Part shown: positions 1 through 64,000 of the stretch, piece after piece
How the letters are laid out: each line of letters begins with the position of its first letter
How positions within the stretch are numbered: position 1 is the first letter of the stretch
The notes under the pieces: generated by a model
What the model saw: the letters and a program-made list of their open reading frames with translations, nothing else
Databases searched by the model: none
Told to the model about the DNA's origin: nothing
Virus record (IMG/VR): IMGVR_UViG_3300037067_018912
Coordinates: 224,001 to 288,000 of that record
Strand: one strand, 5' to 3'
Source of the DNA: a virus
Lineage: Duplodnaviria > Caudoviricetes
DNA length: 64,000 nucleotides
Program-made: the position numbers and the translations under genes

Positions 1-1423
1 GCGTGCCGATTTTTTCGATACCCATGTTGTATTTGTCCTGTTCGGGAGCGGCATTGCTGACGTGGAAATATTCCAAGTCATCGAATACTGCACTTACTTC
101 AGGGGATACAACTACCCAAGATGCGCCACCACGGAGGGTTGCTTTATGAATTTGTGCTGAAATCTGGTTGATCTTGGTGATCAGGGTCTGATTCCAGTCC
201 TTTTGCGTACCGTAGTACGTGTTGCTCTGCCTGCGGAGTCCGTTGTAGTCCCAACGAGCCGTCCAAGCAGCACCACGCCTCAAGTCACGGAGGATTTCAC
301 GGTCGATTTCAGCAGCCATCTGTTCTGACAGCAAAGCGGTCAGTTCGGCTTCTGCATCGATGTTATGGAATGCACTGACGTCCTGTGCAAGTTCGGGAGT
401 CCACATAGCACGCATTTTACGTGTTTCAACAGACACAGTCACCTGGTCGAGAACGAAAGTAACTTCAGCCATACGGCTGTCTTCTTCAAGGTCGCTGTAA
501 ACCCTGTAGGTCACAACAAAGGTCGGAGTGGTTGATGCGCTCAATGCTTGATAACCGTTTGTTCCGGCGTATTGAACGTCAGCGATCAAAACGATTTGTC
601 CGGCAGCATTAACGATAGCCTGTCCGTATTTTTGAACCTTTATGTTGAAAGGAATAGCGTCACCAGCAACGATGTTCTGTTCGGTGAAACCAGCGGGAGC
701 AACAAGGTCAACACTGGCAACAACTTTCAAACCTGCGAGGAAAGTTTCAGTGTCCATAGGAACACCTGCAGGACCGATAAGTTTGCCCTGTGAATCGGTA
801 GCGAAGCCACCAACAGTCAGGGTAATGAACTTGTCAGTTCCAATTACAAACGTTGCAGCAGTTGTCGAACCAGTCACAACAGTGATTTGGCCTCTTGAAC
901 GGTCGAACAGTGATTCACCTTCTTCATTGTATTTGGTTGCGTAAAACGCATCGTACAACGAACGGGTTTCAAACTGTGTTGGAGTTGCGTTAGTCGCAGC
1001 ATTTTCATACGCACCGTTAGGCGATGTATGCATACCCCATGAGCCGTCGGTTGCAGTTTCAGGAGCGGTCGAAACCTGGTCTACCCTGTAACTTGCCTTC
1101 GGATTGATGTAATATAACTTACCGATGGGTAAGTTCAGTGCCTGCACAGACACGATGTCATTCGCCAGTAATTTAGCGAAGACCCTGCGGATTACAGGAA
1201 ATGCAACGGTTTCAAATTGTCCACTTGCCGCCGAATCGGTTGATTCGTTGATCATATAGGACAACTGATTTTCGAAAAGTTGTGCACAGTTCTCTTTCAC
1301 GTTGCCTTCCAAACCTTCCAACAGGCCGATTTTCTGCCATCTGTTGGTAGTGATTTCCCTTTGTTCACGGAGTTGTTTTAATCCAATATTGCCAACTTCC
1401 GCACTTTCTGTTAAAAATCCCAT
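1..1423 (-). CDS. Major capsid protein (T4 gp23-like), 3' end runs off the window
   Basis: Manual translation from ATG at 1423: MGFLTESAEVGNIGLKQLREQREITTNRWQKIGLLEGL...AQLFENQ...AFPVIRRVFAKLLANDIVSVQALNLPIG; later TRKMRAMWTPELAQDVSAFHNIDAEAELTALLSEQMAAEIDREIL, typical of gp23. Confidence 0.95.
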   Translation of the reverse strand, partial: MGFLTESAEVGNIGLKQLREQREITTNRWQKIGLLEGLEGNVKENCAQLFENQLSYMINESTDSAASGQFETVAFPVIRRVFAKLLANDIVSVQALNLPIGKLYYINPKASYRVDQVSTAPETATDGSWGMHTSPNGAYENAATNATPTQFETRSLYDAFYATKYNEEGESLFDRSRGQITVVTGSTTAATFVIGTDKFITLTVGGFATDSQGKLIGPAGVPMDTETFLAGLKVVASVDLVAPAGFTEQNIVAGDAIPFNIKVQKYGQAIVNAAGQIVLIADVQYAGTNGYQALSASTTPTFVVTYRVYSDLEEDSRMAEVTFVLDQVTVSVETRKMRAMWTPELAQDVSAFHNIDAEAELTALLSEQMAAEIDREILRDLRRGAAWTARWDYNGLRRQSNTYYGTQKDWNQTLITKINQISAQIHKATLRGGASWVVVSPEVSAVFDDLEYFHVSNAAPEQDKYNMGIEKIGT

Positions 1424-1442
1424 TGTATGAGTGTTTTAAGAT

Positions 1443-3089
1443 TTACAAATTATTTTTTTTGTCCCCACGTTCCACGTATTCCATGAGCCTCTTGATTCTC
1501 TTGATGTGCTCATCGTTTTCGTAAACGGTTTTCTCCACCACTTCGTCGAGTTTCTGTTTGGAGGACGGTTGGATTGAAGTCGCAGCCTTCCTTTCGACAG
1601 TCTCAGTGATCGTCTTTTTGCCTTTCTTCATTTCTGTCAGAACGGCCTTGTACTTGTTCTGCGATTCGACGATGGTGCTGATTTTCTTGAACTCGTTGAT
1701 TATCTTGACTTTATCGTCCTGAGTCAATGCCAATTCTTCATTCACCAAAAGGTTGTTCACGTGAGCAAGATTGGTGTTGAATATTGCCATCTCTTTCAAT
1801 TGGTTACGATACTTGCCAAGTGCAGTTTTGTACCCTTCAACCAGTGTTGCCACCGATTCCTTGTACTTCCTGATCTCGTTCAATTTTTTTGTGAGTTTTT
1901 TATTCTCCTCGATCAATCCGTTGAGTTTCTTACTTTCTTCGACGCCATAGGGTCTCCTTCTGCTTAACTGCTGCGGACTGACATAATCGTTTCCTGGGAT
2001 CGTGGCTAATTTGCCCTTATTTGCCGAATGCGATATGCCCAATTGTTCATCAACTGGTTTCTCTGCACCCAACACTGCCCTGACATCGTCATCAGTAATG
2101 CCTTCATCACCAACTTCATCAATCATGGACTGCGTAGGACCACCATTTTCCCTGCCGGGAATACTTTGCTTGCCACCTTGGTTCTTCTGTTCGCTGAAAT
2201 TCGTGACATCATCACGGGTATTCATGCCTTCAGGAGGTGTTCCGTCGGGTTCGCCAGCCTTTCCCATATTTTGTATTAATTCATCAATTCTGTTTCTTGT
2301 GTCGAGAAGTGCCTTTTTAAAAGGATCGCCTTCCTGACCTGTGGGTTCGCCTTGTGTGTCAGTGCCCGGAATTTTCGGACCTGGTAAGCCACCCATATCA
2401 CTGAGTTCTTCACCCAGGTTTTCCATTGAAGCAATTTCTCCTTCGATTTGTTCCATTGTGAGGATTTCATCATCCTCATCTGCATTTTCCAATGCAGTTC
2501 CGACACTACCCGTGTCGAGTCCAGTTATGTCAAATTCTTCTTTCAAGTTCGAGATTGGTTTGCCGGATTCCGGTTTCACCTTTTCAGTAAACACTTTGCC
2601 TTTTTCAGGATCACCCGATTTTCCCAAATTTGGGGTATCGGATTCGACGTCACCAACGAAGTCTTTTTCACGTTCCTCTTCAATTTTCTGCGCTTTCTTT
2701 GCTTTTTCTTTGAAGGGATCGCCATCACCAACGGTATCGGTAATTTTTACGTCTTCTTCCACCTGTGCAACCGCTTTCGGCTTTTTATCGAAAGGTTTGC
2801 CAACCATGTTTTCTTTTACGGCTTGTTTAGCCTCTTTTCCTTGAGTTTTCATAACTGTCTCTTTGTTTTGTTCAGTGTTATCCTTATCGGATTCTTTTGC
2901 CTCGTCCAATTTCCTGTAGGACTCTTTCGCTGATTTGTTTTTATTTTGTAATTCTTCTTTCAGAAGGTTATTGAAATTGTCGGGGAATTCCTCCGCCAAC
3001 TTGTTTTTAGCATTAGCCTTTGCAGCCTCCATGATTTCGTTATAATCAGTCAAGGCTTCCTTCAGTATCGATTTTTTGTCGTTTGCCAT
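1443..3089 (-). CDS. Prohead core/scaffold protein (gp22-like position)
   Basis: 548-aa acidic, coiled-coil-like ORF between the protease and major capsid genes. Confidence 0.7.
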   Translation of the reverse strand: MANDKKSILKEALTDYNEIMEAAKANAKNKLAEEFPDNFNNLLKEELQNKNKSAKESYRKLDEAKESDKDNTEQNKETVMKTQGKEAKQAVKENMVGKPFDKKPKAVAQVEEDVKITDTVGDGDPFKEKAKKAQKIEEEREKDFVGDVESDTPNLGKSGDPEKGKVFTEKVKPESGKPISNLKEEFDITGLDTGSVGTALENADEDDEILTMEQIEGEIASMENLGEELSDMGGLPGPKIPGTDTQGEPTGQEGDPFKKALLDTRNRIDELIQNMGKAGEPDGTPPEGMNTRDDVTNFSEQKNQGGKQSIPGRENGGPTQSMIDEVGDEGITDDDVRAVLGAEKPVDEQLGISHSANKGKLATIPGNDYVSPQQLSRRRPYGVEESKKLNGLIEENKKLTKKLNEIRKYKESVATLVEGYKTALGKYRNQLKEMAIFNTNLAHVNNLLVNEELALTQDDKVKIINEFKKISTIVESQNKYKAVLTEMKKGKKTITETVERKAATSIQPSSKQKLDEVVEKTVYENDEHIKRIKRLMEYVERGDKKNNL

Positions 3090-3211
3090 ATCCTTAAATC
3101 TCGTATCTAATGCGATAATTTTTATATAAATACATAGTCATTATGAAAAAGTATTATTTTACTTAAAATTCTTGTTCATAAGGATCATCTAATGTACATT
3201 TACTACACGTT

Positions 3212-3913
3212 TTATAAGAGAAATCTGTCAATAGCGTTCACGATCTTCTTCTCGTCTTCATTGAGATACAGACCGTTCTTCTTCACATAATTCTCGCCAA
3301 ATCCAACGCTGTTTTGTTTTTCAGGGAAAAGATATGCGCCTGGTGTACTTGGTGTTGCCACAAGGTCGAAACCGATCAATTCAAAATCGCCTTGAACAAG
3401 GTTTTCACCGTTGATCTCTTTCAACGTTCCAACACCACGGGATGAAATCCCCAATTTGATCTTGTTTTGTAGATAGAGGACAATTTTGTCGCCAATAACC
3501 GAGCAGACACCAAATTTGATATATCCCGGCGATACGATTATCTTCAATTGGCCATATAGGACGTTCTCCTGCTCACCCTTTCCCCACCACATCTTTGTGA
3601 TCATATGAGAAAGATTTGCAAGGGAAATTATTGATGAATCAGGATGGTCAGCCTCTGACACAGCACTGTTATTTTCAATCTGCTCACGGTATGCCTCGAC
3701 TTGGGGAATGAGGACATCCCTTGGATAAATCCTGCCGTTCTTGTTTTTAACTCCCCATTTTTGCAGTATGCAGTTGATTAAAACGGGTTCGTTCGGTTTC
3801 AATTCGAAATTTTCGTTGAGTATGTCCTTGGTAATATTATCATTGACATATCCGGCATCATGCTCGATCAATATTCCGAACCCGGTATCACCCGGTTGTA
3901 GTATCTTACTCAT
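3212..3913 (-). CDS. Prohead protease (T4 gp21-like)
   Basis: Motifs KNKNGRIYP, EADHP, LGISSRGVG, FDLVATPSTPGAY. Confidence 0.93.
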   Translation of the reverse strand: MSKILQPGDTGFGILIEHDAGYVNDNITKDILNENFELKPNEPVLINCILQKWGVKNKNGRIYPRDVLIPQVEAYREQIENNSAVSEADHPDSSIISLANLSHMITKMWWGKGEQENVLYGQLKIIVSPGYIKFGVCSVIGDKIVLYLQNKIKLGISSRGVGTLKEINGENLVQGDFELIGFDLVATPSTPGAYLFPEKQNSVGFGENYVKKNGLYLNEDEKKIVNAIDRFLL

Positions 3914-4030
3914 AATAAACCATCTTTTATATAAATAGTTGGGATAATCGTTTTTCGTTTATTATAAATAGTCTGAAACTCTCATTTTTCATTTTTCACA
4001 CCAGGGTATTTATAGGTATAATTCAAATCA

Positions 4031-7000
4031 ATGGCGAGTAACGTAATAATGATCGACCCCAACAGTGCGAACATTAACAACAATATGGTTAATGCGATTC
4101 CACAATACCAAGACATGTTTATATATGCTGAATTGCTTGCAACAAGCAGAGGCAGAACGGTTATTGTGAATGGGACTGAGGAGAAGACAGGACTTGAAGA
4201 GACAATAAAAGTTAATTTCATGGGTGTCGATCAAAACAAAGGTGTTATAGACCCGACGACAAATGAATTCATGGGTAATCCTAACTATTTGAATTTCACC
4301 ACGAATTACTATGACGGCAGCACAGGTGAAAATCAGAACTTTGAAAGTTTTGGAATAAGTAGCATCAAGATAACCATCAATTCATCTTTCGTACCGCAAG
4401 TCAATATACAATTTGTCGACATCAGAGGTTTGTCTTTCTTCAATCAGGAGAAATCGCCATACAGGATATTATTTAACTTTCCTCCTCCTATATTTGATTT
4501 AACCGTTAAGGGTTATTATGGCAAGGCATTGAGATACAAACTACACTTAGTAAAATACACTTCTGAATTTCAGGCTAATTCTGGAAATTTCGTGATCGAT
4601 GCGAATTTTATTGCGATAACATACGCACCGTTGACGGACATACCTTTCAGATATGCAATCAATGTGCCGCTGATCGACAACAACGAATCCTTGAGTTCAC
4701 TCAAAACCAACCCGCCGGGAAACACGTTCGAACTCATATTGAAATTACAGGATTTATACACCACTACGCAGGATCAGGTTAATAACAGCAACGAGGTAAA
4801 GGAATACGAACTCAACAAGGTGAAGATTGAAAAAATCGAAGATGCTATTGTTGCATTGAGGGATTATAAGGATGTGTTCACGGAATTCAAAAATCTTGTC
4901 ATGCAAAAGGTAACTCCGGACGAAACCACAAAGAAACCATTTTTCACCAATACAAATCTGACAGAATACAATGAAATAATAAGAAGCCTCCATGCGGACG
5001 GGTATCCATCCGAAATGGAAACAAAGTTGGTGCTTCTCATCTACCCATCGAATAATCCCGATAACTTAGAAATTGCCAAAACCACGTTCGGCAAAATAAA
5101 ATCACGCTTGGTTAACACTTTCACAAGCGGCGACATTGGGTTGACCGAATCAATTGGAGAGGGTGACGTTACCGATCCAGCCATCAAGAATTTGGATGAT
5201 GATAAAGTATCTATGTATATTGATGTTACCAAGTATTACCTGAAGTTAAACAAGAACCTCTCAGCACTCAAACAAAACATGGATGTGTTGTCTCAAACAA
5301 TAACTTCTGAAATTAACAACACTGTTTTTGAAAAATTGGGAATGCAGCCGACCATTTATAATGTATTCAAAATCATCTGCGATGATGTCGACACGTTTTT
5401 TAATAAAATGTATAGTGTGGCGAAGGATGCGGAAGATCATCACAACAGTGCCGACGTTAAAAAGATGATTGTGAACCACGGGAATTACAGCGACGTAGGA
5501 AAGGGAAAAACGGACAGTCACTTGTTTTCATTTCCCCTTGTGATCAATAGGATAGAGAGTTGCGGAGCGAAACGGGAGGAAAGGGTTGCACCCATCGAGA
5601 TAAGTAAGAAATGCACAAAACCATTTCCGGAGATAACATTCGTGGAGGGTTTTGTTAAAAGTTTCTTCACCCAGGCTCAACTTGAATATCAAAACATGTT
5701 GCGAGGCGAGAAGAATGCAGACGGCAGTAATATTTGGCTTCCGATATCACCAATAGATGCTGAGATCATCAGCGATTCGGCAAGTCCATACATGTACAAG
5801 AACAACATGAACGAGATTCTTCAAGTCGTCATGCAAAGATTTTACATGATATCACAATATGTGATCCCAACTCTTTTCTATAGTAACAACGCCGACGGTA
5901 AATTATACCTCGACCTTTATGCGGAATCAGAAGCAGTCAATCTCGTATCATCGTTGGGTACGATGAAAGAGGTGAATCTTGGTGAGAATCTGAAAGGCAA
6001 GACGGTGAAGAATCTGTCAAATTCATATTTTACTAATGTTCAGAATTTCTATAACGACTTAGCAAACCTTCCGGAATATAATTTTTCAGAGCAATTTATC
6101 CCGGTCGATACGAGACATTCCGCATACACCGACAAATACAATCCCAATTTTGAGGGTGTCATGATTCTCGATGAAGACACATCCATTGAAAAACAAGTCA
6201 TAAAAGAAGACAGTGTTGGTCCGGTGGGAAAGTTCTTGAAAGAAGCCAAAGACAGGCAATATAAAAAAGATTCAACAAAATATTATGATTTTACCCAAGA
6301 CAATCTTGAATATCTTATTGACCGTAAAACAAGCAGAAGAAGGGGTGATTTAACTGGAATTGAAGAAGAAACCACGGGAACGGATGTGGATACCAGATTT
6401 TTACAACAGAACTTTAGTGATATTTATTTTAGGAATGCGGAAACCGACCTATCAAAAATTACGAGCAACACAGACCTTTCAAAATATCTGTGGGTTGGAG
6501 ATTATCCGGTTGCTACCGAAGTAAGGGTAAACGCACTTAAATGGTTTACAGATATTGTCGAATTATGGAAATATTATATCAGGAACTATGGTAAATCTAT
6601 TGAAGATACGCTTTTTAGTTTACAAAATGATGCGGAGAAAATAATAACTGCTGTGGTTTTATTGTCCAATTTTGGCAATGCGATGAGTCCATTTAATATA
6701 CATCAAAAAAATCTCAACGGATTTGTGTTCTCGAAACCGGGAATTATTGAAATACCTAATTTCATGGCATTGTATATGGGAGCGGTAATTTATGCTAAAA
6801 TAAATGAATTCGATACAGATATTCTCAATTATTTTCAAACCGGAGAAGGAAAAATCATTTCGAACAGAGGTGCACTAATAATTGCAGATATGGCAGATTG
6901 TGACAAGTACCTTTCAGAAAATGATAAAACTGAATTCAGACAGTATTTCGAAATGTTCTACAACGAATTTGATGGTTATGTGGCAAAAGTCAATGAAATG

Positions 7001-9118
7001 TATTCCATATATGTCAAAGATAAAAAAGAAAAAACGTTAAATAAACTCTTAGATAAATCGGAAAGGGGTAATGAAGGAAATTATTTTATTGATATCATTG
7101 AACCATTAATCAAAAGAATCAATCTTGCTGTCCACAGTCAACTCACTTTCAAGATGAGTACGGAATACCTTCCGCATTATTCGTCAATTAAAGCATTGAA
7201 CGAATCCACGATGAAAACAGCAAACGACAGTTTTTTCAGACAGTTCTTCAAAAAAGTGTATAATGAAATAGGTGATGTCGAAGAAAAAACGAAAAAGGAG
7301 GAGGCCGAAAACGAAAAGAAAAGGGGTGATAAGGATATTGTAACCCAAACATATTATTCATTCAAGAACATCAACGATAAATGGGTTAACATCCCAACGA
7401 AAACAACGTCAAACGGTGGCACATACGGATACCCTTTCAACCGGGAAGGAAAAAGCCTGATCGATTCATTCGTCTTCGTTGATAGAGCAATGAACCCGAT
7501 CGGCGACACTATGATCAATGCGGAGATACTCATGGAGATGTTTGACGATCCGAATATCAGTGTGTTCAGTGTCCTTTCACAACTGCTCTCGTTAAACGGA
7601 TTCGAGTTCTTTCCGCTACAGAATTTCATGATAAACCAATACACTCCCACCGGAAATGATTCAAATACAAAAAAAGATTCCGGCTATAATGAATGGGAGG
7701 AGTCTTTCAAGATTGACACGAGCGGCATTGTCAGCGACCGGGCAACTTTTGTCTGTATGTATATCGGCGGGACTTCGAGTTATCCGACACATAACGGTAA
7801 CGATTTCGAGGACGATGGCATTGAAAGCCTTGAATCGACGGATGCGGGGGATTTTCATTCCTCCGATTGTTCAGAGCCTAAAACTGATTACGACAATCAG
7901 GAAAGTAATAACAAGGATTTTCCTTACAGACAAGTCAAGGCATTTAAAGTCCGATTCGGGGAACAAAATCAGTCCATGTTCACTAACATAAAAATTGATA
8001 GTAAGGAATATCCGGAAACCAACGAATCAATTCAAATCCTGTCAAGACTTGCAGGCGATAACAAGCAACAAGCACCAATCCCGAAAGGGCAAAACCTTTA
8101 TAACCTTTATGAGAACAGGTCTTACAAGGCAACCATAGAAGGTTTGGGAAATGTTATGATACAACCGACACAATATTTCCAATTGGAGAATGTTCCAATG
8201 TTCAATGGGGCATATGTAATTCTTAGTGTTGAGCACAACATCGTCCCCAATAAAATGACAACTTCCTTTTCAGGAACAAAAATATTGAAATTTCCCGTCC
8301 CAAGGGTTTTGGAATCATCGGCTTTGATGGGTTACGATTTCGGATACTCGAACGCAACCGGACGTGGTGCTATGAGTGCGGGTGACGTTGTCGCTACGGC
8401 ACAGGCGATAACAATGTCGCAAGCAAGGTTGAACGATCTGAATTCTGTTTATGGAATCGACATCTCTCATTGGCAGGGAAACATTAATTGGAATAAATTA
8501 ATAGTGGCCGATAATCCAGAGGATTTCCCAGTACCCAAGTTTGTTGTAATAAAAGCCACTCAAGGAACGGAAGGTTTGGATGAAATGAGGATGAAACACG
8601 CCAAGGGTGCGAAAAGCGTCGGACTTAAAATCAGTTATTACCATTTTGCAAGACCATACACGGGCACGGAAGTGGAAACTGATGCGAAAAACCAAGCAGC
8701 GCATTTCTTAAAGGAAGTAAAAAAATTGGCGGATGCTGGATACAAACCATCGCTCCCGCTTGGATTGGACTTCGAGGACAATCCCGCCTATAATCAAGAA
8801 TGGGGAGCAAACAAAACTAACAACGACTTGTGGATTAACACTTTCATTAGTGAGTTGAAAAAAGCGAAATATGAGGCATTTCTTTACGGGGGTAGTGTTA
8901 TCAGGGAAAGAACAAGTGGTAATTTTTCCGTTCCATTGTGGTATTCACGTTATCTATCCAATCCTGAAATAAGCAAACCCACCGTTCCAATTAAAGGATG
9001 GAAGGATTGGACGGTATGGCAGTTCAGTGCAGGTGGTAGATTCAATGGAAACACAGGCAATTTTGATTTGAATGCAATGAAAAAGAATTTCTTCGACTCG
9101 CACCCGCTCATTACATAA
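4031..9118 (+). CDS. Large virion (tail/baseplate hub-like) protein with C-terminal GH25 muramidase
   Basis: 1695 aa; C-terminal GIDISHWQG...IKATQG...YYHFA...LDFED...WQFS GH25 motifs; preceded by hub-like GNVMIQPTQYFQLENVPMFNGAYVILSVEHNI. Confidence 0.8.
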   Translation: MASNVIMIDPNSANINNNMVNAIPQYQDMFIYAELLATSRGRTVIVNGTEEKTGLEETIKVNFMGVDQNKGVIDPTTNEFMGNPNYLNFTTNYYDGSTGENQNFESFGISSIKITINSSFVPQVNIQFVDIRGLSFFNQEKSPYRILFNFPPPIFDLTVKGYYGKALRYKLHLVKYTSEFQANSGNFVIDANFIAITYAPLTDIPFRYAINVPLIDNNESLSSLKTNPPGNTFELILKLQDLYTTTQDQVNNSNEVKEYELNKVKIEKIEDAIVALRDYKDVFTEFKNLVMQKVTPDETTKKPFFTNTNLTEYNEIIRSLHADGYPSEMETKLVLLIYPSNNPDNLEIAKTTFGKIKSRLVNTFTSGDIGLTESIGEGDVTDPAIKNLDDDKVSMYIDVTKYYLKLNKNLSALKQNMDVLSQTITSEINNTVFEKLGMQPTIYNVFKIICDDVDTFFNKMYSVAKDAEDHHNSADVKKMIVNHGNYSDVGKGKTDSHLFSFPLVINRIESCGAKREERVAPIEISKKCTKPFPEITFVEGFVKSFFTQAQLEYQNMLRGEKNADGSNIWLPISPIDAEIISDSASPYMYKNNMNEILQVVMQRFYMISQYVIPTLFYSNNADGKLYLDLYAESEAVNLVSSLGTMKEVNLGENLKGKTVKNLSNSYFTNVQNFYNDLANLPEYNFSEQFIPVDTRHSAYTDKYNPNFEGVMILDEDTSIEKQVIKEDSVGPVGKFLKEAKDRQYKKDSTKYYDFTQDNLEYLIDRKTSRRRGDLTGIEEETTGTDVDTRFLQQNFSDIYFRNAETDLSKITSNTDLSKYLWVGDYPVATEVRVNALKWFTDIVELWKYYIRNYGKSIEDTLFSLQNDAEKIITAVVLLSNFGNAMSPFNIHQKNLNGFVFSKPGIIEIPNFMALYMGAVIYAKINEFDTDILNYFQTGEGKIISNRGALIIADMADCDKYLSENDKTEFRQYFEMFYNEFDGYVAKVNEMYSIYVKDKKEKTLNKLLDKSERGNEGNYFIDIIEPLIKRINLAVHSQLTFKMSTEYLPHYSSIKALNESTMKTANDSFFRQFFKKVYNEIGDVEEKTKKEEAENEKKRGDKDIVTQTYYSFKNINDKWVNIPTKTTSNGGTYGYPFNREGKSLIDSFVFVDRAMNPIGDTMINAEILMEMFDDPNISVFSVLSQLLSLNGFEFFPLQNFMINQYTPTGNDSNTKKDSGYNEWEESFKIDTSGIVSDRATFVCMYIGGTSSYPTHNGNDFEDDGIESLESTDAGDFHSSDCSEPKTDYDNQESNNKDFPYRQVKAFKVRFGEQNQSMFTNIKIDSKEYPETNESIQILSRLAGDNKQQAPIPKGQNLYNLYENRSYKATIEGLGNVMIQPTQYFQLENVPMFNGAYVILSVEHNIVPNKMTTSFSGTKILKFPVPRVLESSALMGYDFGYSNATGRGAMSAGDVVATAQAITMSQARLNDLNSVYGIDISHWQGNINWNKLIVADNPEDFPVPKFVVIKATQGTEGLDEMRMKHAKGAKSVGLKISYYHFARPYTGTEVETDAKNQAAHFLKEVKKLADAGYKPSLPLGLDFEDNPAYNQEWGANKTNNDLWINTFISELKKAKYEAFLYGGSVIRERTSGNFSVPLWYSRYLSNPEISKPTVPIKGWKDWTVWQFSAGGRFNGNTGNFDLNAMKKNFFDSHPLIT

Positions 9119-9150
9119 AAAAACGCCCCGTCTCCGGGGCGTTTCTGTTT
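9119..9150. terminator. Bidirectional intrinsic terminator
   Basis: AAACGCCCCG-TCTC-CGGGGCGTTT between convergent genes. Confidence 0.8.
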
Positions 9151-9941
9151 TATAACAATTCCTTTTTGAATTCGTGTAAACCGATGATGTCATCATCGAT
9201 CTTTTCTTTGTTGTAAACCATTTCCTTGATTTTTTGGATCGCTTTTGAAATGTTGTCTTTAATGTTATCTTTATTTAACCCTTCCAAAATTTGAAGAGTC
9301 TCATCCCTGTAAGATTCGAATAATTCTTGTTTCTCCTTGTCGTTTGATTTGATTAGTCTTTGAAGCAGGTTTTTATCATTCTCATTCAGGGATTCATATT
9401 TTTCGTTGAACTTGTTAACTGCAATTTCGATCACCTCTTCATTTATGGGTTTTACGTCGTTATCTTCAATGAGACCCTTTTTAGGTTGTTTAATGTGGTT
9501 TAAAACGATGTTGAATGATTCGTGAATTGCATCAACATCAATCTTGTCGTAATCATTCAACGATTCCCGGATCAGACAATCAATAGCATTGTATAAATTG
9601 ATCTTGGAAGCGGTGTTAACATCGCCATCGGGAATTACACCTTCGCCAATGAATCCATCCAATTTCTCACGCTCTTTCTCCACTTCATCCAAAGTATATA
9701 CTTCGAACAATTTTATGTTGTTATCAATATACCGTGTAGCGGCAATATCGTTTTCGATATGTTTGGCCTCAAGATTATTGAAAACCTTAAACTCCAACTG
9801 TAGAATCGGAGATTTCTTCACGACACCAAAAAACTCTGTCGTAAATCTTTTCGATTCTTCAATTAAAGTTTTACTAAAATAGGCGTCCTTTAACTGATTC
9901 GAAACTATCAAATTAACAACTCCAATGTTGGCGTGTTTCAT
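9150..9941 (-). CDS. Hypothetical protein in head module
   Basis: 263-aa ORF directly downstream of portal, GTATTTAT motif upstream. Confidence 0.8.
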   Translation of the reverse strand: MKHANIGVVNLIVSNQLKDAYFSKTLIEESKRFTTEFFGVVKKSPILQLEFKVFNNLEAKHIENDIAATRYIDNNIKLFEVYTLDEVEKEREKLDGFIGEGVIPDGDVNTASKINLYNAIDCLIRESLNDYDKIDVDAIHESFNIVLNHIKQPKKGLIEDNDVKPINEEVIEIAVNKFNEKYESLNENDKNLLQRLIKSNDKEKQELFESYRDETLQILEGLNKDNIKDNISKAIQKIKEMVYNKEKIDDDIIGLHEFKKELL

Positions 9942-10022
9942 ATGGTTTAATTCGATTTATTATAAATACTGTAATTAACTATAAATGTTCTACTGACGCA
10001 ACATATTAATTACGTGTATGAA

Positions 10023-12047
10023 TTATTCCTCAAGATTAATGTTCTCAATGTCTTTGAAATCAATGTCTTCACCTTCATTAATTTTCTGCTTCTCATGAAT
10101 GCCGTTACTGTTTTCGAGCAGCGTGTCTATCTCGTTGATCATCATTTGTGCTTTCCCAACCATCTCGTCATTGATCTCATTATTTTCGTTGATGACTTTT
10201 TTATATTCTTCGGCATTTTTATGTTCCGGTTCAGAACTACTACCATAAACAAGTTTCTCAACTAATTTACTGTAATCTTCCATATTCATTTTTCCTTCAG
10301 CCATTGGAGGGAGTTCGCCCCCACCTCCGGCAGGTGGTGCTCCACCACCCAACGGTGCTCCACCAACATTCTCAGGACCACCCATCGGAGGTGCTCCTGC
10401 AGGTCCGCCCGCCGGAGGTGCTCCTGCGGGTCCGCCTGCAGGTGGTGCTCCGGGAAGTTCACCGGGTGCTCCACCCATTTCGGTTGAACCCGACATAATG
10501 CCTGCCGTTTCACCGAATCTTTTATCAATATCAGCGAACAAACCAGATTTCTTGATTGACACGGGTGCGTCAGCGAGTTCCTGCATTACAACCTTCTCCA
10601 TCTTCTGTTGTTTCAAGTCTTCGACAATTTCCCTGTCGGTCATATTAAACAACATCCTCTTTGCATTGGTGTGAGACATTGCACCGAGACCTGCTTCTGC
10701 ACGGGTGAGTTCGGTGTAAGTCTGTGCTTTTTCACGCAGGAGTTCAGCCTTCATCTGTTCTTGTTGAATTGACGGATTCGTCAATGTCAACGTGAAATTA
10801 TTCAAATCTTCACCCGTATAACCCATCAGGTATAAGTGAATCATGGCCATTTTATTGAGTTCTTGAATCATGGCCTGTTGAATACGATTTATCTTTTTTG
10901 CAAAACGGATATCATATTGTGCCATGTTCTTGCCCGCACCCGCAGCATCTTGAAAACTGAGGAACGGTTTCGGAATTCCGAGTCCGGAGAAAAGATTGTC
11001 CCTTAAATATTCAATATCGTGTATTTGATCAAGATTGGTTGCACCGGGAAGTGTCTCAACACCTGTTTGTGTGTTTGCATTCCTGACAGGTAAGAAATAA
11101 TCCTCGTCGTTGCCTAAGATATTGAAACGGTAGTCGATTTGGCCGTCGTTCGGAGAAACTTGTGCAACCTTTTTGAATTTGGTTGCAACCTTGTATATGT
11201 ATTCCTCGATATCCTCTTCATCAATGTTTCCAACATCGATTTTGAAGACTTTCTTTTCACCTGCACGAATGATACGATATGTTAACATAGCATCTTCGGC
11301 CATAACTAACTGTCTGAACACCCTACGGACTTTATTCAAGATCGATGATCCATAAGGAAGATATTTGTCATCACCAAGAAGCCTGAAATGTGCAATTTCA
11401 AACACGTTGAACTCGTCCCCCGTCATCCTCTCTTTAAACCTGATGATCGGTTTGCCGTTTTGAATCCTCTCGAACCTTTCAATCTCATAATTAACAAGTT
11501 GTTTTACGTGGGTGATGCCTTTCTTACGTTCACCATAAAGAAGAACGAAATTATCCCCATATTTTGCTACGTTTCTTACCCAAAAAGGCAAGTTTACGTT
11601 GACATTTACAATATCGTTGAATAATTCTTCAAGAAAGGTTTTGATCCTCTCCTTGTTGGAATATATGTTCAACATTTTGCCGTTCATTCCAATGGTTGTG
11701 GCCTCTTCCATAATTAAATCCAATGCACTTGATATTATGGGATAGTATTCCATTCCCTCATAGTCGATATATGCTGGAAGTCTTGCAGCCTCGTATTGGA
11801 GTGCCTTTTGAAAACCCCTGTCAGACGTGCGGAAGAACTTGTTTTGAAGTTCCTTTTTCTGTTGCAACTCCAATCCTTTCCGGTGTATCTCTTCCGGGGT
11901 CGTCCCTTTAATGATGATCTTCGTGGCATTCGATGCAGGTGTCGATTGGGATATTGCAGGTTGTGCGTCCTGAAAAGCCATCCCATCGAGATTGAGCATC
12001 TTGTTGAGTTGCTGGTATATAGTGCCTTTTTTTTGTTCTTCAGCCAT
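10023..12047 (-). CDS. Portal protein (T4 gp20-like) with Gly/Pro-rich C-terminal extension
   Basis: EDAMLTYRIIRAGEKKVFKIDVGN, EDYFLPVR, VETLPGA motifs of gp20. Confidence 0.95.
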   Translation of the reverse strand: MAEEQKKGTIYQQLNKMLNLDGMAFQDAQPAISQSTPASNATKIIIKGTTPEEIHRKGLELQQKKELQNKFFRTSDRGFQKALQYEAARLPAYIDYEGMEYYPIISSALDLIMEEATTIGMNGKMLNIYSNKERIKTFLEELFNDIVNVNVNLPFWVRNVAKYGDNFVLLYGERKKGITHVKQLVNYEIERFERIQNGKPIIRFKERMTGDEFNVFEIAHFRLLGDDKYLPYGSSILNKVRRVFRQLVMAEDAMLTYRIIRAGEKKVFKIDVGNIDEEDIEEYIYKVATKFKKVAQVSPNDGQIDYRFNILGNDEDYFLPVRNANTQTGVETLPGATNLDQIHDIEYLRDNLFSGLGIPKPFLSFQDAAGAGKNMAQYDIRFAKKINRIQQAMIQELNKMAMIHLYLMGYTGEDLNNFTLTLTNPSIQQEQMKAELLREKAQTYTELTRAEAGLGAMSHTNAKRMLFNMTDREIVEDLKQQKMEKVVMQELADAPVSIKKSGLFADIDKRFGETAGIMSGSTEMGGAPGELPGAPPAGGPAGAPPAGGPAGAPPMGGPENVGGAPLGGGAPPAGGGGELPPMAEGKMNMEDYSKLVEKLVYGSSSEPEHKNAEEYKKVINENNEINDEMVGKAQMMINEIDTLLENSNGIHEKQKINEGEDIDFKDIENINLEE

Positions 12048-12118
12048 TTTTATAAAATTTTATACTTTTTTATAAATACTTTAATTTTCGTGAAAAGTCT
12101 TTCACGTATAAATACATT

Positions 12119-14173
12119 CTAACTTTTCTTTTTCTCTCCGATGCCCTTGAACAACCACGAATGTGAAATATATGGATTCAGCAACGACACACTGTTCGGA
12201 GAGATCATCGGTTTGTTTTTATATCCCTTGCTTTTTTCAATGTTCTGTATATCGTTATTGTTGATAATTGCATTGAGCATGTGTTCAGTTACTCCTTTAC
12301 TTTGTTTGAAGCGAGCCATATCGAAATTCAACACATACAAGGCCGTGGCCAAACCCATGATGGAATCGTCATGAAACGATCGTTTGTGATCGGCAACACG
12401 ATTTCCGGGAACTGTGACGAAGGTTTTCAATTCTTCAAGCAGCCTAACTGATCGAATTATCACATCCTCCATATGTATTGCCCTTTGCATTTCAAGAAGT
12501 ACGGATGCCCGGTTGTTGCCGATGAAGAATCCGGGAATCAGATCGACATTAATGACAGTACCATCAGACATCACTTTCTGACCTTTCTTTATATATCCTT
12601 GCAACCTGTCACGACTCGGCTTGTGTGTGACCTCGGCATAATGAACATTGTCGTATCCGAATTCCAAAAGTTTCTCAACTGTTTGTACTCCATAACCTCC
12701 GGTGATATCAACAACACAATATGCATTGTTGTACCGCTTCCCAAATTGGTAGGCTATCTCTGAGAGCATTTGAGGTGTAATCTTCCCATAGTATTCTGCA
12801 ACTTGTTCAACCTTATGCCTTTTTATCCTGACTTTCTTCGTCTTCCCGCCTTTGGTGATAATCTTCTCCTCGATTGTTTCCATCGTCTTTAAGATGTTGC
12901 AAGTAGAATTGTCTTCACCGTGTCCCGGTGAAGCGTCCAATGTCATAATATAATCCTCTCCGGGTTCGGCATCCTCCCAAATCCACATATTATTGTCAAT
13001 GTATTCCTGACGGAGTATTGGCAAAACTTCCTTTTCTTGTATACGCTTTAAAAACTCTTCAGCAATGAAGTTGTCGCCTGAACCAAGGAATGAACATAAA
13101 AGTTCTTGTGCAATTTTCCGCATGTCACCGTTAGCACCACGAATCTGCTCGTCGAACCAAGGAGAGTTGGCTTCCCAACCATCGTCCATCATTTGAATCC
13201 TCTTCTCCTTGTCCCAATTCTCGTCGATTAGACTAATTTCGTTTTGCTTGCCCTTGTTCTTCTTCCAACATAAATTCTTGTTATAACGGGGATCGTTGAA
13301 CCACCACAATTCCACGGGAGTGAAATTATTCTTGTCTTTCCTTGCTTCAGTGAATGTTTTGTAAAATACGGCGTCGAGACCGGAAGGAGTGCTGACCATA
13401 ATTGCACCACCACCTGTTTGAAGTGTCGGTAAAGCAGAAGTCCAAAACTTGTCACCTTTTTCTGTCCATGCGGTTTCATCCCAAAATATCAATGTAGGAG
13501 TCATACCACGGAGTCCGCCTTTCGATGAGAATGCACCAAGTTTTGAACCGTTGTCATATATTTTCAATTTTTGGGTGTCCTTGAGGAATTTTTCCTGCGT
13601 CCTGCCTGTCTTCGGCCTCAACCATACGGGGCAGCACTCTATGAAATCGACAACATCGCTCATAAGTTCGTCACGTGCGGTTTCCAATCTGTCAGCAACA
13701 ATAGCAACCTGTCTATTCTTATTAAACATTACATACCATGCAATGAATGCGCATGTGGTTGTCGAAACCCCCGCCTGACGGTACTTGTTGGCAACAACAA
13801 ATTGTTCCCTCACGTATGTTTCAATTAAATCCTTTTGGAATTCAAACAATTTAAACGGTACGATCATACCGCCCTTGCCCTGTGTTTGATCGAAGATTGT
13901 TAAATATGTTTCAATGAAATAGATTGGATTTGAGGCGCATCGAACAATTTCGTCCTCTTGTTCATTATATGTTAATTCACCCACTTTTTTTAACGCACCA
14001 CTTTTTGTGATGATAATGGGTTCTATATTCCCGAACTTTTTTCTTAATTCGGCGGCCAGTTTCCTCGTTTCTTCTTTCTCTTTCTCCTTTTGTGCGTCAA
14101 AAGGAATCACAGGTACGTGCTCCGGGGCATCGTCCTTATCATCGAAACTACCGTCTTTCGGCTTAGTACTCAT
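12119..14173 (-). CDS. Terminase large subunit (T4 gp17-like)
   Basis: KYRQAGVST Walker A, FWDETAW Walker B, VSTPSG, nuclease LDASPG and HDDSIM; ends in TAG. Confidence 0.95.
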   Translation of the reverse strand: MSTKPKDGSFDDKDDAPEHVPVIPFDAQKEKEKEETRKLAAELRKKFGNIEPIIITKSGALKKVGELTYNEQEDEIVRCASNPIYFIETYLTIFDQTQGKGGMIVPFKLFEFQKDLIETYVREQFVVANKYRQAGVSTTTCAFIAWYVMFNKNRQVAIVADRLETARDELMSDVVDFIECCPVWLRPKTGRTQEKFLKDTQKLKIYDNGSKLGAFSSKGGLRGMTPTLIFWDETAWTEKGDKFWTSALPTLQTGGGAIMVSTPSGLDAVFYKTFTEARKDKNNFTPVELWWFNDPRYNKNLCWKKNKGKQNEISLIDENWDKEKRIQMMDDGWEANSPWFDEQIRGANGDMRKIAQELLCSFLGSGDNFIAEEFLKRIQEKEVLPILRQEYIDNNMWIWEDAEPGEDYIMTLDASPGHGEDNSTCNILKTMETIEEKIITKGGKTKKVRIKRHKVEQVAEYYGKITPQMLSEIAYQFGKRYNNAYCVVDITGGYGVQTVEKLLEFGYDNVHYAEVTHKPSRDRLQGYIKKGQKVMSDGTVINVDLIPGFFIGNNRASVLLEMQRAIHMEDVIIRSVRLLEELKTFVTVPGNRVADHKRSFHDDSIMGLATALYVLNFDMARFKQSKGVTEHMLNAIINNNDIQNIEKSKGYKNKPMISPNSVSLLNPYISHSWLFKGIGEKKKS

Positions 14174-14294
14174 TTATAGGAATTTATAATAAATACTTCC
14201 TATATATAAAAACCGCAAAGCACGGTATACATCCAGGTATATCGTGCTTCGAAACCCCTTCACCCTAATTTGGTGTGATGGGCAGTTATAAATA

Positions 14295-14783
14295 CTACAG
14301 TTTTATCGAAGAGATTTCAACAAACTCATTGTTTTTCATTATTATTTTTCTTGCCTTCAACAAGTCTTTAACTTTCGCCAATGTAGTTCCGTAATGAAAC
14401 ACGAGTAATGGTAATTCCTCGTTGTCTTGTTCGAACATCTTCGAATAATCGCTTGATTGACCATCAGTATTGTCGTCAGTATCAACCATTTCATATGCAA
14501 GTGCATGTATTGTATGATATCCATGCATGTATGGTCGATCTACCGCCTCATGAAGACAGAATAGATCGAAAGAATCTGTTTTCAAGTTGATGATGAGATT
14601 AATGTAATTCTCCGTCGGCGGGACTGCATTGTCACATGCGGGTATCAAATCCCAACACCAATCTTCGACCAATATGTTGGTCTCATCGAATGAAAATATG
14701 AACTCGTACAACCCCTCGTCTTTGGAATTATAGCCGATTTTGTGTACGAAAATCAATTTCAATCTGCTGTCATCATTGTCCAT
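14295..14783 (-). CDS. Hypothetical protein
   Basis: 162-aa ORF upstream of terminase. Confidence 0.75.
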   Translation of the reverse strand: MDNDDSRLKLIFVHKIGYNSKDEGLYEFIFSFDETNILVEDWCWDLIPACDNAVPPTENYINLIINLKTDSFDLFCLHEAVDRPYMHGYHTIHALAYEMVDTDDNTDGQSSDYSKMFEQDNEELPLLVFHYGTTLAKVKDLLKARKIIMKNNEFVEISSIKL

Positions 14784-14814
14784 AACATGAAATTTTCACA
14801 TAAATACATGAAAT

Positions 14815-14846
14815 AAAAAAACCCGGAGGGAATCCTTCCGGGTCTT
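14815..14846 (-). terminator. Intrinsic terminator
   Basis: ACCCGGAGG-GAAT-CCTTCCGGGT with A run on + strand. Confidence 0.7.
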
Positions 14847-14868
14847 GTATTGTTATGTAGGGTTGTTT

Positions 14869-15324
14869 TTACATGAAATGCCTGCCGAGTTCTTCATTGG
14901 TGACACGTTTATTCATCTTGTATTTCTCGTTCAAACAAAAGTAAAGTCCTTGTATTTCGAAATAATACCTGTTACGCATCAATTTATACTTTCTCCTTAC
15001 ATAATAAGTCGCACAGAACGAGACCGGGGTAAGTACAATCAAAGTCAGCAGCATTGTACTGTGGTGATGGAAAATCATGGCAAGAAAGAGGAAAAGTATC
15101 GGCACAACCAATTTGAAGATGTAATGGTAGGTTAAGAGGATATCGAGGGATTCCACGAAATAAGAACTTGCAATCCCTTTTAACTTGTCACATTTTTTGA
15201 TGGTGGCGTTATTGGCATAATCGACACATAATTTATTGTACTTTTCTTCGTCGTGTTTCGTTTTATACCAAAATTTGAAGGAATTCATAAAACTCCTGAA
15301 AATCAAAACCAGATCAGTATCCAT
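14869..15324 (-). CDS. Membrane protein (two hydrophobic segments)
   Basis: 151 aa with LVVPILFLFLAMIF and MLLTLIVLTPVSFCATYY. Confidence 0.7.
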   Translation of the reverse strand: MDTDLVLIFRSFMNSFKFWYKTKHDEEKYNKLCVDYANNATIKKCDKLKGIASSYFVESLDILLTYHYIFKLVVPILFLFLAMIFHHHSTMLLTLIVLTPVSFCATYYVRRKYKLMRNRYYFEIQGLYFCLNEKYKMNKRVTNEELGRHFM

Positions 15325-15374
15325 ATTTGTTTTATTATTTACAGGATGTTACGAAGTTCCAAAAATTTTGTTAC

Positions 15375-15413
15375 AAAAAAAAGACCCGAAATTTTGTTTC
15401 CGGGTCTTTTTTT
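15375..15413. terminator. Intrinsic terminator
   Basis: AAAAAAGACCCG...CGGGTCTTTTTT. Confidence 0.75.
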
Positions 15414-15424
15414 AAATTCTTATA

Positions 15425-18319
15425 TTAATTAGGTCCACCACCAAGTGTAAAGTTTCCACCACCAGTTCCACCACCACCAAACGGATTTTCAAGGTTTAAT
15501 GGTTTGTATTGGAATCCCATTGAACCTCCTTCAATAAAATCGGGCATGCGCAATCTGTCGGTTTCATATCCCTGTTTCATTACAGCATATTTGACTTCCG
15601 GCGACATCCTGCTCATCATATTCTGCCTGGCGGCTTTAAATCTGCCATTGAGAGCATCTTTGAATATGTCGGTAAATACCGCATCAATTGATTGGGGATC
15701 GTTTTGATCAAGATTTTCGAACTTCTGTGCACTCGATTGAAAAGCACTTTTCATTTTTGCCCAAAATTCCTCAGTCACAACACCCTTTTCTTTCATTGAG
15801 GACTCAAACAGATTGAATTGTTTATCGATCAGGCCGTCAAGTTTCTTCAACGTTTCAGATTTTTTCGATTCAGTAAGCATTGGTTTCCTCAAACCGACTC
15901 TTTCTTCAATGCGAGCACGAACATATTTACGAAATTTTTGTTCAGATTCAGACATTTCAGATTTTTCCTCGGTTTTTTTCTTTCCAAAGAACTTTTCCTG
16001 TGCAGGTGTTAATTTTTTCTTGCCGGGTGCTGATTTCTTTTCTTCGGGTTTCTCTTCCGTTTCTTCTTCTTCGGGTTTTTCTGTTTCATTTACCTTTTTC
16101 AATCCTTTGGGTGCAGTTGTGAAAGGCTTACCTTTTCCAACCACGCCGCCTTTTGTTTCTGCGAGGTATGTATTGACACCGTCGGCTATCTGCCTGATCA
16201 ATTTATGCTTCGCTTCATTCATCGAGATGTTGACCGTCTTGTCGGGACTGATGTTAATATCGACGCCCGTTGTCGGAGCACCGTCCGGTTTCGCCGTTAC
16301 AACGCCGAGGGATTGTGCTTCGGGTGCGAATTTTATTCCGTCATCGCTTGCACTGCCCATATCTTCGCCTCCCATCATGTCTTCTGCCTTTTCTTCTGCC
16401 GGGGATTCCCCTGCTTCATGTTCGGGGGATTCGAGTTCCTCGTCATCCTCTTTCAACATGTTGGGTTGAACTTCTACATTGCCGGGATCGACAACACCTT
16501 CCGCCGCCATTTTAACCTGACCTGCAGTAGTCTTCGCAGTCTGACCTTGCTTCCATGCATTTTGTGCTGCAGCATTCATGGGTTTACCACTTTTGCCAAC
16601 AGCAGGTGCTGCCGGAGCACTGATTTGAGCCACTATCTGATTCAACAATTGTTGAACTTCCGGCGGAGTCTGTCCTGCTTTTTTCGTTGTACTGACAAGA
16701 TTGTTGATTTGTTTCGCCAATTCATTGGCAGAATCTTGGAGTTTCTTGTATGCGGGATTTACTTCTCCTTTATAATATTGTTGTTTGACTGCTTGACCTG
16801 CTTGTCCAACTGCCTGTGCTCCTTGTTTAAGCGCACCACCAACTGCCTGTGCTCCTTGTTTGACTGCACCACCGACCGCTTGGCCTGCAGATTTAAGTCC
16901 TCCACCAATTGCACTACCAGCAGCCTTACCCAGGCTTTTCAGACCACCCCAAAGTTCGTCAATTTTCTGTTGTTTGTTTTCATCTCCGCTTTCGTTCATC
17001 GTATTGACAAAAGGTGCTAATTCATTAACATACTCCTCATGTCCGTATTCCTCTTTCAAACATTCCATAATGGAATCGTTCGCATATAATGCAACATTAC
17101 CGAAATCACCATCGTTTTGGCCTTCTCCGTGTGCAGTCGCATATCCTCCAATCAGGCTACCCAATTCTTCATTGCCACATTCGGCGATTGATTCTTTGGT
17201 GTATCCTCTTGATTCAGCATACTGTGCGAAATTACCGCATTCAGCGCACATTCCTTCTTCAACACCTGCTTCATCATCCTGTGGAACAGTTGCACTAACG
17301 TCCTCAATTTCATCATCAGGAACGACTTTGAGTATCAAGTCGGCAATTTCCTTCCTGTCTTCGATTTCGATGTTCCTGATTTTGTTTTTGAATGAAGTGA
17401 TGAATGATTTAAGGTATGACTTGATTTGAGGTGGTTCTAAGTCTGTTTTCCTTATTTTTTCCGTCAACTTGCCAAGGCTTTTTTCAATTTCCTGCATGGT
17501 GAGACTTTTTTCATCTTCCGGTGCAGCAACTGCATCATCTGCCATTGCTTCAGCATCAGCATCTTCACCACCTTCGGGAGCAGGTTCACCTTCACCGCCT
17601 TCAGGAGACATTCCTTCTCCACCTTCCGGGGCAGGTTCACCTTCACCACCTTCCGGGGCAGGCATATCTCCACCTTCAGCAGGAGGTAATCCTTCACCAC
17701 CTTCAGCAGGAGGTAATCCTTCACCACCTTCCGGGGCAGGCATTCCTTCGCCACCTTCAGCAGGAGGTAATCCTTCACCACCTTCCGGGGCAGGCATATC
17801 TCCACCTTCGGGAGCGGATGGTTCTGCTTCCAATCCGGCATCCATTTCTGCTTCGGGAGCGACAGGTCCGGCGGGAACTTCTGCTGCCGCTGCAGCATCA
17901 AGGTCACCCAATTTTTCTTCTGCTTGGTCAATCTCTTCACCAGCCTTATCTTCGTTTAATCTTTTCTTTCCACCATTCGGATTCGGCCTTAACCGGGAAG
18001 ATTCTGAAATTACGTTGAGCAGCATGCTTCTCTGCTTATCGGCTTCCGAAAGTTTCTGAAACTGATATTCAGTGATATTACCCAATCCGCCAATATATGC
18101 AAAATCGGAAACATCAGGGTCTTGTTTCAAACCAGCCTTTTTTATGTAATAATGATGCTGTTCTTTGATGATACCGTAAGCAATACCGTCTGCTGCCCGC
18201 TTGTAATCGATCAGTGTGCCCAGGTTGCGAATTTGAGATTCTTTTACTGAAACCTTGTTCACTTCCGCCAAGTTTCTCAGTCTTGAGTAAAAAGCCTCTT
18301 CTGAACTATGTTTTTTCAT
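15425..18319 (-). CDS. Large low-complexity acidic protein, probable internal head protein
   Basis: 964 aa, PAPEGGEG/LPPAEGGEG repeats, many (L/I/M)xE sites. Confidence 0.75.
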   Translation of the reverse strand: MKKHSSEEAFYSRLRNLAEVNKVSVKESQIRNLGTLIDYKRAADGIAYGIIKEQHHYYIKKAGLKQDPDVSDFAYIGGLGNITEYQFQKLSEADKQRSMLLNVISESSRLRPNPNGGKKRLNEDKAGEEIDQAEEKLGDLDAAAAAEVPAGPVAPEAEMDAGLEAEPSAPEGGDMPAPEGGEGLPPAEGGEGMPAPEGGEGLPPAEGGEGLPPAEGGDMPAPEGGEGEPAPEGGEGMSPEGGEGEPAPEGGEDADAEAMADDAVAAPEDEKSLTMQEIEKSLGKLTEKIRKTDLEPPQIKSYLKSFITSFKNKIRNIEIEDRKEIADLILKVVPDDEIEDVSATVPQDDEAGVEEGMCAECGNFAQYAESRGYTKESIAECGNEELGSLIGGYATAHGEGQNDGDFGNVALYANDSIMECLKEEYGHEEYVNELAPFVNTMNESGDENKQQKIDELWGGLKSLGKAAGSAIGGGLKSAGQAVGGAVKQGAQAVGGALKQGAQAVGQAGQAVKQQYYKGEVNPAYKKLQDSANELAKQINNLVSTTKKAGQTPPEVQQLLNQIVAQISAPAAPAVGKSGKPMNAAAQNAWKQGQTAKTTAGQVKMAAEGVVDPGNVEVQPNMLKEDDEELESPEHEAGESPAEEKAEDMMGGEDMGSASDDGIKFAPEAQSLGVVTAKPDGAPTTGVDINISPDKTVNISMNEAKHKLIRQIADGVNTYLAETKGGVVGKGKPFTTAPKGLKKVNETEKPEEEETEEKPEEKKSAPGKKKLTPAQEKFFGKKKTEEKSEMSESEQKFRKYVRARIEERVGLRKPMLTESKKSETLKKLDGLIDKQFNLFESSMKEKGVVTEEFWAKMKSAFQSSAQKFENLDQNDPQSIDAVFTDIFKDALNGRFKAARQNMMSRMSPEVKYAVMKQGYETDRLRMPDFIEGGSMGFQYKPLNLENPFGGGGTGGGNFTLGGGPN
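17560..17815 (-). repeat. Coding tandem repeats (about 27-nt units, PAPEGGEG-like)
   Basis: Repeated ccttcaccaccttc(cggg/agca) units inside the 964-aa ORF. Confidence 0.85.
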
Positions 18320-18394
18320 TTGAATGAATTTATTAGTCTTATTATTTATATACTTTTTTATAAATACTTATCAGAGAACAAAAAAATGCCCATC

Positions 18395-18643
18395 TTACAT
18401 TATTTCGTAATTTTCGGACATTATCCGATTCTTGACCAGCATCTCCTGAACCATTGGTGTTACCAATCCTCTCCTCCGGTAATTATCAATCACAGCCTGA
18501 TTCGCTTTTACATGCGAAACATTCTCGTTTAACATTTTCGCATTTCTATGCAAATCGCCAATGATCTCGTAAAAGACCTTTTCGGCCTTTTTCCTTTCAA
18601 CATACTCGATCAAATGCTCTTTTTTTACTATGATTCTTTTCAT
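18395..18643 (-). CDS. Hypothetical protein
   Basis: 82-aa ORF overlapping the stop of the upstream NTase gene. Confidence 0.7.
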   Translation of the reverse strand: MKRIIVKKEHLIEYVERKKAEKVFYEIIGDLHRNAKMLNENVSHVKANQAVIDNYRRRGLVTPMVQEMLVKNRIMSENYEIM

Positions 18644-19452
18644 CTTTCAAACTCGTTGAGACTCAATTCCTGAGTCAAATAGTCATTTTTCAGTTCAACC
18701 ATCCTTTCAAGGTATCCGGTATTTCTCAAAACTTTAAACACGAGGTTTTCCACAGAATATTCACCACCGCTCTCAAGTCCAGTCTGTCTGTATTTCTTTA
18801 TTTTGTCTTTCAACTGCCCATGTTTTTTCAGAAAGTCTTTCTCGTTCTGATTCGTTTCCAAATCTTCGATGGAATTCATCAGGTCAGCCGCTTTCAGTTG
18901 AACATCTGAACTGTCAATATTGATGATCTTGTTTGTCGGTTTTCTGATCCAATCATTCCTTACAAGTGAATAAACACCTGAAGAATGGTGTGGTTCTCCG
19001 GCATCCTCAAGATACATTTCGACATCATGTCCCTTGACTTGTATCGGAAGTTTCTCCGCCCACAACTGTTTCTTCAAACGGAAAAAATCGCCAACAAATT
19101 CCTTATTTAACGAAATCTGATTGAAATCCATAATAACGTGAACGTCCAAGTCGGAATCTTCGTTATAATTATAATTGGCCATACTTCCCGTTAGGACTAT
19201 ATCGTTGTATTTCAAATCCTCCACGCCCGCAAACTCGATGAATCTTTTGGCATTCATTAACAACGCCTTTCTCACTTCCGATTTCAACACATCACCATCC
19301 CAAATAAGCGGTGATAATGTGTCATTCATCTTGAGCGATGTCACGTCAACTTCATCGGGTTCGACAACCTCCTTTAAAACATCAGAGATGTTGTTTCTTT
19401 TCCAAAATCTACCCGACCAAGCACGAGGATTTTTATTTACTTCAACCATCAT
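18640..19452 (-). CDS. Pol-beta superfamily nucleotidyltransferase
   Basis: LTGSMANYNYNEDSDLDVHV (GS...DxD) motif and third acidic residue in DVEMY. Confidence 0.8.
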   Translation of the reverse strand: MMVEVNKNPRAWSGRFWKRNNISDVLKEVVEPDEVDVTSLKMNDTLSPLIWDGDVLKSEVRKALLMNAKRFIEFAGVEDLKYNDIVLTGSMANYNYNEDSDLDVHVIMDFNQISLNKEFVGDFFRLKKQLWAEKLPIQVKGHDVEMYLEDAGEPHHSSGVYSLVRNDWIRKPTNKIINIDSSDVQLKAADLMNSIEDLETNQNEKDFLKKHGQLKDKIKKYRQTGLESGGEYSVENLVFKVLRNTGYLERMVELKNDYLTQELSLNEFER

Positions 19453-19838
19453 TATTGCATTTTTAATATATCCAATCTGTAGTTACCATCATGACGCAAT
19501 TGACCCCTTTGTCCCAATTTCATGAGATTAATTGTAACTGATTTGCCTGTGACCCGACCATCCTTTAATAAAGGAATGTCAACTTCTGATATGTCTTGTT
19601 GGGTTGAGGTATATTTAAACAATGCCCTATCGTCCAATTCGTACCCTTTTTTCGCCACAAGTTCTCTTAATCCTTTTACTGCATCATCGTAAGAATTAAA
19701 AACATTTGGTTTCGTTAAATCATTGGTTACGTCAGTAAAAACTCCACCCATGAAGGCTTCATTCAACTTAAAATCTGGGTTTAATTTAACCATGTTTTCA
19801 AATAACATGGCCTTGGTATCTTTTTGCTGCTTTTTCAT
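19452..19838 (-). CDS. Hypothetical protein, MKK..LFE N-terminal family
   Basis: Starts MKKQQKDTKAMLFENMVKLNPDFKLNE. Confidence 0.75.
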   Translation of the reverse strand: MKKQQKDTKAMLFENMVKLNPDFKLNEAFMGGVFTDVTNDLTKPNVFNSYDDAVKGLRELVAKKGYELDDRALFKYTSTQQDISEVDIPLLKDGRVTGKSVTINLMKLGQRGQLRHDGNYRLDILKMQ

Positions 19839-19842
19839 GTTG

Positions 19843-20448
19843 TTACCTCCTGTAATTCTGATAAATGACATCGTTCTCCAAATCAACAGGTTGTCTTGTT
19901 GGTGTTGAAACCGGGACTACTCGTCCCATATCGTAACCAAACCAACGGCCTGACAAATCATCCAACCATTTCTGCGCTTCTTGTTCGGTGTTAAATTCCA
20001 TATCGTTTGTCGACCACACATTCTCACCCTTCCCGGCAACTTCTGCACGAAATTTGGTTTGAAGATCAACTTCTTCTGCAAGTTCCATATCATGATCGGA
20101 TTGTGGAAACATCCTGTCAATAAGATTATCAAGTTTTTCGATAATATCGAAATGATTGGTGCTCATAAGAAAATCAATTTTACCTTTGAGCAGTTCGGCT
20201 TTTTTCTTATTATCCATTTCACCTGGAACATATGCCTCATCCTCAATACCTTTCTTGAATCGTTTCGCCAACGCCTTGCGTTTTGGAGTGCAGGTTGGTT
20301 TTGACATGGGTGTACAATAACCTTTATGTTCGGGATCAACAGCCTTTTGAATCCATTTCTCATCCTCATTCAAGGATATTTTGACGCCGTTTAATTTAGC
20401 CATGTTCTCAAATAACATGGTCTTGGCATCTTTTTGCTGCTTTTTCAT
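19843..20448 (-). CDS. Hypothetical protein, MKK..LFE N-terminal family
   Basis: Starts MKKQQKDAKTMLFENMAKLN. Confidence 0.8.
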   Translation of the reverse strand: MKKQQKDAKTMLFENMAKLNGVKISLNEDEKWIQKAVDPEHKGYCTPMSKPTCTPKRKALAKRFKKGIEDEAYVPGEMDNKKKAELLKGKIDFLMSTNHFDIIEKLDNLIDRMFPQSDHDMELAEEVDLQTKFRAEVAGKGENVWSTNDMEFNTEQEAQKWLDDLSGRWFGYDMGRVVPVSTPTRQPVDLENDVIYQNYRR

Positions 20449-20485
20449 ATTGTTGCGTTTATTATAAATACTTTACTGTTATTCA

Positions 20486-21706
20486 TTAATGCACTAAAAA
20501 GAACGTTCTTAAAACATCAGGTCTTTGTGTTGAAATATCTGTCTCGCCTTTTGATTGGACGATAACGTTATATGTCGGTTTATCGGCCACAGGTGCTTTC
20601 ATCATTTCATCGTGCGACAGTAATGTGCCATCGTTTGGAACATTAAACCCTTTTGAAACCCTTTGTTTCAAGACATTCATGCCGTTTTCTTTGTCCTTAA
20701 AGATTAATCTGTCATTTGCATCGACATCAAAATGATGTGGATCGCTTTTTACGAATAAATCGTTGAAATATTCGCTGCCGACGATTTCGGAAGTTTTTGC
20801 ACCCGCCAAATCAACCTTCTTCAATTGTTTTTTGTTTGCATCGACAGAAAAACTGACGACAAAATCCGGTGCATCCGTTTTCAATGACATGTTGCTGAAA
20901 TCGGACGGGAGGCGGTTCAAATTGTAAATATCTGCTACCTTGGTGTGCGCATACGGTTTGACAACGAATCCCTCGTCCTTTAATTCTTTCATTATCTCCC
21001 TACCTACTTGGTAATAGGATTTACTGAAAAAATCGCCAGAATCATTCCATCTAAAGCGCATTTCCTTGTTCACAAGACCGGGATTGTTTTTAAGTTCCAT
21101 TATTTCATTTTTCAACTTCTCTTTAAAACGTTGGGGATCGTTTAGTAAAAGGTTTAATATCCTTGTCTGTTTAAGGAAGTTGAATGGAAGCCTGACATAA
21201 TTACCCTTCCGGGCATAACAAGGTGCAACGCATTTTCCCGCACCTGGACAGGTATGGACGACAATGAAATTCTTACGGTCTTTATCATACACAATGCCTC
21301 TGAATGCTGGCAACCCGATTGTTACTGTATAAAAATCTTCGGTGGAAGATTTCAACATCTTTGCGTTACCTGTTGATATGATTTGATCCGGTTCTGCCGT
21401 GATATCGTTTATGAATGTTTGAACGTCGATTTCACCCTCTTCGGTTTTCTTAATTACTTTGTTGTGTACGATCAAGTCAGGTTTAACCCTTTTATGGGAT
21501 GGTAATGCATAATTTGCAAGTATCTTATTCAGATAATCCCTTAATTGATCTATATTCATACAAGTATGCGTCACACCTTCAAGGTCTACCTCATCCAATG
21601 GCTGTCCAGCGTTCTCGTCCGGAAGATATGTGTCGCTTACATCCACAGGCATGTCGGCAACCCTGTTCATCATTTCGAACAAACGATGCTTGTCGTTTTT
21701 AATCAT
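20486..21706 (-). CDS. GP88-like Cys-motif protein with LFE-type N-terminus
   Basis: CPGAGKCVAPCYARKG and FRWNDSGDF motifs. Confidence 0.65.
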   Translation of the reverse strand: MIKNDKHRLFEMMNRVADMPVDVSDTYLPDENAGQPLDEVDLEGVTHTCMNIDQLRDYLNKILANYALPSHKRVKPDLIVHNKVIKKTEEGEIDVQTFINDITAEPDQIISTGNAKMLKSSTEDFYTVTIGLPAFRGIVYDKDRKNFIVVHTCPGAGKCVAPCYARKGNYVRLPFNFLKQTRILNLLLNDPQRFKEKLKNEIMELKNNPGLVNKEMRFRWNDSGDFFSKSYYQVGREIMKELKDEGFVVKPYAHTKVADIYNLNRLPSDFSNMSLKTDAPDFVVSFSVDANKKQLKKVDLAGAKTSEIVGSEYFNDLFVKSDPHHFDVDANDRLIFKDKENGMNVLKQRVSKGFNVPNDGTLLSHDEMMKAPVADKPTYNVIVQSKGETDISTQRPDVLRTFFLVH

Positions 21707-21783
21707 GGCCTGATTATATTTTTCTATAAATACAGAATTATTAATTAAAGTGCGGTAGTATTTATGATAAAATCTTGTGTGAA

Positions 21784-23625
21784 ATGAATTTGGACTGTTT
21801 GAACGACATAATCACCGACAACCTCGCCATACACATCGACATTTCCGATCTCCGGTCATGGGATTTGAACACCGGGTTCACATCGGTCAGTCTGACCAAA
21901 TGGACGGGTGCGATATCAGACGATCTGAATCTTCTTGATTTCGGCCTCACCGGATTCGACAACGGCAGGACAAATGAAATGTGGGGTGGACTTCAACTGA
22001 CATCCGATGACACGTTATTCCAAATGTACAGGATTGGTTATAATCAAGTCCAAAACCCAACCACGGGACAAACAAGCGGAATTACAACAACAACTCTGTT
22101 CGATCTGTATCCGATGAGTGCAATAACCGGAACGTCCGGTGGAAGTTACTTTATGCTCGACGGTGGATATTTGCAAGGTTTTTTCAAATTAAAGGATTAC
22201 AACTACGAACTCTTTCCTGCACGCTGCAACAACGGTATTACAATTGAAACCTTATTGTATTTGCTTCCAGAATCTTTTGGCATCTTTTTCATGATGGGCA
22301 AACGGGCGGAGGATAAATACAATCCGTATTTTTCCGGTGAAACATTAACGGGCATCACCGTTACCGGAGTGACAACAAGTTTGGATAACTATCTCGACTC
22401 CTTTACCGAAACAACTGTAATAAAAAGCGGATTCAGCAATGTCGAAGATAACAAGACTATCGTTTATTCAGCCACATCAACAGTTAATAATATAAAGGAT
22501 AATGTTATCGCATTCTTATTGACGGGAGATGGGCATCTCGGCTATAAATATATTAATAATAAAGGTTTGGTCGTGACAAACGTGTCATCAGCAATCATCA
22601 CTAACACGGGTTTCACATGGATCACCATCACATTCACCCCGGACGAGATTTTTGAAGACCTTGATTTGTTGGAATGTGACAATCAAAGAAAAGGAAAACT
22701 CGTTATTTATGTGAACGGTCGGGCGAGATGGATCATTAAAGACTTTCCGGAATTCTACTGCAAACCCCTTGCAAATGACAAGGAGAAACAATTGGGTGTC
22801 CCTTATTCAATTAGTTGGGGCGGCGGAAGTTTCGGATTAAAACATTCATGGCATTACGATTTTCAAACATATGGACTTTACACCGGACAAGACACCTCTT
22901 ATATTAATACAGACTTTTTTGTGCAAGGTGATCCTATACCAACGCATTGTAACCCGATTCCGGATGACAGTTACTTACCGGGGTTGTCGTTAAGTGCCGA
23001 CAGCACCACATTTATAAACATCGACGAATGTACGGATGATGAAATTCCTGTTACTGTGATGAGAATTGAACACACCGGGAACACAGCCACAACATATTTC
23101 ATCAAATTCAACCGTCCGGTCATAGCATTATCAAATAGAGATTACACGGTTAACCTATCATTATATAACGACGGATTCTTCAACTTATTGTTTAAAAACA
23201 AGGCATATGTGGAAGTATACAGCGACACCGTGGATGTCAACATTGTCGATGTCACCGAATATACGAACGGGTCTGGATGGAAAGACTTGAAATGCGTTTT
23301 CAGGACGGCAGATGATTCCGGTAAGCAATCTGTCAACATCGGTCTATTGATCGAGACCAATGGTTCGTTCAATCTCGACACCCCGTTGTTTGTGAAGAAC
23401 TTCACCTACACGGCGGCGGATATTCTTGTGCAAGATGAAAGAAAGAATGACTTGATTATCGAACAAAATTTTAATCAAAGTTTTATTGGAGGAATTCAGA
23501 AGTTGAGAATTTATGACAAATCCTTGAACGGTTCAGAAGTTCTTCACAATATGATAATTGAAGCAAGAAACAACCCCGATGCGAATTTTGTCGTATCCAA
23601 AGGCGGCAGAATAATATATCGTTAA
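21784..23625 (+). CDS. Probable virion protein with LamG/ConA-like beta-sandwich features
   Basis: Thr/Gly-rich, LVIYVNG and FIGGIQKLRIYDKSL motifs. Confidence 0.6.
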   Translation: MNLDCLNDIITDNLAIHIDISDLRSWDLNTGFTSVSLTKWTGAISDDLNLLDFGLTGFDNGRTNEMWGGLQLTSDDTLFQMYRIGYNQVQNPTTGQTSGITTTTLFDLYPMSAITGTSGGSYFMLDGGYLQGFFKLKDYNYELFPARCNNGITIETLLYLLPESFGIFFMMGKRAEDKYNPYFSGETLTGITVTGVTTSLDNYLDSFTETTVIKSGFSNVEDNKTIVYSATSTVNNIKDNVIAFLLTGDGHLGYKYINNKGLVVTNVSSAIITNTGFTWITITFTPDEIFEDLDLLECDNQRKGKLVIYVNGRARWIIKDFPEFYCKPLANDKEKQLGVPYSISWGGGSFGLKHSWHYDFQTYGLYTGQDTSYINTDFFVQGDPIPTHCNPIPDDSYLPGLSLSADSTTFINIDECTDDEIPVTVMRIEHTGNTATTYFIKFNRPVIALSNRDYTVNLSLYNDGFFNLLFKNKAYVEVYSDTVDVNIVDVTEYTNGSGWKDLKCVFRTADDSGKQSVNIGLLIETNGSFNLDTPLFVKNFTYTAADILVQDERKNDLIIEQNFNQSFIGGIQKLRIYDKSLNGSEVLHNMIIEARNNPDANFVVSKGGRIIYR

Positions 23626-23633
23626 TATTGATT

Positions 23634-23843
23634 ATGAGTAAGTTATCGGAAATCTACGACGGATGGAAGAATTATATCTTCCCCAACCCGGAGGTCGAGG
23701 AGATTGCAAAAAAAAGAATAGCAATCTGTGTCGAAAACAAATGTGGAAAATACAAATCAAACGACACTTGCAAATTATGTGGCTGCTACATGCCCGCAAA
23801 AGTCAGGAGTCCAAAATCGTATTGTCAGTTGAAGAAGTGGTAA
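23634..23843 (+). CDS. Small Cys-rich protein
   Basis: RIAICVENKC...CKLCGCYMPAKVRS...CQLKKW. Confidence 0.7.
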   Translation: MSKLSEIYDGWKNYIFPNPEVEEIAKKRIAICVENKCGKYKSNDTCKLCGCYMPAKVRSPKSYCQLKKW

Positions 23844-23844
23844 A

Positions 23845-24456
23845 TTAACAATACGAATTTATTATAGCAGGCTTGTTGACCTTCTCACGTGTTTTATTGT
23901 CGTGTGTGCTGGTGGTGATGTAACTCTCCACATATTCCCTGACGAACAGGTTTTGTATGTCCGCAGGTGCTCGCTTAAACGCCGTAAACTCAATCTCATC
24001 ACCGTCCATAGTAAACAAGGTAACGTTGATATCCATCCAATCAATCGAATCATACCACGTATCGCCTTCGGGTGGTTCATACCTTCCCCAATTCCCAGGA
24101 TTGTAATAACCTCCCGCACTCACTGAAATTCTGTCGCTATCGAAATTCAGAGTGAATTTGACAGCCTCCTTGGCAGGATCGTACTTATACTCGATCTCAG
24201 TGAAATATTCCAAAGTCAAGAAAGAGATATCTTCGGGATTATTAGTCTCCCAATTGCCCCCAACCCCCGAATCGGTAATCCTGACTTTCAATTTATCCCT
24301 CCTTTCAAGAAGGGAATCGCATATGAATTGTTTTTGAAAATCTTCGTTGGACAGTAAGTCGAAACCTTTTTTCTCTTCGTTGTATTCGTCATTTCCAAGG
24401 AAATCGAAGTTCTTCAATTCCTCGTTAATAATTGTTATGATGTCGTCTTTTTTCAC
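23845..24456 (-). CDS. Hypothetical protein, IINEE N-terminal family
   Basis: Probable GTG start, KKDDIITIINEEL; GTATTTAT motif just upstream. Confidence 0.7.
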   Translation of the reverse strand: MKKDDIITIINEELKNFDFLGNDEYNEEKKGFDLLSNEDFQKQFICDSLLERRDKLKVRITDSGVGGNWETNNPEDISFLTLEYFTEIEYKYDPAKEAVKFTLNFDSDRISVSAGGYYNPGNWGRYEPPEGDTWYDSIDWMDINVTLFTMDGDEIEFTAFKRAPADIQNLFVREYVESYITTSTHDNKTREKVNKPAIINSYC

Positions 24457-24736
24457 GTGATGAATTTTACAATAAATACTTGTTTTCTGATATAAAAACC
24501 TGACAAATCTCAACGTTAAAGTATTTATAGGATGAAAAGTCATTGCTTAATTTATGAATTAAGTTAGGTCTGGTAAAAATCAGGAATGATTTTTTAAAAA
24601 TTTTATCAACGCCAGGCAGTGGTTATGTAAAATTTTAAAGACTTGACTGTTTGTTTTGTGAGATTGGCTGCACCACCTTTAATGTGGTGCAGTTTTTTTT
24701 CGTCCATATGAAGTATTTATCGTAAAGCGCATGGGA

Positions 24737-25048
24737 ATGAAAAAAGACACAAAAACCCTTTTGTTCGAAATGATGGAGAAGACCGTACCCGGTTTCAAGA
24801 GTACTAACGAACAACAAGCAGTATCGGGTGTACAACAACCAATAGCGGGTGACGTAAAGAATGTTCAAAATACGGTAACCACATCACAACAAACAGCAAA
24901 TTCAAGGATCGATACCCCGGATGAATTTTCACAGGCTTTTAGGGTATGGTTTTCGTCATTGGGTTTCAATCCTCAAAACAGACCGATAGCAATCGGGAGA
25001 GTTACCATTGAAGTAACAAAAATTATGAAAGAATTAGGGTACAGATAA
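24737..25048 (+). CDS. Hypothetical protein, MKK..LFE N-terminal family
   Basis: MKKDTKTLLFEMMEKTVPGFKSTNE. Confidence 0.75.
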   Translation: MKKDTKTLLFEMMEKTVPGFKSTNEQQAVSGVQQPIAGDVKNVQNTVTTSQQTANSRIDTPDEFSQAFRVWFSSLGFNPQNRPIAIGRVTIEVTKIMKELGYR

Positions 25049-25066
25049 AAATTTTTTCGATTTTTC

Positions 25067-25097
25067 TTTGTATTTATAATTCCAAGTATTATATTTG
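25067..25097 (+). promoter_or_regulatory. Bacteroidota sigma-A-type promoter of tRNA operon 1
   Basis: TTTG(25067-70)-N19-TATATTTG(25090-97). Confidence 0.8.
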
Positions 25098-25119
25098 CAA
25101 CAAATTATTTGATATTGTC

Positions 25120-25188
25120 ATGAGAAATTTAGTTCATATCCAGCCCCAACATCAACCACCGCAAGTGGAACGGGGTTACTATGTCTAA
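25120..25188 (+). CDS. Attenuator leader peptide 1 (His/Gln/Pro), MRNLVHIQPQHQPPQVERGYYV
   Basis: 22-aa ORF between promoter and terminator; 9 of 10 consecutive codons are His/Gln/Pro. Confidence 0.85.
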   Translation: MRNLVHIQPQHQPPQVERGYYV

Positions 25189-25221
25189 ATTTTCGTAAAA
25201 AAATTTTTAGTTAAACTAAGG

Positions 25222-25255
25222 AAACCCCGTTCGCAAGAGCGGGGTTTTTTTGTTT
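25222..25255 (+). terminator. Attenuator terminator 1
   Basis: AAACCCCGTTC-GCAA-GAGCGGGGTTT plus T run; 5' arm complementary to GAACGGGGTT at 25168-25177. Confidence 0.9.
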
Positions 25256-25331
25256 CAGGGAGTGGGAAAGTCGGTAATCCGCTTGCTTCGGGAGCAAGAG
25301 ACCGCCAGTTCGAATCTGGCCTTCCTGACCA
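25256..25331 (+). tRNA. tRNA-Pro(CGG)
   Basis: Cloverleaf, CTTGC-TT-CGG-GA-GCAAG, CCA encoded. Confidence 0.9.
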
Positions 25332-25334
25332 TAT

Positions 25335-25410
25335 GGTGATTGTAGTTCAATTGGTAGAACGTCAGATTGTGGTTCTGATAGTTGTGGGTTCGAGTCCCAT
25401 CTTTCACCCA
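25335..25410 (+). tRNA. tRNA-His(GTG)
   Basis: TCAGA-TT-GTG-GT-TCTGA. Confidence 0.9.
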
Positions 25411-25435
25411 AATATCACGTAAAGACGTGATAAAT

Positions 25436-25522
25436 GAAAATATCGCCTAAAAAGGCGATAAATATAATTTATCGGCTAAAAAGGCTATAAATATAATTTA
25501 TCGGCTAAAATACCGATATTTT
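25436..25522. repeat. Tandem/inverted short repeats in tRNA spacer
   Basis: About 31-nt unit ctaaaaaggc(g/t)ataaatataatttatcgg repeated. Confidence 0.7.
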
Positions 25523-25566
25523 TGTAACAGAGTTCAGTTCTTTGACGTATAATAAAATTCTTTAAT

Positions 25567-25639
25567 CGGGACGTGGCGCAGTTGGTAGCGCACTTGCATG
25601 GGGTGCAAGGGGTCGGAAGTTCGAGTCTTCTTGTCCCGA
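25567..25639 (+). tRNA. tRNA-Pro(GGG)
   Basis: CTTGC-AT-GGG-GT-GCAAG. Confidence 0.9.
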
Positions 25640-25782
25640 CAGGTTTGTGTGAATAGAGATGGTTATCTGAGTGGCATACAGTGGGTTGCAAACTGCTGTG
25701 TGTTGAAAGGATGTACTGGGTTGCCTGCATGCAGTATCAATCTGACTCCCGTGAGGGGGTAGTATCGAAAGCACAACCACAA

Positions 25783-25855
25783 CGGATAGTAGCGAAGTTG
25801 GTATCGCACCTGCTTTGGGAGCAGGGGATCGTGGGTTCGAGTCCCGCCTATCCGA
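25783..25855 (+). tRNA. tRNA-Pro(TGG)
   Basis: CCTGC-TT-TGG-GA-GCAGG. Confidence 0.9.
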
Positions 25856-25864
25856 CTTTTATTA

Positions 25865-25937
25865 CGGGTAGTGGGAAAGTTGGTAATCCGCCTGATTTGG
25901 GATCAGGAGACCGCAGATTCGAGTTCTGCTTACCCGA
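25865..25937 (+). tRNA. tRNA-Pro(TGG)
   Basis: CCTGA-TT-TGG-GA-TCAGG. Confidence 0.85.
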
Positions 25938-25939
25938 CT

Positions 25940-26015
25940 GTGCTTGAAGTAGGCGTTGGTGTCCTACGCCAGATTGTGGCTCTGGTTTTCGGGGGTTCGA
26001 TTCCCCTCAAGCACC
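25940..26015 (+). tRNA. tRNA-His(GTG)
   Basis: CCAGA-TT-GTG-GC-TCTGG, atypical D arm. Confidence 0.8.
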
Positions 26016-26030
26016 TAAATTATTTTGAAA

Positions 26031-26321
26031 ATGAATACGAGAATTGTCATATTCCTGCTTAAAAGGATTAATCGCATAATGACCGAGTTAATGAATTATG
26101 CTGATTTACCAAAAGAAAGGTTTGATAAGTTGATATACGATTACAATTACACATATGGTGTTTTTGACAGGGTCGTCGAGAAGCACAGGCGTAATATTGA
26201 ACACATTCCCCTGATCAGGGAGTTGTCCGATTTCGAATATCACTTATACACACAGAGAGAAATGGAATTGATAAACGATGAAACTTATGATCGTCGTCAT
26301 CGTAATATTTTTCATAGATAA
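26031..26321 (+). CDS. Hypothetical protein inside tRNA operon 1
   Basis: 96-aa ORF filling the gap between tRNAs. Confidence 0.6.
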   Translation: MNTRIVIFLLKRINRIMTELMNYADLPKERFDKLIYDYNYTYGVFDRVVEKHRRNIEHIPLIRELSDFEYHLYTQREMELINDETYDRRHRNIFHR

Positions 26322-26323
26322 AT

Positions 26324-26396
26324 TGTCCCGTGGTGTAATTGGCAACACGTCTGACTCTGGATCAGTAGAGTGCAGGTTCGATTCCTGCCGGGACAG
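26324..26396 (+). tRNA. tRNA-Gln(CTG)
   Basis: CTGA-CT-CTG-GA-TCAG, T1-A72. Confidence 0.88.
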
Positions 26397-26496
26397 CGAA
26401 GTTCGGTATGAAATAGAAGGTTTTCAGAGATTTGTTCATATCGAGGTTTAGTAATTCCAAGGTCGCCAAAAGAATTAGACCAAAAAATCTCGCCAT

Positions 26497-26582
26497 TGTC
26501 CTCTGGTGGAATTGGATAAACACGTCAGTCTTTGGAACTGATGCCCACATTGGGTTTGCAGGTTCAAATCCTGCGGGGACAG
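26497..26582 (+). tRNA. tRNA-Gln(TTG) with long variable arm
   Basis: TCAGT-CT-TTG-GA-ACTGA then GCCCA-CAT-TGGGT arm. Confidence 0.8.
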
Positions 26583-26647
26583 CAAAATGCATAAAATTAA
26601 ATATACTTGCATAAAATCATGTATATTTTAATACGCTTGCATAAAAT

Positions 26648-26719
26648 TGCCTTATAGTGTAATGGCCAGCACACAACACTTTGGATGTTGGAGTTCAAGT
26701 TCGAATCTTGGTAAGGCAA
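26648..26719 (+). tRNA. tRNA-Gln(TTG)
   Basis: CAACA-CT-TTG-GA-TGTTG. Confidence 0.88.
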
Positions 26720-27676
26720 CTACCTCCTCCCACCGGAACTGTGACTTGATCCGCCGCTACTTGAACTGCGTGATCCACCACCACTGTAACTCCCGGAACT
26801 CCTGTTTGAAGAACCCGAATATGAAGGACTTGAACTCCTGTATGTCGATCCTGAATTCGATGGTCGTGAATAACTTGAACTGCTTGAACCTCGATAAGAT
26901 GAACCGGAATTCGATGATGGTCGTGAATAACTTGAACTTCTCGTAGTTGCCGGACGTGAATACGATGGCCTTGACTGAGTTCCTGTTGATGACGGTCTTG
27001 AATATATCGGTCTGTCTGTATTTGCCGGACGATTGTAAGTACGTGTTTGAGTACTTGTCGATGGTCGAGTGTAAGTATTACGAGATTGTGTCGTCGGCTT
27101 CACATATGTGTTACGAGTTTGTGTGGCAGTTCTGTTCGATTCGATAGTCCTTCTTGGTCCATAATACTCTGTGCGCCTGTTTGGAGAATGATTCGGATAC
27201 TGATAATAAGTGTGATGTGGCTGCCAATACCAATAATTGTGATTGTACCACGAATAACTGTAGAACGGCCTGTTATACCAACGGTAATGGGGCATGTACC
27301 AATCAAAACTATACCAAGAACCATACGGATAATACCAATCGTAATAGAATGGATCATACCAACCATAATAAGGTGAATGCCAATAAAAATCAAAATAGAA
27401 TGTTGGCCTCATCCTGACATCATAATCATCTTCCTCTTCATAATAGTTATTAACCACGGTAATGTTTTGGACAACCGTGTCCTTTTCCTGTTTTTGCTCA
27501 CCGGGGATGTAATAGACATCATCGTATTCTTCAACCTGTGTGGTTTGATATTTTTTTGCAGAGTCATTCTCCGCTTTTTCCTTGGCTTCACGATACTTCT
27601 CATAATCGGATTTCTCCTGTGCAAGGATTGGTATGGAAAATAGGAGTGCTATTAGTAATAACGCCAGTTTTTTCAT
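26720..27676 (-). CDS. Exported protein with signal peptide, Tyr/Trp-rich core and Ser/Arg/Gly-rich tail
   Basis: MKKLALLLIALLFSIPILAQE signal; YDDVYY; SSSYSRPS repeats. Confidence 0.8.
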   Translation of the reverse strand: MKKLALLLIALLFSIPILAQEKSDYEKYREAKEKAENDSAKKYQTTQVEEYDDVYYIPGEQKQEKDTVVQNITVVNNYYEEEDDYDVRMRPTFYFDFYWHSPYYGWYDPFYYDWYYPYGSWYSFDWYMPHYRWYNRPFYSYSWYNHNYWYWQPHHTYYQYPNHSPNRRTEYYGPRRTIESNRTATQTRNTYVKPTTQSRNTYTRPSTSTQTRTYNRPANTDRPIYSRPSSTGTQSRPSYSRPATTRSSSYSRPSSNSGSSYRGSSSSSYSRPSNSGSTYRSSSPSYSGSSNRSSGSYSGGGSRSSSSGGSSHSSGGRR

Positions 27677-27760
27677 AGTTTTGGGGTTTTAATATGTAAT
27701 TGCAAGTTATGTGCCAACATTTTACTTAAATAAATAGTATTTATAAAAAACTTTACCTCC

Positions 27761-28477
27761 ATGAAAAAACAAATCACCAAGGAAAGGATATTTGAAGTCG
27801 TTGCAAGACTCGATAAAACATTCAAATCAAAAATAAACGAAGGACTACTGCCGGGAGAAGATTCCATGTCACAAAACCTCAATGAGGTACAGACAAGGTC
27901 GTTGTCCGAGATCGCACAAGAGATATACCAAGATTGGCGACCAGTCAGTCCGTATGCAAAACCGTACCTTGAAGCAATGTCGTCGTTAAACTCAATTAAC
28001 GACAAATACATGTTTGATAGCGGGGACATGATTGTCAGATACTTCCTTTCGAATGCATCGACTTGGCGTGGCGAAACTGCAAAACGCATTAAATCAGAAC
28101 TAAAGGCGATGTTGGGTATGAAAGAAAACGTCAACTTCAGTGATAATCCTGGTGCACCTCCGGGGGATATTCCTCCACTTCCTGCCGCAGAACCCCAACT
28201 TCCTACCACAGAACCTACTCCTCCTATTGTAAATGAAGGTTCGGGATTGGGCACTCCGGTGAACAAATGGGTTTATTTCTCGTTCAATTATCCTCCCGGC
28301 TTTATCGAAAAGGTTTGGGCAGATGATCCAAATATAGTTCAACATCTAAATGAAAAATTCGGTGCATATTACGACAAAGTCGGTGCGGTAGGTGTAATGA
28401 ACAAATTCTATGTTGAATTGGACTCTGGGAATCAAAAGAAACTTGAAGATTGGGTCTTGGCAAATTACAAGGGGTAA
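27761..28477 (+). CDS. Hypothetical protein, MKK..FE N-terminal family
   Basis: MKKQITKERIFEVVARLDKTFKSKINE. Confidence 0.8.
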   Translation: MKKQITKERIFEVVARLDKTFKSKINEGLLPGEDSMSQNLNEVQTRSLSEIAQEIYQDWRPVSPYAKPYLEAMSSLNSINDKYMFDSGDMIVRYFLSNASTWRGETAKRIKSELKAMLGMKENVNFSDNPGAPPGDIPPLPAAEPQLPTTEPTPPIVNEGSGLGTPVNKWVYFSFNYPPGFIEKVWADDPNIVQHLNEKFGAYYDKVGAVGVMNKFYVELDSGNQKKLEDWVLANYKG

Positions 28478-28491
28478 AAACAACATTAATC

Positions 28492-29268
28492 ATGAAAAAA
28501 ACAACAAGACGGAGACTTTTCGAAGTGGTACAAAGGCTCGACAAGACGTTCAAACCCACATCAAGGTTTAAATTAAATGAAACCGGGGAATGGGCGAACG
28601 ATGAAGACGATCTTGCATGGATTGAAATGTTAAAAAGTGAGGTTCAAAAAATCGAATCCGCAACCAATGGCAAATTGGAACTTATTGATGTCAGAGGATT
28701 CGATAAATACCAAGGACCATACGCCCAAGTTAAGATTAACGGTAGGAATTACAGGATTTGGACAGCAGGTGAAGGGGATTATCCTCTTCTTTGGATTGAT
28801 AATTATCCTGTTGACAATACTTCGGCGGAAGGAATGAACCCCGGATATGCGGGAACGCCGGAAATGATTATAGAACTCCTTAACTCACAAACTCCGGTGA
28901 CCGAGAATCTCTCAAGCAATCGCTTGAATGTTAACGATATATTGGACAATTACCTTGAAGCCGCTTTTTGGACAGAAGAACAACAAAATCCTGAACTGCA
29001 AAATAAGATGGTTAGCGATATTGATTCGGCTTCGCTCCAAAAAACGAAAAATGATATTATGCAGTTTCTTCGGACGGCATTGCAACAAGCCGGAGAGGAA
29101 TTAAAAACTTATGATTCCAAAAGTATCGGCCACAATCTTTGGCTGTCAAGAAATGGACACGGGGCGGGTTTTTTCGATGACAACAACGATAAATTGCAGG
29201 ACATTGCCAGAAACATGAAATCCAGTGACTTATACATCGGCGACGATGGAAAAGTCTATCTCACATAA
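28492..29268 (+). CDS. Hypothetical protein, MKK..LFE N-terminal family
   Basis: MKKTTRRRLFEVVQRLDKTFK; C-terminal GHNLWLSRNGHGAGFFD motif. Confidence 0.8.
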   Translation: MKKTTRRRLFEVVQRLDKTFKPTSRFKLNETGEWANDEDDLAWIEMLKSEVQKIESATNGKLELIDVRGFDKYQGPYAQVKINGRNYRIWTAGEGDYPLLWIDNYPVDNTSAEGMNPGYAGTPEMIIELLNSQTPVTENLSSNRLNVNDILDNYLEAAFWTEEQQNPELQNKMVSDIDSASLQKTKNDIMQFLRTALQQAGEELKTYDSKSIGHNLWLSRNGHGAGFFDDNNDKLQDIARNMKSSDLYIGDDGKVYLT

Positions 29269-29295
29269 AAATTTTTTAAAAAATATTCAAAATAA

Positions 29296-29326
29296 TTTGT
29301 TTGTATTGTAACATTTTTTACCTTTG
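29296..29326 (+). promoter_or_regulatory. Bacteroidota-type promoter of tRNA operon 2
   Basis: TTTG(29296-99)-N19-TACCTTTG(29319-26). Confidence 0.8.
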
Positions 29327-29372
29327 CCTCGTATTTAGACTTGAACGATTATAAACAACAAGAATTTTTAAA

Positions 29373-29465
29373 ATGAAAAAGATGCTCGACATATTAGTAG
29401 TCCTATCAGTGGCCGTCCTGTTGTGGGATGATGCTGCAGAGGAAAAACTACATGAAGTCGGGTAA
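29373..29465 (+). CDS. Attenuator leader peptide 2 (Leu/Val/Ala/Asp/Glu/Trp), MKKMLDILVVLSVAVLLWDDAAEEKLHEVG
   Basis: 30-aa ORF; 21 residues are L/V/A/D/E/W. Confidence 0.85.
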   Translation: MKKMLDILVVLSVAVLLWDDAAEEKLHEVG

Positions 29466-29500
29466 TATTGGATACTTATTACATCTCCTTTCCTAACACG

Positions 29501-29540
29501 AAAAGACCCGGCTTCAAAAAAGACCGGGTTTTTTTGTTTT
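29501..29540 (+). terminator. Attenuator terminator 2
   Basis: AAAAGACCCGG...CCGGGTTTTTTT; 5' arm ACCCGGCTTCA pairs with TGAAGTCGGGT (29453-63). Confidence 0.88.
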
Positions 29541-29551
29541 CGGGGAGATGA

Positions 29552-29564
29552 AGTTCTTTGACAT
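29552..29564 (+). promoter_or_regulatory. boxA-like antitermination element
   Basis: AGTTCTTTGACAT; 23 nt identical to 48794-48816. Confidence 0.65.
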
Positions 29565-29574
29565 GCTGGAATTT

Positions 29575-29649
29575 GGTGCGTTAGTTCAGATTGGTTAGAA
29601 TATCGGCCTGTCACGCCGAGGGTCATGGGTTCAAGTCCCATACGCACCG
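29575..29649 (+). tRNA. tRNA-Asp(GTC)
   Basis: TCGGC-CT-GTC-AC-GCCGA. Confidence 0.92.
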
Positions 29650-29713
29650 CAAAACGCTTATCGGAAGGTAGGCGAAGCAAGGTCGTTTGAATACGTAATA
29701 GAACGATCTTGAA

Positions 29714-29787
29714 AGTCCTGTAGTTTATACGGGTGTGAATGCCCCTGCGCACGGGGGTGGTTGCTGGTTCAAATCCAGTCAGGACTG
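29714..29787 (+). ncRNA. tRNA-like element with aberrant anticodon loop
   Basis: Acceptor AGTCCTG/CAGGACT, T arm GGTTCAAATCC, anticodon region CCCCT-GCGCAC-GGGGG. Confidence 0.65.
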
Positions 29788-29793
29788 CAAATC

Positions 29794-29868
29794 GTTTCGT
29801 CGGCCTCTTCGGAGAGGAACTGGCCTGTCACGTCAGTAAAATAGAGGGTTCGAATCCCTCCGGGACGG
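29794..29868 (+). tRNA. tRNA-Asp(GTC), atypical D arm
   Basis: CTGGC-CT-GTC-AC-GTCAG. Confidence 0.75.
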
Positions 29869-29997
29869 CAAAATATCAGAACAATGAAAGTATTGGTTCG
29901 AGTCCAAGGTGGGATAATTCAGATGGCGCAGTAATGCTAAAAGTATTCCTGAACATCCTACCGCAAGGTAAAACGGATGCCTTCTGATATTTTATAT

Positions 29998-30073
29998 GCT
30001 GCGTTCGGCAAGTCCGGTTCAAGCCACCAGACCTTCAATCTGGTCATCATGGGTTCAAATCCCATACGCAGTA
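29998..30073 (+). tRNA. tRNA-Glu(TTC), C33
   Basis: CCAGA-CC-TTC-AA-TCTGG. Confidence 0.82.
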
Positions 30074-30271
30074 CAATCCTCGAAAATCAGTGGTTATCAT
30101 TTGTCCGCTGAAGACAAACAGTAAAGCAAAAAAATCGGGGCATACCCCCGCATCAGAGAGTCACTGAAACTTTACAACCCTTCCAAGAGGGTGTCGTTTG
30201 TTGAAAGATGCATAGTTTCCTCATAATTAAGGAGGTATTGCATTCCAACTTGGTAGTGGACGGACAATCAT

Positions 30272-30343
30272 GCTCGGTTCTTCTAACGGTCAGGAATTCG
30301 GGTTTTCATCCCGGCAATGGGGGTTCGATTCCCCCACCGAGTA
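30272..30343 (+). tRNA. tRNA-Glu(TTC)
   Basis: TCGGG-TT-TTC-AT-CCCGG. Confidence 0.88.
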
Positions 30344-30347
30344 CTAA

Positions 30348-30412
30348 TAATGTTGGTTATATCATACATTAAGTGGTAAAATTAAGGTTAATGTTGGTTA
30401 TATCATACATTA
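30348..30412. repeat. 24-nt direct repeat in tRNA spacer
   Basis: taatgttggttatatcatacatta occurs twice. Confidence 0.8.
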
Positions 30413-30448
30413 TGGAGTGTTTTTGTTAAACATATTTTACATTATCAT

Positions 30449-30521
30449 GTTCGGTTCTTCTAACTGGCCAGGAAAATAGGTTCTCAGCCTAAGAATAAGG
30501 GTTCGACCCCCTTACCGAATA
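30449..30521 (+). tRNA. tRNA-Glu(CTC)
   Basis: TAGG-TT-CTC-AG-CCTA. Confidence 0.85.
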
Positions 30522-30527
30522 CTTGAA

Positions 30528-30605
30528 GTCCTTTTAGTTCAGTTGGTTCAGAATGCCGCTTTCACAGAGCGGAGGTCGTTGGTTCGAATCCAACAAAGGA
30601 CACCA
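30528..30605 (+). tRNA. tRNA-Val(CAC)
   Basis: CCGCT-TT-CAC-AG-AGCGG, CCA encoded. Confidence 0.92.
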
Positions 30606-30695
30606 AATCAAACAAAAGCCAGTAAATGGCATTTAGTGTCTTTTGTTTGAAATTGGCAACGAACGATATTTAGTGCCAAAATTGTGATAATTTTC

Positions 30696-30769
30696 GCTCC
30701 TTTAACTCAGTCCGGGAGAGTGTCTGCCTTACATGCAGAAAGTCGGGGGTTCAAACCCCTCAAGGAGCA
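30696..30769 (+). tRNA. tRNA-Val(TAC)
   Basis: TCTGC-CT-TAC-AT-GCAGA. Confidence 0.92.
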
Positions 30770-30822
30770 CAAAACTATAAATCGGCAGCAAACGGCATTT
30801 AGTGCCGATTTATAGTTTACAA

Positions 30823-30897
30823 GTCCCTTTAGTTCAGTTGGTTCAGAACATCACCTTGACAGGGTGGGGGTCGTTGGTTCGAATCCAACAGGGGACA
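30823..30897 (+). tRNA. tRNA-Val(GAC)
   Basis: TCACC-TT-GAC-AG-GGTGG. Confidence 0.92.
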
Positions 30898-30995
30898 CAT
30901 GGGTTTGCAGACTTGGACAACAAATATGTCGGCAATTGCCAATATATCTTCCAACAAGATATAATACGCTGATATTGGTCTGTGAACCTATACCT

Positions 30996-31079
30996 CTCAT
31001 TGTGGTGGAATTGGTAGACACGTGCGTTCGAGGGGCGCATGCACGAAAGTGTTTGCGGGTTCAACTCCCGCCGATGAGA
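30996..31079 (+). tRNA. tRNA-Leu(GAG)
   Basis: TGCGT-TC-GAG-GG-GCGCA, long V arm GCAC-GAAA-GTGT. Confidence 0.88.
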
Positions 31080-31087
31080 CAATAAAT

Positions 31088-31161
31088 GCGGACGTAGCCG
31101 AATTGGCATAGGCGTCAGTCTTAGGAACTGATTTTTGTGGGTTCAAGTCCCACCGTCCGTA
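31088..31161 (+). tRNA. tRNA-Leu(TAG), short variable loop
   Basis: TCAGT-CT-TAG-GA-ACTGA followed by only a short T-rich loop. Confidence 0.85.
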
Positions 31162-31303
31162 CAAAAGGTGCATGACAGCAATAAGCAGTTTGGACTGCAT
31201 CACCTGTGCCGAGTTATCCTTAAATGTGAAGGAGTAATACCTTCTGAGTCTTTACATGACACTGCTTTATGTGTATTGGTTGGATAACTAAAAAGGCACA
31301 CAT

Positions 31304-31377
31304 GCAGATGTAGCCGAACTGGTATAGGCAATCGTTTCAGGGGCGATAATCTGCGGGTTCGACTCCCGCCATCTGTA
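31304..31377 (+). tRNA. tRNA-Leu(CAG), short variable loop
   Basis: ATCGT-TT-CAG-GG-GCGAT. Confidence 0.85.
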
Positions 31378-31458
31378 CGACCTTATTTTGGGTAACGAAG
31401 CCAATAGTCCCAAACACTCAGGTAGAAAATAATGGTTTCTGCATAAGGACAACTATAT

Positions 31459-31532
31459 GGGGTCGTAGCATAACTGGCTAATGCACCTGCCTTGCAAGCA
31501 GGGGACTGAGGGTTCAAGTCCCTTCGATTCCA
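31459..31532 (+). tRNA. tRNA-Ala(TGC)
   Basis: CCTGC-CT-TGC-AA-GCAGG, G3.U70. Confidence 0.92.
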
Positions 31533-31601
31533 CGCTGTCGGGTTTTTCGCACTTTTAGATTTCCGTGAGGTCAATTGACTGAGAAAGAAAAAGTGCAATT
31601 T

Positions 31602-31676
31602 GGGTCATTAGTTTAGACGGCTAAAACACTTGGTTTGCACCCAGGAGATCACGAGTTCGAGGCTCGTATGTATCCA
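31602..31676 (+). tRNA. tRNA-Ala(TGC), bulged acceptor stem
   Basis: CTTGG-TT-TGC-AC-CCAGG. Confidence 0.75.
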
Positions 31677-31741
31677 CCTGACGGGACTGTTTAGGATTTT
31701 CATAGGACTCCCAATGCAGTGCGCATAGAAAATCCAATTCC

Positions 31742-31815
31742 GGGGTCGTAGTTCAAATGGATAGAGCACCTGCCTGGCAGGCAGGGGGTTGAGGGTTCAA
31801 GTCCCTTCGATTCCA
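31742..31815 (+). tRNA. tRNA-Ala(GGC)
   Basis: CCTGC-CT-GGC-AG-GCAGG. Confidence 0.92.
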
Positions 31816-31881
31816 CTGAGACAGACTGTTAGGATTTCATAGTACCTGCTGCGTGTGGGTAGAAGCGTAGAAATTCAAATT

Positions 31882-31955
31882 GGGGTATTGGTTCAGATGG
31901 CTACAACGTCTGCTCCGCAAGCAGAAGACCGGGGGTTCGAGTCCCCCATACTCCA
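31882..31955 (+). tRNA. tRNA-Ala(CGC), C33
   Basis: TCTGC-TC-CGC-AA-GCAGA. Confidence 0.85.
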
Positions 31956-31963
31956 CAACAAAT

Positions 31964-32042
31964 GTAGTAGCATCCATTGGTGAGGTAAGCGGTCTCCAAA
32001 ACCGTGCCGAAAGGTGTGTGGGTTCGAATCCTACCTACTGCG
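31964..32042 (+). tRNA. tRNA-Trp(CCA) with variable arm
   Basis: GCGGT-CT-CCA-AA-ACCGT then GCC-GAAA-GGT. Confidence 0.8.
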
Positions 32043-32358
32043 CAACATTAATTAAATAAGAAAGCGAGGCGTGTTTTCAAACTGCGAATCAAGAATAGAA
32101 ATAAGATTTGGTGGTGGCGATTCGTTCACTACAATTATTTCCACAGAAGATTATTCCGTGAATTCTATGTGCAAAGGAAAAGATTCACAGAACGACAGAT
32201 TAGGAAATACCATTTGTACCAAAAACTCGATGATCTGATTACCTTCCGATGGTGCAAATTGTATCACAGGTTGTTATTTTGGCTCGAAGAATAAATTCCT
32301 GTATTTATTGATAACAACATTTGCTTTTATGCGTATAATGTTATAATTTTGATTTATC

Positions 32359-33102
32359 ATGTACATCATTGCAAAAAAGAAAGACTATTACGACGGGGTC
32401 GCCGGAACGGTAGGAATTGACAAGACTATTGTCTATGACCGCCAAATCGTTGAACTCGAAATCGACAAGATGCCGAAACTCTTTGGAGTTAAAAAGGGTT
32501 TTTGGGGTCTTTCGTACAAGGAAACGCCATTCAGGAAACTATCGTACCACAGCCTGAAAAGGGAATGTAAAAATGTGTGCGATGAGCATGCGTTCTTTAT
32601 TATAGGGTTCTGCGGTAAGTTCTACATTGGTTGGAAATTGTATAAGGAAGTTCGGTTCGGATGGAATGGGGTGCACGACCGGATTACAACTACGATCACA
32701 TACGACATGGATTACATCAAAACAATCCTTGAACCAAAAAGTTGGCATGGCAATCTTGCAGATAGTATTGATTACATCAAATCATACAACCCCTTGCAGA
32801 TTTTCAGGGATTTGAAAACACCCGTGTTCGTTTTCGATAGCGATTATAACAGAACGTGGATCAGTAAGAACGTATATAACGACCATAGTCCGAAGTTCTT
32901 TGTCAATCCCCTTTTGAAGGATTACGAATTCCCCAAAGTTTTCGATGCTTTTCAAACATTCCAAGAGATACAAATGTTTATCAGTGGAGTATTGGGTACA
33001 GGTGAAAAAGACATGGTCGAGATCGCCGACAAATATAAGATAATGGAGCATGGGTTCGACTATAAATGGTCTTTCAGAAAAGAACCGGAGGCGAAGAAAT
33101 GA
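32359..33102 (+). CDS. Hypothetical phage protein
   Basis: 247-aa ORF, MYIIAKKKDYYDG...HGFDYKWSFRK. Confidence 0.8.
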   Translation: MYIIAKKKDYYDGVAGTVGIDKTIVYDRQIVELEIDKMPKLFGVKKGFWGLSYKETPFRKLSYHSLKRECKNVCDEHAFFIIGFCGKFYIGWKLYKEVRFGWNGVHDRITTTITYDMDYIKTILEPKSWHGNLADSIDYIKSYNPLQIFRDLKTPVFVFDSDYNRTWISKNVYNDHSPKFFVNPLLKDYEFPKVFDAFQTFQEIQMFISGVLGTGEKDMVEIADKYKIMEHGFDYKWSFRKEPEAKK

Positions 33103-33258
33103 ACGGGTTAAGCAGGGAGGAATTAAGAGAGGTGTTAAGCAAACCTCCCCATAAACCAAACACAGACACAATAATCTGTTCAGAAAAATTCGCAGAGGCA
33201 TTGAAAAAAGCATTGGATGATTACGAAAATAACCGGAAGTCTACAATAAAAAAGGATT

Positions 33259-33462
33259 ATGGAAGAAAGAAGATTTTTTGAAATACACAGATCAGATGCC
33301 ATCAAGGTGTTGCTTTCAAAGGAAAAGACCCCAAGCCTCCACACCAATCTCAGGTTGGCGGAACTGCTTGAGGAACGTTTCCCGAAGAAAGACAGGCATT
33401 ACATTGTCAAGGAAGATGATATTGAATTGAACGATAATGCGTTGACTTCATCAACTTTTTAA
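33259..33462 (+). CDS. Hypothetical protein
   Basis: 67-aa ORF in a tightly packed run. Confidence 0.55.
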   Translation: MEERRFFEIHRSDAIKVLLSKEKTPSLHTNLRLAELLEERFPKKDRHYIVKEDDIELNDNALTSSTF

Positions 33463-33672
33463 ATGGGTGCTTTCGATAACATCAAAGGTGATATCAAGGC
33501 TCAACTTGATAAAATTGATTATCAAGGCGATTTGAGTGATATTGGTAACGAAATCGGTATTGCAATCGGAAAATACGTCCGTGAGAAAGATGATGATTCG
33601 GGTTGGGATTTAACGGATTTCATCCACGGTGTGAAACACGGGATTTCTTTGGTAAACGGTACACATTCATGA
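33463..33672 (+). CDS. Hypothetical protein
   Basis: 69-aa ORF abutting the previous ORF. Confidence 0.6.
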   Translation: MGAFDNIKGDIKAQLDKIDYQGDLSDIGNEIGIAIGKYVREKDDDSGWDLTDFIHGVKHGISLVNGTHS

Positions 33673-33754
33673 AAAACGTTTATTTTTCATGAAAAACGTT
33701 TATCTTTCATGTGATTTTATGAAAAACATTTATTATTAACGTTCTTTAACATCA

Positions 33755-34117
33755 GGGGGTGCTTTGGCTTTGACAGCGTGAACGGGATATGACGCAAGCA
33801 AGTGGTAGTTGAATCGGACTACCTTAAAAAGGTTCAAAACAATAGAAGCAGAGGATATAATGTCCATTCCAACTTCCCTCACAAGGGGAAGAAGCGTTTT
33901 CGTTGAGAGTGCTGAACTCATCGCAGCGTAAGGAAGCAACAAACGGCAAAAAACTTCCCAAATCATTCAGGTCTTTTGAAATCTGGTTTTTGGAAGATAC
34001 AGGAAGTAAAATAAAAGAATTGAATCAGATATGTTGACTGTTCTGAAAAACAGTATAAACTTGTAGAAAACGCATTGATCGCATGTTTGGACCGGGGTTC
34101 GACTCCCCGCACCTCCA
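33755..34117 (+). ncRNA. ssrA: tmRNA
   Basis: 5' GGGGGTG...TTTGAC, 3' GGGGTTCGACTCCCCGCACCTCCA with G3.U70; internal tag ORF 33848-33931 ending ELIAA-stop. Confidence 0.93.
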
Positions 34118-34143
34118 CTTAAACAATTGTAAATTAATTATTT

Positions 34144-34578
34144 ATGAGTCTCGACATTAAAAAAATGATAAAACAAATGAGGGAATGGAGTCAGTCTGAT
34201 GAAGGCAGGGCATTTTTCGAACAGCGAAAAGTTGAGCATGAAATCAGATTACAACGTTTCAAAAGATTTGAAAAATACCTTGAGACTCACGACTTTGATG
34301 AATTGATGTATCGATTGATACTCGAACACGACGACGAGTATCGTGAAAAATGCCGAGAAAAGGGATTCGAGGACTATCCGAACAACAAATTGCAGTTCGT
34401 CTTCGACTATGTTGTATACAACACAGAAAGACTTGATCCGACACCCAATGAAATTATTTCAGACTTCCCGGAGGAAGCATATGAGTTCAAAGGGTATTAT
34501 TTCCAAATCATATTCGGGCAAGGGAGTTTCATCCGCATATTCAATAAAGAGGACAAAAAACTGCTATTGGCCGTTTAA
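34144..34578 (+). CDS. Hypothetical protein
   Basis: 144-aa ORF. Confidence 0.75.
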   Translation: MSLDIKKMIKQMREWSQSDEGRAFFEQRKVEHEIRLQRFKRFEKYLETHDFDELMYRLILEHDDEYREKCREKGFEDYPNNKLQFVFDYVVYNTERLDPTPNEIISDFPEEAYEFKGYYFQIIFGQGSFIRIFNKEDKKLLLAV

Positions 34579-34581
34579 TCC

Positions 34582-34668
34582 GGCTCTGTGATGAAATTGG
34601 TAGTACATGCTGGTCTTAAAAACCAGTGGTCCGCAAGGATCGTGTCGGTTCAACTCCGATCAGAGCCA
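34582..34668 (+). tRNA. tRNA-Leu(TAA)
   Basis: CTGGT-CT-TAA-AA-ACCAG, long V arm. Confidence 0.88.
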
Positions 34669-34683
34669 CAAAAACAAAATCAA

Positions 34684-34959
34684 ATGGAACTATCGTCTGA
34701 ATTAAAAAAAGTGGTTCAAATCGAAATCCGGAAGGACTGTCGTGAGGAAGCAATAAGAATCCTTGAACTCGCCGATGAAAAAGACCGGGAGGATTTCCTC
34801 AAGTACCACCGACAGGATTTGGGAAACCTCTGTTGTTCAGTTCTTGACTATGCAAAGAAAAAATTGGTTGAAGAGGGTAAGATAGAACAAAAAGAAGGTG
34901 ATTGTTTCGAAGACCCATATAAATGGTTGGAAGAAAATGGCGATAAGAAAGGGAAATAA
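34684..34959 (+). CDS. Hypothetical protein
   Basis: Start MELSSELKK after the tRNA. Confidence 0.65.
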   Translation: MELSSELKKVVQIEIRKDCREEAIRILELADEKDREDFLKYHRQDLGNLCCSVLDYAKKKLVEEGKIEQKEGDCFEDPYKWLEENGDKKGK

Positions 34960-35059
34960 TGATTGTGGTTGCGGTAAACCTGTCAGGAATTCTGATAAAA
35001 AGAACGGCAAAGGAAAACCTCCGGTGAAAAAGACTGTGACTAAAAGAAAATAAGCATAT

Positions 35060-35133
35060 GCCCATGTGATGGAACTGGTATACGTGTTCGTCTCAAAAGC
35101 GAAATTTTGTGGGTTCGAATCCCACCTTGGGCA
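35060..35133 (+). tRNA. tRNA-Leu(CAA), short variable loop
   Basis: TTCGT-CT-CAA-AA-GCGAA. Confidence 0.85.
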
Positions 35134-35398
35134 CAATTTGAAAACTTTCTCGTTATTGTAACGAATTACAATTTCCATCGTATTATCTTTGTATATGGCC
35201 ATTATGATGGAAAAGGACAAGAAGGACTACAAATTCGAATATTACAAGCCTCCAAAGAACGAATTGACTTGGAGGGAAGCCTTGTTGATATACGGAATTA
35301 TCATTGGCGGGAATGTTCTTATTATTATCATAATCATATTATCAGTAAAAAAATGGTGATTTCATTCTGTTCAGCGTATTTATGACAAACGGTTCACC

Positions 35399-35659
35399 AT
35401 GAAAAAGATTACCGATATCATTAATGAAGAACTTGTCAAGTTGAATGAACTTGCAGGAGAAAAATATTATCAATGGACGGATAAATCCGGAAGGGGCGAA
35501 AAACCACTAAAACTCGCCAAATCAAATATTGCAAAAACCTGGGATTTGGACGAAGAAGATTGGTTTGGCAAGACATTGGGTGAATTTCTTGAGGAAAGTT
35601 ACATCGGTGATGTTTGGGAGACCCGAACTGAAAAACTTGAATGCATTGGAATATATTAA
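35399..35659 (+). CDS. Hypothetical protein, IINEE N-terminal family
   Basis: MKKITDIINEELVKLNE; GTATTTAT upstream. Confidence 0.75.
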   Translation: MKKITDIINEELVKLNELAGEKYYQWTDKSGRGEKPLKLAKSNIAKTWDLDEEDWFGKTLGEFLEESYIGDVWETRTEKLECIGIY

Positions 35660-35730
35660 TCACATAAACACAACAAAATGAAGAAAATTACTGATGCCTT
35701 GTAGGTTGCTCACATGCTGCCACAAGGAAA

Positions 35731-36024
35731 ATGTACAAAAATTTAGTTAAATCGACCACCAATCGTGGTGAGTTTAATCGTGCTTATAAAGCATATCTTG
35801 AATCAACAAAAGCAGAAATTCATTGCTCCCGCTGCCCATATCATCGTAATGAAAACGATGACAGAAAATATTACGGCGGATATCGCAGGATGAACGGTCA
35901 TTTATCAATAAGTTTCCCTAATTGGAAACTCGTTTCGAAAAACCGCAAGCAATGGATGAAAAAACCAATGAAAATTATTACAGAGGTCAAACACGACCGT
36001 GAATACACTGAAATTAAATTTTAG
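35731..36024 (+). CDS. Small basic hypothetical protein
   Basis: 97 aa, CSRCPYH, NWKLVSKNRKQW. Confidence 0.65.
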   Translation: MYKNLVKSTTNRGEFNRAYKAYLESTKAEIHCSRCPYHRNENDDRKYYGGYRRMNGHLSISFPNWKLVSKNRKQWMKKPMKIITEVKHDREYTEIKF

Positions 36025-36038
36025 TGTATTCCTTTTAT

Positions 36039-36111
36039 GCCGCTATCGCTCCAAAGGTTAGGACGATTCTCTCATAAGGAATAGATCATGGTTCGACTCC
36101 ATGTAGCGGTA
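36039..36111 (+). tRNA. tRNA-Met/Ile2(CAT)
   Basis: ATTCT-CT-CAT-AA-GGAAT. Confidence 0.8.
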
Positions 36112-36114
36112 CAA

Positions 36115-36474
36115 TTATTCCAGCATGTCTTTCTTCTTCTTGCCTTCCTTAATGTAATATTTGTCTTGTACATTTTGAACGGCCTGCGTTTGCATAGGGT
36201 TCAACTTGTTCAAGAACGGTTTGAAAAAGGAAATGAGTAGGGGATATCTCACCAAAATGTTTGCAATATCCTCACCCTCGAAATTATCTAAATGAAACCT
36301 GTATCTGTCGATCAACATTGGGTTGTTTAACAATTCATCGGCCATTTTCTTGCTTCTTTTCTTTGGATCGGCAGCAAAAAACTGAAATTTTTCATCCATA
36401 TCGCTTGGTATGTTGAATGTCGGGTCGACCCTTTCCATGACTTCGAAAAGCCGTTGCCTGTTGTCTTTTTTCAT
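36115..36474 (-). CDS. Hypothetical protein, MKK..LFE N-terminal family
   Basis: MKKDNRQRLFEVMERVDPTF. Confidence 0.75.
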   Translation of the reverse strand: MKKDNRQRLFEVMERVDPTFNIPSDMDEKFQFFAADPKKRSKKMADELLNNPMLIDRYRFHLDNFEGEDIANILVRYPLLISFFKPFLNKLNPMQTQAVQNVQDKYYIKEGKKKKDMLE

Positions 36475-36478
36475 GCTA

Positions 36479-37321
36479 TTATACGATTATTCCTTCCACC
36501 CAATCACTATCGCCAGATTCTGCCACTTGTTTTACTCCTCCCTGACCAAATTGTAAGGTTTTAATCACTTTATCGTCAAGAAGTTTCCCAAGCAATTCAT
36601 CGGAAAGCGGTATATAGGATATTCCACGGGCGAAACTTCTTTTAAGAGGTGCTTGAAGTACTTCAGCATTTTGCGTTTCAACGAACGTCACTTCGGCATT
36701 TCTATATCTTCCACGTTTTATCATATAGTCGAAGAATTTGTTCAGATATTCCATTTCCACGCTATTGGCAAACATACTCGGAGTTATTGTCATTATGTAA
36801 TATTTCCCATCAAGATTAAGTATTATGGCGATCAAAATCCTTGCATTATTTTGTTTAGTCACATCCGACACCTCCATTTGATCTGTGTTTACTGGAGTTA
36901 TTTTAAATCCAAGACCCATTGAATTGATCCTGTCTGCCTCCCATAAAAAATAACGTCCGTGTGGATTACCTTGACGTAATTGATCCTTATTAGAGAACAA
37001 TTTGACATGTATCATTTCATGTGCCATCACATCCTTGAATATGCGATACGACATTCTGTAAAAATTAGACATGGCCAAGTGCTCAACTAATATCTCCTCG
37101 CTCACCCTGTTCCTTTTATATTTGACGTGACCCAATGCACGTTTCCTGGTGCTCCACACCATCGGTACTCTCGGCAACTTATTCTCAAAAAGTTGCACGT
37201 TTAATCTGTCGTATTCATGTTGTAAATCGATCTGTTTTGGATCGATGAATTCATCGTCACGATATTCAACATATTCATTAATGAACTTGCCGATTTCCTC
37301 ATTTATTATTGTTTTCAACAT
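36479..37321 (-). CDS. SprT-like zinc metalloprotease, IINEE N-terminus
   Basis: YDRLNVQLFENKLP...MAHEMIHV...PHGRYF. Confidence 0.8.
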   Translation of the reverse strand: MLKTIINEEIGKFINEYVEYRDDEFIDPKQIDLQHEYDRLNVQLFENKLPRVPMVWSTRKRALGHVKYKRNRVSEEILVEHLAMSNFYRMSYRIFKDVMAHEMIHVKLFSNKDQLRQGNPHGRYFLWEADRINSMGLGFKITPVNTDQMEVSDVTKQNNARILIAIILNLDGKYYIMTITPSMFANSVEMEYLNKFFDYMIKRGRYRNAEVTFVETQNAEVLQAPLKRSFARGISYIPLSDELLGKLLDDKVIKTLQFGQGGVKQVAESGDSDWVEGIIV

Positions 37322-37332
37322 GCCGCACAATG

Positions 37333-38064
37333 TTAAAAGTAAATTCTGCAGGTTTGAGTGTTGAAATCGAAATCAAGTCCCATGACGTACAACGATTTGT
37401 TGAGTGCAAGGACGACATTATCTTCCGTTTCAAATTTCCAATCAACCTCGGCGATGTTCTTAACAGTTTCTTGGACGACTTCATCGGATTGCCTGTCAAG
37501 GAATTGAAGTTTATATTGACCCTCGACTTTTTCACCGTGGACTGCGAAATTCTCGATGCCGTATCCGTTTACCCAAAAAACCACCTGCCATGTGACGGCG
37601 ATGTTGCTCTCCGATATATCGGTGTCGTATTCGCTTGAAAATGATGCATAATTATAAAAACCGACCTTGGCACTGTTCACAGGTTGAATGAAATTGAAAT
37701 TTTCGCCGCCAACAACAACAGTCCCGCTATTATAACTTCTTTGAATTTCCTCTTTTATGATATTTTTCAGATCATTGGCAACATTTCTCATGTGTTTATT
37801 GTCTTTATAAACAAATCTTTTGTTATGGTTGTCATAAAGTGCTTTGCCAGTTGCATCAATAATTTGAATAACTTCAAACGGTGAAGATATTTGTGTCGTT
37901 TGAACAACTTTTAGTGCGTCCTCCAATTCAAATTTTTGTACGTTTGGGTCTGAAAAGGGTTTATTTGTGTAATATACCGAATATGGATAACCAGGACCCC
38001 TGTATTCACCAACATACCCTTTCTCACCGTGTGAAACTTTTCTAATGACAACAGGATTTTCCAT
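37333..38064 (-). CDS. Hypothetical protein
   Basis: 243-aa ORF, internal LKNIIKEEI. Confidence 0.75.
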   Translation of the reverse strand: MENPVVIRKVSHGEKGYVGEYRGPGYPYSVYYTNKPFSDPNVQKFELEDALKVVQTTQISSPFEVIQIIDATGKALYDNHNKRFVYKDNKHMRNVANDLKNIIKEEIQRSYNSGTVVVGGENFNFIQPVNSAKVGFYNYASFSSEYDTDISESNIAVTWQVVFWVNGYGIENFAVHGEKVEGQYKLQFLDRQSDEVVQETVKNIAEVDWKFETEDNVVLALNKSLYVMGLDFDFNTQTCRIYF

Positions 38065-38141
38065 TAATCAACTATTTTTTTATAAATACTTGACAATCGT
38101 TTAAAATTGTAGTTGTTTTGTTATAATAATATCGTGTTGTT

Positions 38142-38678
38142 ATGGGTAAACCAATTGTTGTCAATCTTTTTGCCGGTCCGGGAACAGGTAAAAGCACGTC
38201 ATGTGCACAGATATTTGCAGAATTAAAGCACCAAGGTATTAATTGTGAAATGGTGCGTGAATTTGCCAAAGACAAAGTATGGGAGAATTCTCTTGACGTC
38301 CTCAATGATCAGATTTATATTTTCGGCAAACAACAGCACAGAATGAAAATATTGATTGGACAAGTTGATGTAATTATCACAGATTCCCCGCTTTTATTAT
38401 CAATCATTTATGATAAATCAGACAATCAAAATTTTAAAAATTTGGTTGTTGATACACATAATGAATTCAAAAACATTAATATCTTTCTCGTGAGAGAAAA
38501 ACCATATAATCCGAAAGGTAGGGTTCAAAACGAAGAAAAGGCTAAACTTTTAGATGTTAAAATTAAATCATTACTGACTGAATTAAACATTCCATACCTC
38601 TGTATAAAAAGCAACCGGGAGAGCATTTTTGATTTAAGCAAAACGATGCTAACGTCTTTAAAAAAAAATGTGGTATGA
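38142..38678 (+). CDS. P-loop kinase/ATPase (NadR/AAA_28-like)
   Basis: NLFAGPGTGKST, IITDSPL, PYNPKGRVQ. Confidence 0.8.
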   Translation: MGKPIVVNLFAGPGTGKSTSCAQIFAELKHQGINCEMVREFAKDKVWENSLDVLNDQIYIFGKQQHRMKILIGQVDVIITDSPLLLSIIYDKSDNQNFKNLVVDTHNEFKNINIFLVREKPYNPKGRVQNEEKAKLLDVKIKSLLTELNIPYLCIKSNRESIFDLSKTMLTSLKKNVV

Positions 38679-39193
38679 ACGTCGTCAAACAAGAATATTG
38701 TAGTGCAAAATCTTGTATAAAACAAATCCCGGCAGGATTCGGGATTGTTAGTAAGTATTTCGGATGGAAACCAAACACGGTTAATTTCGACATTGGCGGT
38801 GGAAAGTATGACTTAATGACCGAGAAATTGAAAGAGAAGGGTGTGACAAATTTGGTCTACGATCCATACAACAGAAGCCAAATTCACAATATTGTTGTCA
38901 CAAATAATGTTATTTTCAATAACGGTGTTAATACTGTGACAATATTCAACGTTCTTAATGTAATCATGGAAAAGGAAATCCAATTGAAAGTGATTAAAAT
39001 GGCATATAACGCACTCAAAACCGGGGGAATGCTCTTTGTCAGGTCAACCTATATGAACCCCGCTAAAGCCTCCGGATTAACAAAATCGGGCACTTTTCAG
39101 CACTATCTAACACAAATTGATTATTTGAAAATTGTTCGGCAGATTTTTCCACATGCAGAACTGAAACACGGAATCATATTTGCAACAAAATGA
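38675..39193 (+). CDS. SAM-dependent methyltransferase-like protein
   Basis: FDIGGGKYD, YDPYN, NVLNVI motifs. Confidence 0.7.
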   Translation: MNVVKQEYCSAKSCIKQIPAGFGIVSKYFGWKPNTVNFDIGGGKYDLMTEKLKEKGVTNLVYDPYNRSQIHNIVVTNNVIFNNGVNTVTIFNVLNVIMEKEIQLKVIKMAYNALKTGGMLFVRSTYMNPAKASGLTKSGTFQHYLTQIDYLKIVRQIFPHAELKHGIIFATK

Positions 39194-40122
39194 ACGTTTT
39201 ATCCCTTTTTGATGGCATATCTTGTGGACGTTTGGCGTTGGAACGGGCGGGGGTAAAGTATGATAACTACTATTCCTCTGAAATTGACTATTATGCCATT
39301 AAAATTGCACAAAAGAACTACCCAAACACAATCCAATTGGGAGATGTTTGTAACATAAGACTCGTTGATTTACCCGAAATTGATCTTCTTATCGGTGGTA
39401 GTCCGTGTCAAGGATTCAGTATAGCCGGAAGCAAATTGAATTTTACCGATCATCGAAGTGTACTTTTCTTTGAATTCGTTCGGTTGATGAAAGTGAAACC
39501 CAAGCATTTTCTTCTTGAAAACGTGAAAATGAAGAAAGAATGGAGAGACATTATCAGCGAATATCTTGAAGTCGAACCGATTGAAATTAATTCGAATCTT
39601 GCATCGGCTCAAAACAGGAAAAGACTTTATTGGACAAATATACCGGGTATCACACAACCCGTGGACAAAAAGATATTTTTAAAGGATGTTTTGGAAAAAA
39701 ATATCGGAGACGTTGAATTCGAGATACCCACCGAAATTGTGAATAAATGTGATATTGAAAGATTCCGCAATACAGGCGTCTCCCAAGTTATGTTCACCGA
39801 AAGACGGACGGAAGAAGCCAAAAGGATAAGACGAGAGTATCAACAATTATATAAAAGGGATTTCTGCCCCCGAAGGGCGAAAGAACTCATTCCACGGACT
39901 GATAATAAAAGTAACTGTTTGACGACTTCATTGACTAAAGAACACATTTTACTCGATGAATCACAAAATTTCAGATATCTTACCCCACTTGAGTGTGAGC
40001 GTCTTCAAACACTACCCGACAATTACACAGAACTTGAAGGAATCTCAAACAACCAACGATACAAAATGATCGGCAACGGTTGGACTGTGGATGTAATCGC
40101 ACACATCTTATCGTTTATATAA
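39190..40122 (+). CDS. DNA cytosine-5 methyltransferase
   Basis: LSLFDG, GGSPCQGFS, LLENV, QNRKRLYW, ECERLQ, GNGW motifs. Confidence 0.93.
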   Translation: MNVLSLFDGISCGRLALERAGVKYDNYYSSEIDYYAIKIAQKNYPNTIQLGDVCNIRLVDLPEIDLLIGGSPCQGFSIAGSKLNFTDHRSVLFFEFVRLMKVKPKHFLLENVKMKKEWRDIISEYLEVEPIEINSNLASAQNRKRLYWTNIPGITQPVDKKIFLKDVLEKNIGDVEFEIPTEIVNKCDIERFRNTGVSQVMFTERRTEEAKRIRREYQQLYKRDFCPRRAKELIPRTDNKSNCLTTSLTKEHILLDESQNFRYLTPLECERLQTLPDNYTELEGISNNQRYKMIGNGWTVDVIAHILSFI

Positions 40123-40127
40123 CAATA

Positions 40128-40496
40128 TCATCCACCGAAGATCAATTTAACCTTCTCCTCAATTTCTTCGGGAGTGAAATTGGAAATCGATTCTGCTTTT
40201 GTGGTTATAATGTGCTCGTTCTTCAATAAGACACGAATTTCACCTTCTTTGACATCACCTTCAATAAAGACTCCAGATTCCGTTCCCTTGAATCTTTTTA
40301 AATCACCACCGTCGGGAATATTGGTAAAATCAAGATAATAGCAACCCTTTTTGAATTCCAGCACGGTTGATTTCTCTTTTTCAACGAAAAGCCTTTGTTT
40401 TATCAATTTCTTTTCTTTCTCCTTGTTCCAAAAACCAGGATCGACCCTTTGTATCGCTTTCAGCAATAATACTGAACCATGTGTGAAATTGGTCAT
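40128..40496 (-). CDS. Hypothetical protein
   Basis: 122-aa ORF, GTATTTAT upstream. Confidence 0.65.
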   Translation of the reverse strand: MTNFTHGSVLLLKAIQRVDPGFWNKEKEKKLIKQRLFVEKEKSTVLEFKKGCYYLDFTNIPDGGDLKRFKGTESGVFIEGDVKEGEIRVLLKNEHIITTKAESISNFTPEEIEEKVKLIFGG

Positions 40497-40551
40497 AATT
40501 TAAAGATTTTAACATAAATACAAAATTATTTAGATTTTTTTGTAACTTTTA

Positions 40552-40582
40552 TTTGTTAGTCTCGTATTTATTCGTACATTTG
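40552..40582 (+). promoter_or_regulatory. Bacteroidota-type promoter of tRNA operon 3
   Basis: TTTG(40552-55)-N19-TACATTTG(40575-82). Confidence 0.8.
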
Positions 40583-40619
40583 CATCACGATTTTTGATAA
40601 ACTAAGTAAAAACAATATA

Positions 40620-40712
40620 ATGTTTGCATTCGGAACATATTATTACACCAAGAAATCTTATAAAAAGCAATTTATAGGAATCGGGAATAATATGTCCACA
40701 TGCGAAAGATAA
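40620..40712 (+). CDS. Attenuator leader peptide 3 (Tyr/Lys), MFAFGTYYYTKKSYKKQFIGIGNNMSTCER
   Basis: 30-aa ORF; 8 of 10 consecutive codons are Tyr/Lys. Confidence 0.85.
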   Translation: MFAFGTYYYTKKSYKKQFIGIGNNMSTCER

Positions 40713-40737
40713 GCAATGATCTTTGCATTATGCACTG

Positions 40738-40772
40738 AAAACCCGGTTCGAAAGACCGGGTTTTTTTGTTTT
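40738..40772 (+). terminator. Attenuator terminator 3
   Basis: AAAACCCGGTT-CGAAA-GACCGGGTTTT; CCCGGTTC pairs with GAATCGGG (40678-85). Confidence 0.88.
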
Positions 40773-40777
40773 ATGTT

Positions 40778-40849
40778 GATCTCGTAGCAAAGTTGGTTTA
40801 GCCTCGGACTTTTAATCCGAAGACGTGGGTTCGAGTCCCACCGGGATCA
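40778..40849 (+). tRNA. tRNA-Lys(TTT)
   Basis: TCGGA-CT-TTT-AA-TCCGA. Confidence 0.88.
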
Positions 40850-40919
40850 CAGCGATGGAGACATTTGGAACTTTTGTAGAACAGCCGCACAAATGCGTGG
40901 AAGCGTAAAAGTTCAATAA

Positions 40920-40998
40920 GGAAGTGTTGGGTGCTGGAATACCCAAGAGTCTGTAAAACTCCCGCTTCGGCATGTAGGTTCGAGTCCTACCACTTCCA
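40920..40998 (+). tRNA. tRNA-Tyr(GTA)
   Basis: GAGT-CT-GTA-AA-ACTC, V arm GC-TTCG-GC. Confidence 0.8.
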
Positions 40999-41073
40999 CT
41001 AACTGAAACCGTGTGAACCGGAGTTTCTGTTAACCCGTTCAATTAGAACGGGAAGAGTTTAAAAGGTTCATTT

Positions 41074-41157
41074 GTATCCGTAGCAAAGAGGCTATGCACC
41101 AGACTTTTAATCTGGGGACAGTATTGTCCTACGTGGGTTCGAATCCCACCGGGTACA
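41074..41157 (+). tRNA. tRNA-Lys(TTT) with long variable arm
   Basis: CCAGA-CT-TTT-AA-TCTGG then GGACA-GTAT-TGTCC. Confidence 0.82.
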
Positions 41158-41222
41158 CTGATAAAACTTAACGTGGTCGGAAGTTTATTATTCCGAAAGG
41201 CAACTGTTTCAAGATCACAAAT

Positions 41223-41304
41223 GCAGTCGTGGCAGAATGGCCATGCTCCTGACTCTTAATCAGGGTACGAAAGTACGATGGGGGTTCGAATCCCTTCGGC
41301 TGCA
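41223..41304 (+). tRNA. tRNA-Lys(CTT) with long variable arm
   Basis: CCTGA-CT-CTT-AA-TCAGG then GTAC-GAAA-GTAC. Confidence 0.82.
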
Positions 41305-41310
41305 CAAAAT

Positions 41311-41382
41311 GTCTTCGTGGCTCAACGGTAGAGTAACTGACTCTTAATCAGTGGGTTGTGGGTTCGAATCCCACCGGGGACA
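41311..41382 (+). tRNA. tRNA-Lys(CTT)
   Basis: ACTGA-CT-CTT-AA-TCAGT. Confidence 0.9.
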
Positions 41383-41388
41383 CAAAAT

Positions 41389-41502
41389 GGGAGTGTGGTC
41401 GAGCGGTAGACGCAGGCTGAATTGGTACACTGTTTGGGTTTACAACCTTAACAAACAGAGGAAGCCTGATAAGTACGCAGGTTCGAATCCTGCCACCCTC
41501 CA
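41389..41502 (+). ncRNA. tRNA-like RNA with a structured insertion of about 45 nt in place of the anticodon loop
   Basis: D arm GGTCGAGCGGTAGAC, T arm GCAGGTTCGAATCCTGC, CAGGCT...AGCCTG enclosing CTGTTTG...CAAACAG. Confidence 0.7.
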
Positions 41503-41507
41503 CAAAA

Positions 41508-41753
41508 ATGATGAGTATGGAAACTTTAAAACAAATCGTAAGCGGAACATTGGCCAAAATGAGCCATATGTGTAACGGAAAAGTGTATTACACGATCGAT
41601 ACACAGGAACATTCGTATCAACTTGAAATTGATTGCCTGGACAAGGAATGGAAGGATGTTTATATCCTCCCGAAGTATAAGGCGATCACTCTGATGCGTT
41701 GGATCAGAAAAGGCATTGAGAAGGACAACGGCACGTTCATAATGTTGAAATAA
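41508..41753 (+). CDS. Hypothetical protein
   Basis: 81 aa, KAITLMRWIRK motif. Confidence 0.7.
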   Translation: MMSMETLKQIVSGTLAKMSHMCNGKVYYTIDTQEHSYQLEIDCLDKEWKDVYILPKYKAITLMRWIRKGIEKDNGTFIMLK

Positions 41754-41759
41754 TGTGTT

Positions 41760-41848
41760 GGGAGTGCGGTAACGGTGGTGGTGTTGCAATTGACTGTAAA
41801 TCAATTCCCATAGGGTAAACATTGGGGGTTCGAATCCCTCCACTCTCA
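41760..41848 (+). tRNA. tRNA-Tyr(GTA)
   Basis: ATTGA-CT-GTA-AA-TCAAT, long V region. Confidence 0.82.
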
Positions 41849-41851
41849 CAC

Positions 41852-41882
41852 AAAACCCGGTTCGAAAGACCGGGTTTTTTTA
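41852..41882 (+). terminator. Terminator closing tRNA operon 3
   Basis: AAAACCCGGTTCGAAAGACCGGGTTTTT, same sequence as 40738. Confidence 0.9.
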
Positions 41883-41998
41883 TTTTAAGTATTTATATTC
41901 CCAATTATATTTATTCAGACTAAATAAAAATAACCTTGCATTTCTGTTCTGAATTAGTTATATTTGGTAAAATAACTTTATTTAATGCTTACGTATAC

Positions 41999-42871
41999 AT
42001 GGCAAAAAAAGTAAAAAAGGTGACGACTACAACCACCGTTACCGAAGAAATCATCGAAGGATCATCAAACGAAAAAACACAAATTGTTTGTATCCTTGAC
42101 CGTTCAGGCTCAATGAGTGAAGGCGGAATAATCTATGAAGCAATCAACGGCTTCAACCGTTTCTTGAAAGAACAAAAAGAATTGAAAGACCAGGCTACAA
42201 TTACTGTTGCCTTGTTCGACGATCGTTATGAACTCCTTTATGATGACATCGACATCAAAAAAGTTCCAGAAATAACTTATGCCACTTGGACTCCAAGGGG
42301 AACTACCGCCTTATTGGATGCTATTGGCAAAACTGTTAACACTGTCAAGTCAAACCACATCCGTTTAGGGAGTGAGAAACCTGCGAAAGTTCTCGTTTGC
42401 ATCGTAACGGACGGTAAAGAGAATGCCAGTCATGAGTACACCCGTGAAGGCATCAGAAGTCTCATTCGGGAACGTGAAAGGGATAATTGGAACTTCATCT
42501 ACCTGGCAGCAAACCAAGATGCGTTTGCCGTTGGACAATCGTTCGGTATCAGTCATCATAACAACTACACCTATGCTGCATCAGGTGCGGGTATGATGGA
42601 TATGAGTAGTGTATTGGGAAATGCCACGACTTCATACAGAAGTATGGTCTCCAGTTCTGCAGATTTTCAAACAAGATCGAAATCCCTTCTCAAAGACGAG
42701 GGCGATGCAAAGGACAATCTCACAGACAACATTAATGTTGTTGGTACAATCAAAGGTAATGACACGTATTTCAGCACCGGAACTGTGGTTTACAGCGGAG
42801 GAACAACTACAAATAGCACGGGTGTTCCGGGTGATGTCAATTTCACCGCTCAAAACGTCACAGTGACATAA
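41999..42871 (+). CDS. vWA-domain protein
   Basis: MIDAS ILDRSGSM, GTTALLDAIG, IVTDGKEN. Confidence 0.88.
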   Translation: MAKKVKKVTTTTTVTEEIIEGSSNEKTQIVCILDRSGSMSEGGIIYEAINGFNRFLKEQKELKDQATITVALFDDRYELLYDDIDIKKVPEITYATWTPRGTTALLDAIGKTVNTVKSNHIRLGSEKPAKVLVCIVTDGKENASHEYTREGIRSLIRERERDNWNFIYLAANQDAFAVGQSFGISHHNNYTYAASGAGMMDMSSVLGNATTSYRSMVSSSADFQTRSKSLLKDEGDAKDNLTDNINVVGTIKGNDTYFSTGTVVYSGGTTTNSTGVPGDVNFTAQNVTVT

Positions 42872-43064
42872 TAATTTCCGTTTTTTGTAATTGTTTATTG
42901 GTTTTTTGGGGGTGCTTTCAGCACCCTCTTTTTTTGTTAAAATTTTGTAAATTAAATACATAAATTTTTAATAAAATCTTCAAGTATATTTTTAAAAACC
43001 CTTGTATTTATGGTTGCCTTTGGGTAAATTCGTTTACATAATTTTATAAAAAATTATTATTTCT

Positions 43065-45689
43065 ATGTTAGAGAAATCCCAACAAAAATTCCAAGAATCG
43101 GAAATTCTTAAATCAACCTTAAAATACTTCAATGGTGACGAACTCGCAGCAGATGTTTGGATGAAGAAGTATTGTCTGAAAGACGAAAAAGATTACTATG
43201 AACTCAATCCTGACCATATGCATTGGAGGATTGCAAAAGAACTTGCAAGGATTGAAGCAAAATATCCGAATCCTTTAACTGTGGAGGAGATATATGAGAC
43301 ATTAAAAGGGTTCAAGAAACTCGTCCCACAAGGCTCGCCAATGAGTGGCATTGGAAACGACTTCCAAGTCGTCTCCTTGTCCAACTGTTTTGTAATTGGT
43401 AATCAAAAGGATAGTGATTCCTACGGGGGAATCATGAAACTTGATCAAGAAGTCGTTCAATTGGAAAAAAGACGTGGAGGGGTCGGCATGGACTTGTCGT
43501 TCGTGCGTCCGGCTGGAACTCCAGTAAAGAACTCTGCAATAACATCGACAGGAGTTGTGCCATTCATGGAAAGATACTCCAATTCAACAAAAGAAGTCGC
43601 ACAGGATGGCCGTAGAGGTGCTCTCATGGAAAGCATCTCAATCAAGCATCCTGATGCAGAGAAATTCATTGATGCCAAACTCACCCAAGGTAAGGTCACG
43701 GGGGCGAACATCTCAGTAAAAATCACAGATGATTTCATGGAGGCAGTCATCAAAGACGATGAATTTTGGCAAACATATCCGATTGATATGAAAATCCCGT
43801 TAGGTGCAAATTACGACGAGTTGATTACCAATGCCAAAGAAAATGAACTTGTGAAACTATCCGGTGTAGGTTATCTAAAAAAAATAAATGCCCGAAAACT
43901 TTGGAACAAAATTATATTCAATGCATGGAAATCCGCTGAACCCGGAATATTGTTTTGGGATGTCATATTAAGAGAAAGCATTCCCGATTGTTATGCTGAT
44001 TTGGGTTATAGGACTACATCCACGAACCCTTGCGGCGAAATCCCGCTTTGCCCGGATGACAGTTGCCGTTTATTGTGTATAAATCTTTATGGTTATGTTT
44101 CTGCACCATTTACCGAGTTCCCGATATTCGAATGGGAGAAGTTTGAACATGACGTCCAAATTGCACAACGCCTGATGGACGATATCATCGATCTTGAAGC
44201 GGAAAAGATAGATGCAATCCTTAACAAGATCAAGGCAGACCCGGAGGATGAGTTTATCAAACTCTACGAAACAAAGATGTGGGAAAGGATTAAGAAAAAA
44301 ACCCTTGAAGGTCGTAGGACTGGTCTCGGCGTTACCGCCGAAGGTGATATGATAGCCGCAATGGGATTGAGATATGGTACTGAGGAAGCCACCGCATTTA
44401 GTGAAAGGGTTCATAAGATACTGAAACTGAACGCATATCAGTCATCGGTTCAAATGGCAAAAGAACGTGGGGCATTTCCTATATGGGATGCTGAACGTGA
44501 AAAACATAATCCATTTATTGAAAGAATCGCCAAAGAAGACTTCGATCTTTGGGACGAAATGATGAAATACGGTCGCAGGAACATCGCCCTTCTGACAGTA
44601 GCACCAACCGGAACAGCCAGTCTAATGACACAGACAACTTCCGGTATCGAACCCGTATTTCTCCCCGTGTACAAGCGCAGGCGCAAAGTTAACCCCCAAG
44701 AGAAAGACGCAAGGATCGATTTCGTTGATGAAGAAGGTCTTGCGTGGCAAGAATACCTTGTCTTTCATCACAAATTCGAAACGTGGCTTGAAGTCAATGG
44801 TTATAACGTAACTGTTGTAAAGACTATGACTTCCGAACAAGTGGAAGAGATTGTAAAGAAGTCACCGTATTACAAAGCGACGAGCAATGATGTCGATTGG
44901 GTGAAAAAGGTCGAAATGCAAGGCCGTGTCCAAAAGCATGTTGATCATAGCATTTCTGTGACGGTCAACCTGCCAAAAGATGTTACCGAGGAAATCGTCG
45001 CCAAGGTTTATGAAACCGGATGGAAAAGCGGATGCAAGGGAATAACCGTCTACCGTGACGGTTCAAGAAGTGGGGTACTTCTTTCTGAAACTGAAAAGAA
45101 AGAAGAGAAATTACATGACACCCACGCTCCCAAGCGTCCAAAACGTTTGAAAGCCGAAATCCATCGTTTCCAAAACAGCCTTGAGAAATGGATTGCCGTC
45201 GTTGGTATCAAAGACGGAAGACCGTATGAAATCTTTACCGGAAAATTCGAGAATGGTTTAAGTAACTTGCCAAGTAATGTGGTAGAATGCGAGGTGGTGA
45301 AGAACATTATTGAATCAGAATCCGCCGAGGGCGATAAAACAAGAGTGAAACGTTACGATATTGAATACATCGATAACGACGGTGAGAAACACACCCATCC
45401 CGGATTGAACCATGCATTCAACCCCGAATTTTGGAACTACGCCAAACTCATCTCCGGTGTTATGAGGCATGGAATGCCTGTGGTAAAATTATACGAATTA
45501 ATCGTGTCGTTGAATTTCAAAGAAGATTATATCAACACATGGAAGAACGGCGTTGCCCGTGTCGTAAAAAGATACATCAAGGATGGTGAAAGGATTAGGG
45601 GGAGATGCCCCGAATGTGGTGGTGAAAACCTTGAATTCGTGGAAGGATGTTTGACATGTAAGAGTTGTGGAAATTCAAAATGTGGATAA
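43065..45689 (+). CDS. nrdJ: Class II (adenosylcobalamin-dependent) ribonucleotide reductase
   Basis: SLSNCFV, TNPCGEIPL, VAPTGT, SISVTVN, VYRDGSR, C-terminal CxxC...CxxC. Confidence 0.93.
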   Translation: MLEKSQQKFQESEILKSTLKYFNGDELAADVWMKKYCLKDEKDYYELNPDHMHWRIAKELARIEAKYPNPLTVEEIYETLKGFKKLVPQGSPMSGIGNDFQVVSLSNCFVIGNQKDSDSYGGIMKLDQEVVQLEKRRGGVGMDLSFVRPAGTPVKNSAITSTGVVPFMERYSNSTKEVAQDGRRGALMESISIKHPDAEKFIDAKLTQGKVTGANISVKITDDFMEAVIKDDEFWQTYPIDMKIPLGANYDELITNAKENELVKLSGVGYLKKINARKLWNKIIFNAWKSAEPGILFWDVILRESIPDCYADLGYRTTSTNPCGEIPLCPDDSCRLLCINLYGYVSAPFTEFPIFEWEKFEHDVQIAQRLMDDIIDLEAEKIDAILNKIKADPEDEFIKLYETKMWERIKKKTLEGRRTGLGVTAEGDMIAAMGLRYGTEEATAFSERVHKILKLNAYQSSVQMAKERGAFPIWDAEREKHNPFIERIAKEDFDLWDEMMKYGRRNIALLTVAPTGTASLMTQTTSGIEPVFLPVYKRRRKVNPQEKDARIDFVDEEGLAWQEYLVFHHKFETWLEVNGYNVTVVKTMTSEQVEEIVKKSPYYKATSNDVDWVKKVEMQGRVQKHVDHSISVTVNLPKDVTEEIVAKVYETGWKSGCKGITVYRDGSRSGVLLSETEKKEEKLHDTHAPKRPKRLKAEIHRFQNSLEKWIAVVGIKDGRPYEIFTGKFENGLSNLPSNVVECEVVKNIIESESAEGDKTRVKRYDIEYIDNDGEKHTHPGLNHAFNPEFWNYAKLISGVMRHGMPVVKLYELIVSLNFKEDYINTWKNGVARVVKRYIKDGERIRGRCPECGGENLEFVEGCLTCKSCGNSKCG

Positions 45690-45690
45690 C

Positions 45691-45879
45691 ATGGAAAATC
45701 CAAGAAGAAGCCTAAAAGGATTATTGAAAAACGGCGATAATTTTAAAGCCAGAAAAATCAATCTCGACGATCCTGAAGTCAAAATAATGCTTGAAGCAGT
45801 GAAAGAAGAGAAAAAGAAATGCCTTGAAAGAAAGAAAGTTAATTGGGCAAAACTGAATAATACTTACGTTAACATTTAA
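45691..45879 (+). CDS. Hypothetical protein
   Basis: Short ORF from MENPRR right after nrdJ. Confidence 0.5.
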   Translation: MENPRRSLKGLLKNGDNFKARKINLDDPEVKIMLEAVKEEKKKCLERKKVNWAKLNNTYVNI

Positions 45880-46016
45880 AAATCCGAGTATTTATCAAAA
45901 AGTTCTTTGATATCTTAATTGGAATTTCTATATTTGTTTGGAATATTGTAACTATTTCATCTCACATGCGTAATAGAATTGAAACACAAAAATAACTGTA
46001 TATAAAACTTAACTGT

Positions 46017-48278
46017 ATGAACAAACATTTTGTGAAACTTGATGAAAACTATTTTCTTACAACCCAGGAAGTCAATAGTAATGTGACCGTAGAAGTCACA
46101 AAAAAAACGAACCACATTTTTGTGGTCGATGTTAGCGGATCAATGTCCTGGGAACTCCCCAAAATCAGAACTCAACTCAAGAACAAACTTTCTAACCTAA
46201 TGAAAGAAGGCGATACGATTTCGATCGTGTGGTTCTCCGGCAGGGATCAAAGCGGCATCTTGAAAGAAGAGGTTGAGGTCAAATCCCTCACAACTCTTAG
46301 CAGCCTAAACGATGCCATTGACAAATGGCTTCACCCGGTCGGCATGACCGCATTTCTCAAACCCTTACAACTTGTCAAGGAATTAACTGGAAGGATCAGC
46401 AAGAACAGACCGGACAGCGTGTTCAGCATGATCTTTCTTACCGACGGCTATAATAACGACTGTCCTTGGACGGAAGTAATTAAAGCCGTTAAGGATTTGG
46501 AAGTGGACATCGCTTCCTCAACATTTGTTGAATACGGCTATTACGCCGATACTCAAAAAATCACCCAAATGGCTGCCATATTGGGTGGTGAAAAAATCTC
46601 CTGCGATGGTTTCGATGATTTCGAACCCCTTTTCGACCGCAAGATTTCCCAATCCGCAAAAGGTGGGAAGAAAACCTTGGTCGATGTCGTTGACAAATAC
46701 CTGTATGATTTCGCATTCTCCGTTTCAGACGGTGGCGTAATCCTGTACAGTATCGTTGACAACAAAATCATGGTTGGTTCGGATGTAAAGGAAATCCATT
46801 TTTTCTCACCGAAAGAAGTTGGTGTCGATGCAGGAACTAATGCAACCGATACTGCACTTTATGCAGGTATCTACGTGCTTGCAGACAAACTTCTCAATGA
46901 TGATGCTGAGAAATTGTTCTATGCATTGGGTGATAACCATTATTACAGAATGTTATCCAACGCTTTCGGCAAACAGAAATTGAATGCATTTAAAACTGCA
47001 ATCAAGGAATGTATCGCCGATGTATCGAAAAGATTTCCTGATGGTGGAAAAGCAAAAATTCAAAAAGTGGATGAAAACGCTTACTGCCTGATGAATTTGA
47101 TTAGTGACTTGGGAGAAACAGAAAATTGCCTGTTCTATCCCAATCATTCAGACTTCAAATACAACCGCATTGGTAGGAAGATGGTAGCCTCTGCAAGCGT
47201 CCTGACGGAAACCGAAAAGAAACAACTCTCCGAAGCCAAGAACGTTGACGAAGCAGCCAAACTTCTGAAAGAATTTGAGGAAAAGAAAGTTGAAGTAAAA
47301 TTTGTTGCCCTCGATAAGAATAAGGGATATGCTCTTACTGATCTTGTATGGAATGAAGAACGTGCAAACCTGTCTGTCCGCATCTGTATTACCGGGGAAG
47401 CAATCTTGCCGGAAAACAAGTTCAAAATCGACAAGGTTGCCACTTACAAATACAATACTTTCACCTTAATAAAGGACGGTATTGTAAACGTTGAAAAACT
47501 CCCGGTAAGTTATTCCAGAGAATTGGCAGAATTGTTGACCAACAAAGGTGTTGAATATGATGATTTGGAAGCAACTTCCGATTCAAACAGAACAATCGTC
47601 ATTTACCTCAACAGTCTGCCCATTGTCAACAAACGTATGGTGAAGGAGTTATCTGCCAACGAACTTGCAAAACAGGAATGGGCATTGATCAGACTGCAGG
47701 GTGACAAGAAAGTATACGATTACTACCGCAAGGCTTTATTCCCCAAGGAAAGCAAGTCGTTCATCGAATTGTACAGCCAAGAAGCCGCCGATTGGTTGAA
47801 GGAGGTTGGCGTCACTGATTATAACGGTTTTGCGCCGAAAGTGACAGCCGAGGAATCCACGGACTTCTACATGTCTGTCAATCTGATAACCAAGATCAAA
47901 GGTCTCTCGTCCTTACCGAAAGTTGAGGATGTGGTAGCCAAGATCAAGTCAGGCAAAGAATTGAAATTGAGTGAATGGGTGATGGCCGATGCAATAACCA
48001 AATATACTGCGCAACTCGACAGTGACATCTACAAAACACTTGGCGAGGAGCAGCAGAAGGAAATGTTGAAAACCTACCTGATCACCAAATCGACCATCCT
48101 GAATAAACAAAGAAGGAAAGCGTTGCAGGAGATCGCAGAGATCAAGTTCGCTCTGATCCTTTCGAAGAAATGGTTCACAGAATTCAAGAGTTTCGATGAA
48201 AACAAACTCAACCTGAAACTCGATGACCAGGATTTGGAATTCACCTTTGATTTATGTGAAAAGGAAGTGAAAATATAA
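46017..48278 (+). CDS. vWA-domain protein (753 aa)
   Basis: VVDVSGSM and IFLTDGY MIDAS motifs. Confidence 0.85.
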   Translation: MNKHFVKLDENYFLTTQEVNSNVTVEVTKKTNHIFVVDVSGSMSWELPKIRTQLKNKLSNLMKEGDTISIVWFSGRDQSGILKEEVEVKSLTTLSSLNDAIDKWLHPVGMTAFLKPLQLVKELTGRISKNRPDSVFSMIFLTDGYNNDCPWTEVIKAVKDLEVDIASSTFVEYGYYADTQKITQMAAILGGEKISCDGFDDFEPLFDRKISQSAKGGKKTLVDVVDKYLYDFAFSVSDGGVILYSIVDNKIMVGSDVKEIHFFSPKEVGVDAGTNATDTALYAGIYVLADKLLNDDAEKLFYALGDNHYYRMLSNAFGKQKLNAFKTAIKECIADVSKRFPDGGKAKIQKVDENAYCLMNLISDLGETENCLFYPNHSDFKYNRIGRKMVASASVLTETEKKQLSEAKNVDEAAKLLKEFEEKKVEVKFVALDKNKGYALTDLVWNEERANLSVRICITGEAILPENKFKIDKVATYKYNTFTLIKDGIVNVEKLPVSYSRELAELLTNKGVEYDDLEATSDSNRTIVIYLNSLPIVNKRMVKELSANELAKQEWALIRLQGDKKVYDYYRKALFPKESKSFIELYSQEAADWLKEVGVTDYNGFAPKVTAEESTDFYMSVNLITKIKGLSSLPKVEDVVAKIKSGKELKLSEWVMADAITKYTAQLDSDIYKTLGEEQQKEMLKTYLITKSTILNKQRRKALQEIAEIKFALILSKKWFTEFKSFDENKLNLKLDDQDLEFTFDLCEKEVKI

Positions 48279-48299
48279 TTCACTGACGTTCAATATACT

Positions 48300-48332
48300 A
48301 AAACCCCGAATAAAAAAATTCGGGGTTTTTTT
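48300..48332 (+). terminator. Intrinsic terminator
   Basis: AAACCCCGAAT...ATTCGGGGTTTTT. Confidence 0.85.
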
Positions 48333-48351
48333 AAAAATATATTGAAAAATT

Positions 48352-48382
48352 TTTGCAAATTAGTGTAACTGTTTTATCTTTG
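48352..48382 (+). promoter_or_regulatory. Bacteroidota-type promoter of tRNA operon 4
   Basis: TTTG(48352-55)-N19-TATCTTTG(48375-82). Confidence 0.8.
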
Positions 48383-48436
48383 CAACGTATTTAAGAGAAA
48401 CGATATTTTTCGTAAAATAATAACTTTAAATTTTCA

Positions 48437-48562
48437 ATGAAAACTTTAGCCACATATAGGCCAACGTCCGGATCGACAGAAAGTCGCAACGGGAATGCTA
48501 TATCCTGCTCATTTATTAATGACGGCAGAGGCATATACGGCATCGGGTTATTGTTTTCGTGA
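48437..48562 (+). CDS. Attenuator leader peptide 4 (Thr/Ser/Arg/Asn/Gly/Ile/Cys/Phe), MKTLATYRPTSGSTESRNGNAISCSFINDGRGIYGIGLLFS
   Basis: 41-aa ORF; 29 residues are T/S/R/N/G/I/C/F. Confidence 0.85.
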   Translation: MKTLATYRPTSGSTESRNGNAISCSFINDGRGIYGIGLLFS

Positions 48563-48589
48563 GAAAAAAAGGACAGTTAAAACTTAACG

Positions 48590-48624
48590 AAACCCGGTGT
48601 CAAAAGCACCGGGTTTTTTGTTTT
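48590..48624 (+). terminator. Attenuator terminator 4
   Basis: AAACCCGGTGT-CAAAA-GCACCGGGTTT plus T run; 5' arm pairs with GGCATCGGGTT (48539-49). Confidence 0.9.
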
Positions 48625-48662
48625 AGGGTTGTTGTGTATAGTTTTTTGGGTTCTTTTCATAC

Positions 48663-48733
48663 GTCGGGATAGTATAGTGGTAGTACGCTTGTGTGGTATT
48701 CAAGTGACACCAGTTCGAGTCTGGTTCTCGGCT
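48663..48733 (+). tRNA. tRNA-Thr(GGT)
   Basis: CTTGT-GT-GGT-AT-TCAAG. Confidence 0.75.
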
Positions 48734-48793
48734 CAACGAATATCAGTTGTGAAACTCATATTCATCGATTATAAGGTCACAACCTTATGATTG

Positions 48794-48806
48794 AGTTCTT
48801 TGACAT
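48794..48806 (+). promoter_or_regulatory. boxA-like antitermination element
   Basis: AGTTCTTTGACAT. Confidence 0.65.
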
Positions 48807-48817
48807 GCTGGAATTTT

Positions 48818-48898
48818 GAAGGGTTGCCTGAGTGGTTGAAAGGGACAGTCTGCAAAACTGTTAGGAAACTCACGTGGGTTCAAATCCCACACCCTTCT
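48818..48898 (+). tRNA. tRNA-Cys(GCA) with extended variable region
   Basis: ACAGT-CT-GCA-AA-ACTGT, U73. Confidence 0.85.
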
Positions 48899-48960
48899 CA
48901 AAAGCGATATTTTGCGAAAAGCATTGTTTTTCGGTACTTATTGCAAAATATCGCTCTTAT

Positions 48961-49032
48961 GGACTGGTGGCTCAGTGGTAGAGCGTCTGGCTGTTAACCA
49001 GAGGGTCGGGGGTTCAAATCCCTCTCAGTCCG
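48961..49032 (+). tRNA. tRNA-Asn(GTT)
   Basis: TCTGG-CT-GTT-AA-CCAGA. Confidence 0.92.
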
Positions 49033-49037
49033 CAAAT

Positions 49038-49111
49038 TGTCTCGTAGTTCAGTTGGTTAGAGCACATCCCTGATAAGGATGAAGTCGTGAGTTCAACTCT
49101 CACCGAGACAA
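49038..49111 (+). tRNA. tRNA-Ile(GAT)
   Basis: CATCC-CT-GAT-AA-GGATG. Confidence 0.92.
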
Positions 49112-49187
49112 CAAACCGCCCCCAGCGGTATATAAAATTATGAATAAGCAATGCGCATTTAGTGCTGTTCATATACTGGGGACGCAT

Positions 49188-49262
49188 TGGGTGGTAGTTC
49201 AGTCCGGTTAGAACGCATCTCTGATAAGGATGAAGTCGAGGGTTCAAATCCCCCCCTCCCAA
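49188..49262 (+). tRNA. tRNA-Ile(GAT)
   Basis: CATCT-CT-GAT-AA-GGATG. Confidence 0.85.
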
Positions 49263-49383
49263 CAAAAGGTTCGTAGTCCGAAAGCCTAACCAGCCGACGG
49301 GTGAAGTTTCCTTGGCGAAATTGATGTAAACAAGCACCTGTGGTGGGATTGCGATGTGCTGATAAAGTGACCGAAAACTTAAT

Positions 49384-49470
49384 GGAAGGTTGGCAGAGCG
49401 GTCGATTGCGCCTGTCTTGAAAACAGGTGTACATGCCAATGTACCGGGGGTTCGAATCCCTCACCTTCCG
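49384..49470 (+). tRNA. tRNA-Ser(TGA)
   Basis: CCTGT-CT-TGA-AA-ACAGG, long V arm. Confidence 0.92.
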
Positions 49471-49553
49471 CACTTGGCGTAACCACGGCACGAACCGTGA
49501 CTTCGGATTTGATCACCGATGAAGCATTTAATGTTGATGCAGTCATGATATTT

Positions 49554-49638
49554 GGAGAGTTGGCAGAATGGTCATTGCAACAGTCCCGAAAACTGTCGTC
49601 GTGAAAGCGGCGTGTAGGTTCGAATCCTATGCTCTCCG
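49554..49638 (+). tRNA. tRNA-Ser(CGA), C33
   Basis: ACAGT-CC-CGA-AA-ACTGT, long V arm. Confidence 0.88.
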
Positions 49639-49645
49639 CAAAATC

Positions 49646-49717
49646 GAGGAAGTAGCATTACATGGGTAGCGCAGGGGCGAAAACCCTGAGAGGTGGGTTC
49701 GATTCCTGCATTCCTCA
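49646..49717 (+). tRNA. tRNA-Phe(GAA), atypical
   Basis: CAGGG-GC-GAA-AA-CCCTG. Confidence 0.65.
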
Positions 49718-49726
49718 CTCAAACAT

Positions 49727-49815
49727 GGAAGGTTGACAGAGCGGTCTATTGTAACAGCCTGGAAAGTTGTCGTCGTGAAAGCGACGCAGGGGTTCGAATC
49801 CCTTACCTTCCGCCA
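49727..49815 (+). tRNA. tRNA-Ser(GGA)
   Basis: ACAGC-CT-GGA-AA-GTTGT, long V arm, CCA encoded. Confidence 0.9.
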
Positions 49816-50148
49816 AAATTGACTTTAATATTGGAACAAAAAGGATGTAGTGTCATGACACATTCTTCGGGGAGGTTCAAATCCTTCAGAGTCAGCAAAC
49901 GGGTTGGACTGCAATCCGACCTGTTCTCACAGGATGCTGTTACAATCGTATCATTGCAGTGATGTGGTTGATGCAAAATGTGCGAGTCCCTGTATGCATA
50001 AGATGCTGTCCTAATGTTCAGTAGCAATTCCTCTTTCGCACACATGGTTGGCAACATGAAATGTGTGAGTACGGTGTTGTTCAGAGACGTTTATGTTGGT
50101 TGCAATGCCTCCGGGTTCGTGGTATAAGGCCACAACAGGGACAAATAT

Positions 50149-50220
50149 GGAGTGGTAACTCAGCGGTAGAGTGCCTCCCTGAAGAGGAGGTGGTCGGGGG
50201 TTCAAATCCCTCTCACTCCA
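50149..50220 (+). tRNA. tRNA-Phe(GAA)
   Basis: CCTCC-CT-GAA-GA-GGAGG. Confidence 0.9.
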
Positions 50221-50556
50221 CAAAAAAGGCAGGTGGACGGATCAAATCCTGTTCCCGCAGGACAAGATTGCCGCCTTGGTGCGGACGTTCACAACGGGAC
50301 TGCCTTATACAGGTCGGGCAACCAGCGGGGTTGTTCGGGTAACTTCCTCACAAGGAATCCTGTAAAAACATTGATAAACGGGGATACCCCGCTGCGAAAG
50401 CAGTGCCCCGCCCATAAAACAGGCTTCACGAAGACCTCCAACTTTAGGTTGGTGGGCGGTCAAACGCCCGGTGAAAGGTTCGTATATCAACAGGCTCACG
50501 GAGTCCTCCAACTTAAAATTGGTGAATCTCAATAATTCAGTAAAAAGTCCGTAAAT

Positions 50557-50628
50557 GCGAGTATAGCACAACGGCCAGTGCGTCAGATTTCCAATCTGAG
50601 GATGTCAGTTCGATCCTGATTACTCGCT
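50557..50628 (+). tRNA. tRNA-Gly(TCC)
   Basis: TCAGA-TT-TCC-AA-TCTGA. Confidence 0.9.
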
Positions 50629-50635
50629 CAAACAT

Positions 50636-50715
50636 TCACGAATAACTCAGCGGTTAGAGTGCCTCGGCGGGCTTCGGCTACGAGGGAGTCGGGGGTTCAA
50701 ATCCCTCTTCGTGTA
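50636..50715 (+). ncRNA. tRNA-like RNA whose anticodon loop is replaced by a UUCG hairpin
   Basis: Canonical D and T arms; CCTCG-gcgggcttcggcta-CGAGG. Confidence 0.75.
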
Positions 50716-50767
50716 CAAAAGGTCTGAGGGAGTCCTTTGAAGGTATAAACAACCTGTCCCTCTCCAC

Positions 50768-50840
50768 GGTGGTGTGGCGCAATGGTCAGCGCAGGACTCT
50801 TATAAGGTCAAGGTTGGGGGTTCAAGTCCCTTCACCACTA
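50768..50840 (+). tRNA. tRNA-Ile(TAT)
   Basis: GACT-CT-TAT-AA-GGTC. Confidence 0.85.
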
Positions 50841-50847
50841 CAAAAAT

Positions 50848-50932
50848 GTTTGGTTAGTCAAGTGGCCGACGACAGCAGGCTGTTAACCTGCCGAGAGAAA
50901 TCCCATCGTAGGTTCGAATCCTACATCAAACG
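50848..50932 (+). tRNA. tRNA-Asn(GTT) with long variable region
   Basis: GCAGG-CT-GTT-AA-CCTGC then 16-nt V region. Confidence 0.8.
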
Positions 50933-50978
50933 CAAATCATTTCCAAACCCTTATAGTATTTATGTGAAAATTAATGAT

Positions 50979-51230
50979 ATGAAGAAGGTTTGGGAAAGTC
51001 TCAAGTGGTTTTTCAGCAGATGGATGCTCGTGTTGGTTGTGCTTATTGTATTGGGGATAATCGCAACGTTCATAATAAAATTCACAACACATACAGAAGA
51101 ACCATACAAAATTCCATTGTTCATCATCGGTGGTTGGGGGGTATTTGTCGTTCTCTTCACTTGGGTGAGAGAGATTTATTGGAAAATTGCAGGTAAAGGT
51201 GATTATGCTAAAAAGGACGAAAAGAAATGA
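50979..51230 (+). CDS. Small membrane protein (2 TM)
   Basis: MKKVWESLKW..., two hydrophobic segments. Confidence 0.7.
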   Translation: MKKVWESLKWFFSRWMLVLVVLIVLGIIATFIIKFTTHTEEPYKIPLFIIGGWGVFVVLFTWVREIYWKIAGKGDYAKKDEKK

Positions 51231-51604
51231 ATATAATTTCGATTCTATTATTCTTTTTCGCCGGGGTTTGCAATGCCTGCATGGATGTATTAAGAACGAG
51301 ATATAACACTTCTACATTTCGTTTTTGGCGGAATCAGAATTGGGTGAACCCGGCATTATCATGGCCGAATAAATGGAAGCCAAAGTCGAAATTCGGTGAT
51401 CTTATTATGTCGACAGTCCTTGTATGGGTAACTGATTTTTGGCATATGTGTAAAATGTTGATGATTCTTTGTTTTACAATGGGAGCGATTTTTTATCAAC
51501 CAATTTTTGACTTTTCAAAATTTTGGTTGGATTTGTTGATTTTATATTTTATATTCACAGGAACATTTGAACTGTTTTTCAGCAAAGTGCTAATAAAGAA
51601 ATGA
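51227..51604 (+). CDS. Membrane protein
   Basis: 125 aa, SWPNKWK...VWVTDFWHMCK. Confidence 0.75.
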   Translation: MNIISILLFFFAGVCNACMDVLRTRYNTSTFRFWRNQNWVNPALSWPNKWKPKSKFGDLIMSTVLVWVTDFWHMCKMLMILCFTMGAIFYQPIFDFSKFWLDLLILYFIFTGTFELFFSKVLIKK

Positions 51605-51635
51605 CAATCATGTAAAATAATAAAGGGACATATTG

Positions 51636-52544
51636 ATGATCAAGATTTTCAAAACTTTCGGCGGGTGCGAAAGCGCAACCAAATTGGAAAAGGGATGTTG
51701 GATAGATGTGATTCAACCTACACAAGACGAGATTGAAGAAATAATAAACGGTTTTAACCTGCCCCCCGATAGTATACAAGACATTCTTGACGCCGATGAA
51801 ATGCCCCGTCTTGAAATCGACGACACTTACACCTTGATCATCATGCGTATTCCGGTGGAGAATTCACAAAACGGAATACCTTATTACACAATACCTCTTG
51901 GAATTTTTGTGACGGAAGATTTCACAATCACGATTTGTAATCAGGACAATGAAATCATTCAACCGAAACAATTGAGTAGCACGGCGGACACATACAATTT
52001 TATTTTGAAATTTTTTGTCAGATCAGCGAGTGTTTTTTTGAAATACCTTAAACAAATCAATCAACAGACAAGTCAAATCGAAAAGGATTTGGAAGAATCA
52101 ATTAAGAACAGTGAATTGAAAAAACTGTTGAAGATGGAAAAATGCCTTGTGTACTTCATTACTGCAATAAAATCGAATGAAATCGTCCTTCACCGTTTAA
52201 AAAACTCGAAAAGGATCACGGGTGAAATCAATGAAGACCTTTATGAGGACGCATTGATTGAAAACAGGCAGGCACTTGAAATGGCGCAGATATATTCAGA
52301 CATCTTGAGCGGGATGATGGACGCATTTGCCTCGATCATTTCGAACAACCTAAATGTGATAATGAAGAAATTGACGCTCATTTCAATAATACTCATGATC
52401 CCGACCCTTATCGCAAGTATATTCGGAATGAACATTCCGAATTTCATGGAAGGTTCAAATTGGGCGTTGCCTTCAATAATAATATTATCCCTATCACTGT
52501 CTTTGATCAGTGTGAAACTGATGAGAAACAAGCAGTGGTTTTAA
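51636..52544 (+). CDS. corA: CorA-family Mg2+ transporter
   Basis: ISNNLNVIMKKLT...PTLIASIFGMN signature. Confidence 0.92.
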   Translation: MIKIFKTFGGCESATKLEKGCWIDVIQPTQDEIEEIINGFNLPPDSIQDILDADEMPRLEIDDTYTLIIMRIPVENSQNGIPYYTIPLGIFVTEDFTITICNQDNEIIQPKQLSSTADTYNFILKFFVRSASVFLKYLKQINQQTSQIEKDLEESIKNSELKKLLKMEKCLVYFITAIKSNEIVLHRLKNSKRITGEINEDLYEDALIENRQALEMAQIYSDILSGMMDAFASIISNNLNVIMKKLTLISIILMIPTLIASIFGMNIPNFMEGSNWALPSIIILSLSLSLISVKLMRNKQWF

Positions 52545-52548
52545 AAAT

Positions 52549-52632
52549 GCCGATATCGCATAGTTGGTCAATTGCGCCGCACTTGTAATGCGGAGAAGAA
52601 ATTCTTCGTGGGTTCGAATCCCGCTATCGGCT
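52549..52632 (+). tRNA. tRNA-Thr(TGT) with long variable arm
   Basis: CCGCA-CT-TGT-AA-TGCGG then AGAA-GAAA-TTCT. Confidence 0.85.
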
Positions 52633-52734
52633 CAAAAGTAGGTGAAAAAGCGAAAGGATAACCTTCGGTATCAGGAAAACCTTTCACGGGTGCGGGAATA
52701 GACCGACTTGAACCGCACCCCGCTTATTTAAGTT

Positions 52735-52806
52735 GCCGATATAGCACAGCGGTAGTGCACCTGTTTCGTAAACAGGGGGTCGCAGGTTCAAATCCCGCTA
52801 TCGGCT
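52735..52806 (+). tRNA. tRNA-Thr(CGT)
   Basis: CCTGT-TT-CGT-AA-ACAGG. Confidence 0.9.
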
Positions 52807-52846
52807 CAAATCCTTGCTATTCTCCCTAATTTTTCCTAATTTTAAT

Positions 52847-52918
52847 GCCTCTATAGTTCAAGGGACAGAACAGAAGTTTTCTAAACTTCCGATCATGGTT
52901 CGAGTCCATGTGGGGGTA
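52847..52918 (+). tRNA. tRNA-Arg(TCT)
   Basis: GAAGT-TT-TCT-AA-ACTTC. Confidence 0.9.
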
Positions 52919-52932
52919 CTAAATAAATTAAA

Positions 52933-53166
52933 ATGTATACAGTTATCTGCCCGAAATGCAAGAAGTCCTTCACTGTGTCGGGTGACACCGAATACGTTCT
53001 TTGTTGCGATGAGGTGATATTCATCCCATCTAATGGTCCTGAAATGAAAGGCATCACTTTCCAATGCATACAGGAGGGGTTAATGAGGGATGGACGCAAC
53101 GTCGACCGGATATTTCTTGGTGATCCAAATGAAAGTATTGCACCCGATCCATACGAAGGATTGTGA
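52933..53166 (+). CDS. Small Cys-containing protein
   Basis: CPKC...CC. Confidence 0.55.
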   Translation: MYTVICPKCKKSFTVSGDTEYVLCCDEVIFIPSNGPEMKGITFQCIQEGLMRDGRNVDRIFLGDPNESIAPDPYEGL

Positions 53167-53329
53167 TGCGTTTTACGGTAAAGAAAATGAACGGCAAGGT
53201 CGCCTTTATGAATGAAAACAAAAGGTGGGTCAAACTCAATGGTTACGCTTTCCTTGATGAATACGGCCATTGCATCATAATTGTTTATGGTGAAGCGAGA
53301 ATGAAAGATGTTGAAAAGTATTTAAGTAT

Positions 53330-53401
53330 GCCCCTGTAGTTCAATGGACAGAACGGAAGTTTCCTAAACTTTAAATTCGAGTTCGATTCTCGGTGGGGGT
53401 A
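53330..53401 (+). tRNA. tRNA-Arg(CCT)
   Basis: GAAGT-TT-CCT-AA-ACTTT. Confidence 0.88.
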
Positions 53402-53493
53402 CAAAAACAGACAAATATTATCCGTCAATATGCAAAAACGTATAATAACCGGATAATAAATATCCTTATATGTAAAAGCATATAATAACATTC

Positions 53494-53565
53494 GCTCCCG
53501 TAGTTCAACGGATAGAACGCAAGTTTCCGGAACTTGTGATGCAAGTTCGATTCTTGTCGGGAGTA
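53494..53565 (+). tRNA. tRNA-Arg(CCG)
   Basis: CAAGT-TT-CCG-GA-ACTTG. Confidence 0.9.
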
Positions 53566-53592
53566 CAAGGTATTTATGTGAAAAGTAAATCA

Positions 53593-54069
53593 ATGAACAA
53601 CACCAAATTGAATGAAGAGATTCTGACCGCATACCGGGGTGGTGGGGAAATGCCGAGTCAAAGAAGGCTTTGGTACTTTACAACAAACGTCAAATATGCA
53701 AATTGGTTCAAGAGATACGCTTCCCTTGGAAAAGGCAAATTGTTTAAAGCGGATATAAGCACGGACAACCTTCTCGATTTGAGGTTTGTGACAAAACAGT
53801 TGAATTATCTTGATCTTCATTACATTTTAAAAAACAATGGAATAAGACCACCAAAATTCGTAATTGAAAACATTGAAGCGGGTTATGGTGGATACAAAGG
53901 TAATCTTTGGGAGTTCTTGAAAGAAGACAATGAATTGTGGGACAACATCTCAGAGAAATACGACGGAGTTATTTTCACCGAGACGAATCCGGAAGCGAGA
54001 CATACGGGCAAGGCGGAGACTATAATAATTGATATGATCAAGCACCCGGTCGAATATGAAGAAGTATAA
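53593..54069 (+). CDS. ADP-ribosyltransferase-like protein (tentative)
   Basis: AYRG...WYFTT..KYA...YDGVIF pattern. Confidence 0.5.
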   Translation: MNNTKLNEEILTAYRGGGEMPSQRRLWYFTTNVKYANWFKRYASLGKGKLFKADISTDNLLDLRFVTKQLNYLDLHYILKNNGIRPPKFVIENIEAGYGGYKGNLWEFLKEDNELWDNISEKYDGVIFTETNPEARHTGKAETIIIDMIKHPVEYEEV

Positions 54070-54072
54070 TAT

Positions 54073-54146
54073 GCACCTGTAGTGTAACTGGACAACACGT
54101 CTGACTACGGATCAGGAGATTGAGGGTTCGAATCCTTTCAGGTGTA
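54073..54146 (+). tRNA. tRNA-Arg(ACG)
   Basis: TCTGA-CT-ACG-GA-TCAGG. Confidence 0.92.
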
Positions 54147-54256
54147 CTAAAACCATAAGCCTATAGTCCAATATTCGAGAGTAACTTCTCAGAAGGGCAC
54201 GGTGTACAACGGAATTCAGGTATGAAATCCTGATGGGAACAACTTATGGTTTAATT

Positions 54257-54329
54257 GCAGAAATGGCGCAATCGGTAGCGCATGGCCTTCCCAAGGCCAG
54301 GGTTGCGGGTTCGAGACCCGTTTTCTGCT
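54257..54329 (+). tRNA. tRNA-Gly(CCC)
   Basis: TGGCC-TT-CCC-AA-GGCCA. Confidence 0.92.
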
Positions 54330-54337
54330 CAAATTTT

Positions 54338-54412
54338 GCGGGAATAGCACAGTGGTAGTGCGTTTGCTTGCCAAGCAAAAGGTCGTGAGTTCAAGCCTCA
54401 TTTCCCGCTCCA
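54338..54412 (+). tRNA. tRNA-Gly(GCC)
   Basis: TTTGC-TT-GCC-AA-GCAAA, CCA encoded. Confidence 0.92.
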
Positions 54413-54413
54413 T

Positions 54414-54486
54414 GCGAGATTAGCACAGTTGGTTAGTGTATCGGCTTGCCATGCCGGGAACGTGGGTTCGAATCCCATATCTTGCT
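54414..54486 (+). tRNA. tRNA-Gly(GCC)
   Basis: TCGGC-TT-GCC-AT-GCCGG. Confidence 0.88.
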
Positions 54487-54501
54487 CAAAATTATGTTGT
54501 T

Positions 54502-55215
54502 ATGTCATTTACTTTTACACTTAAATCAACAGGAGAAGAGATAACACTCCCAACACCAAGCGGTGGTCCGGTTGAAATTGACTCTTTACCTTCCGAACCA
54601 TTGGAAATGAAGTACAGGACGATCGTGGTATCTGACCTGCACATTTTCAGAGATGATTCGAAATACAAAGAGTGTTTTAAATTTTTGATATACAATCCCT
54701 CGGAGAAGATCATCCTGAACGGTGATATCTTCGATTTCCTGCACCTGCTCAAGCATTGGTCGAATTATAAAAAGTACAAATACGTCATGCGAGGGTTCAG
54801 GATATTCATGAAGGAGAGGGGGACAAAGGTGATCTTCCTCGTCGGCAATCACGACTATCATTATTACCTGTTGAAGATCATACAACCCTTCCTGGGGATC
54901 AAAATTAGAAAATTTTATACTTTCGAATCAATTGCCGGGAGGATTCATGCCACACACGGAGATTGGATACCCTACGTGTTAAAGATCAAAAGGTTCTTCA
55001 ATAAAACAATCAAGATATCCGGCAACGAGGATGATGATTACGTCCTCTACGGATTATTAAAGAAATACAATGTCCTCATTTGCGGACACACACATGAACC
55101 GCTGTACAGGATTTACAACAACCTCCTCTACATCAACACAGGCGATTGGGTGAGCGATAACATGGCCGCCGTGGAAGAATTCGACGGGAGTTGGCATTTG
55201 ATACAAACACAATAA
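54502..55215 (+). CDS. Calcineurin-like metallophosphoesterase (LpxH-like)
   Basis: SDLH, NGDIFD, GNHD, HGD, CGHTH, YINTGDWV. Confidence 0.88.
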   Translation: MSFTFTLKSTGEEITLPTPSGGPVEIDSLPSEPLEMKYRTIVVSDLHIFRDDSKYKECFKFLIYNPSEKIILNGDIFDFLHLLKHWSNYKKYKYVMRGFRIFMKERGTKVIFLVGNHDYHYYLLKIIQPFLGIKIRKFYTFESIAGRIHATHGDWIPYVLKIKRFFNKTIKISGNEDDDYVLYGLLKKYNVLICGHTHEPLYRIYNNLLYINTGDWVSDNMAAVEEFDGSWHLIQTQ

Positions 55216-55222
55216 GAACGGT

Positions 55223-55537
55223 ATGAAAGGGATCATAAAATACAATACCAGGTTTTACAAAAAATCTGATAAACCCCTCAAAGAGGGTGATTTAGTTAAA
55301 CTTGAATGTAAAAGAGGTAGCGATTATTTCAAATACAATGGAATATATACCGTCAACAAATGGAACGAAATATTAGTTCCACTTAAAGAAGAAAACGGTA
55401 AAAAATATAATCTTTGTATTAAACTTGGATACAACGTTTTTAAACACGAGGAATACTCCAAATTGGTTGAGGTTCAAAGAAGGAAGTCCCTTCCAAAACC
55501 AGTGAAAGAAGAACAAATGTGTGGTTATACAATATGA
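55223..55537 (+). CDS. Hypothetical protein
   Basis: 104-aa ORF. Confidence 0.6.
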   Translation: MKGIIKYNTRFYKKSDKPLKEGDLVKLECKRGSDYFKYNGIYTVNKWNEILVPLKEENGKKYNLCIKLGYNVFKHEEYSKLVEVQRRKSLPKPVKEEQMCGYTI

Positions 55538-55554
55538 TCTACCCCACCACACAA

Positions 55555-55813
55555 AAAACATAGCACAGAGGATTCATCGCTTGTTCAATAAAATCGTCTG
55601 TTCACTGTACGTGAACATTCAAAAATATTGAACAAGAGGAAGTTCGGGACACCACTGCTGAAGGCGGGAGATTCAACGCTAATCGGGATCGCCAATACCG
55701 CCGAGGGTGCAAGCCAAACAGTTTGAGACGGTGAGCAGGTCTTTGAGAACGGGTTGGTGCGTAGATAAATGATGATTAACAACAGAATCCCGGCTACGCT
55801 CATGCTATGTTTT
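55555..55813 (+). ncRNA. rnpB: RNase P RNA with strongly reduced specificity domain
   Basis: P1 AAAACATAGCA/TGCTATGTTTT; P2 TCATC/GATGA; P3 CTTGTTCAATA/TATTGAACAAG; P4 strands GAGGAAGTTCGGGAC and AGATAAATGA...ACAGAATCCCGGCTA. Confidence 0.85.
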
Positions 55814-55969
55814 AAAATTTTTGACGAATGAATCGAAATCAGTGACGAATGGATGAGAATCATTAATGAAATTAATGTGTTTTAGTCATAATTTAGTCTT
55901 GAAACTCTTATCATTGTAACAAGTCCGGTTTTTTTTCGTATCTTTGTCAGGTAATCAAAACAATCTTGC

Positions 55970-56281
55970 ATGACAACATTATTGAAAAAGGATATCAAAC
56001 GGGAGACGTTCTCCGTAACAGACTTCAAAGGCAACGTAATGATCGTTACCCTAAAAGCGGGTGACATGATCGAGTTCAGAGCGAAAGGTAAGAGGATCAA
56101 GTACGAAGTACCGCTTGCCGCCTGTTTCAACTTGGCAATGATCTATTCCGCACACGAGCGATATAAGGAAAGGATTAAACGCTACGAGGATGGTCGCAAG
56201 GAAGGCCGGAAAATGAAAAGGCCAAGATTGATGCCAAGGATTTTCAATGAAAGATTGTATCAGGCATTGAAATTAATTTAA
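55970..56281 (+). CDS. Hypothetical protein
   Basis: 103-aa ORF with TATCTTTG promoter-like site upstream. Confidence 0.7.
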   Translation: MTTLLKKDIKRETFSVTDFKGNVMIVTLKAGDMIEFRAKGKRIKYEVPLAACFNLAMIYSAHERYKERIKRYEDGRKEGRKMKRPRLMPRIFNERLYQALKLI

Positions 56282-56439
56282 TATATTTGTGTTATGACAT
56301 CGGAGAGTAAGAGAAAGAAGGAGAAAAACAACACGCATAGTGCCAACGGGTTTGCGTTGAAAGAGCATGAATGTAAAATGAAAAGAGCATTGTATTTCAA
56401 TTCATCAAAAAGACAAAAACTCAAAAAAATCGACACCGA

Positions 56440-56808
56440 ATGAACCAAGAATTATGGGAAATATTAGTCCCCTCTTTCAGTAACGGTGGTGAAAAATTTC
56501 CGCTCGAACACCATAAGAAATGGGATGCCTTTGTCAAGAAGATCGCAAAAGGCGTGACGATCATGAAAACTGCCAAAGGTGAATGGGTTAGTCCGACCGG
56601 ACAGGTCTATATGGACAGAATGATCCCATGCCGAATCATTTGTAATGAAAGTCAAATGGATAAAATTATTGATTTCACTATTGAGCATTACGACCAAGAG
56701 GCTGTTCTTGCGTACAAGATTTCGGACAACGTGATCCTGCGCCACAGGAATGACAAGAGCATTAACGAGGACGTCCAAAGACTTTGGAATCAAAGAAACT
56801 ACAGATGA
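56440..56808 (+). CDS. Hypothetical phage protein
   Basis: 122 aa, LWEILVP...KGEWVSP...HYDQEAVLAY. Confidence 0.75.
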   Translation: MNQELWEILVPSFSNGGEKFPLEHHKKWDAFVKKIAKGVTIMKTAKGEWVSPTGQVYMDRMIPCRIICNESQMDKIIDFTIEHYDQEAVLAYKISDNVILRHRNDKSINEDVQRLWNQRNYR

Positions 56809-57002
56809 TACCAATTAAGGATATATTACCTTGTCCGTTTTGCGGAGCACAGGTGAAAGATCATCCGAATCCGATAACCAGTAAGGAATTTTTTATGGTA
56901 AGGCACATGAATGGTTGTTATTTCTTAAAAAATAATTCATCGGATTTCACCTTATTATTGAAAAACGATTATTATATAAAAAGTTGGAATAAAAGAATAT
57001 AA
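56805..57002 (+). CDS. Small CxxC protein (PCPFCG...WNKR)
   Basis: Lar-like zinc-ribbon pattern. Confidence 0.55.
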   Translation: MIPIKDILPCPFCGAQVKDHPNPITSKEFFMVRHMNGCYFLKNNSSDFTLLLKNDYYIKSWNKRI

Positions 57003-57004
57003 TC

Positions 57005-57196
57005 ATGGGAATGTTCGGTGAAATACATGCAGGAATGAATGCTGAACAATTGGAAAAAATCCTTTTGGAGGCAATAAAGGAAAATGACACCATCAAAGCA
57101 TTTGCAAAAAAACATCTGTATCAGTGGTATCTGTCCGAATGCAGTGAAGCGTTCCGTGAATCGAACCATGAAATAAAAGATGAATTTGAAGATTAA
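57005..57196 (+). CDS. Hypothetical protein
   Basis: 63-aa ORF in a packed run. Confidence 0.55.
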   Translation: MGMFGEIHAGMNAEQLEKILLEAIKENDTIKAFAKKHLYQWYLSECSEAFRESNHEIKDEFED

Positions 57197-57200
57197 AAAC

Positions 57201-57413
57201 ATGGAAATTGAAACAGTAAACGATTTGGCAGAACAGATAGCCGACTGGATTGGCATCTATGGCGGCTGTAAATCAGATGGGGAAAGTGGTTGCACATACG
57301 ATAAATTCAAAAATCCTTGTTGCTGCCGCACAGGTTTTATCACCGCTATGGAGGAAAGGATAAGAGAAGCGGTGGAGAATGAAAAAAAACTCGAACAAGC
57401 GGGTTTGAAATAA
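57201..57413 (+). CDS. Hypothetical Cys-rich protein
   Basis: MEIETVNDLAE...PCCCR. Confidence 0.6.
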   Translation: MEIETVNDLAEQIADWIGIYGGCKSDGESGCTYDKFKNPCCCRTGFITAMEERIREAVENEKKLEQAGLK

Positions 57414-57418
57414 AATAA

Positions 57419-57507
57419 GGAAGGGTGGGTGAGTGGCTGAAACCACCTGTTTGCTAAACAGACGTGCGGGGCAACCTGCACCGGGGGTTCAAATCCCCCT
57501 CCTTCCG
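57419..57507 (+). tRNA. tRNA-Ser(GCT)
   Basis: CTGT-TT-GCT-AA-ACAG, long V arm. Confidence 0.9.
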
Positions 57508-57547
57508 CAAAAAATACTCCCACATTTTGTTGAGTATTTATACGTAA

Positions 57548-57748
57548 ATGGATTTCATGTGGGAGTATGAAAGAAAGGACTTCAAATTCAGATGGTATGC
57601 TGATCTTGTTATGTTTTTGAATGAGAAAGGCAAGGAGGGTTGGCAAGTGATTTGGTACGAAGAGGAAAGACCCGGAAAATTTGATGTCGAGATTACGGCG
57701 AAGATATTATTTAAACGGTTAAAGGATGAAACTACTCGAACAGGTTAA
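57548..57748 (+). CDS. DUF4177-like small protein
   Basis: WEY...LNEKGKEGWQVI...FKR. Confidence 0.6.
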   Translation: MDFMWEYERKDFKFRWYADLVMFLNEKGKEGWQVIWYEEERPGKFDVEITAKILFKRLKDETTRTG

Positions 57749-58142
57749 AATGGTGTTCGTCAAGCATGAATGGAGACCCCTCGAAATTCCAGCAGGTCAC
57801 AAGAACCTTTACAGGTATCTTGACGAATTCCCCGAAGAACGAAAAAGCGATAAATACTCCTCTCCCAAGGACGACAGGTATTTCATAAACAAATACAGAA
57901 AGCACATCCCGCCAGGATGGTACGGATTCTCCCTCGGCAACCCAATAATTCCAGTATGGTGCGACATCATTGAAGAAGTGATTGAACTTTGCATTACAAA
58001 CGACCCGGACTTTGAAATTCATCAAATCAAAGTTAAGATGGGTCGGATATGTTTTTACACCGACAGTAACATTATTGAAGACACGGACGAGATCGACATG
58101 TTCTTTGAAAGAACTTTGTCCGATCCGGCATTGGTTTATTGA
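57726..58142 (+). CDS. Hypothetical protein
   Basis: 138 aa, IHQIKVKMGRICFY. Confidence 0.7.
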   Translation: MKLLEQVKMVFVKHEWRPLEIPAGHKNLYRYLDEFPEERKSDKYSSPKDDRYFINKYRKHIPPGWYGFSLGNPIIPVWCDIIEEVIELCITNDPDFEIHQIKVKMGRICFYTDSNIIEDTDEIDMFFERTLSDPALVY

Positions 58143-58170
58143 AACTTTTTTCATCCATACACGTATTATA

Positions 58171-58443
58171 ATGCCGAAGGACTTTGAATTATTGAAACGG
58201 ACGTACCCGGTGTCGGAGTTTGACAGATTTTGTGATGGTTATGATTACATCATGGCCAACAGTACGCCGGAGGAACGGAAGGAGTGGGGTATTAAGGAAG
58301 ACGAATTGGAACGGGTGATCAAAGAAGGAGAGAAGTACATCTACCAAGTGGCCACGGAAGGTGAGGAATTCAAGACGATGTGCCTGTGTTTTAAGAATTA
58401 TGAGATCATCCGGAAGAAGATATTTAAACTCGAAGACGACTGA
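58171..58443 (+). CDS. Hypothetical protein
   Basis: Start MPKDFELLK. Confidence 0.6.
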   Translation: MPKDFELLKRTYPVSEFDRFCDGYDYIMANSTPEERKEWGIKEDELERVIKEGEKYIYQVATEGEEFKTMCLCFKNYEIIRKKIFKLEDD

Positions 58444-58458
58444 TAACACTATAATACT

Positions 58459-58719
58459 ATGAAAGATTTTCCAAGATTTTGGTTCGAAGGTAATTTATAC
58501 TTTGGTTGGGTAAATAACCTTGATGAATTAAATGTTGTGTTCGAATACTATAAAGAAGGTCATATGACCAAAGACGAAGTTCTCGACAAAGCGGTAAGTC
58601 TTGAAGATGAGGACAAGAGTGGAAAACACACGGAGTTTGGTTTAAGAATCGAACATCGGGGCAGCATGACCTTACGCCAATTCTTGGAAGAGAAAGGGGT
58701 TGACTATGGAAAAGAATAA
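58459..58719 (+). CDS. Hypothetical protein
   Basis: 86-aa ORF. Confidence 0.6.
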   Translation: MKDFPRFWFEGNLYFGWVNNLDELNVVFEYYKEGHMTKDEVLDKAVSLEDEDKSGKHTEFGLRIEHRGSMTLRQFLEEKGVDYGKE

Positions 58720-58903
58720 ACGGATGACGACAAGACAACTGTTTAAGGAATTCCTTGATTTTGCTTGCGAAATCGGCGGTGTCGTTTTGTACATTGGGGT
58801 GATCTTATGTGCCATTTCCTACAAGGCGTATGGGATTATCCCGGTTTGCGTGGCAGGTATTGCCTGCACGCTGTACACAACGCTTCGTAAGGGGTGTAAC
58901 TAA
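58706..58903 (+). CDS. Small membrane protein
   Basis: Two hydrophobic segments. Confidence 0.55.
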   Translation: MEKNKRMTTRQLFKEFLDFACEIGGVVLYIGVILCAISYKAYGIIPVCVAGIACTLYTTLRKGCN

Positions 58904-58906
58904 GAC

Positions 58907-58979
58907 GGTTCTGTAACTTAATCGGCTAAAGTAGCAGTCTCTAAAACTGTGTTTGCGGGTTCGAACCCCGCCAGGATCA
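58907..58979 (+). tRNA. Amber suppressor tRNA (CTA anticodon)
   Basis: Acceptor GGTTCTG/CAGGATC, GCAGT-CT-CTA-AA-ACTGT, T arm GCGGGTTCGAACCCCGC. Confidence 0.88.
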
Positions 58980-58995
58980 CCTATATATTTTTACA

Positions 58996-59310
58996 ATGAG
59001 TAGAACGAATAAAGACCTAAAAAGTCATAAAACAGGGATTGGCAGATATGGAAGAAAACCTCAAAGAAAACTCACTCCCTTTATTCATGATGCAAATAAA
59101 ATCGTAGGCAAAAATGAAGTTTTATCGTGCTTGCCTGACAACGATATTAAACAAGATGATTTCGAAAAGGGATATCATTGGCACAATGCAAAAGCAGTAC
59201 GTGCGATAAGAAAGAAAATCCGTGCCGAAAGGGGTTATGAAAAATCCAAAGCAAGGGGAAGAATTAAACAATTTGACAAAAAAATTTGTGAAACTCAAAA
59301 ATTTGATTAA
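58996..59310 (+). CDS. Basic hypothetical protein
   Basis: 104 aa, Lys/Arg-rich. Confidence 0.6.
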   Translation: MSRTNKDLKSHKTGIGRYGRKPQRKLTPFIHDANKIVGKNEVLSCLPDNDIKQDDFEKGYHWHNAKAVRAIRKKIRAERGYEKSKARGRIKQFDKKICETQKFD

Positions 59311-59365
59311 TTTTGTTCGCTCAAGTATTTATGTTTTTAAACATTAACAACTAAAATTTTTAATC

Positions 59366-59695
59366 ATGAGGTAGGTAAAATTAATAACAGTAACCCGTAA
59401 GGATTTAAAAGACGGTCAACAACTTGTGCAGACCGGGCATTCCATTGCCGAATTCGCACACAAGCATCCCGATCAATTCTCCGATTGGATGCAAAACTCA
59501 CAATATCTTGTTTCGTTATCGACCGATAACGAAGAGAATCTCACAGAAATGTACAATAAATTAAAGTACTATGGTGCTCATGTCGTTGCGTTCCATGAAC
59601 CCGACATTGGTAATCAAATGACTGCGATCTGTTATTTCGGTACGCCGGAGATGCGTAAATTCACACAGAAACTTGATTTGGCACTTAACTATTAA
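59366..59695 (+). CDS. Pth2-like (peptidyl-tRNA hydrolase II fold) protein with in-frame TAG at codon 3
   Basis: ATG AGG TAG GTA...: MR*VKLITVTRKDLKDGQQLVQTGHSIAEF...FHEPDIGNQMTAICYF. Confidence 0.7.
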
Positions 59696-59888
59696 ATTTT
59701 ATGGCCATGAAAGACACATAGTTCTCAAACAGACCACCATAATGATGAAATTCGCAATTTGCGAATCACGAATTGCGAAAAACTTCGTTACGCAAAATTG
59801 CGTAACGCTGTAATGCGTAATCTACGTAACGCAAAATACGTAACAAACAAAATGTAAATTACAAAATGTAACATTAATAAACATCATT

Positions 59889-60209
59889 ATGGAAACAATA
59901 GTTGAAATCAATATCAGCAAGATGAAGGCGGACATCAAGGAAAACGCCGAGAAGCAGAAATTCTACAGAAATCAAAGAAAAACCGAGAAATTGGTTGGCG
60001 AAAGGCAAATGCCTGCATGGGAAGCGACATATTCCCATCAAAAAAACAGAAGGAATTTGCGCATCATGTATGCCGCATACGGATTAGCCAAAGGAAAGAA
60101 TTTCTCTCAAATTGAAAATCATTATCCCGAAGAGAACCACCCGTTGAATGAATTACGGTATGAGATCGACAAGATGATGAATGAATACAAGGCCAAAGAC
60201 GGCGAATAA
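59889..60209 (+). CDS. Hypothetical phage protein
   Basis: 106 aa, RIMYAAYGLAKGKNFSQIE. Confidence 0.75.
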   Translation: METIVEINISKMKADIKENAEKQKFYRNQRKTEKLVGERQMPAWEATYSHQKNRRNLRIMYAAYGLAKGKNFSQIENHYPEENHPLNELRYEIDKMMNEYKAKDGE

Positions 60210-60210
60210 A

Positions 60211-60236
60211 AAAAGAGGGGGCATCTGCCCCCTTTT
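60211..60236 (+). terminator. Intrinsic terminator
   Basis: AGGGGGCA-TC-TGCCCCCTTTT. Confidence 0.75.
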
Positions 60237-60300
60237 CCTTGCATCTTATTTTAATATGGATTATATTTGAGTAAAATAACTTTATTTTAAACAACGTTAT

Positions 60301-60618
60301 ATGTCATCAGATGTCGATCCCAATGTTAGTTCAATACTGACCCCCGAAGAAATCGAAAAATTCAGTTCAAAGTATCCTGATTTGGCTGAAGCCGCAGAAT
60401 CGGAAGAGAAATCCACAGAAGAGGGTGCTGAAAAAGAACTCACCGAGGAAGAGAAACGTGAGTTGTACGTCAAACAATTGAAAGAGTCCAAAATAAAATT
60501 CAGAAACGTTACGCAGAAAGGCAATAAGACTACAGTCAAGTTCAATGCCGCCTACAAACAGGAGCGGAAACGCAAAAATAAGCAGCAGCGGAAATCCCGC
60601 AAGAAAAACAAAAAATAA
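60301..60618 (+). CDS. Hypothetical protein (acidic N-terminus, basic C-terminus)
   Basis: 105-aa ORF. Confidence 0.7.
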   Translation: MSSDVDPNVSSILTPEEIEKFSSKYPDLAEAAESEEKSTEEGAEKELTEEEKRELYVKQLKESKIKFRNVTQKGNKTTVKFNAAYKQERKRKNKQQRKSRKKNKK

Positions 60619-60619
60619 T

Positions 60620-61531
60620 ATGTCAATCACGGGCACAACAGACCTGCCCGGTTTCACTGGAGACACCAATCCATCCCTGTTAAGTAATCATTACAAAAGG
60701 GTTTTCAAAATCCCCGTTGGTGATATACCGAAGGAAGAGATTGAAGATTACGTCCGTGAAATCGCCAAAAAATTCAAGAATCCATCGGATATCATGCCAG
60801 ATTTGGATTGTGGCATCTATCCAATACCGGATTATGATATTTTCTTACCAACAAGAAACGATATGAGCAATAATTTTTATATGCAGTCTGTCCCCAATAG
60901 TCATTGGTGGCCTAAATTAGGGGGATTAATTGTTTCAATTGAACAACATCTCACCATCTTAGATCGATTGGAAAAGGCTGTGAAAGACAACCAAACATAT
61001 TATGGCGAACTCCTGACCAAGGAACACATCATTATCGGCCTTGAAAATTCAATCAAACACGGATACAAATTAAAACCTGCATCCAAAGACTTAAACGAAA
61101 TTATACAGATCAATGATCCGGTATTCATTTCGATAGAACAAATGATTGAATTTGTGAAAGATGAGGATTTTGATTTCAAAGACTTTCTCATTTTCCTGCA
61201 AAACACCGTTGAAAACAAACTCGACTTGGACAATGGATTGAAGATGTTCAGGCAGGACGTGTATAAGCGGATTGACAAGGAAAGGGATTATCAGGACCTT
61301 CGTTGGAATACAAATCTGCGTGAAGACGAAGTCCCTGACGAAGAAAAACCTGTCTCTGAATGGCTAAATTATATTGAGTTCCACCTGTCCAAGGCCAAGA
61401 ATTGGAATTATCATTTAGACAAGGAAAAATCATTGGCCGAATTACGCAAAGTTGCAGCACTTGCTGTGCGTGCAATGGAAATCCACGGATGTCCGGAAAG
61501 AATCATGAGAGTCCCAAATATTGAAGAATAA
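60620..61531 (+). CDS. Protein with portal-like N-terminal segment and MazG-like C-terminal helical domain
   Basis: KRVFKIPVGDIPKEEIEDYV; ERDYQDLRW...ELRKVAALAVRAME. Confidence 0.65.
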   Translation: MSITGTTDLPGFTGDTNPSLLSNHYKRVFKIPVGDIPKEEIEDYVREIAKKFKNPSDIMPDLDCGIYPIPDYDIFLPTRNDMSNNFYMQSVPNSHWWPKLGGLIVSIEQHLTILDRLEKAVKDNQTYYGELLTKEHIIIGLENSIKHGYKLKPASKDLNEIIQINDPVFISIEQMIEFVKDEDFDFKDFLIFLQNTVENKLDLDNGLKMFRQDVYKRIDKERDYQDLRWNTNLREDEVPDEEKPVSEWLNYIEFHLSKAKNWNYHLDKEKSLAELRKVAALAVRAMEIHGCPERIMRVPNIEE

Positions 61532-61533
61532 AA

Positions 61534-61893
61534 ATGGACAATATTGATCTTAACAACACACATTGGGATCGTCTTAAAGGATATGTAACCGAACTTCGTG
61601 TGGATGCCCGGTGGTTACTCCGACAGGATAACACGGACAAACCCCTTGGATCGCTGCGCATTGTGTCGCATCCGGATTTGCAACCAGGATACCTGCGTGC
61701 GTTCTTCACCTATGTCACATCTATACGAAAAAAGACCAGGGAGGAGAAAATTAGGACAATCGAGGACTACCAAATGGAAATCGGTGAACTTGAAGTTTAT
61801 TCAATCGGCGAGGATATTAAGACCGAAAACCTGAAACACGAGGCGTCGCTCAAAGACCTTGAAGAAATGTTTAATGTGAAAATATTCGAATGA
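61534..61893 (+). CDS. Hypothetical protein
   Basis: 119-aa ORF. Confidence 0.7.
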   Translation: MDNIDLNNTHWDRLKGYVTELRVDARWLLRQDNTDKPLGSLRIVSHPDLQPGYLRAFFTYVTSIRKKTREEKIRTIEDYQMEIGELEVYSIGEDIKTENLKHEASLKDLEEMFNVKIFE

Positions 61894-61910
61894 TTAAACC
61901 AACGTGAAAA

Positions 61911-62855
61911 ATGAAAAACAAAGACACAGATTACGACAGTAGGAGCAAGAACATTACTGAACAATTGGTTAAAGAAGCAATAATGGAAAACAACGAAGAA
62001 AAAAAGAAGGAAAAGGATGCTACGGCAACAACAGGCAAAGGCGGCGGCCTTCGTTTTAATAAAGGAAAATTAAGATACGACCTTGTTGAACCAAGAGCAT
62101 TCCGGGACTTTGTTCAAGTTCTCACCGACGGTGCGAATAAATATTTCGACCGCAATTGGGAGAACGGCCTCACTTGGACATCCGTTATTGCATCACTTAA
62201 AAGACATGTGGCGGCTATTGAAATGGGTGAAGATTATGATTCAGAAAGCGGCAGGCTTCACATTTCCCACGCAGCATGCAACGTACATTTCCTTAATGCT
62301 TTCTATTATATATTCCCACAAGGAGACGACAGGCCAAAACGATTCTTGAAACAACCATACATTGGCTTGGATATCGATGGAGTCTTGGCTGACTTCACCG
62401 GGTCTTGGAACAAAATGTATCCTGAAATACCCAATTCTCCGAATTCATGGTATTTCGACCGAAGGGTTACCGACAGGTTTGAGGAGATGCGTGCCAACGG
62501 CACTCTTGAAGAATTCTACCTTAATATTGAACCTTTAATCAAACCGGAAGAACTACCGTTCGAACCACATTGTTACATCACCTCCCGTCCCGTGCCTACG
62601 GAGATCACAGAAAAATGGCTTGACAAGTTTCACTTTCCCTGTAAGAAGGTGTACAGTGTTGAATTGAAAGGAACGAAAGTGGATGCAGCGAAAGAGGCGG
62701 GAGTTGAAATATTTATTGACGATTCATACGATAATTTTGTTGATCTTAACAACCACGGAGTATTCACCTATCTGTTCACAGCACCGTGGAATGAACGCCA
62801 CAACGTCGGCCACATGCGCCTCAATTCATTGAAAACCATACCCTTACTTCAATAA
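61911..62855 (+). CDS. DUF5664-type dNTP diphosphohydrolase fused to HAD 5'(3')-nucleotidase
   Basis: GKLRYDLV...GANKYFDRNWENG...DSESGRLHISHAACN; then LDIDGVLADF, ITSR, FIDD. Confidence 0.8.
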   Translation: MKNKDTDYDSRSKNITEQLVKEAIMENNEEKKKEKDATATTGKGGGLRFNKGKLRYDLVEPRAFRDFVQVLTDGANKYFDRNWENGLTWTSVIASLKRHVAAIEMGEDYDSESGRLHISHAACNVHFLNAFYYIFPQGDDRPKRFLKQPYIGLDIDGVLADFTGSWNKMYPEIPNSPNSWYFDRRVTDRFEEMRANGTLEEFYLNIEPLIKPEELPFEPHCYITSRPVPTEITEKWLDKFHFPCKKVYSVELKGTKVDAAKEAGVEIFIDDSYDNFVDLNNHGVFTYLFTAPWNERHNVGHMRLNSLKTIPLLQ

Positions 62856-62941
62856 GGTTCGAAATATATTTCATTGGTTTCCACTTTTATTGCCTTGTGT
62901 TCAGTATTTATATGTGAACACAGATTTAATAATTGAAACCA

Positions 62942-63418
62942 ATGGACAGCAATCTTGTAAAAGATATTGTCAACGACGTCCACATCAAACCAAGCCGTAC
63001 AAAGGTTGTGTTGAGATGGGTGGTTACCGCATCATTGATGTTGATTGCGGCTGCTTTCATAGTTGGTCAATTCAAGACGTCTTATGTAAATAAGATCAAA
63101 ATCCTTGAAGAACAGATAAGAAAAAATCAAGAAGCCTACGATAAACTGCATCAGGAAATGCATGTTTATATAAACGAAACGAACCAAAAAATTGATAAGA
63201 TTTATGTTGACGCTTATGAGTTTTTCTCTGAATTCAATAGATTTAGGAATGACCAAATTAAATTGATTCTCGATAACTCGACTATACCTAACAAAGAGAT
63301 GCTCAAGAGAATGCTCGATTTGAACACCCGTGAAAACATGAGGAAACTTGAAATGGAATTCAACTCAGAACATCCTGTGGAAGAGTCTCCTGAAAAATCT
63401 GAAAAACATTTGAAATAA
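62942..63418 (+). CDS. Membrane-anchored coiled-coil protein
   Basis: N-terminal TM segment then coiled coil. Confidence 0.65.
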   Translation: MDSNLVKDIVNDVHIKPSRTKVVLRWVVTASLMLIAAAFIVGQFKTSYVNKIKILEEQIRKNQEAYDKLHQEMHVYINETNQKIDKIYVDAYEFFSEFNRFRNDQIKLILDNSTIPNKEMLKRMLDLNTRENMRKLEMEFNSEHPVEESPEKSEKHLK

Positions 63419-63503
63419 ATCGCTTATGGTGGTAGTGTTTTAGAATGATTGCAGTATTTATTTTAAACGCTTTAAGACAACGTTTAACTAAAAATTTGCA
63501 GTT

Positions 63504-63875
63504 ATGCCGGAAATGATAGTATCGGGGACAGAGTTGCGTACCCTTATAGAAGACGCAATGCGCTTTCGTGACGAAAAAACAAACGGACAATTTAAGGTGA
63601 TCGACACTAAATTGGACGGCATTACACTGAGACTTGATAAGATAAACGGCACTGTCGCCAGTCACGAGAAAATAATAAATGAGAGAGCGATCGTAGTGGC
63701 CGATTACATGGATCACGCAAAAGAAGCGGAGGATATAGAAAAACGTCTGCGTGCTGTGGAAGATACACAATTAACACAGAGATCAATCAAAAAGTGGATC
63801 GTTGGTACGATCGGAGTGACAGGCACTATCTTGGCAATAATAATTGCAGCGTTGCAATTTTTCAATGGTAAATAA
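63504..63875 (+). CDS. Coiled-coil protein with C-terminal TM (holin/XhlA-like architecture)
   Basis: IEKRLRAVE...WIVGTIGVTGTILAIIIAAL. Confidence 0.55.
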   Translation: MPEMIVSGTELRTLIEDAMRFRDEKTNGQFKVIDTKLDGITLRLDKINGTVASHEKIINERAIVVADYMDHAKEAEDIEKRLRAVEDTQLTQRSIKKWIVGTIGVTGTILAIIIAALQFFNGK

Positions 63876-63935
63876 CACGAAATTGTATTATATTTGATAC
63901 TTTGAGTATTTAATGTAACACAATTAAACGTTATT

Positions 63936-64000
63936 ATGAAGATTTGTATCATATCTGATACCCACAACAAACATAAGTATCTAAAGAATCTGCCAGAGGC
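63936..64000 (+). CDS. Metallophosphoesterase, partial
   Basis: MKICIISDTHNKH start. Confidence 0.6.
   Translation, partial: MKICIISDTHNKHKYLKNLPE

Follow-up and report, generated by a model that had tools for sequence, protein, structure and literature searches.

A T4-like phage with Bacteroidota-type promoters and a complete genome of 357 kb carries four cassettes, each consisting of a promoter, an ORF of 22-41 codons, an antiterminator strand and a terminator and followed by a tRNA array. We conclude, with a probability of roughly 0.88, that each tRNA block is controlled by a multivalent ribosome-mediated transcription attenuator; translation, termination, regulated read-through and the trigger are inferred without expression data. 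A look-up of RNA records for 24800-32100 returned none, which weighs neither for nor against the reading. The preliminary description of this DNA had proposed the same reading, which is now backed by conservation, covariation, the position of the codons, a genome-wide terminator control and relatives that have a single array.

Four leader-terminator cassettes precede sorted tRNA arrays

The cassettes lie in a window of 64,000 nucleotides, which is the whole stretch of DNA that was analysed. The promoter pattern TTTG-N19-TAnnTTTG, previously assigned to 25067, 29296, 40552 and 48352, is found exactly at all four sites and has only seven matches on the plus strand of the window. The leader ORFs, announced as 22-41 aa long, measure 22, 30, 30 and 41 aa. 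The parts of the cassettes are as follows, with promoters classified by the Bacteroidota -33/-7 consensus (PMC6847099).

25067..25097, plus strand: cassette 1 promoter, Bacteroidota -33/-7 type, overlapping GTATTTA motif at 25070
25120..25188, plus strand: leader ORF 1, 22 aa, His/Gln/Pro codons in the sensing part (codons 2-14)
25167..25178, plus strand: cassette 1 segment 2 (antiterminator 5' strand), complementary to the terminator arm
25221..25251, plus strand: cassette 1 intrinsic terminator (3:4 and T run)
25256..26720, plus strand: tRNA array 1, Pro x4, His x2, Gln x3
29296..29326, plus strand: cassette 2 promoter, GTATTTA motif at 29331
29373..29465, plus strand: leader ORF 2, 30 aa, Asp/Glu/Val/Leu/Ala/Trp/Met codons
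29454-29464, plus strand: cassette 2 segment 2, complementary to the terminator arm
29500..29535, plus strand: cassette 2 intrinsic terminator
29575..36112, plus strand: tRNA array 2, Asp, Glu, Val, Leu, Ala and Trp to 32043; after 32043 ORFs, tmRNA (33755-34118), Leu(TAA), Leu(CAA) and Met(CAT)
32301-32351, 35184 and 35376: promoter-like sites inside array 2
40552..40582, plus strand: cassette 3 promoter, GTATTTA motif at 40564
40620..40712, plus strand: leader ORF 3, 30 aa, 8/8 Lys/Tyr codons inside codons 7-16
40678-40686, plus strand: cassette 3 segment 2, complementary to the terminator arm
40737..40767, plus strand: cassette 3 intrinsic terminator
40778..41880, plus strand: tRNA array 3, Lys x4, Tyr x2, closed by a terminator at 41852
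48352..48382, plus strand: cassette 4 promoter, insulated by an upstream terminator at about 48300; GTATTTA motif at 48387
48437..48562, plus strand: leader ORF 4, 41 aa, Thr/Cys/Asn/Ile/Ser/Phe/Gly/Arg codons
48539-48550, plus strand: cassette 4 segment 2, complementary to the terminator arm
48589..48619, plus strand: cassette 4 intrinsic terminator
48663..57508, plus strand: tRNA array 4, 22 tRNAs (Thr, Cys, Asn, Ile, Ser, Phe, Gly, Arg) with interspersed ORFs
50956, 53318, 53570, 55939 and 56282: promoter-like motifs inside array 4

ARAGORN, the check suggested beforehand, and Rfam both confirm the tRNA arrays and their four amino-acid sets, {P,H,Q}, {D,E,V,L,A,W,M}, {K,Y} and {T,C,N,I,S,F,G,R}, which together comprise all 20 amino acids. 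The sets do not overlap (overlap 0, compared to a minimum of 11 in 200,000 shuffles), a test that overstates significance because tandem genes are not independent. The first gene 3' of each terminator is a tRNA gene and not one for a biosynthetic enzyme or a synthetase, and a glutamyl/glutaminyl-tRNA synthetase gene is absent from the phage genome. None of the sets includes the amber tRNA at 58907, the tmRNA or the several tRNA-like elements that are located in or after the arrays. Candidates for a fifth cassette, namely promoters at 32320, 45906 and 59285 and an opal/Met tRNA pair outside the window, were rejected, as they lack a leader-terminator unit.

Leader codons match the downstream tRNAs

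The leaders were said to be enriched in the amino acids of their own set, and the permutation test bears this out: 68 of their 119 residues belong to it, with 0 of 10^6 in the joint permutation and individual p-values of 2.5e-5, 1.1e-5, 0.02 and 2.3e-4 for leaders 1-4. Leader 3, the K/Y leader, taken alone shows only weak enrichment along its full length, as the RNA structure is encoded in its 3' half.

The additional claim that synonymous codons sample nearly every isoacceptor present downstream holds for this phage: 42/44 anticodon types have a codon in their own leader, against an expectation of 34.8 for these peptides (p=0.0005), and the two exceptions are Ala(CGC) and Arg(CCG). Such sampling is also significant in two phages with a single array, described below, but weak and not significant in most relatives. 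Across phages the presence of a codon follows the presence of the tRNA weakly (p=0.004), a result that is confounded by cut arrays and kinship, and synonymous-codon diversity alone exceeds chance in leader 2 only. The resolution of sensing is the block, not the single tRNA.

Leader segments are predicted to compete for the terminator arm

As noted earlier, a leader segment complementary to the 5' arm of the downstream terminator is present in all four cassettes. Among the 70 terminators of the 357-kb genome, 11 have an upstream duplex of -9.5 kcal/mol or stronger, and only these four show the full layout of promoter, short ORF and strong leader-arm duplex. When the four leaders of the window were folded with a masked ribosome footprint, the antiterminator had a probability of about 0.7-1.0 when the ribosome stalled in the sensing part and of 0.00-0.30 when it stood at the stop codon. 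In this model the control codons do sit where a stall would free segment 2 and where passage would cover it.

Full-length equilibrium folding favours the terminator in cassettes 2-4 regardless of the ribosome, and therefore the switch would have to be kinetic. Without a ribosome, the equilibrium model yields no clear off state in cassettes 2 and 4. In the relatives, the model for cassettes 3 and 4 leaves the antiterminator free when the ribosome is at the stop codon (means 0.84 and 0.72), and the ribosome-free model again has no clear off state. A 1:2 protector hairpin is predicted for cassette 1, in which segment 2 has two alternative predicted partners, the Gln/Pro codons (1:2) and the terminator arm (2:3), and a predicted 1:2 hairpin is conserved for cassette 3. 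A scan of the region with Rfam at the gathering score returned only tRNAs and tmRNA, and no T-box, riboswitch or amino-acid-operon leader family.

The cassettes are conserved in related phages

In related phages, whose marker protein is 58-78% identical, all four cassettes recur and their leader ORFs are conserved, as the attenuator reading had been expected to require. Cassettes 1-4 are represented by 10, 13, 16 and 17 distinct leaders (56 in total), whose lengths differ by whole codons. None of the 56 lacks an amino acid of its own set, and the share of own-set residues is higher in the sensing part than in the tail (0.70/0.04, 0.89/0.38, 0.58/0.09 and 0.88/0.71 for leaders 1-4). The anticipated covariation of antiterminator and terminator is also found: leaders pair better with their own arm than with the arms of relatives (p=0.036, 0.002, 0.002 and 0.003), and double changes are visible in leader/terminator-arm pairs, L046 being another case. 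These cross-phage p-values are optimistic, as the relatives are not independent. Start and reading frame of the leaders are conserved, and their start context is A-rich at -3, -6, -12 and -13 (0.60-0.79 vs about 0.31), like that of well-translated Flavobacterium genes, which is only indirect evidence of translation; a -7 box lies upstream of 53/57 leaders and a probable phage promoter motif 5' of 55/56. Invariant positions include Leu-Trp in leader 2 and, in leader 4, the pairs Ser-Arg and Phe-Cys. Exceptions are weak antiterminators in a few relatives (L008, L010) and one relative in which the leader starts with ATA and a Cys tRNA is present without a Cys codon.

Two more distant phages have a single unsorted array of about 40 tRNAs, preceded by a single leader of 41-42 aa that contains all 20 amino acids. 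The chance of such content is about 0.003 for each, the two phages being related to one another. These leaders cover 30/37 and 29/36 anticodon types (p=0.006 and 0.011).

No cultured relative was found in the phage collection; the best matches of the ribonucleotide reductase are to uncultured phages (60%), followed by crAss-like phages (about 41%). A DNA search with the arrays matched single tRNAs only, and in the partial regions available for Flavobacterium phage immuto and Lak-B1 no terminator directly precedes the tRNAs. A pattern scan of cellular genomes for cassette 2, which is blind to host systems of other sequence, hit two contigs that have the tRNA order of the phage family, one of them also its tmRNA tag. 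We read them as phage contigs binned into MAGs.

Proposed mechanism and alternative explanations

RNA polymerase would initiate at the cassette promoter and a host ribosome would translate the leader. If all sensing codons are decoded fast, the ribosome would cover segment 2, or segment 2 would pair with segment 1; the terminator would form and transcription would end before the first tRNA. If charged, intact tRNA is scarce for any codon of the set, the ribosome is predicted to stall in the sensing part, so that segment 2 could pair with the 5' arm of the terminator and polymerase could enter the array. The new tRNAs would then speed up leader decoding and close the switch, an inferred negative feedback on decoding capacity, whose four channels would together cover all 20 amino acids. 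Low sensitivity to any single tRNA is to be expected, since each amino acid has 1-6 codons among up to 30 (PMC1183508). Control by the leader, originally proposed for the arrays as a whole, is doubtful for the distal tRNAs of arrays 2 and 4, where the internal promoter-like sites may bypass it.

The trigger had been given as either starvation or anticodon nucleases. We infer that loss or shortage of tRNA is the more coherent purpose, since a lack of amino acids would not be cured by more tRNA. The purpose is less certain than the mechanism: we hold it somewhat more likely than not that the phage replaces, on demand, tRNAs that are destroyed by anticodon nucleases of the host or that decay generally during infection. 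That the same attenuator serves instead to register amino-acid starvation of the host is unlikely, though it has to be reckoned with. Classical attenuators respond to uncharged tRNA (PMC1183508), the mechanism is blind to the difference between uncharged and missing tRNA, and the match is complete at the level of amino acids in 56/56 leaders but only partial at that of isoacceptors in most relatives. However, more tRNA supplies no amino acid and can reduce the charged fraction of other isoacceptors, and the anticodon coverage in this phage (42/44) and in the single-array leaders (30/37 and 29/36), as well as the weak tracking of tRNAs by codons, speak against this purpose.

A general timer of the translation state, in which all four terminators open upon any slowing of ribosomes, upon an arrest of host translation by the phage or through an antiterminator protein, and in which the codon match is inherited but no longer confers specificity, would be in line with known uORFs that sense many kinds of stall (toiL, 10.1101/682021) and with signs of stage-specific control, as the phage genome encodes three sigma-like proteins and the promoter motif precedes 55/56 leaders. 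Such a timer could do without four separate leaders and without restricting set-specific codons to the sensing part, and the peptides drift freely within each set, yet never lose a member of it, which makes this explanation improbable. Still less credit is due to the idea that the peptides are small proteins, or that the leaders, without being translated, act as RNA switches to which a protein or, in a T-box-like manner, a tRNA binds: the invariant Leu-Trp, Ser-Arg and Phe-Cys pairs could be taken as a hint, but the base-paired segment 2 explains invariant 3' residues, no T-box or riboswitch family matches, and the composition tracks the downstream tRNAs, extending to all 20 amino acids where the array is unsorted. 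Finally, the cassettes could be due to chance, with AT-rich spacers yielding short ORFs and constitutive terminators yielding apparent complements; G-rich 3' arms make short G-run complements easy to find, as the 11/70 terminators with strong duplexes illustrate. Chance is nevertheless rejected by the conservation across 56 distinct leaders; it is also at odds with the codon permutation, the covariation, the contrast between sensing part and tail, and the restriction of the full layout to 4/70 terminators, and a constitutive terminator that separated 9-22 tRNA genes from a promoter would serve no purpose.

Ribosome-mediated attenuation of the tRNA blocks bears on a long-standing question, namely whether phage tRNA genes compensate for codon usage or replace destroyed host tRNAs, as framed in PMC10264068. 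Here the regulatory sequence itself would reveal the monitored quantity, the decoding speed of codons read by the phage tRNAs. Such monitoring would argue for on-demand replacement over constant supplementation and would account for the sorting of the tRNAs by amino acid. The question of purpose could now be tested with a 200-base reporter, and the cassettes may offer ready-made sensors of tRNA availability for Bacteroidota. We lean only slightly towards the broader view that these phages keep watch over the whole decoding capacity of the host by a codon-resolved, self-correcting device, in which four translated leaders detect the loss of nearly any tRNA, for instance to anticodon-nuclease defences, and switch on the block that replaces it. 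If true, this would be an inducible, RNA-only counter-defence and the first leader-peptide attenuation of tRNA genes.

Comparison with known systems

No description of such a system came up when the literature was searched for attenuation, leader peptides or uORFs together with tRNA genes, tRNA arrays or phages, most subscription journals being outside the coverage, and nothing was found for T-box combined with tRNA operons. Well-known leader-peptide attenuators are trpL, hisL, leuL and pheL of E. coli, the multivalent thrL and ilvL, and pheM of pheST. The phage cassettes share with attenuators of amino-acid operons, whose mechanism is described in PMC1183508, the promoter, the short ORF with control codons, the overlapping antiterminator and intrinsic terminator and the decisive position of the stall, and with the thr and ilv leaders the sensing of several amino acids by one leader. 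They differ in that the product is tRNA rather than enzymes or a synthetase, that the carrier is a phage, that a leader comprises up to 8 (or 20) amino acids as scattered synonymous codons instead of runs, and that four parallel cassettes without a match to an Rfam leader family tile the whole code. Textbook attenuation would thereby extend to a new class of target, tRNA, to phages and to coverage of the full code. T-box riboswitches bind uncharged tRNA directly, without translation, and report charging through a terminator/antiterminator switch; the cassettes resemble them in this switch but have no T-box match in this region.

The Anabaena trn operon is likewise a long accessory tRNA array, normally silent and induced by translational stress (PMC10272220). 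It is controlled as one block by the ribbon-helix-helix repressor TrcR at initiation, and the part of the source available describes no codon-specific sensing (PMC10272220). Phage tRNAs with a role in counter-defence are a further comparison: tRNA-Tyr of T5 counters retron-Eco7 PtuAB and tRNA-Lys counters PrrC (PMC11555353), and a phage tRNA-Lys counters PARIS (PMC11464382). Those accounts, as far as available, rely on a strong promoter or a cleavage-resistant tRNA and describe no demand-driven switch (PMC11555353, PMC11464382, PMC10264068). There phage tRNAs replace host tRNAs cut by defence nucleases, as is proposed here, and Lys and Tyr, which are such targets, have a cassette of their own in this phage.

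Four cassettes and their tRNA arrays

The preliminary description had claimed four promoters, short ORFs, terminators and tRNA arrays, and we found all of them where it had placed them. The leader ORFs are:

25120-25188 (+): leader of cassette 1, 22 aa
29373-29465 (+): leader of cassette 2, 30 aa
40620-40712 (+): leader of cassette 3, 30 aa
48437-48562 (+): leader of cassette 4, 41 aa

As claimed, the arrays behind them partition the amino acids with zero overlap into {P,H,Q}, {D,E,V,L,A,W,M}, {K,Y} and {T,C,N,I,S,F,G,R}. Every leader is biased toward its own set, the amino acids of the array behind it (9/21, 22/29, 8/29 and 29/40 residues, compared to 1.8, 10.3, 3.5 and 17.5 expected), and when amino acids were reassigned to sets in a permutation test, the observed match was never attained in 10^6 trials. 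Moreover, the synonymous codons do sample the isoacceptors, since 42 of the 44 anticodon types are covered compared to 34.8 expected with the peptides held fixed (p=0.0005). Across the genome, 70 terminator-like hairpins served as a control; among them, only those of cassettes 1-4 had a -7 box together with a short ORF and strong pairing of the leader with the terminator arm.

The window comes from a complete virus record of 357,275 bases that has terminal repeats, and carries 59 of the 61 tRNA/tmRNA genes of the genome. The same genome has genes for a T4-type major capsid protein, for a poly(A) polymerase/CCA-adding family domain and for three sigma-70-like proteins. The cassette promoters match the Bacteroidota -33/-7 consensus (PMC6847099), and among cultured phages the ribonucleotide reductase has its nearest matches in Bacteroides phages (~41%). 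These two features point to a Bacteroidota host, but only by inference. Two contigs assigned to this phage family (L184, L185) sit in MAGs labelled Anaerolinea and Paceibacterota, probably through binning errors.

The arrays and their surroundings contain further elements:

33755-34118: phage tmRNA with a long tag peptide, kept in relatives inside array 2
51633-52544: CorA-like magnesium transporter gene within array 4
29714-29788, 41389-41501, 49646-49717, 50636-50715: tRNA-like elements inside arrays, with normal acceptor and T arms and abnormal anticodon arms; pseudogenes or decoys are candidate readings
58907-58981: amber tRNA
59366-59695 (+): PTH2-type peptidyl-tRNA hydrolase gene (Pfam PF01981)
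Genome 157500-162000, - strand, outside the window (L041, this phage's own genome): TCA-anticodon tRNA and Met tRNA with a Bacteroidota-type promoter

No leader-terminator cassette was found behind the promoter of the last pair, which has other tRNA-like RNAs around it. The hydrolase gene follows closely behind the amber-suppressor tRNA and carries TAG in frame as its third codon. Two relatives (L017 and L056) share this TAG and likewise have an amber tRNA upstream; elsewhere TAG remains a stop (13/242 long ORFs). Readthrough of the amber codon could gate the hydrolase.

Conservation in related phages

Using the neighbouring vWA protein we identified 27 loci (58-78% identity), and from these and their records assembled 10, 13, 16 and 17 distinct leaders for cassettes 1-4. 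A pattern scan yielded further copies of cassette 2, with an identical tRNA set behind every one. The leader peptides are divergent and differ in length by whole codons, and their start codons lie in an A-rich context, as at well-translated Flavobacterium genes. Conservation of the leaders, on which the preliminary description could have failed, is borne out: not one of the 56 is missing any of its own-set amino acids. The tRNA sorting is also preserved, with few exceptions (Phe in one array 1, Leu in one array 3, and in arrays 4 a single Gln and a single Pro). In some arrays 4 the position of Ile(TAT), found in the window at 50768-50841, is occupied by CAT tRNAs, which by inference are probably Ile tRNAs that read AUA.

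In two more distant phages, ~40 unsorted tRNAs form one array behind one leader of 41-42 aa, and the terminator/antiterminator layout is that of the four-cassette phages:

L051 11-200 and L053 464-660 (minus strand): leader with all 20 amino acids, no GTATTTA motif

Such a complete set has a chance of ~0.003 per peptide, and the two phages are related. Finally, in one reduced phage array 2 lacks Glu and Met tRNAs, and its leader likewise lacks Glu and Met codons. This leader starts with ATA, and in cassette 4 a Cys tRNA is kept with no Cys codon in the leader; the cassettes may therefore be decaying, and the evidence from this phage is mixed.

Predicted antiterminator pairing and modelled ribosome stalling

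In most cassettes the best complement to the terminator 5' arm lies in the final 1-30 bases of the leader. The covarying pairs that the preliminary description had proposed to look for were found: leaders pair better with their own arm than with relatives' arms (p=0.036, 0.002, 0.002 and 0.003 for cassettes 1-4, values that are optimistic owing to kinship), and better with arms of their own cassette than with those of other cassettes. A double change in cassette 1 gives a C-G pair in the window and L046, compared to U-A in the others, and in the window also turns a conserved Trp codon into Arg. In cassette 3 the differences in L028 and L021 affect both sides of the duplex, and cassette 4 shows several types of double change.

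Equilibrium folding, with the ribosome footprint masked codon by codon, predicts the antiterminator for stalls at codons 2-14, 2-25, 3-16 and 2-31, and its collapse further along. The own-set share in these sensing stretches is 0.70, 0.89, 0.58 and 0.88, compared to 0.04, 0.38, 0.09 and 0.71 in the tails. The K/Y leader appears diluted because its second half encodes structure, including a conserved predicted 1:2 hairpin. In cassettes 2-4 the completed terminator outcompetes the antiterminator at equilibrium, so the choice has to be made while the RNA is still being transcribed. With the ribosome at the stop codon, the model leaves the switch unclosed for cassettes 3 and 4 of relatives.

Probable promoter elements

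The motif GTATTTA is found upstream of 55 of the 56 leaders, and among 333 long ORFs 51 are preceded by a sense-strand copy, compared to 5 by an antisense one.

4006, 21758, 24713, 27737, 43004, 45888 (examples, window-wide): GTATTTA on the sense strand, 10-25 bases 5' of many ORFs

By inference, GTATTTA is a probable promoter element of the phage, and each cassette may therefore be transcribed via both host and phage sigma factor. Since GTATTTA copies and -7 boxes also occur within arrays 2 and 4, unattenuated transcripts may exist as well for the tmRNA, for the Leu(TAA), Leu(CAA) and Met tRNAs, and for the distal Thr/Arg/Gly/Ser tRNAs. The retention of their codons in the leaders suggests that the distal tRNAs are at least partly leader-controlled.

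Proposed function and relation to known attenuators

The cassettes are real and conserved, and we consider it highly probable (roughly 0.88), from sequence and modelling alone, that they are multivalent attenuators in which the ribosome decides and tRNA is the output. The tRNA output would act as negative feedback on decoding speed, and the switch would be blind to the difference between uncharged and missing tRNA. Because extra tRNA cures only missing and not uncharged tRNA, an answer to tRNA loss or shortage during infection seems the somewhat likelier purpose. Lys and Tyr tRNAs are known targets of PrrC, PARIS and retron-Eco7 (PMC11555353, PMC11464382); that these nuclease-targeted tRNAs have a separate cassette is no more than suggestive of the tRNA-loss purpose. 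Where few among many codons are regulatory, sensitivity should in theory be modest (PMC1183508), and the system may therefore react to severe loss rather than to fine changes.

We found no description of leader-peptide attenuation of tRNA genes in the literature, most subscription journals being outside the search. In function, the closest analogue is the trn operon of Anabaena, which is induced by stress and, unlike the phage arrays, controlled by a repressor (PMC10272220). The cassettes do not belong to the named leader families (no Rfam match) and differ from them in target, but would work like the multivalent attenuators of the thrL/ilvL type. On this reading they are a new form of a known mechanism, with tRNA genes as the target.

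Follow-up and report, generated by a model that had tools for sequence, protein, structure and literature searches.

Leader-peptide attenuators are known from the enterobacterial trpL, hisL, pheL and leuL regions and from the multivalent thrL and ilvL. In these classical switches, a ribosome stalled on regulatory codons frees the second of four RNA segments (segment 2), whereas one that has reached the stop codon hides that segment. Slow reading of a cognate codon also raises expression of the E. coli pheST operon, which encodes phenylalanyl-tRNA synthetase, through the pheM attenuator. Phage tRNA genes are usually viewed as a fixed supplement to codon usage or as spares against tRNA-cleaving defences, and to our knowledge little is known of how their expression is controlled.

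We analysed a window of 64,000 nucleotides from the genome of a 357-kb uncultured phage. A cassette at positions 25067-25254 of this window places a promoter, a 22-codon ORF, an antiterminator segment and an intrinsic terminator in front of a block of tRNA genes (Table 1). It resembles the enterobacterial leaders in having a short ORF, rich in cognate codons, between promoter and terminator and in its overlapping 2:3 and 3:4 helices, alongside a predicted 1:2 helix, and it resembles thrL and ilvL in that several amino acids would be reported at once. It differs in being phage-borne, in having a Bacteroidetes-type promoter but no Shine-Dalgarno sequence, and in being one of four codon-sorted copies in the genome. 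The enterobacterial leaders control biosynthetic enzymes; more generally, the targets in the classical cases serve to make the sensed amino acid or to charge it onto tRNA, whereas here they are tRNA genes, so that the output would change the supply of tRNA and not that of amino acids. In this respect pheM is the nearer parallel, as it too applies leader-peptide attenuation to a component of the decoding apparatus rather than to a biosynthetic pathway, but pheM controls the synthetase of a single amino acid and the phage targets are tRNAs for three. T-box RNAs (RF00230) likewise sense the state of specific tRNAs and, upstream of translation-related genes, switch between a terminator and an antiterminator; they are untranslated, bind uncharged tRNA directly and carry conserved Stem I and T-box motifs, and none of these motifs is seen in the phage cassette. 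The cassette has no sequence relationship to the enterobacterial leaders. The Rfam His, Trp, Thr, Leu and Phe leader models all remained below threshold on the cassette (13-21 bits versus 50-55 for Thr, Phe and Leu), and the only gathering-level Rfam matches in the window were to tRNA and tmRNA. The cassette would belong to the same mechanism class as the classical attenuators, with a new kind of target. A full-text literature search returned no published case of attenuator control of tRNA genes, nor of such feedback on tRNA supply in cells or viruses.

We propose that the cassette is a ribosome-mediated attenuator of the trp/his type that gates the tRNA operon and acts as a tRNA-supply sensor for Pro, Gln and His decoding, a reading that we regard as highly probable. 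As a codon-rich leader and a switchable stop precede the tRNA genes, the phage probably makes Pro, His and Gln tRNAs when their codons are read slowly. The case is built on the anatomy of the cassette, its conservation, compensatory changes in its helices, constraint on the leader as a coding sequence and leader codons that co-vary with the content of the tRNA block.

Table 1. Features of the leader cassette and the tRNA block (positions in the window)
Feature	Position	Strand	Remarks
Promoter, Bacteroidetes type	25067..25097	+	TTTG, 19-nt spacer, TAnnTTTG (25090-25097)
Leader ORF	25120..25188	+	22 codons plus TAA
Segment 1	25124..25147	+	start-side arm 25124-25132 plus AGCCCC 25142-25147; minimum-energy fold
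Regulatory codons	25135..25164	+	2 His (CAT), 4 Gln (CAG, CAA x3), 3 Pro (CCC, CCA, CCG), 1 Ile
Segment 2	25168..25177	+	last third of ORF; pairs with segment 1 or terminator 5' arm
Stop-codon arm	25185..25194	+	partner of start-side arm 25124-25132
Intrinsic terminator	25222..25254	+	segment 3 25222-25232, GCAA loop, segment 4 25237-25247, T-run
tRNA-Pro(CGG)	25256-25331	+	first gene of block, directly behind terminator
tRNA-His(GTG)	25336-25409	+	second gene of block
Three AT-rich tandem hairpins	25434..25523	+	last one followed by TTTTT (25499-25523)
Promoter-like motif	25523-25552	+	TGTAAC-N17-CGTATAA; putative, from sequence
tRNA-Pro(GGG)	25567-25640	+	
tRNA-Pro(TGG)	25783-25856 and 25865-25938	+	
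tRNA-His(GTG), second copy	25940-26015	+	
Unannotated ORF inside tRNA block	26025-26321	+	
tRNA-Gln(CTG)	26324-26397	+	
tRNA-Gln(TTG)	26497-26583 and 26648-26720	+	

Codons 6-15 of the leader encode H I Q P Q H Q P P Q, that is, nine Pro, Gln or His codons and one Ile, and every codon type ascribed to this core in the preliminary description (CCC, CCA, CCG, CAG, CAA and CAT) is present base for base. All six anticodon species of the downstream block are represented among these codons. Such a composition is rare: across all six frames of the 357-kb genome, stop-free stretches of ten codons with at least nine Pro, Gln or His occur at two loci only, one of which is the leader, and these three amino acids account for 9 of 21 leader residues compared with a background of 8.5% (binomial 2.6e-5). 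Transcription is predicted from the promoter motif to start a few bases 3' of position 25097, giving a 5' untranslated region of about 16-18 nt.

The RNA of the cassette is strongly structured (-44.2 kcal/mol versus -27.2 +/- 3.4 for 200 dinucleotide shuffles, z = -5.1), and the terminator hairpin by itself reaches -23.7 kcal/mol. Its T-run, interrupted by one G, ends 2 nt from tRNA-Pro(CGG). In the minimum-energy fold, AGCCCC pairs with segment 2 and is flanked by the helix between the start-side and stop-codon arms, as had been suggested from inspection; segment 1, having the stop-side arm and segment 2 as its partners, is thus placed as an anti-antiterminator. Segment 2 had also been described as a perfect 10-nt complement of the terminator arm at 25223-25232, which is true of the window, but relatives keep only the inner 8 bp. 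The preliminary description had further likened the locus to trpL, with mutually exclusive 1:2, 2:3 and 3:4 helices, and had proposed folding it with ribosome-footprint constraints. The anatomy is present, with 2:3 and 3:4 backed by compensatory change (see below) and 1:2 predicted by the minimum-energy fold, and masked folds yielded the three states of the classical model: 1:2 plus the terminator when the ribosome is absent; 2:3, formed before segment 4 exists, when it sits on the early regulatory codons; and the terminator, with segment 2 hidden, when it sits at the stop codon. At equilibrium the masked folds favour the terminator over the antiterminator (-27.1 versus -19.7 kcal/mol), so the switch must be kinetic. 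The trpL terminator is likewise the more stable of the two structures at equilibrium. Judging from standard footprint sizes, a ribosome stalled at any of the final two or three regulatory codons would lie over segment 2, which tells against the model.

To assess conservation, we collected homologous cassettes from viral and metagenome contigs and found 67 further distinct ones, or 68 in all. The 31-nt promoter pattern alone gave 33 viral matches, 32 of which were homologous cassettes, and about 60 more in metagenomes, whose contigs came from activated sludge, freshwater and sediment. Other anchors performed differently: the 105-amino-acid protein encoded upstream retrieved zero relatives, and the 23 viral loci matching a back-translated pattern of eight leader-core residues were rejected as chance hits in Gln/Pro-rich frames without tRNAs. 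When positions 24700-27000 were compared with cultured phages by blastn, the only matches were to individual tRNA genes, indicating that there is no cultured relative. The leader frame is open in 68 of 68 homologues, at 16-35 codons (mostly 22-24). Indels in the Pro/Gln/His core are of 3 or 6 nt and keep the frame; a 1-nt deletion in two cassettes (L120 and L131) results in a longer leader frame. A P-Q-P-Q-Q-H-P-Q core is kept in relatives, as are the ends of the peptide. Within the core, synonymous change is free (CCA 79, CCC 64, CCG 44 and CCT 6 for Pro; CAA 202 and CAG 77 for Gln), and segment 2 codons are constrained, with changes there accompanied by a change in the pairing partner. The notion that one leader codon is selected per anticodon was rejected, as relatives with only tRNA-Pro(TGG) use CCC, CCG and CCA alike.

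The two helices central to the switch covary across these relatives, which were found with search anchors lying outside the paired segments. The 8-bp core of the 2:3 helix pairs in 98.9% of 542 cells, with compensatory change at four of eight pairs, and the 3:4 terminator helix in 99.1% of cells, with compensatory change at three pairs. Neither result was matched by shuffles (0 of 500 in each case), slid controls for these helices gave 15-62% pairing, and segments 2, 3 and 4 are altered jointly in several variants. The 1:2 helix covaries weakly: its start:stop arm pairs in 84-87% of cells (68 sequences) and its CCCC:GGGG part in 55% of cells, as aligned. In relatives, the stop-codon arm can alternatively form a hairpin with a conserved downstream stretch in the antiterminator loop (90.5% of cells). 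In a first alignment of 26 sequences covariation was thin, at one pair in two sequences; it is convincing only with the promoter-anchored metagenome set.

Leader content also tracks tRNA content. In the 63 cassettes with visible downstream sequence, blocks contain only Pro, His and Gln tRNAs, with Pro first, save for cassette L084 and a group around L085, in which the first gene is tRNA-Arg(ACG or TCG) and CGA or CGC codons are present in the leader core. All four cores with Arg-headed blocks contain Arg codons, compared with 2 of 59 others (Fisher 2.5e-5). The cassettes nearest to L084, which are 79-83% identical to it, have neither Arg codons nor tRNA-Arg, so that these features were gained twice independently. 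In the L085 group, tRNA-Leu(TAA) ends the block and an extra TTA appears in the leader core. Three relatives keep a His codon in the leader with no tRNA-His seen in the block. The window itself holds three sister cassettes, at 29373, 40620 and 48437, each with a leader that matches its own tRNA block; for the four cassettes together, the true pairing of leaders with blocks ranks first of 24 permutations. The second cassette is likewise conserved in relatives.

We weighed these observations against three other explanations. The cassette could be a self-contained small gene or small RNA whose product acts elsewhere, with the tRNAs read from other promoters and the likeness to an attenuator incidental. 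With some 150 nt between its promoter and a strong terminator, the cassette does resemble the intergenic small RNAs of Bacteroides, and the conserved ends of the peptide would suit a small gene; these ends, however, map to RNA helices and vary only in step with the sequences that pair with them. The complementarity of segment 2 to the terminator 5' arm, kept by compensatory changes, would be needless for a plain terminator, and the leader amino acids follow the tRNA block, including the Arg gains. As to other promoters, 8 of 63 relatives have a TGTAAC-type promoter-like motif in the gap from terminator to first tRNA, and one lies inside the block of the window, but this gap is no longer than 30 nt in 33 of 63 cassettes, too short for another promoter to fit. 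We consider this explanation very unlikely. A weak Rfam similarity to BTnc231, which would also favour it, scores 24 bits against a threshold of 80 and lies mainly in the terminator and the AU-rich start, and we did not assign the cassette to that family. BTnc231 is known only as a Northern-validated intergenic small RNA of B. thetaiotaomicron (PMC7366714).

Alternatively, the attenuator could be real but a general gauge of translation, its read-through altered by any slowing or lack of ribosomes, with Pro, Gln and His the by-product of a C/A-rich, G-poor stretch that serves as a pairing or Rho-loading site. The core is indeed C/A-rich, it contains the CCCC run with which the GGGG of segment 2 pairs, and a codon-by-anticodon match is not conserved. 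Against this, the sister cassettes lack such a C/A bias and fit tRNA sets that differ greatly from this one, the amino-acid reading survives synonymous changes and frame-preserving indels, and Arg and Leu codons arise precisely in those cassettes whose blocks have gained Arg and Leu tRNAs, so that a general gauge seems very unlikely to us. Least credible, with very little probability, is an untranslated, T-box-like switch in which codon-like triplets pair with the anticodons of uncharged tRNAs. Many cognate triplets do lie upstream of a terminator/antiterminator pair, but T-box and other riboswitch families give no score even at E = 10, and Stem I, the T-box sequence and an NCCA-binding bulge are absent from the 68-sequence alignment. 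The conserved start codon, stop codon and 3-nt indel rule point instead to translation.

Under the attenuator model, transcription would begin just past 25097 and a ribosome, coupled to the polymerase, would load on the leader ORF. With ample charged Pro, Gln and His tRNAs it would reach the stop codon at 25186 and cover segment 2, leaving segments 3 and 4 to terminate the polymerase at about 25250, 2-6 nt before tRNA-Pro; if the leader were not translated, segment 2 would be held by segment 1 and the terminator would again form. When decoding is slow, a ribosome on the early regulatory codons (about 25135-25155) would occupy segment 1 and free segment 2, which would take segment 3 before segment 4 is made, block the terminator and allow the tRNA genes to be read. 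The new tRNAs would quicken decoding and close the switch again, and tRNA supply would therefore be under negative feedback for one section of the codon table. Amino-acid starvation would trip the same switch, yet extra tRNA would not relieve starvation, which counts against the model; the trigger that we propose is a shortage of tRNA rather than of amino acids. More tentatively, the phage may run a set of codon-family-specific sensors of tRNA supply, each turning its operon on only when its own codons slow, with the Pro/His/Gln cassette serving counter-defence or homeostasis; we hold this wider reading to be possible rather than probable. On this reading, decoding might slow because host tRNAs are cut by anti-phage anticodon nucleases, lost in host shut-off or too scarce, and evolution would re-tune the leader codon sets as tRNA genes enter or leave the operon.

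If correct, the model implies that a phage monitors how fast a defined portion of the codon table is decoded and produces the corresponding tRNAs as they are needed. It would widen the scope of classical attenuation to include RNA genes and expression signals of the Bacteroidetes type, account for the sorting of tRNA genes by codon family in these giant phages, and offer small sensors, each tuned by nature to an individual tRNA pool, that might be put to use as reporters. Given the natural variants whose leaders gained Arg or Leu codons along with the corresponding tRNA genes, comparison by itself would suffice to test the idea.

The tRNA block itself, at 25256-26720, contains nine tRNAs (Pro CGG, GGG and two TGG; two His GTG; Gln CTG and two TTG), all of which reach the Rfam tRNA threshold, bearing out the earlier count of nine Pro, Gln and His tRNAs with no other type. 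The ORF inside the block, like the neighbouring ORFs, matched no family in Pfam or PHROG. The first two tRNAs, for Pro(CGG) and His(GTG), certainly follow the terminator directly, and those at 25567..26720 may be read from the attenuated promoter as well. Between the two sets, the tandem hairpins and promoter-like motif (25434..25552) may form a boundary inside the block, and the motif may drive the last seven tRNAs independently, bypassing the attenuator.

The window corresponds to bases 224001-288000 of one 357,275-bp contig (40% G+C) and carries 59 tRNA genes and one tmRNA gene, all on the + strand and grouped in blocks by codon family. Block 1, which runs to 26720, contains nine tRNAs: four Pro (CGG, GGG and TGG twice), two His (GTG) and three Gln (CTG and TTG twice). 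The tRNA calls thus bear out the earlier claim that no other type is present. Ahead of this block lies cassette 1, composed of a promoter, a leader ORF and a terminator. With the upstream gene ending at 25048, the promoter falls between that gene and the leader; its spacing and sequence are those of the Bacteroidetes housekeeping promoter. The leader with its Pro/Gln/His core is present in 24700-26900 as the preliminary description named it, and its proposed 10-nt complementarity to the terminator arm is exact. At least nine Pro, Gln or His codons within ten stop-free codons occur at only two sites in the six frames of the genome, one of which is this leader. The 157-nt leader region folds at -44.2 kcal/mol, compared with -27.2 ± 3.4 in shuffles (z = -5.1).

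Features of cassette 1, its sister cassettes and their surroundings
Feature	Position	Strand	Remarks
Promoter	25067-25097	+	TTTG, 19 nt, then TATATTTG; from sequence
Leader ORF, cassette 1	25120-25188	+	22 codons; codons 6-15 H I Q P Q H Q P P Q
Segment 2	25168-25177	+	10 nt; exact complement of 25223-25232
Terminator	25222-25254	+	G+C-rich hairpin with T-run; from sequence
tRNA-Pro(CGG)	starts 25256	+	2 nt past terminator
Three tandem AT-rich hairpins	25434-25523	+	about 30 nt each, last followed by TTTTT; between tRNA-His and tRNA-Pro(GGG); weak
TGTAAC-N17-CGTATAA	25523-25552	+	within block 1
All TGTAAC motif sites in window	25523-25552, 29307-29336, 35157-35185, 40541-40569, 48364-48392	+	five further outside window
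Leader ORF, cassette 2	29373	+	rich in L, V, A, W, D, E; ahead of Asp/Glu/Val/Leu/Ala/Trp tRNAs
tmRNA gene	33755-34120	+	Rfam 104.8 bits, full gene
Leader ORF, cassette 3	40620	+	Tyr/Lys run; ahead of Lys/Tyr tRNAs
Leader ORF, cassette 4	48437	+	rich in T, S, G, N, I, C, F, R; ahead of tRNAs for those

Folding with and without ribosome masks, proposed earlier as a check, gave the three states that an attenuation model needs. Without a ribosome, nascent RNA up to segment 3 (25222-25232) folds as the anti-antiterminator (helix 1:2), and segment 3 remains available to the terminator. Masking of the first 58 nt, to mimic a ribosome paused at the early regulatory codons, lets segments 2 and 3 pair as the antiterminator (-19.7 kcal/mol) before segment 4 (25237-25247) exists; masking of 25171-25201, to mimic a ribosome that has reached the stop codon, leaves the terminator as the only structure formed. 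For a ribosome footprint of ordinary size, segment 2 would stay free during stalls on roughly the first six or seven of the nine Pro/Gln/His codons and would start to be covered during stalls on the final two or three. Equilibrium folding favours the terminator, so the choice of fold must be kinetic; in the trp leader the terminator likewise wins at equilibrium and the choice is kinetic. Together with constraint on coding and pairing and the tracking of tRNA content by leader codons, the masked folds support the attenuator interpretation of the preliminary description. Cassette 1 is probably a ribosome-mediated attenuator that would sense decoding of Pro, Gln and His codons and gate at least the first tRNAs of block 1.

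Relatives of the cassette were reached through different anchors. The 616-aa protein at 21775-23625 has three relatives (58-62% identity), two of which keep the Pro/His/Gln block with a homologous cassette ahead. Searching with a pattern that spans segment 2 and the stop codon yielded 13 matches, all of them homologous cassettes. A promoter-only pattern, which overlaps neither leader codons nor helices, gave homologous cassettes in 32 of 33 viral matches, and 104 loci in metagenomes. Cultured phages yielded single tRNA matches and nothing further. After removal of duplicates, the alignment held 68 distinct cassettes, among which that of the window is one of the most divergent (at most 71% identity to any other, median 62%).

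The ATG, open frame and stop codon are kept in all 68, with most frames spanning 22-24 codons and every stop codon (TAA 56, TGA 9, TAG 3) inside the stop-side arm. Within the Pro/Gln/His core, alignment gaps measure 3 or 6 nt. Third bases are free in Pro (CCA 79, CCC 64, CCG 44, CCT 6) and Gln codons (CAA 202, CAG 77), and His is encoded by CAT in 83 of 89 cases. The codons of segment 2 are nearly invariant at the nucleotide level, and the pairing partner changes alongside when they are altered. The core is thus kept as amino acids and the ends as RNA, which is the conservation expected of a translated regulatory leader and not of a functional peptide.

Pairing is constrained as well. In the antiterminator core, 98.9% of 542 cells pair and four of eight pairs have changed on both sides; these values were reached by 0 of 500 shuffles, and slid controls pair in 15-62% of cells. 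The terminator pairs in 99.1% of cells, with three compensatory pairs and again no match among 500 shuffles. Several variants show joint change of all three strands, at four different positions: the first in the window and L026 (L numbers denote viral or metagenome contigs carrying relatives), the second in the L085 group, the third in L068 and the fourth in L155. For helix 1:2, the start:stop arm is paired in 84-87% of cells. Thus, of the three helices described previously, 2:3 and 3:4 are upheld by compensatory change, and 1:2 shows little covariation. In relatives, a conserved stretch within the antiterminator loop offers the stop region a different partner, with 90.5% of cells paired; this alternative would stabilise the 'on' fold and is the least secure part of the model. 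In L120:868-1018 and L131:130-279, the leader frame is shifted by the loss of 1 nt from segment 2, and the resulting 35-codon ORF stops just before the 5' arm of the terminator. At that stop a ribosome would lie over segment 3, so these copies may read through constitutively or be switches in decay.

Pro, His and Gln tRNAs are found in the block of all 63 cassettes with visible downstream sequence, headed by tRNA-Pro in 59 and by tRNA-Arg in the other four. In L084 the block begins with Arg(ACG), followed by Pro, His and Gln, and two CGA codons in its core occupy sites that are Gln codons in its closest relatives (79-83% identical and lacking tRNA-Arg). The L085/L120/L131 group has the order Arg(TCG), Arg(ACG), Pro, Pro, His, Gln, Gln, Leu(TAA), and CGC and an additional TTA are present in its core. 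Arg codons occur in 4 of 4 Arg-headed cores versus 2 of 59 others (Fisher 2.5e-5, uncorrected for relatedness and covering two independent lineages); one of the two exceptions, L136, is on a contig that ends 297 nt past the terminator. The finer claim of one codon per anticodon was unsupported: relatives with tRNA-Pro(TGG) only use CCC and CCG as frequently as CCA, so this match in the window may be partly fortuitous.

The design recurs three more times within the window. Cassettes 2-4 each have a TAnnTTTG promoter, a CCCGG-type terminator with a T-run, and a segment near the ORF end that pairs (one G-U) with the 5' arm of the terminator. When the four leaders were scored against the four blocks, the true assignment was the best of 24 permutations; the Arg tRNAs of this genome lie in block 4 and Arg codons in leader 4. 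Cassette 2 is kept in the same relatives, with its own amino-acid set. The cassette 1 promoter pattern also heads cassette 2-type leaders in L065, L101 and L108 (Val/Ala/Leu/Trp/Asp/Glu leader before Asp/Glu/Val/Leu tRNAs), suggesting that promoters and leaders have recombined.

Features inside block 1 bear on how far attenuation extends. The tandem hairpins may act as a weak terminator, mark a processing site or serve as an array bound by protein. The motif TGTAAC-N16-17-CGTAT(A/T)(A/T) has ten occurrences in the genome, all on the + strand (2.6 expected, both strands together), and lies ahead of leaders 2-4 (three of four leaders), inside block 1 and ahead of ORFs, including outside the window. 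Given this strand bias and position, it is likely a second promoter class, perhaps phage-specific, that overlaps host-type promoters. With the hairpins and the motif in place, only tRNA-Pro(CGG) and tRNA-His (25256-25409) are certainly behind the attenuator uninterrupted, and the remaining seven tRNAs may be transcribed independently as well, or entirely so. The motif stands between terminator and first tRNA in 8 of 63 relatives; the first tRNA is at most 30 nt from the terminator in 33 of 63 cassettes, which counts against a general bypass of the attenuator.

By mechanism, cassette 1 is like the leader-peptide attenuators of trp, his, phe, leu, thr and ilv, and by target it is nearest to that of pheST. 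In sequence it falls outside every Rfam leader family, and T-box features are absent. Full-text searches of the accessible literature turned up no account of tRNA genes controlled by leader-peptide attenuation. Cassette 1 would be a known type of control in new form: the target (tRNA genes), the occurrence in a phage and the four codon-sorted copies are new relative to known attenuators, as would be the proposed logic of feedback on tRNA supply. The similarity of 25109-25250 to the Bacteroides sRNA BTnc231 (24 bits) is below the Rfam threshold of 80; this host sRNA may itself be a leader-ORF attenuator.

Other elements lie between terminator and tRNAs. A conserved stretch of ~23 nt with GTTCTTTGACATG is found at ~29550-29574, between the cassette 2 terminator and tRNA-Asp, and in L025, L029, L040, L049, L059 and L060; many relatives of cassette 1 have shorter GTTCTTTGA variants ahead of their first tRNA. 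Either could be a processing signal or promoter element. A conserved 42-44-aa Lys/Arg-rich ORF in L077:5251-5379 (-), L026:13831-13962 (+), L117:450-584 (+) and ~20 other relatives would, from its position behind the terminator, be co-regulated with the tRNAs; it matched no Pfam family, and a motif search found none in the window's genome. Inserted between attenuator and first tRNA-Pro is the ORF L026:13990-14410, whose His/Asn pattern resembles that of HNH nucleases and which probably encodes a homing endonuclease within the tRNA operon. Within block 1, the 142-nt gap at 25641-25782 between two tRNA-Pro genes is without an ORF, tRNA call or Rfam match. Elsewhere, an unusual tRNA call with a four-base anticodon (29714-29788) is flanked by two tRNA-Asp genes, and a tRNA with anticodon CTA (58907-58981; typed Pyl by ARAGORN), which would decode TAG, hints at stop-codon recoding.

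Follow-up and report, generated by a model that had tools for sequence, protein, structure and literature searches.

Why phages carry tRNA genes is an old open question, with compensation for codon bias set against the replacement of tRNAs destroyed by the host. The locus studied here raises a related one: what decides when such genes are transcribed? The window, i.e., the whole 64-kb stretch of DNA analyzed, belongs to a jumbo phage of 357 kb whose promoters are of the Bacteroidota type. Between 29319 and 29564 (all coordinates given here refer to plus-strand features), a promoter is followed by a leader of 30 codons, then by an antiterminator/terminator switch and a boxA resembling that of rrn operons, and 16 tRNA genes lie downstream. 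We consider it likely, from sequence and modeling, that a ribosome-mediated transcription attenuator controls this Asp/Glu/Val/Leu/Ala/Trp tRNA operon in the manner laid out below. The locus is also present in a second study and in a diverged strain (four DNA runs compared), and 48 distinct homologous leaders, all open, keep the same design; part of this set was collected with a leader-based pattern, and the homologues and the leader families described below are not fully independent.

A leader enriched in the codons of its cargo

Upstream of the leader lies a Bacteroidota primary-sigma promoter-like site (29296 to 29326), with a -33 TTTG at 29296 to 29299 and a -7 TAnnTTTG at 29319 to 29326 (consensus from PMC6847099), from which transcription is predicted to start near 29331. 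In 46 of 46 homologues, a TAnnTTTG element occurs no more than 90 nt from the ATG of the leader. A sigma-70 scan gave 73 sites against 53 expected, this model being unsuited to a Bacteroidota-type host. The motif GTATTTA (29331 to 29337) is enriched 20 to 30 nt ahead of phage genes (29 ORFs in that bin versus 0.7 expected) and is a candidate phage promoter element.

The leader ORF (29373 to 29465) begins in an A-rich context without a Shine-Dalgarno (SD) motif; among the homologues, A occupies position -3 in 83%, and none has an SD-like motif. The open frame, the in-frame indels, and this start context are seen across the leader and its homologues; the leader is probably translated, and read-through would depend on stalling. 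Every codon listed in the original prediction is present: the Leu codons CTC, TTA, CTA (twice), CTG, and TTG; the Val codons GTA, GTC (three times), and GTG; the Ala codons GCC, GCT, and GCA; the Asp codons GAC and GAT (twice); the Glu codons GAG and GAA (twice); the Trp codon TGG; and an internal ATG as codon 4. The control codons (L, D, V, A, W, E, and M) occupy approximately codons 4 to 24. GCG is indeed missing although Ala(CGC) is in the array, and with CTT and GTT absent as well, the claim that every synonym is used does not hold literally. D/E/V/L/A/W account for 21 of the 29 leader codons, against 9.7 expected from phage codon usage (P = 2e-5), and the Thr/Cys/Asn/Ile/Ser/Phe/Gly/Arg block for only 3 (12.7 expected; P = 1e-4).

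That latter block has a leader of its own. Genome-wide, 4 of 75 terminator-like hairpins have a promoter, a short ORF, and an antiterminator, and all four precede tRNA blocks. The sister attenuators lie at 25120 to 25246 (Pro/His/Gln), 40620 to 40765 (Lys/Tyr), and 48437 to 48620 (Thr/Cys/Asn/Ile/Ser/Phe/Gly/Arg). Jointly the four leaders cover all 20 amino acids, and in each the enrichment is confined to the codons of its own block (P = 2.5e-5, 2e-5, 0.02, and 2e-4). A search of other phages by the terminator and boxA pattern alone, without regard to leader composition, recovered leaders of different composition matched to different cargos; across these 27 families the leader amino acids track the tRNA cargo (P < 1e-5; 0 of 100,000 permutations), with a precision of 0.74 versus 0.42 and a recall of 0.87 versus 0.51. 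Among relatives of the present leader, two whose arrays lack a Val tRNA (L164 and L216) have no Val in the control region; another (L041) has only Asp and Trp in its proximal array, yet retains V/A/E codons, the leader having outlasted the loss of the tRNAs. A scan of bacterial genomes for the same architecture with one pattern gave 17 matches. L135 and L148, which have both a leader and tRNAs, look like phage contigs that ended up in MAG bins, L148 sharing its length and leader with phage L002; the others are rRNA-operon boxA sites or unrelated.

The ORF might instead encode a stable membrane mini-protein, with the terminator and tRNAs independent of it. Its core is hydrophobic, and in 33 of 43 variants the best 19-residue hydropathy reaches 1.6 or more. 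However, D/E occurs inside the core in 31 of the 43, and the longest apolar run is 5 to 14 residues, usually 7 to 9, so that no uninterrupted apolar helix of ~17 to 20 residues is conserved as protein. Moreover, the frame is shifted near the C terminus in three homologues (L042, L114, and L117) while the core of the antiterminator's 5' strand is kept; the sister leaders, although polar, share this wiring; and neither the leader nor six interspersed ORFs have a Pfam match. We think it very unlikely that the ORF serves mainly to make a mini-protein.

The predicted antiterminator/terminator switch

Three alternative pairings can be drawn for the leader transcript. A 1:2 hairpin over the ORF (29383 to 29464; predicted -28.3 kcal/mol) would act as the anti-antiterminator and is a candidate pause hairpin. 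Segment 2 (29453 to 29463), the antiterminator 5' strand, overlaps the stop codon, its final base being the T of that stop, and pairs with 29506 to 29516 over 11 bp with one G.U (-17.6 kcal/mol), just as originally proposed. The latter stretch, segment 3, is also the 5' arm of the predicted intrinsic terminator (29506 to 29535; segment 4 at 29520 to 29529, followed by a U-tract; -17.7 kcal/mol), and antiterminator and terminator are hence mutually exclusive. The predicted terminator lies ahead of the first tRNA gene and is conserved in the homologues, and the short ORF stands between it and the promoter.

The leader region is more stable than 200 of 200 shuffles (z = -3.2), and the 2:3 helix covaries across homologues, with 29 both-side changes versus 14.9 when shuffled and 82.9% paired positions versus 25 to 47% when slid. 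In a footprint model in which the ribosome covers the A site plus 12 nt, segments 2 and 3 pair with a probability of 0.96 as long as the A site has not passed E23 and of 0 once it has reached L26, such that a stall at the control codons would free segment 2 and finished translation would cover it. Codon usage follows this geometry: in the homologues, 97 to 100% of codons are cognate at -12 to -5, against 47% at -4, so that the cognate runs stop at the modeled edge, as do those of the three sister leaders (P14, K16, and R31). Without a ribosome, a nascent-RNA equilibrium model favors 2:3 (0.96 here; above 0.5 in 94% of homologues), and the fold of the full-length RNA favors 1:2 plus 3:4. A pyrimidine tract (29482 to 29490) pairs with a purine tract beyond the terminator (29542 to 29550), a helix available only in read-through RNA; in 47 homologues, the own duplexes come to -10.2 kcal/mol versus -8.0 for swapped ones, and none of 20,000 swaps is as good, the relatives not being independent.

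Beyond the terminator is a boxA-like element (29553 to 29564), nearly invariant in 41 aligned homologues, whose identical 12-mer occurs in bacterial rRNA-operon positions (L136, L144, and L146). As in rrn operons, it precedes untranslated RNA genes and is a candidate Nus antitermination site. A second boxA-like motif lies at 33741, just ahead of the tmRNA.

The attenuator itself is well supported by predicted architecture, conservation, covariation, and modeled footprint geometry; its switching, trigger, and transcript length we infer. A point against it is that, in the Elf and Ehrenberg model (PMC1183508), a class represented by a single codon should be sensed with low sensitivity. Host RNA polymerase would start near 29331, and a ribosome would translate the leader. 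With ample charged tRNA, it would move past codon 24 and cover segment 2, whereupon the terminator would form and transcription would stop before the first tRNA. Slow decoding of any class, its tRNA being cut, scarce, or uncharged, would make the ribosome linger in codons 4 to 24; segment 2 would then pair with segment 3, and the polymerase would read through, pick up Nus factors at the boxA, and transcribe the array. The new tRNAs would close the switch again. Read-through would probably extend to the tmRNA, Leu(TAA), Leu(CAA), and the CAT tRNA, which likely have their own promoter too.

Level of sensing and extent of the transcript

The original prediction envisaged sensing of isoacceptors rather than amino acids and a single unit of about 6.5 kb. 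In its strong form, with one codon per isoacceptor and the distal tRNAs made from a single attenuator-dependent transcript alone, it draws on the exact match of a leader codon to each of the five Leu and three Val anticodons and on codon variety, the 19 cognate positions being filled by 17 different codons where 13.3 would be expected (P = 0.006). The near-perfect match here arises partly because the tRNA set is almost complete, and no codon-anticodon tracking was found among 16 operons of homologues that were read as far as Trp: CTG is present in 1 of 6 with Leu-CAG, GTG is present in 11 but Val-CAC in 1, and the one complete operon of the 16 that has Ala(CGC) lacks GCG. Across the 27 families, codons nevertheless fit their own anticodons in 292 of 341 cases versus 274.6 with swapped sets (P = 0.0003), mostly through Leu (TTR versus CTN; 38 versus 27.5). 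What stands is that codon boxes follow anticodons across families; as part of the attenuator reading that we favor, sensing would likely resolve decoding boxes (TTR versus CTN), not each anticodon.

The same switch could also gauge translation speed or amino acid starvation in general, with codon identity below the amino acid level being irrelevant. The modeled switch opens on any stall in codons 2 to 24, a ribosome stalls alike on uncharged and absent tRNA, pooled synonym diversity is not raised across families (P = 0.2), and the lack of association in the 16 operons points the same way. Yet such a gauge would make separate leaders for separate cargos needless and would not have codon boxes follow operon anticodons; amino acid attenuators favor one starvation-sensitive synonym (PMC1183508), whereas this leader spreads over 17 codons; and an amino acid shortage would presumably not be cured by more tRNA. 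We find this alternative doubtful, and the strong isoacceptor form slightly more so, the extent of the transcript also bearing on the latter.

All of the proposed tRNA genes and the tmRNA were found by ARAGORN and Rfam. The proximal array (29575 to 32043) comprises Asp (2), Glu (3), Val (3), Leu (3), Ala (4), and Trp and contains a tRNA-like element (29714 to 29788); three tRNAs of the array carry C33. There follow a 247-aa gene (phrog_4243) with small ORFs (32359 to 33672), the tmRNA (33755 to 34118), and distal Leu(TAA) at 34582 and Leu(CAA) at 35060 (34582 to 35134), the phage's only TTA/TTG readers, whose order after the tmRNA is kept in homologues. A CAT tRNA for elongator Met or Ile2 (36039 to 36112), for which the leader has both an ATG and a conserved ATA, is the likely 3' end of the unit: a convergent gene follows here, and a terminator-like hairpin lies directly 3' in 5 of 6 homologues. 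A unit reaching this far is supported by the boxA and by a search for strong terminators between 29540 and 36112 that found none. Furthermore, the leaders retain codons for the distal tRNAs, TTG being kept in 43 of the 48 homologues and the internal ATG in 45; these codons, like CTY (47), occur at shifting positions. The sister leader at 48437 likewise contains AGT and Arg codons, for which the tRNAs are found 4 to 9 kb further on. Against a single transcript, internal TAnnTTTG promoter-like sites stand at 32344 to 32351, just ahead of the 247-aa gene, where 5 of 6 homologues also have one, and at 35184 to 35191, a place where homologues have none. Because of these sites, the 6.5-kb unit is plausible but probably not exclusive, and the distal tRNAs could be fed from them separately.

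Relation to known systems and implications

The Escherichia coli pheST attenuator, with its pheM leader, likewise responds to how much charged tRNA is available and regulates a component of the translation apparatus, as proposed for the phage switch, but it monitors one amino acid, controls a synthetase, and is chromosomal. T-box riboswitches set antitermination by tRNA status with codon-level specificity, through direct tRNA binding without translation; in the window, Rfam matched only tRNAs and tmRNA, with no T-box (stem I, specifier loop, or T-box bulge), and our literature search found no T-box upstream of tRNA genes. Neither did it find, mostly without subscription papers, a published case of leader-peptide attenuation of tRNA genes. 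With enterobacterial attenuators (thrL, the ilvGMEDA leader, and the trpL, hisL, and leuL type), the phage locus shares a short ORF of cognate codons, the predicted 1:2, 2:3, and 3:4 alternatives, a U-tract terminator, and control codons ending just ahead of segment 2 (model in PMC1183508). It differs in being viral; in a cargo of tRNA genes and tmRNA rather than enzymes; in the putative sensing of six or seven amino acids, with many synonyms each used one to three times; in four leaders splitting the whole code; and in a boxA beyond the terminator. That boxA shares with rrn antitermination the same 12-mer and a long untranslated cargo but sits behind a leader-peptide attenuator, its Nus role being putative. 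Phage T5 tRNAs counter PARIS AriB (PMC12409363), and anticodon-loop changes in phage tRNAs have been considered against tRNA-cutting defenses (PMC10264068); what these systems have in common with the locus is a large tRNA set that plausibly stands in for depleted host tRNAs. Resupply is shown or proposed in both studies, but we found no sensor switching the tRNAs on in either, and PMC10264068 does not mention attenuation or leaders.

Such a switch would carry trp-type attenuation over to tRNA genes and viruses, would explain the sorting of arrays by amino acid, and suggests an annotation rule, namely, that tiny ORFs upstream of phage tRNA arrays are likely regulators. The leaders would tell which tRNA classes each phage monitors and offer compact in vivo reporters of tRNA loss, and a switch firing on slow reading of matching codons makes the replacement idea directly testable. 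A search for T4-type RNA ligase families gave no match anywhere and is hence uninformative. More tentatively, and with somewhat less than even confidence, we propose that Bacteroidota jumbo phages possess a circuit that monitors the host tRNA pool with codon resolution, in which a few leaders covering the genetic code may detect lost decoding classes, e.g., after an anticodon-nuclease defense, and switch on only the replacing tRNA block, here with tmRNA. If so, this would be an inducible counterdefense made of RNA and a throw-away peptide.

Leader composition and tRNA cargo

The 30-codon leader ORF at window 29373-29465, upstream of an Asp/Glu/Val/Leu/Ala/Trp tRNA array, contains every codon listed in the original prediction and lacks GCG as claimed; the downstream anticodons and the 11-bp pairing (one G.U) between the antiterminator 5' strand (segment 2, 29453-29463) and the terminator were likewise borne out. 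Codons for the six amino acids of the array make up 21/29 of the leader against 9.7 expected (P=2e-5), and the region is predicted to fold into a long hairpin across the ORF and, in addition, a terminator, a fold that beats 200/200 shuffles. Between the terminator and the first tRNA lies a boxA-like 12-mer, an identical copy of which is found in bacteria at rRNA-operon positions.

Three further leaders with identical wiring precede other tRNA blocks, namely Pro/His/Gln (leader at 25120), Lys/Tyr (40620), and Thr/Cys/Asn/Ile/Ser/Phe/Gly/Arg (48437). Each of the four is enriched only in codons for the block that it precedes, and jointly they cover all 20 amino acids, given that Met is assigned to the present leader. 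Genome-wide, promoter, short ORF, and antiterminator combine at 4 of 75 terminator-like hairpins, which are these four leaders. In a footprint model in which bases as far as 12 nt beyond the A site of the ribosome are unavailable for pairing, the modelled antiterminator stands at 0.96 with the ribosome at codons 2-23, weakens at codon 24, the last of the cognate run, and is absent at 26; the same holds for the sister leaders, where the edges fall at P14, K16, and R31. The fourth tRNA unit also includes a CorA-like Mg2+ transporter gene (window 51633-52544).

A leader-independent scan with the terminator and boxA pattern alone recovered many phages with differing tRNA groupings and leader composition matched to each, such as Tyr/Ser/Leu/Ala (locus L194), Leu/Arg/Cys (L209), and Pro/Ala/Thr/Gly/Val (L190); others, L159 and L173, have a single operon with nearly every amino acid in its leader. 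Among 27 representatives, selected manually to avoid redundancy, the match of control codons to their own array is 74%, versus 42% when arrays are permuted; conversely, leaders include 87% of the amino acids in their array, versus 51%. Either observed match was reached by 0/100000 permutations. The segment 2/3 duplex is likewise stronger in own than in swapped combinations (-12.5 versus -9.4 kcal/mol), and in two relatives whose array lacks Val the control region lacks it too.

Conservation and resolution of the leader

Eleven loci identified via a neighbouring protein, together with two pattern scans, yielded 48 distinct homologous leaders; the central codons belonged to the search pattern and were left out of the evidence. 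Nearly all directly precede an Asp-first array, followed in sufficiently long loci by tmRNA, Leu(TAA), Leu(CAA), and CAT, as here. All have the promoter motif, and a Shine-Dalgarno sequence was found in none. A counter-example to the match of leader and cargo is locus L041, which has lost most proximal tRNAs and retained the full leader. In many relatives (arrays of L001-L010), the place of this phage's Leu(GAG) is taken by Leu(AAG), whose anticodon is rare among bacteria. Control-region indels are in frame; a one-base deletion 3' of this region shifts the frame in three lineages that retain segment 2, and this pattern therefore indicates that the constraint acts on RNA. The helix between segments 2 and 3 has 29 both-side changes versus 14.9 in shuffles (counts inflated by relatedness), and its paired fraction of 83% falls to 25-47% when slid. 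A further covarying helix, between a pyrimidine tract 5' and a purine tract 3' of the terminator, could form only upon read-through.

The proposal that the leader senses isoacceptors rather than amino acids is supported as far as resolution below the amino acid is concerned; a one-codon-per-anticodon list is not. In this leader, 17 distinct codons occupy 19 cognate positions (13.3 expected, P=0.006), and the four leaders of the genome taken together give P=0.0007; pooled across families, synonym diversity is ordinary (P=0.2). Under wobble rules, codons across families fit the anticodons of their own operon in 292 of 341 cases versus 274.6 with swapped sets (P=0.0003), chiefly through Leu TTR versus CTN, with lesser shares from Arg, Ile, Ser, and Thr. 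Homologous leaders retain TTG, CTY, and the internal ATG about once each, at positions that move. In 16 complete homologous operons, no tracking of anticodon by codon was found: CTG is present in 1/6 of those having Leu(CAG), and GTG, GTC, and GCC are common in those without Val(CAC), Val(GAC), and Ala(GGC). Because the cross-family fit is positive but such tracking is absent, the comparison supports sensing at the level of decoding boxes, not a one-to-one list; that the match seems exact here is partly due to this phage carrying nearly every anticodon.

Extent of the transcript and unusual tRNAs

The proposed 6.5-kb unit (29575-36111), from the leader operon through tmRNA to the CAT tRNA, is consistent with every gene lying on one strand and with no strong terminator in the span until its end, where a terminator-like hairpin directly follows the CAT tRNA in 5/6 homologues; one weak hairpin lies inside a 247-aa gene, and boxA occurs twice. 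The leader codons TTA, TTG, and ATG, which are read in this phage by the distal tRNAs only, also speak for such a unit. Sole dependence on the leader is made less likely by exactly two further TAnnTTTG sites in the span, at 32344 (position kept in 5/6 homologues) and 35184. This layout suggests that the distal part is most likely supplied by read-through plus its own transcripts; the odds that read-through extends to the CAT tRNA are about even, and it is unlikely to be the sole source of the distal tRNAs.

Of the tRNA/tmRNA genes that ARAGORN identified, 59 lie in the window and two in the rest of the genome. Between two Asp tRNAs, a tRNA-like element (window 29714-29788) with conserved D and T arms and a variable, non-canonical anticodon loop has counterparts with differing loops at the matching place in three related loci (L006, L083, and L123), and is possibly a decoy or degenerate Asp tRNA. 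Glu(TTC) (29998-30074), Leu(GAG) (30996-31080), and Ala(CGC) (31882-31956) have C instead of U at position 33, which could be a nuclease-evasion change. The tmRNA (33755-34118) has a long tag of ~27 residues, conserved in relatives. Spacers at window 30608-30810, 25431-25520, and 33672-33725 contain short imperfect repeats and palindromes that are alike between arrays, and Rfam matches tRNA-like elements uncalled by ARAGORN at 41389-41501 and 50636-50715, with enlarged or odd anticodon arms. A fifth tRNA locus, L231 (genome 159493-160045, minus), encodes an initiator-like CAT tRNA and a TCA tRNA; it has promoter and boxA-like motifs, lacks leader and terminator, and includes a long, repeated structure that resembles a tRNA and has a T arm, named by neither ARAGORN nor Rfam. 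Amber and opal readers are represented by a CTA tRNA (window 58907-58981), shared with the relative G001, and the TCA tRNA (genome 159671-159745, minus); stop usage in long ORFs shows no sign of recoding, because these do end in TAG (9/172) and TGA (25/172).

Host, trigger, and function

The virus record (357,275 bp, of which the window is bases 224001-288000) has direct terminal repeats, is rated complete, encodes a portal and large terminase, and occurs in runs from landfill and groundwater. Its promoter-like sites fit the Bacteroidota -33/-7 consensus TTTG/TAnnTTTG (PMC6847099), so that the host is probably a member of the Bacteroidota. Two contigs of this phage family sit in bacterial MAGs, L148 (362,763 bp) in a Paceibacterota bin and L135 in an Anaerolinea bin, which is probably mis-binning and no pointer to the host. 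An RtcB-family ligase gene (genome 348880-349941) and a nucleotidyltransferase domain of the CCA-adding/poly(A)-polymerase family in a 1510-aa frame (genome 103924-104310, minus) possibly function in tRNA repair and maturation.

These sequence patterns are best read as attenuation of the trp type, acting on a cargo of tRNA genes. That the ORF instead encodes a membrane mini-protein is a weak alternative, given that its core is broken by acidic residues in 31/43 variants and the sister leaders are polar. The sequence observation is real, and leader-peptide attenuation is a classical switch type; a literature search of incomplete coverage found no case of it on phage tRNA genes with code-splitting leaders. 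Such an attenuator would exert negative feedback upon the tRNA pool. Its trigger may be the loss of tRNA to host nucleases, which fits published phage tRNA biology (PMC12409363, PMC10264068); uncharged tRNA would open the switch as well, as would a general slowdown. Since a single copy of each codon is expected to give a shallow response (PMC1183508), the predicted behavior of the attenuator would suit the detection of wholesale tRNA loss better than fine tuning.

What the first reader, a model, noticed from the sequence alone, without database searches (positions are those of the whole stretch)
40620..41882. Attenuator 3: Tyr/Lys leader on a self-contained Lys/Tyr tRNA cassette bracketed by identical terminators
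Leader core YYYTKKSYKK (TAT, TAC, AAG, AAA) precedes Lys TTT x2, Lys CTT x2, Tyr GTA x2 and one tRNA-like RNA. The hairpin AAAACCCGGTTCGAAAGACCGGGTTTTT occurs both as attenuator (40738) and as end terminator (41852). The antiterminator is weaker here (GAATCGGG/CCCGGTTC, 8 bp with G.U). A protector helix GGAACATATTATT/AATAATATGTCC covers the Tyr codons. Established: tRNA-Lys (PrrC) and tRNA-Tyr (colicin E5-type nucleases) are known anticodon-nuclease targets. Inference: this is a dedicated counter-defence module.
Basis: partly seen in the sequence, partly recalled or inferred. Interest (0 to 1): 0.85.

Follow-up and report, generated by a model that had tools for sequence, protein, structure and literature searches.

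The report
Leader-peptide switch gating phage Lys/Tyr tRNAs
A 357-kb uncultured phage keeps all its lysine and tyrosine tRNA genes behind a tiny translated test gene rich in Lys/Tyr codons, wired to a switchable transcription stop; it probably makes these tRNAs only when ribosomes read those codons slowly, a control I could not find published for tRNA genes.

Summary
Observation confirmed.

The attenuator reading is well supported by sequence and comparison.
- Folding: a ribosome waiting at any Lys/Tyr codon leaves an 8-nt segment free to pair with the terminator's 5' arm. One codier further on, that option is lost.
- Relatives: 36 other IMG/VR contigs, with 26 distinct leaders including this window's, carry the same unit. 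In a scan anchored on a neighbouring gene, 31 of 32 loci with Lys/Tyr tRNAs had it.
- The tRNAs behind it are Lys and Tyr, with two odd Leu calls I did not check, although their order and number vary.
- Two helices of the closed state show compensatory changes. Two divergent leaders changed the antiterminator segment and the terminator arm together. Two lineages keep that segment in a different reading frame.

Not supported as stated:
- The "dedicated counter-defence module" is untested; the same design gates all four tRNA blocks.
- The identical bracketing terminators occur only in this genome.

The scan had already reported the other three attenuators, and this same stretch, in this same genome. 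It had not reported them on other DNA.

The parts
40552..40582 (+). Promoter: TTTG, then TAnnTTTG (-7 box at 40575-40582). This is a Bacteroidota-type consensus, judged from my own knowledge.
   Evidence: the full motif occurs only 7 times on the + strand of the window, and 4 of these sit before the four leaders. None lies inside the array. The motif is conserved in relatives.
40620..40712 (+). Leader ORF of 30 codons with a TAA stop and an A-rich 5' UTR.
   Evidence: An ORF of 28-31 codons is kept in most of the 26 distinct leaders; four are called at 19-48. The other two frames carry stops in 24/26 and 26/26.
40638..40667 (+). Sensor codons 7-16: four Tyr (TAT x3, TAC) and four Lys (AAG x2, AAA x2).
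   Evidence: The stall window that allows antitermination ends exactly at the last Lys codon.
40632..40697 (+). Closed state (anti-antiterminator): outer helix 40632-44 with 40686-97, and inner hairpin 40656-64 with 40671-79.
   Evidence: minimum-energy fold; 94% of cells paired in 14 sequences, against 36-54% when slid; two pairs have compensatory changes; 0 of 500 shuffles reach the observed values.
40678..40685 (+). Segment 2 of the switch (GAAUCGGG), the 5' strand of the antiterminator.
   Evidence: Unchanged in 23 of the 26 distinct leaders, including two lineages where it is read in another frame. It changes together with the terminator arm in L067 and L074.
40700..40731 (+). Small hairpin around the stop codon. 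It lies inside the antiterminator loop and would be melted by a ribosome reaching the stop.
   Evidence: Similar hairpins in L067 and L072 only, read by eye. The spacer is otherwise variable.
40737..40772 (+). Intrinsic terminator: 12-bp stem, 5-nt loop and T-run. Its 5' arm (40742-49) is segment 3 of the switch.
   Evidence: -16 kcal/mol. Present at the same place in every relative.
40778..41383 (+). Five tRNA genes: Lys-ttt, Tyr-gta, Lys-ttt (85 nt), Lys-ctt (83 nt), Lys-ctt.
41389..41501 (+). 113-nt tRNA-shaped RNA with a Tyr-like acceptor stem and about 46 nt in place of an anticodon loop.
   Evidence: 33 bits; a homologue at L025:3711-3823 has compensatory changes in the acceptor stem, anticodon stem, insert helix and T stem.
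41508..41753 (+). ORF of 81 aa inside the array; function unknown.
   Evidence: 67-72% identical ORFs sit at the same place in L043 and L044. No Pfam match and only a weak PHROG match.
41760..41849 (+). tRNA-Tyr (gta), 90 nt.
41852..41882 (+). End terminator, identical to the attenuator hairpin.
   Evidence: Not conserved as a repeat in relatives.

Best explanation
This is a ribosome-mediated (leader-peptide) transcription attenuator that controls the phage's only Lys and Tyr tRNA genes.

How it most likely works:
1. Host RNA polymerase starts at the promoter at 40552-82 and transcribes the 30-codon leader.
2. With no ribosome, or with a ribosome that runs through to the stop, the leader RNA closes on itself (40632-97). 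The terminator at 40737-72 then forms and transcription stops 6 nt before the first tRNA.
3. If charged Lys- or Tyr-tRNA is short, the ribosome waits at one of the eight Lys/Tyr codons (40638-67). There it holds the closed helices open but does not cover GAAUCGGG (40678-85).
4. That segment pairs with the terminator's 5' arm as soon as the arm is made. The terminator cannot form, and the six tRNAs, the tRNA-shaped RNA and ORF81 are transcribed.
5. The new tRNAs relieve the stall and shut the switch again. This is a closed loop in which the product is sensed directly.

Shown here: the parts, their geometry, their conservation and covariation, and the fixed link to Lys/Tyr tRNAs.

Inferred: that the ORF is translated, that stalling occurs, that read-through rises, and what depletes the tRNAs in nature. 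Possible causes are defence nucleases, loss of the host tRNA supply during infection, or the phage's own codon demand.
For: Architecture
- Promoter, ORF, terminator and array follow one another. There is no consensus promoter inside the array and only 6 nt between the T-run and the first tRNA.

Folding
- With the A site on codons 3-16 the antiterminator forms before the 3' arm exists (-21 to -22.5 kcal/mol). From codon 17 on it does not. Without a ribosome the closed hairpin plus terminator is the minimum-energy fold.
- The same stall window is seen in 14 close leaders and in 10-11 of 12 divergent leaders.

Statistics
- The K/Y core is unique among 539 small ORFs.
- Leader-to-arm pairing: p about 0.016 here, and 0.001-0.004 for the other three units of the genome.
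- Each of the four leaders is enriched for the amino acids of its own array.

Comparison
- The unit is found in 36 other contigs.
- 31 of 32 loci found through the neighbouring vWA gene, and carrying Lys/Tyr tRNAs, have it.
- The arrays behind it hold Lys and Tyr tRNAs in varying order and number, apart from two unchecked Leu calls.

Covariation
- Closed state: two compensatory pairs, 94% of cells paired, 0 of 500 shuffles reach this.
- Antiterminator: L067 and L074 changed segment 2 and the arm together, and each leader pairs best with its own arm.
- L062 and L072 keep GAAUCGGG after a 1-nt shift of frame. So this part is constrained as RNA, while the K/Y core stays in frame.
- The one relative without a leader ORF (G001) has also lost its Lys tRNAs from this locus.

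Premise
- Cleavage of a tRNA makes ribosomes stall at its codons (abstract of PMC13096801).
Against: - There is no expression, 3'-end or ribosome data.
- In the close relatives 7 of the 8 antiterminator pairs never vary. Support for that helix therefore rests on two divergent lineages and on the paralogous units.
- The K/Y codons lie inside conserved helices, so part of their nucleotide conservation could be structural.
- The stop codon lies 24 nt past segment 2. A terminating ribosome therefore does not cover segment 2 as in trpL, and the 'off' state depends on refolding behind the ribosome, which I modelled only by nested folding.
- L076, L077 and L079 have weak or no predicted antiterminators.
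- At equilibrium the terminator always wins, so the model needs kinetic control, as in trp.
Confidence: 0.75

Rival explanations
1. Same switch, but its evolved purpose is specifically counter-defence. The unit would be a dedicated alarm that fires when host anticodon nucleases cut tRNA-Lys or tRNA-Tyr, and it would then deliver replacement, possibly nuclease-resistant, tRNAs.
For: - tRNA-Lys (PrrC170, PARIS AriB) and tRNA-Tyr (retron-Eco7 PtuAB) are proven defence targets that phages counter with their own tRNAs (PMC11555353, PMC11464382).
- Lys and Tyr are kept together as a separate unit in all 36 relatives.
- The arrays hold unusual members: Lys tRNAs with long variable arms and a tRNA-shaped RNA without a normal anticodon loop.
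Against: - The other three units use the same design for 17 further amino acids, so no special role for Lys/Tyr is needed.
- No nuclease, host or resistance feature was tested.
- The known cases are from E. coli phages, while this phage has Bacteroidota-type promoters.
Confidence: 0.25
2. The promoter, ORF and terminator form a separate small gene for a 30-aa peptide or a short RNA. In this view the tRNAs are made by constitutive leak-through or from unrecognised promoters, and the match of K/Y codons to the tRNAs reflects AT-rich sequence.
For: - The unit is a complete transcription unit on its own.
- Lys and Tyr codons are AT-rich in a 40% GC genome.
- Several relatives have 130-370 nt of extra sequence between the terminator and the first tRNA, which could hide a promoter.
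Against: - The C-terminal half of the peptide is not conserved and changes frame in two lineages, while the RNA segment is kept.
- Leaders of the other arrays are rich in Pro/His/Gln and other residues with GC-rich codons that match their own tRNAs.
- Leader-to-arm complementarity exceeds shuffles in all four units and covaries.
- There is no consensus promoter in the array.
Confidence: 0.07
3. An RNA-only or protein-assisted switch. The conserved helices would bind a tRNA, as a T-box does, or a phage antitermination protein, and the ORF would be incidental.
For: - The Lys/Tyr codons lie in conserved helices.
- Most antiterminator pairs are invariant.
Against: - No T-box or other riboswitch family is found at E up to 1.
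- The start codon, the open frame and the stop position are kept in 26 of 26 distinct leaders, while the other frames are closed.
- Divergent leaders (L074, L079, L060, L075) differ in sequence but stay K/Y-rich.
- In one compensatory pair the Lys side changes synonymously (AAG to AAA) while the partner changes the amino acid.
Confidence: 0.06

Closest known systems
Leader-peptide attenuators of enterobacterial amino-acid operons (trpL, hisL, pheL, and the multivalent thrL and ilvL), from established knowledge
   Same: A short ORF with clustered codons for the sensed amino acids. Four RNA segments form closed, antiterminator and terminator pairings. The terminator is stronger and the antiterminator weaker, so control is kinetic. 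Termination is the default without translation. Two amino acids are sensed at once, as in thrL.
   Different: - The regulated genes are tRNAs, not biosynthetic enzymes, so the sensed molecule is itself the product.
- The unit is phage-borne.
- The promoter is Bacteroidota-type and there is no Shine-Dalgarno sequence.
- The stop codon lies well past segment 2, so the 'off' state relies on refolding behind the ribosome.
pheM leader attenuator of the pheST (Phe-tRNA synthetase) operon of E. coli, from established knowledge
   Same: Leader-peptide attenuation applied to a gene of the translation apparatus. It responds to charged-tRNA supply rather than to a biosynthetic need.
   Different: It controls a synthetase, not tRNA genes. 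It senses a single amino acid and is chromosomal.
T-box leaders of Gram-positive bacteria
   Same: They sense the state of a specific tRNA and switch between terminator and antiterminator.
   Different: T-box RNA binds the tRNA directly and needs no ribosome or ORF. No T-box match is found here.
Phage tRNAs that rescue infection from tRNA-cutting defences (T5 tRNA-Tyr and tRNA-Lys; T1 and T7 given tRNA-Lys): PMC11555353, PMC11464382
   Same: The same two tRNA species, carried by a phage in a tRNA-rich region.
   Different: T5 drives its tRNA-Tyr from a strong promoter (a section heading of PMC11555353). No demand-sensing leader is described in what I read of these papers. A role in defence is untested for this phage.

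Membership tests
Ribosome-mediated (leader-peptide) transcription attenuators | Short ORF with start and stop in the 5' leader, downstream of a promoter | tested here: met
   ORF 40620-40712 lies 37 nt after the -7 box. It is kept open in 26 of 26 distinct leaders, while the other frames are closed.
Ribosome-mediated (leader-peptide) transcription attenuators | Cluster of codons cognate to what the operon supplies | tested here: met
   8 Lys/Tyr in 10 codons, 1 of 539 small ORFs. The array holds only Lys and Tyr tRNAs here, and with two unchecked Leu calls also in relatives.
Ribosome-mediated (leader-peptide) transcription attenuators | Intrinsic terminator between the leader and the regulated genes | tested here: met
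   12-bp GC-rich stem plus 7 T at 40737-67, -16 kcal/mol. It is conserved in position.
Ribosome-mediated (leader-peptide) transcription attenuators | Antiterminator that shares the terminator's 5' arm | tested here: met
   8 bp, 40678-85 with 40742-49. Shuffle p about 0.016. 100% paired in 14 sequences. Joint changes in L067 and L074.
Ribosome-mediated (leader-peptide) transcription attenuators | Anti-antiterminator overlapping the sensor codons, so that a stalled ribosome frees segment 2 | tested here: met
   Helices 40632-44/40686-97 and 40656-64/40671-79, with two compensatory pairs. The stall window ends at the last Lys codon.
Ribosome-mediated (leader-peptide) transcription attenuators | Read-through rises when the cognate charged tRNA is scarce | not testable with these tools
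   This needs a reporter assay, 3'-end mapping or coupled transcription-translation.
Ribosome-mediated (leader-peptide) transcription attenuators | Regulated genes are amino-acid biosynthesis or synthetase genes (true of all described members I know) | tested here: not met
   The regulated genes are tRNAs plus one small ORF. For this reason I file it as a new variant rather than a plain member.
T-box riboswitch | Match to the T-box covariance model (specifier loop, T-box sequence) | tested here: not met
   No RF00230 match at E up to 1 in 40400-42000.
Phage counter-defence tRNAs (T5-type) | The phage tRNA restores infection in the presence of a tRNA-cutting defence | not testable with these tools
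   The host and its defences are unknown. Only the identity of the tRNAs (Lys, Tyr) agrees.

The most novel reading that the evidence does not exclude
A family of giant phages runs a closed-loop tRNA homeostat. Each tRNA block is transcribed only when ribosomes stall on a test peptide written in that block's codons. The Lys/Tyr channel is kept separate because these two tRNAs are the ones host defence nucleases cut. It would therefore act as an attack sensor that releases replacement tRNAs, and perhaps a tRNA-shaped decoy RNA, on demand.
Probability: 0.25. Interest if true: 0.9.

Novelty: new variant of a known kind. Interest (0 to 1): 0.8.

Why it matters
Leader-peptide attenuation is a textbook mechanism, but as far as I know and could find it has been described only for amino-acid and synthetase genes. 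Six full-text searches found no case for tRNA genes.

Here the sensed molecule, charged tRNA, is made from the gene product itself. That gives the shortest possible feedback loop for tRNA supply.

It would also help with a long-standing question, why phages carry tRNAs and when they use them, because it makes the question testable. The leader says which shortage the phage is watching for, and a simple reporter would show what triggers it. Candidate triggers are defence nucleases, host shut-off and codon demand.

The conserved, compact switch of about 190 nt could also serve as a sensor of codon-specific translation speed in Bacteroidota.

Tried and rejected
- GenBank phages: blastn of the cassette gave only short tRNA matches and no relative.
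- Rfam on the leader: no riboswitch, T-box or sRNA family. The T-box idea was rejected.
- ARAGORN with introns called the 113-nt RNA 'tRNA-Pro(agg) with a 39-nt intron'. I do not trust this. The acceptor stem is Tyr-like and the insert is a conserved helix.
- ORF81: no Pfam family and only a marginal PHROG match. No function assigned.
- Identical terminators as a mark of a mobile cassette: relatives have unrelated end terminators, so this was dropped as a general feature.
- Covariation of the antiterminator among close relatives: uninformative, because 7 of 8 pairs are invariant. Divergent loci were needed.
- L076, L077 and L079: I found no convincing antiterminator.
- G001 (324 kb): the Lys/Tyr leader ORF is absent and only tRNA-Tyr remains at the locus. 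I did not scan the rest of that genome for Lys tRNAs.
The count of leaders was redone from the files.

Full report
**What is there.** The window is bases 224001-288000 of a 357,275-bp IMG/VR phage record with direct terminal repeats. It holds 58 tRNA genes and a tmRNA. The whole genome has only two more tRNAs, and all six of its Lys and Tyr tRNAs lie in the stretch under study.
- a 30-codon ORF at 40620-40712, whose codons 7-16 are four Tyr and four Lys with two other residues between them;
- a GC-rich hairpin with a T-run at 40737-72, and a letter-identical copy at 41852-82;
- Lys-ttt x2, Lys-ctt x2 and Tyr-gta x2;
- a 113-nt RNA at 41389-41501 that passes the Rfam tRNA threshold.

An 81-codon ORF (41508-41753) also lies inside the array.

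**Surroundings.** A promoter of the form TTTG, spacer, TAnnTTTG lies at 40552-82. This full motif occurs only seven times on the + strand of the window. Four of those sit in front of the four tRNA blocks, and none lies inside the Lys/Tyr array. Only 6 nt separate the T-run from the first tRNA, so transcription of the array has to pass through the hairpin.

The other three blocks have the same layout. Their leaders are rich in Pro/His/Gln, in Asp/Glu/Val/Leu/Ala/Trp, and in Thr/Cys/Asn/Ile/Ser/Phe/Gly/Arg, which match their own tRNAs. Binomial enrichment is about 4-7e-5 for each of those three. For the whole Lys/Tyr leader it is 0.025, but that leader's core of 8 K/Y in 10 residues is unique among 539 small ORFs.

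**The switch.** Three states were modelled:
- No ribosome: the minimum-energy fold of 40600-40772 is a long hairpin over the ORF plus the terminator. The hairpin has an outer helix (40632-44 with 40686-97) and an inner hairpin (40656-64 with 40671-79).
- Stalled ribosome: I modelled it by leaving free only the RNA from 13 nt past the first base of the A-site codon, and folded the RNA that exists before the terminator's 3' arm is made. With the A site on codons 3-16, GAAUCGGG (40678-85) pairs with CCCGGUUC (40742-49), giving structures of -21 to -22.5 kcal/mol. From codon 17 onward this pairing is lost. All eight Lys/Tyr codons are codons 7-16, so the last sensor codon sits exactly at the edge of the permissive window.
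- Equilibrium: the terminator wins (-27 to -33 kcal/mol). The switch must therefore be kinetic, as in trp.

The stop codon lies 24 nt past segment 2. A ribosome at the stop therefore does not cover that segment. The off state has to come from the leader refolding behind the ribosome and from the ribosome sitting inside the would-be antiterminator loop. This step is inference.

**Chance.** Pairing between each leader and its own terminator arm was compared with 1000 dinucleotide shuffles. The numbers as good or better were 1, 4, 16 (this unit) and 3.

**Relatives.** Two scans of IMG/VR were made.
- A degenerate pattern for the K/Y core found 22 contigs. In all of them an ATG-to-stop frame of 28-30 codons is kept. 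All 21 with enough sequence are followed by a terminator and then by Lys and Tyr tRNAs in differing order and number, 2 to 6 per array, apart from one unchecked Leu call at the end of L033.
- That scan presupposes the core, so I made a second scan anchored on the neighbouring vWA-domain gene, which found 35 contigs. Of the 32 with Lys or Tyr tRNAs upstream, 31 have a K/Y-rich small ORF in front of the array, each followed by a terminator.
- The exception is G001, a 324-kb genome. It keeps the promoter, a weakened terminator and one tRNA-Tyr, but has no leader ORF and no Lys tRNA at the locus.

In all, 36 other contigs carry the unit. Counting this window's own leader, there are 26 distinct leaders.

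**Covariation.** On 14 distinct close sequences (alignment A1) the closed-state helices are 94% paired, against 36-54% when the partner is slid. Two pairs have changes on both sides (A-U to U-A; G-C to A-U), and 0 of 500 shuffles reach the observed values. In the second of these pairs the Lys codon changes synonymously while its partner changes the amino acid, as expected if the Lys codon is held as a codon.

The antiterminator is 100% paired, but 7 of its 8 pairs never vary in this set, so that set is uninformative. Divergent leaders are informative:
- In L067, segment 2 reads GGAUUCGGG and the arm reads CCCGAAUUC.
- In L074, segment 2 reads UAAGACUGG and the arm reads CCGGUCUUA.
- In a cross table each of these leaders pairs best with its own arm.
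- In L062 and L072 a 1-nt shift puts GAAUCGGG in a different reading frame and changes the rest of the peptide, while the K/Y core stays in frame.
- In relatives the arm bases that pair with segment 2 are invariant, even where their partners in the terminator's 3' arm vary.
- The orthologous Pro/His/Gln unit of G001 has changed segment 2, arm and 3' arm together relative to the window (GAAUGGG with CCCAUUC; read by eye).

The stall window ends within a codon of the last K/Y codon in 10-11 of 12 divergent leaders. L076, L077 and L079 show no convincing antiterminator.

**Interpretation.** The parts, geometry, conservation and fixed association with Lys/Tyr tRNAs fit a leader-peptide attenuator that senses the supply of charged Lys- and Tyr-tRNA and answers by making those tRNAs. 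Translation of the leader, stalling and regulated read-through are inferred. No RNA data could be consulted.

An RNA-only switch, or a separate small gene, is unlikely for the reasons given under the rival explanations. The strongest reason is that four leaders in one genome, with quite different codons, each match their own array.

**Counter-defence.** It is true that tRNA-Lys and tRNA-Tyr are cut by known defence systems, and that phages answer with their own copies (PMC11555353, PMC11464382; colicin E5 from my own knowledge). It is also true that tRNA cleavage makes ribosomes stall at the cognate codons (PMC13096801). But nothing here tests it, and the same design on all four blocks is explained more simply by supply control.

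The identical bracketing terminators are specific to this genome.

**Comparison and novelty.** The mechanism is that of trpL, hisL, thrL and pheM. The target class (tRNA genes), the carrier (a phage) and the direct product feedback are new as far as six full-text searches show. Earlier follow-ups of this scan reached the same reading for the other three units of this same genome. None was on other DNA.

Noticed in passing
window 41389-41501; L025:3711-3823: A 113-nt tRNA-shaped RNA with a Tyr-like acceptor stem. About 46 nt replace the anticodon loop: a conserved 12-nt strand, a 7-bp helix and a 15-nt conserved loop. The two copies show compensatory changes in the acceptor stem, anticodon stem, insert helix and T stem, so it is a real structured RNA of unknown role. 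A decoy, a spliced tRNA or a partner of tRNA-Tyr are all open.
   Followed up: partly
window 41074-41158 and 41223-41305; also L034, L028, L032: tRNA-Lys genes of 83-88 nt with a long extra arm, unusual for lysine tRNAs. Each sits beside a normal 73-nt copy with the same anticodon.
   Followed up: no
window 41508-41753; L043:737-973; L044:3169-3405: A conserved 78-81-aa ORF (67-72% identity) inside the Lys/Tyr array, which would be co-transcribed under the attenuator. It matches no known family.
   Followed up: partly
L028:12082-12867; L046:1071-1724 (-); L027:1777-2421: ORFs with motifs that I read by eye as HNH-type and other endonucleases are inserted within or next to the Lys/Tyr arrays of relatives. 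They look like homing endonucleases and may explain the reshuffling of the arrays.
   Followed up: no
L060:400-700; L061, L065 and L075 at the same place: A conserved non-coding stretch of about 270-320 nt lies between the attenuator terminator and the first called tRNA. It has no Rfam match. It is followed by an 84-nt Rfam tRNA hit (42 bits, L060:615-698) that ARAGORN did not call.
   Followed up: partly
L026, L028, L032, L033, L043-L045, L063: about 130 nt after the terminator: A run of repeated short A-rich words ending in AAAAAC lies between the terminator and the first tRNA. It has no consensus promoter. It could be a protein-binding or processing region.
   Followed up: no
L047 (G001:28000-46000, read reversed) 17541-18030: A 324-kb relative keeps the promoter and a weakened terminator but has no leader ORF and only tRNA-Tyr at this locus. 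Its Pro/His/Gln and Asp/Glu/Val/Leu/Ala/Trp units keep matched leaders.
   Followed up: partly
window 58907-58981, 29714-29788, 33755-34118; genome C1:159671-159745: The phage carries a CUA-anticodon (amber suppressor type) tRNA, a UCA-anticodon tRNA, a tRNA with a four-base anticodon call and its own tmRNA. These hint at stop-codon reassignment or suppression.
   Followed up: no
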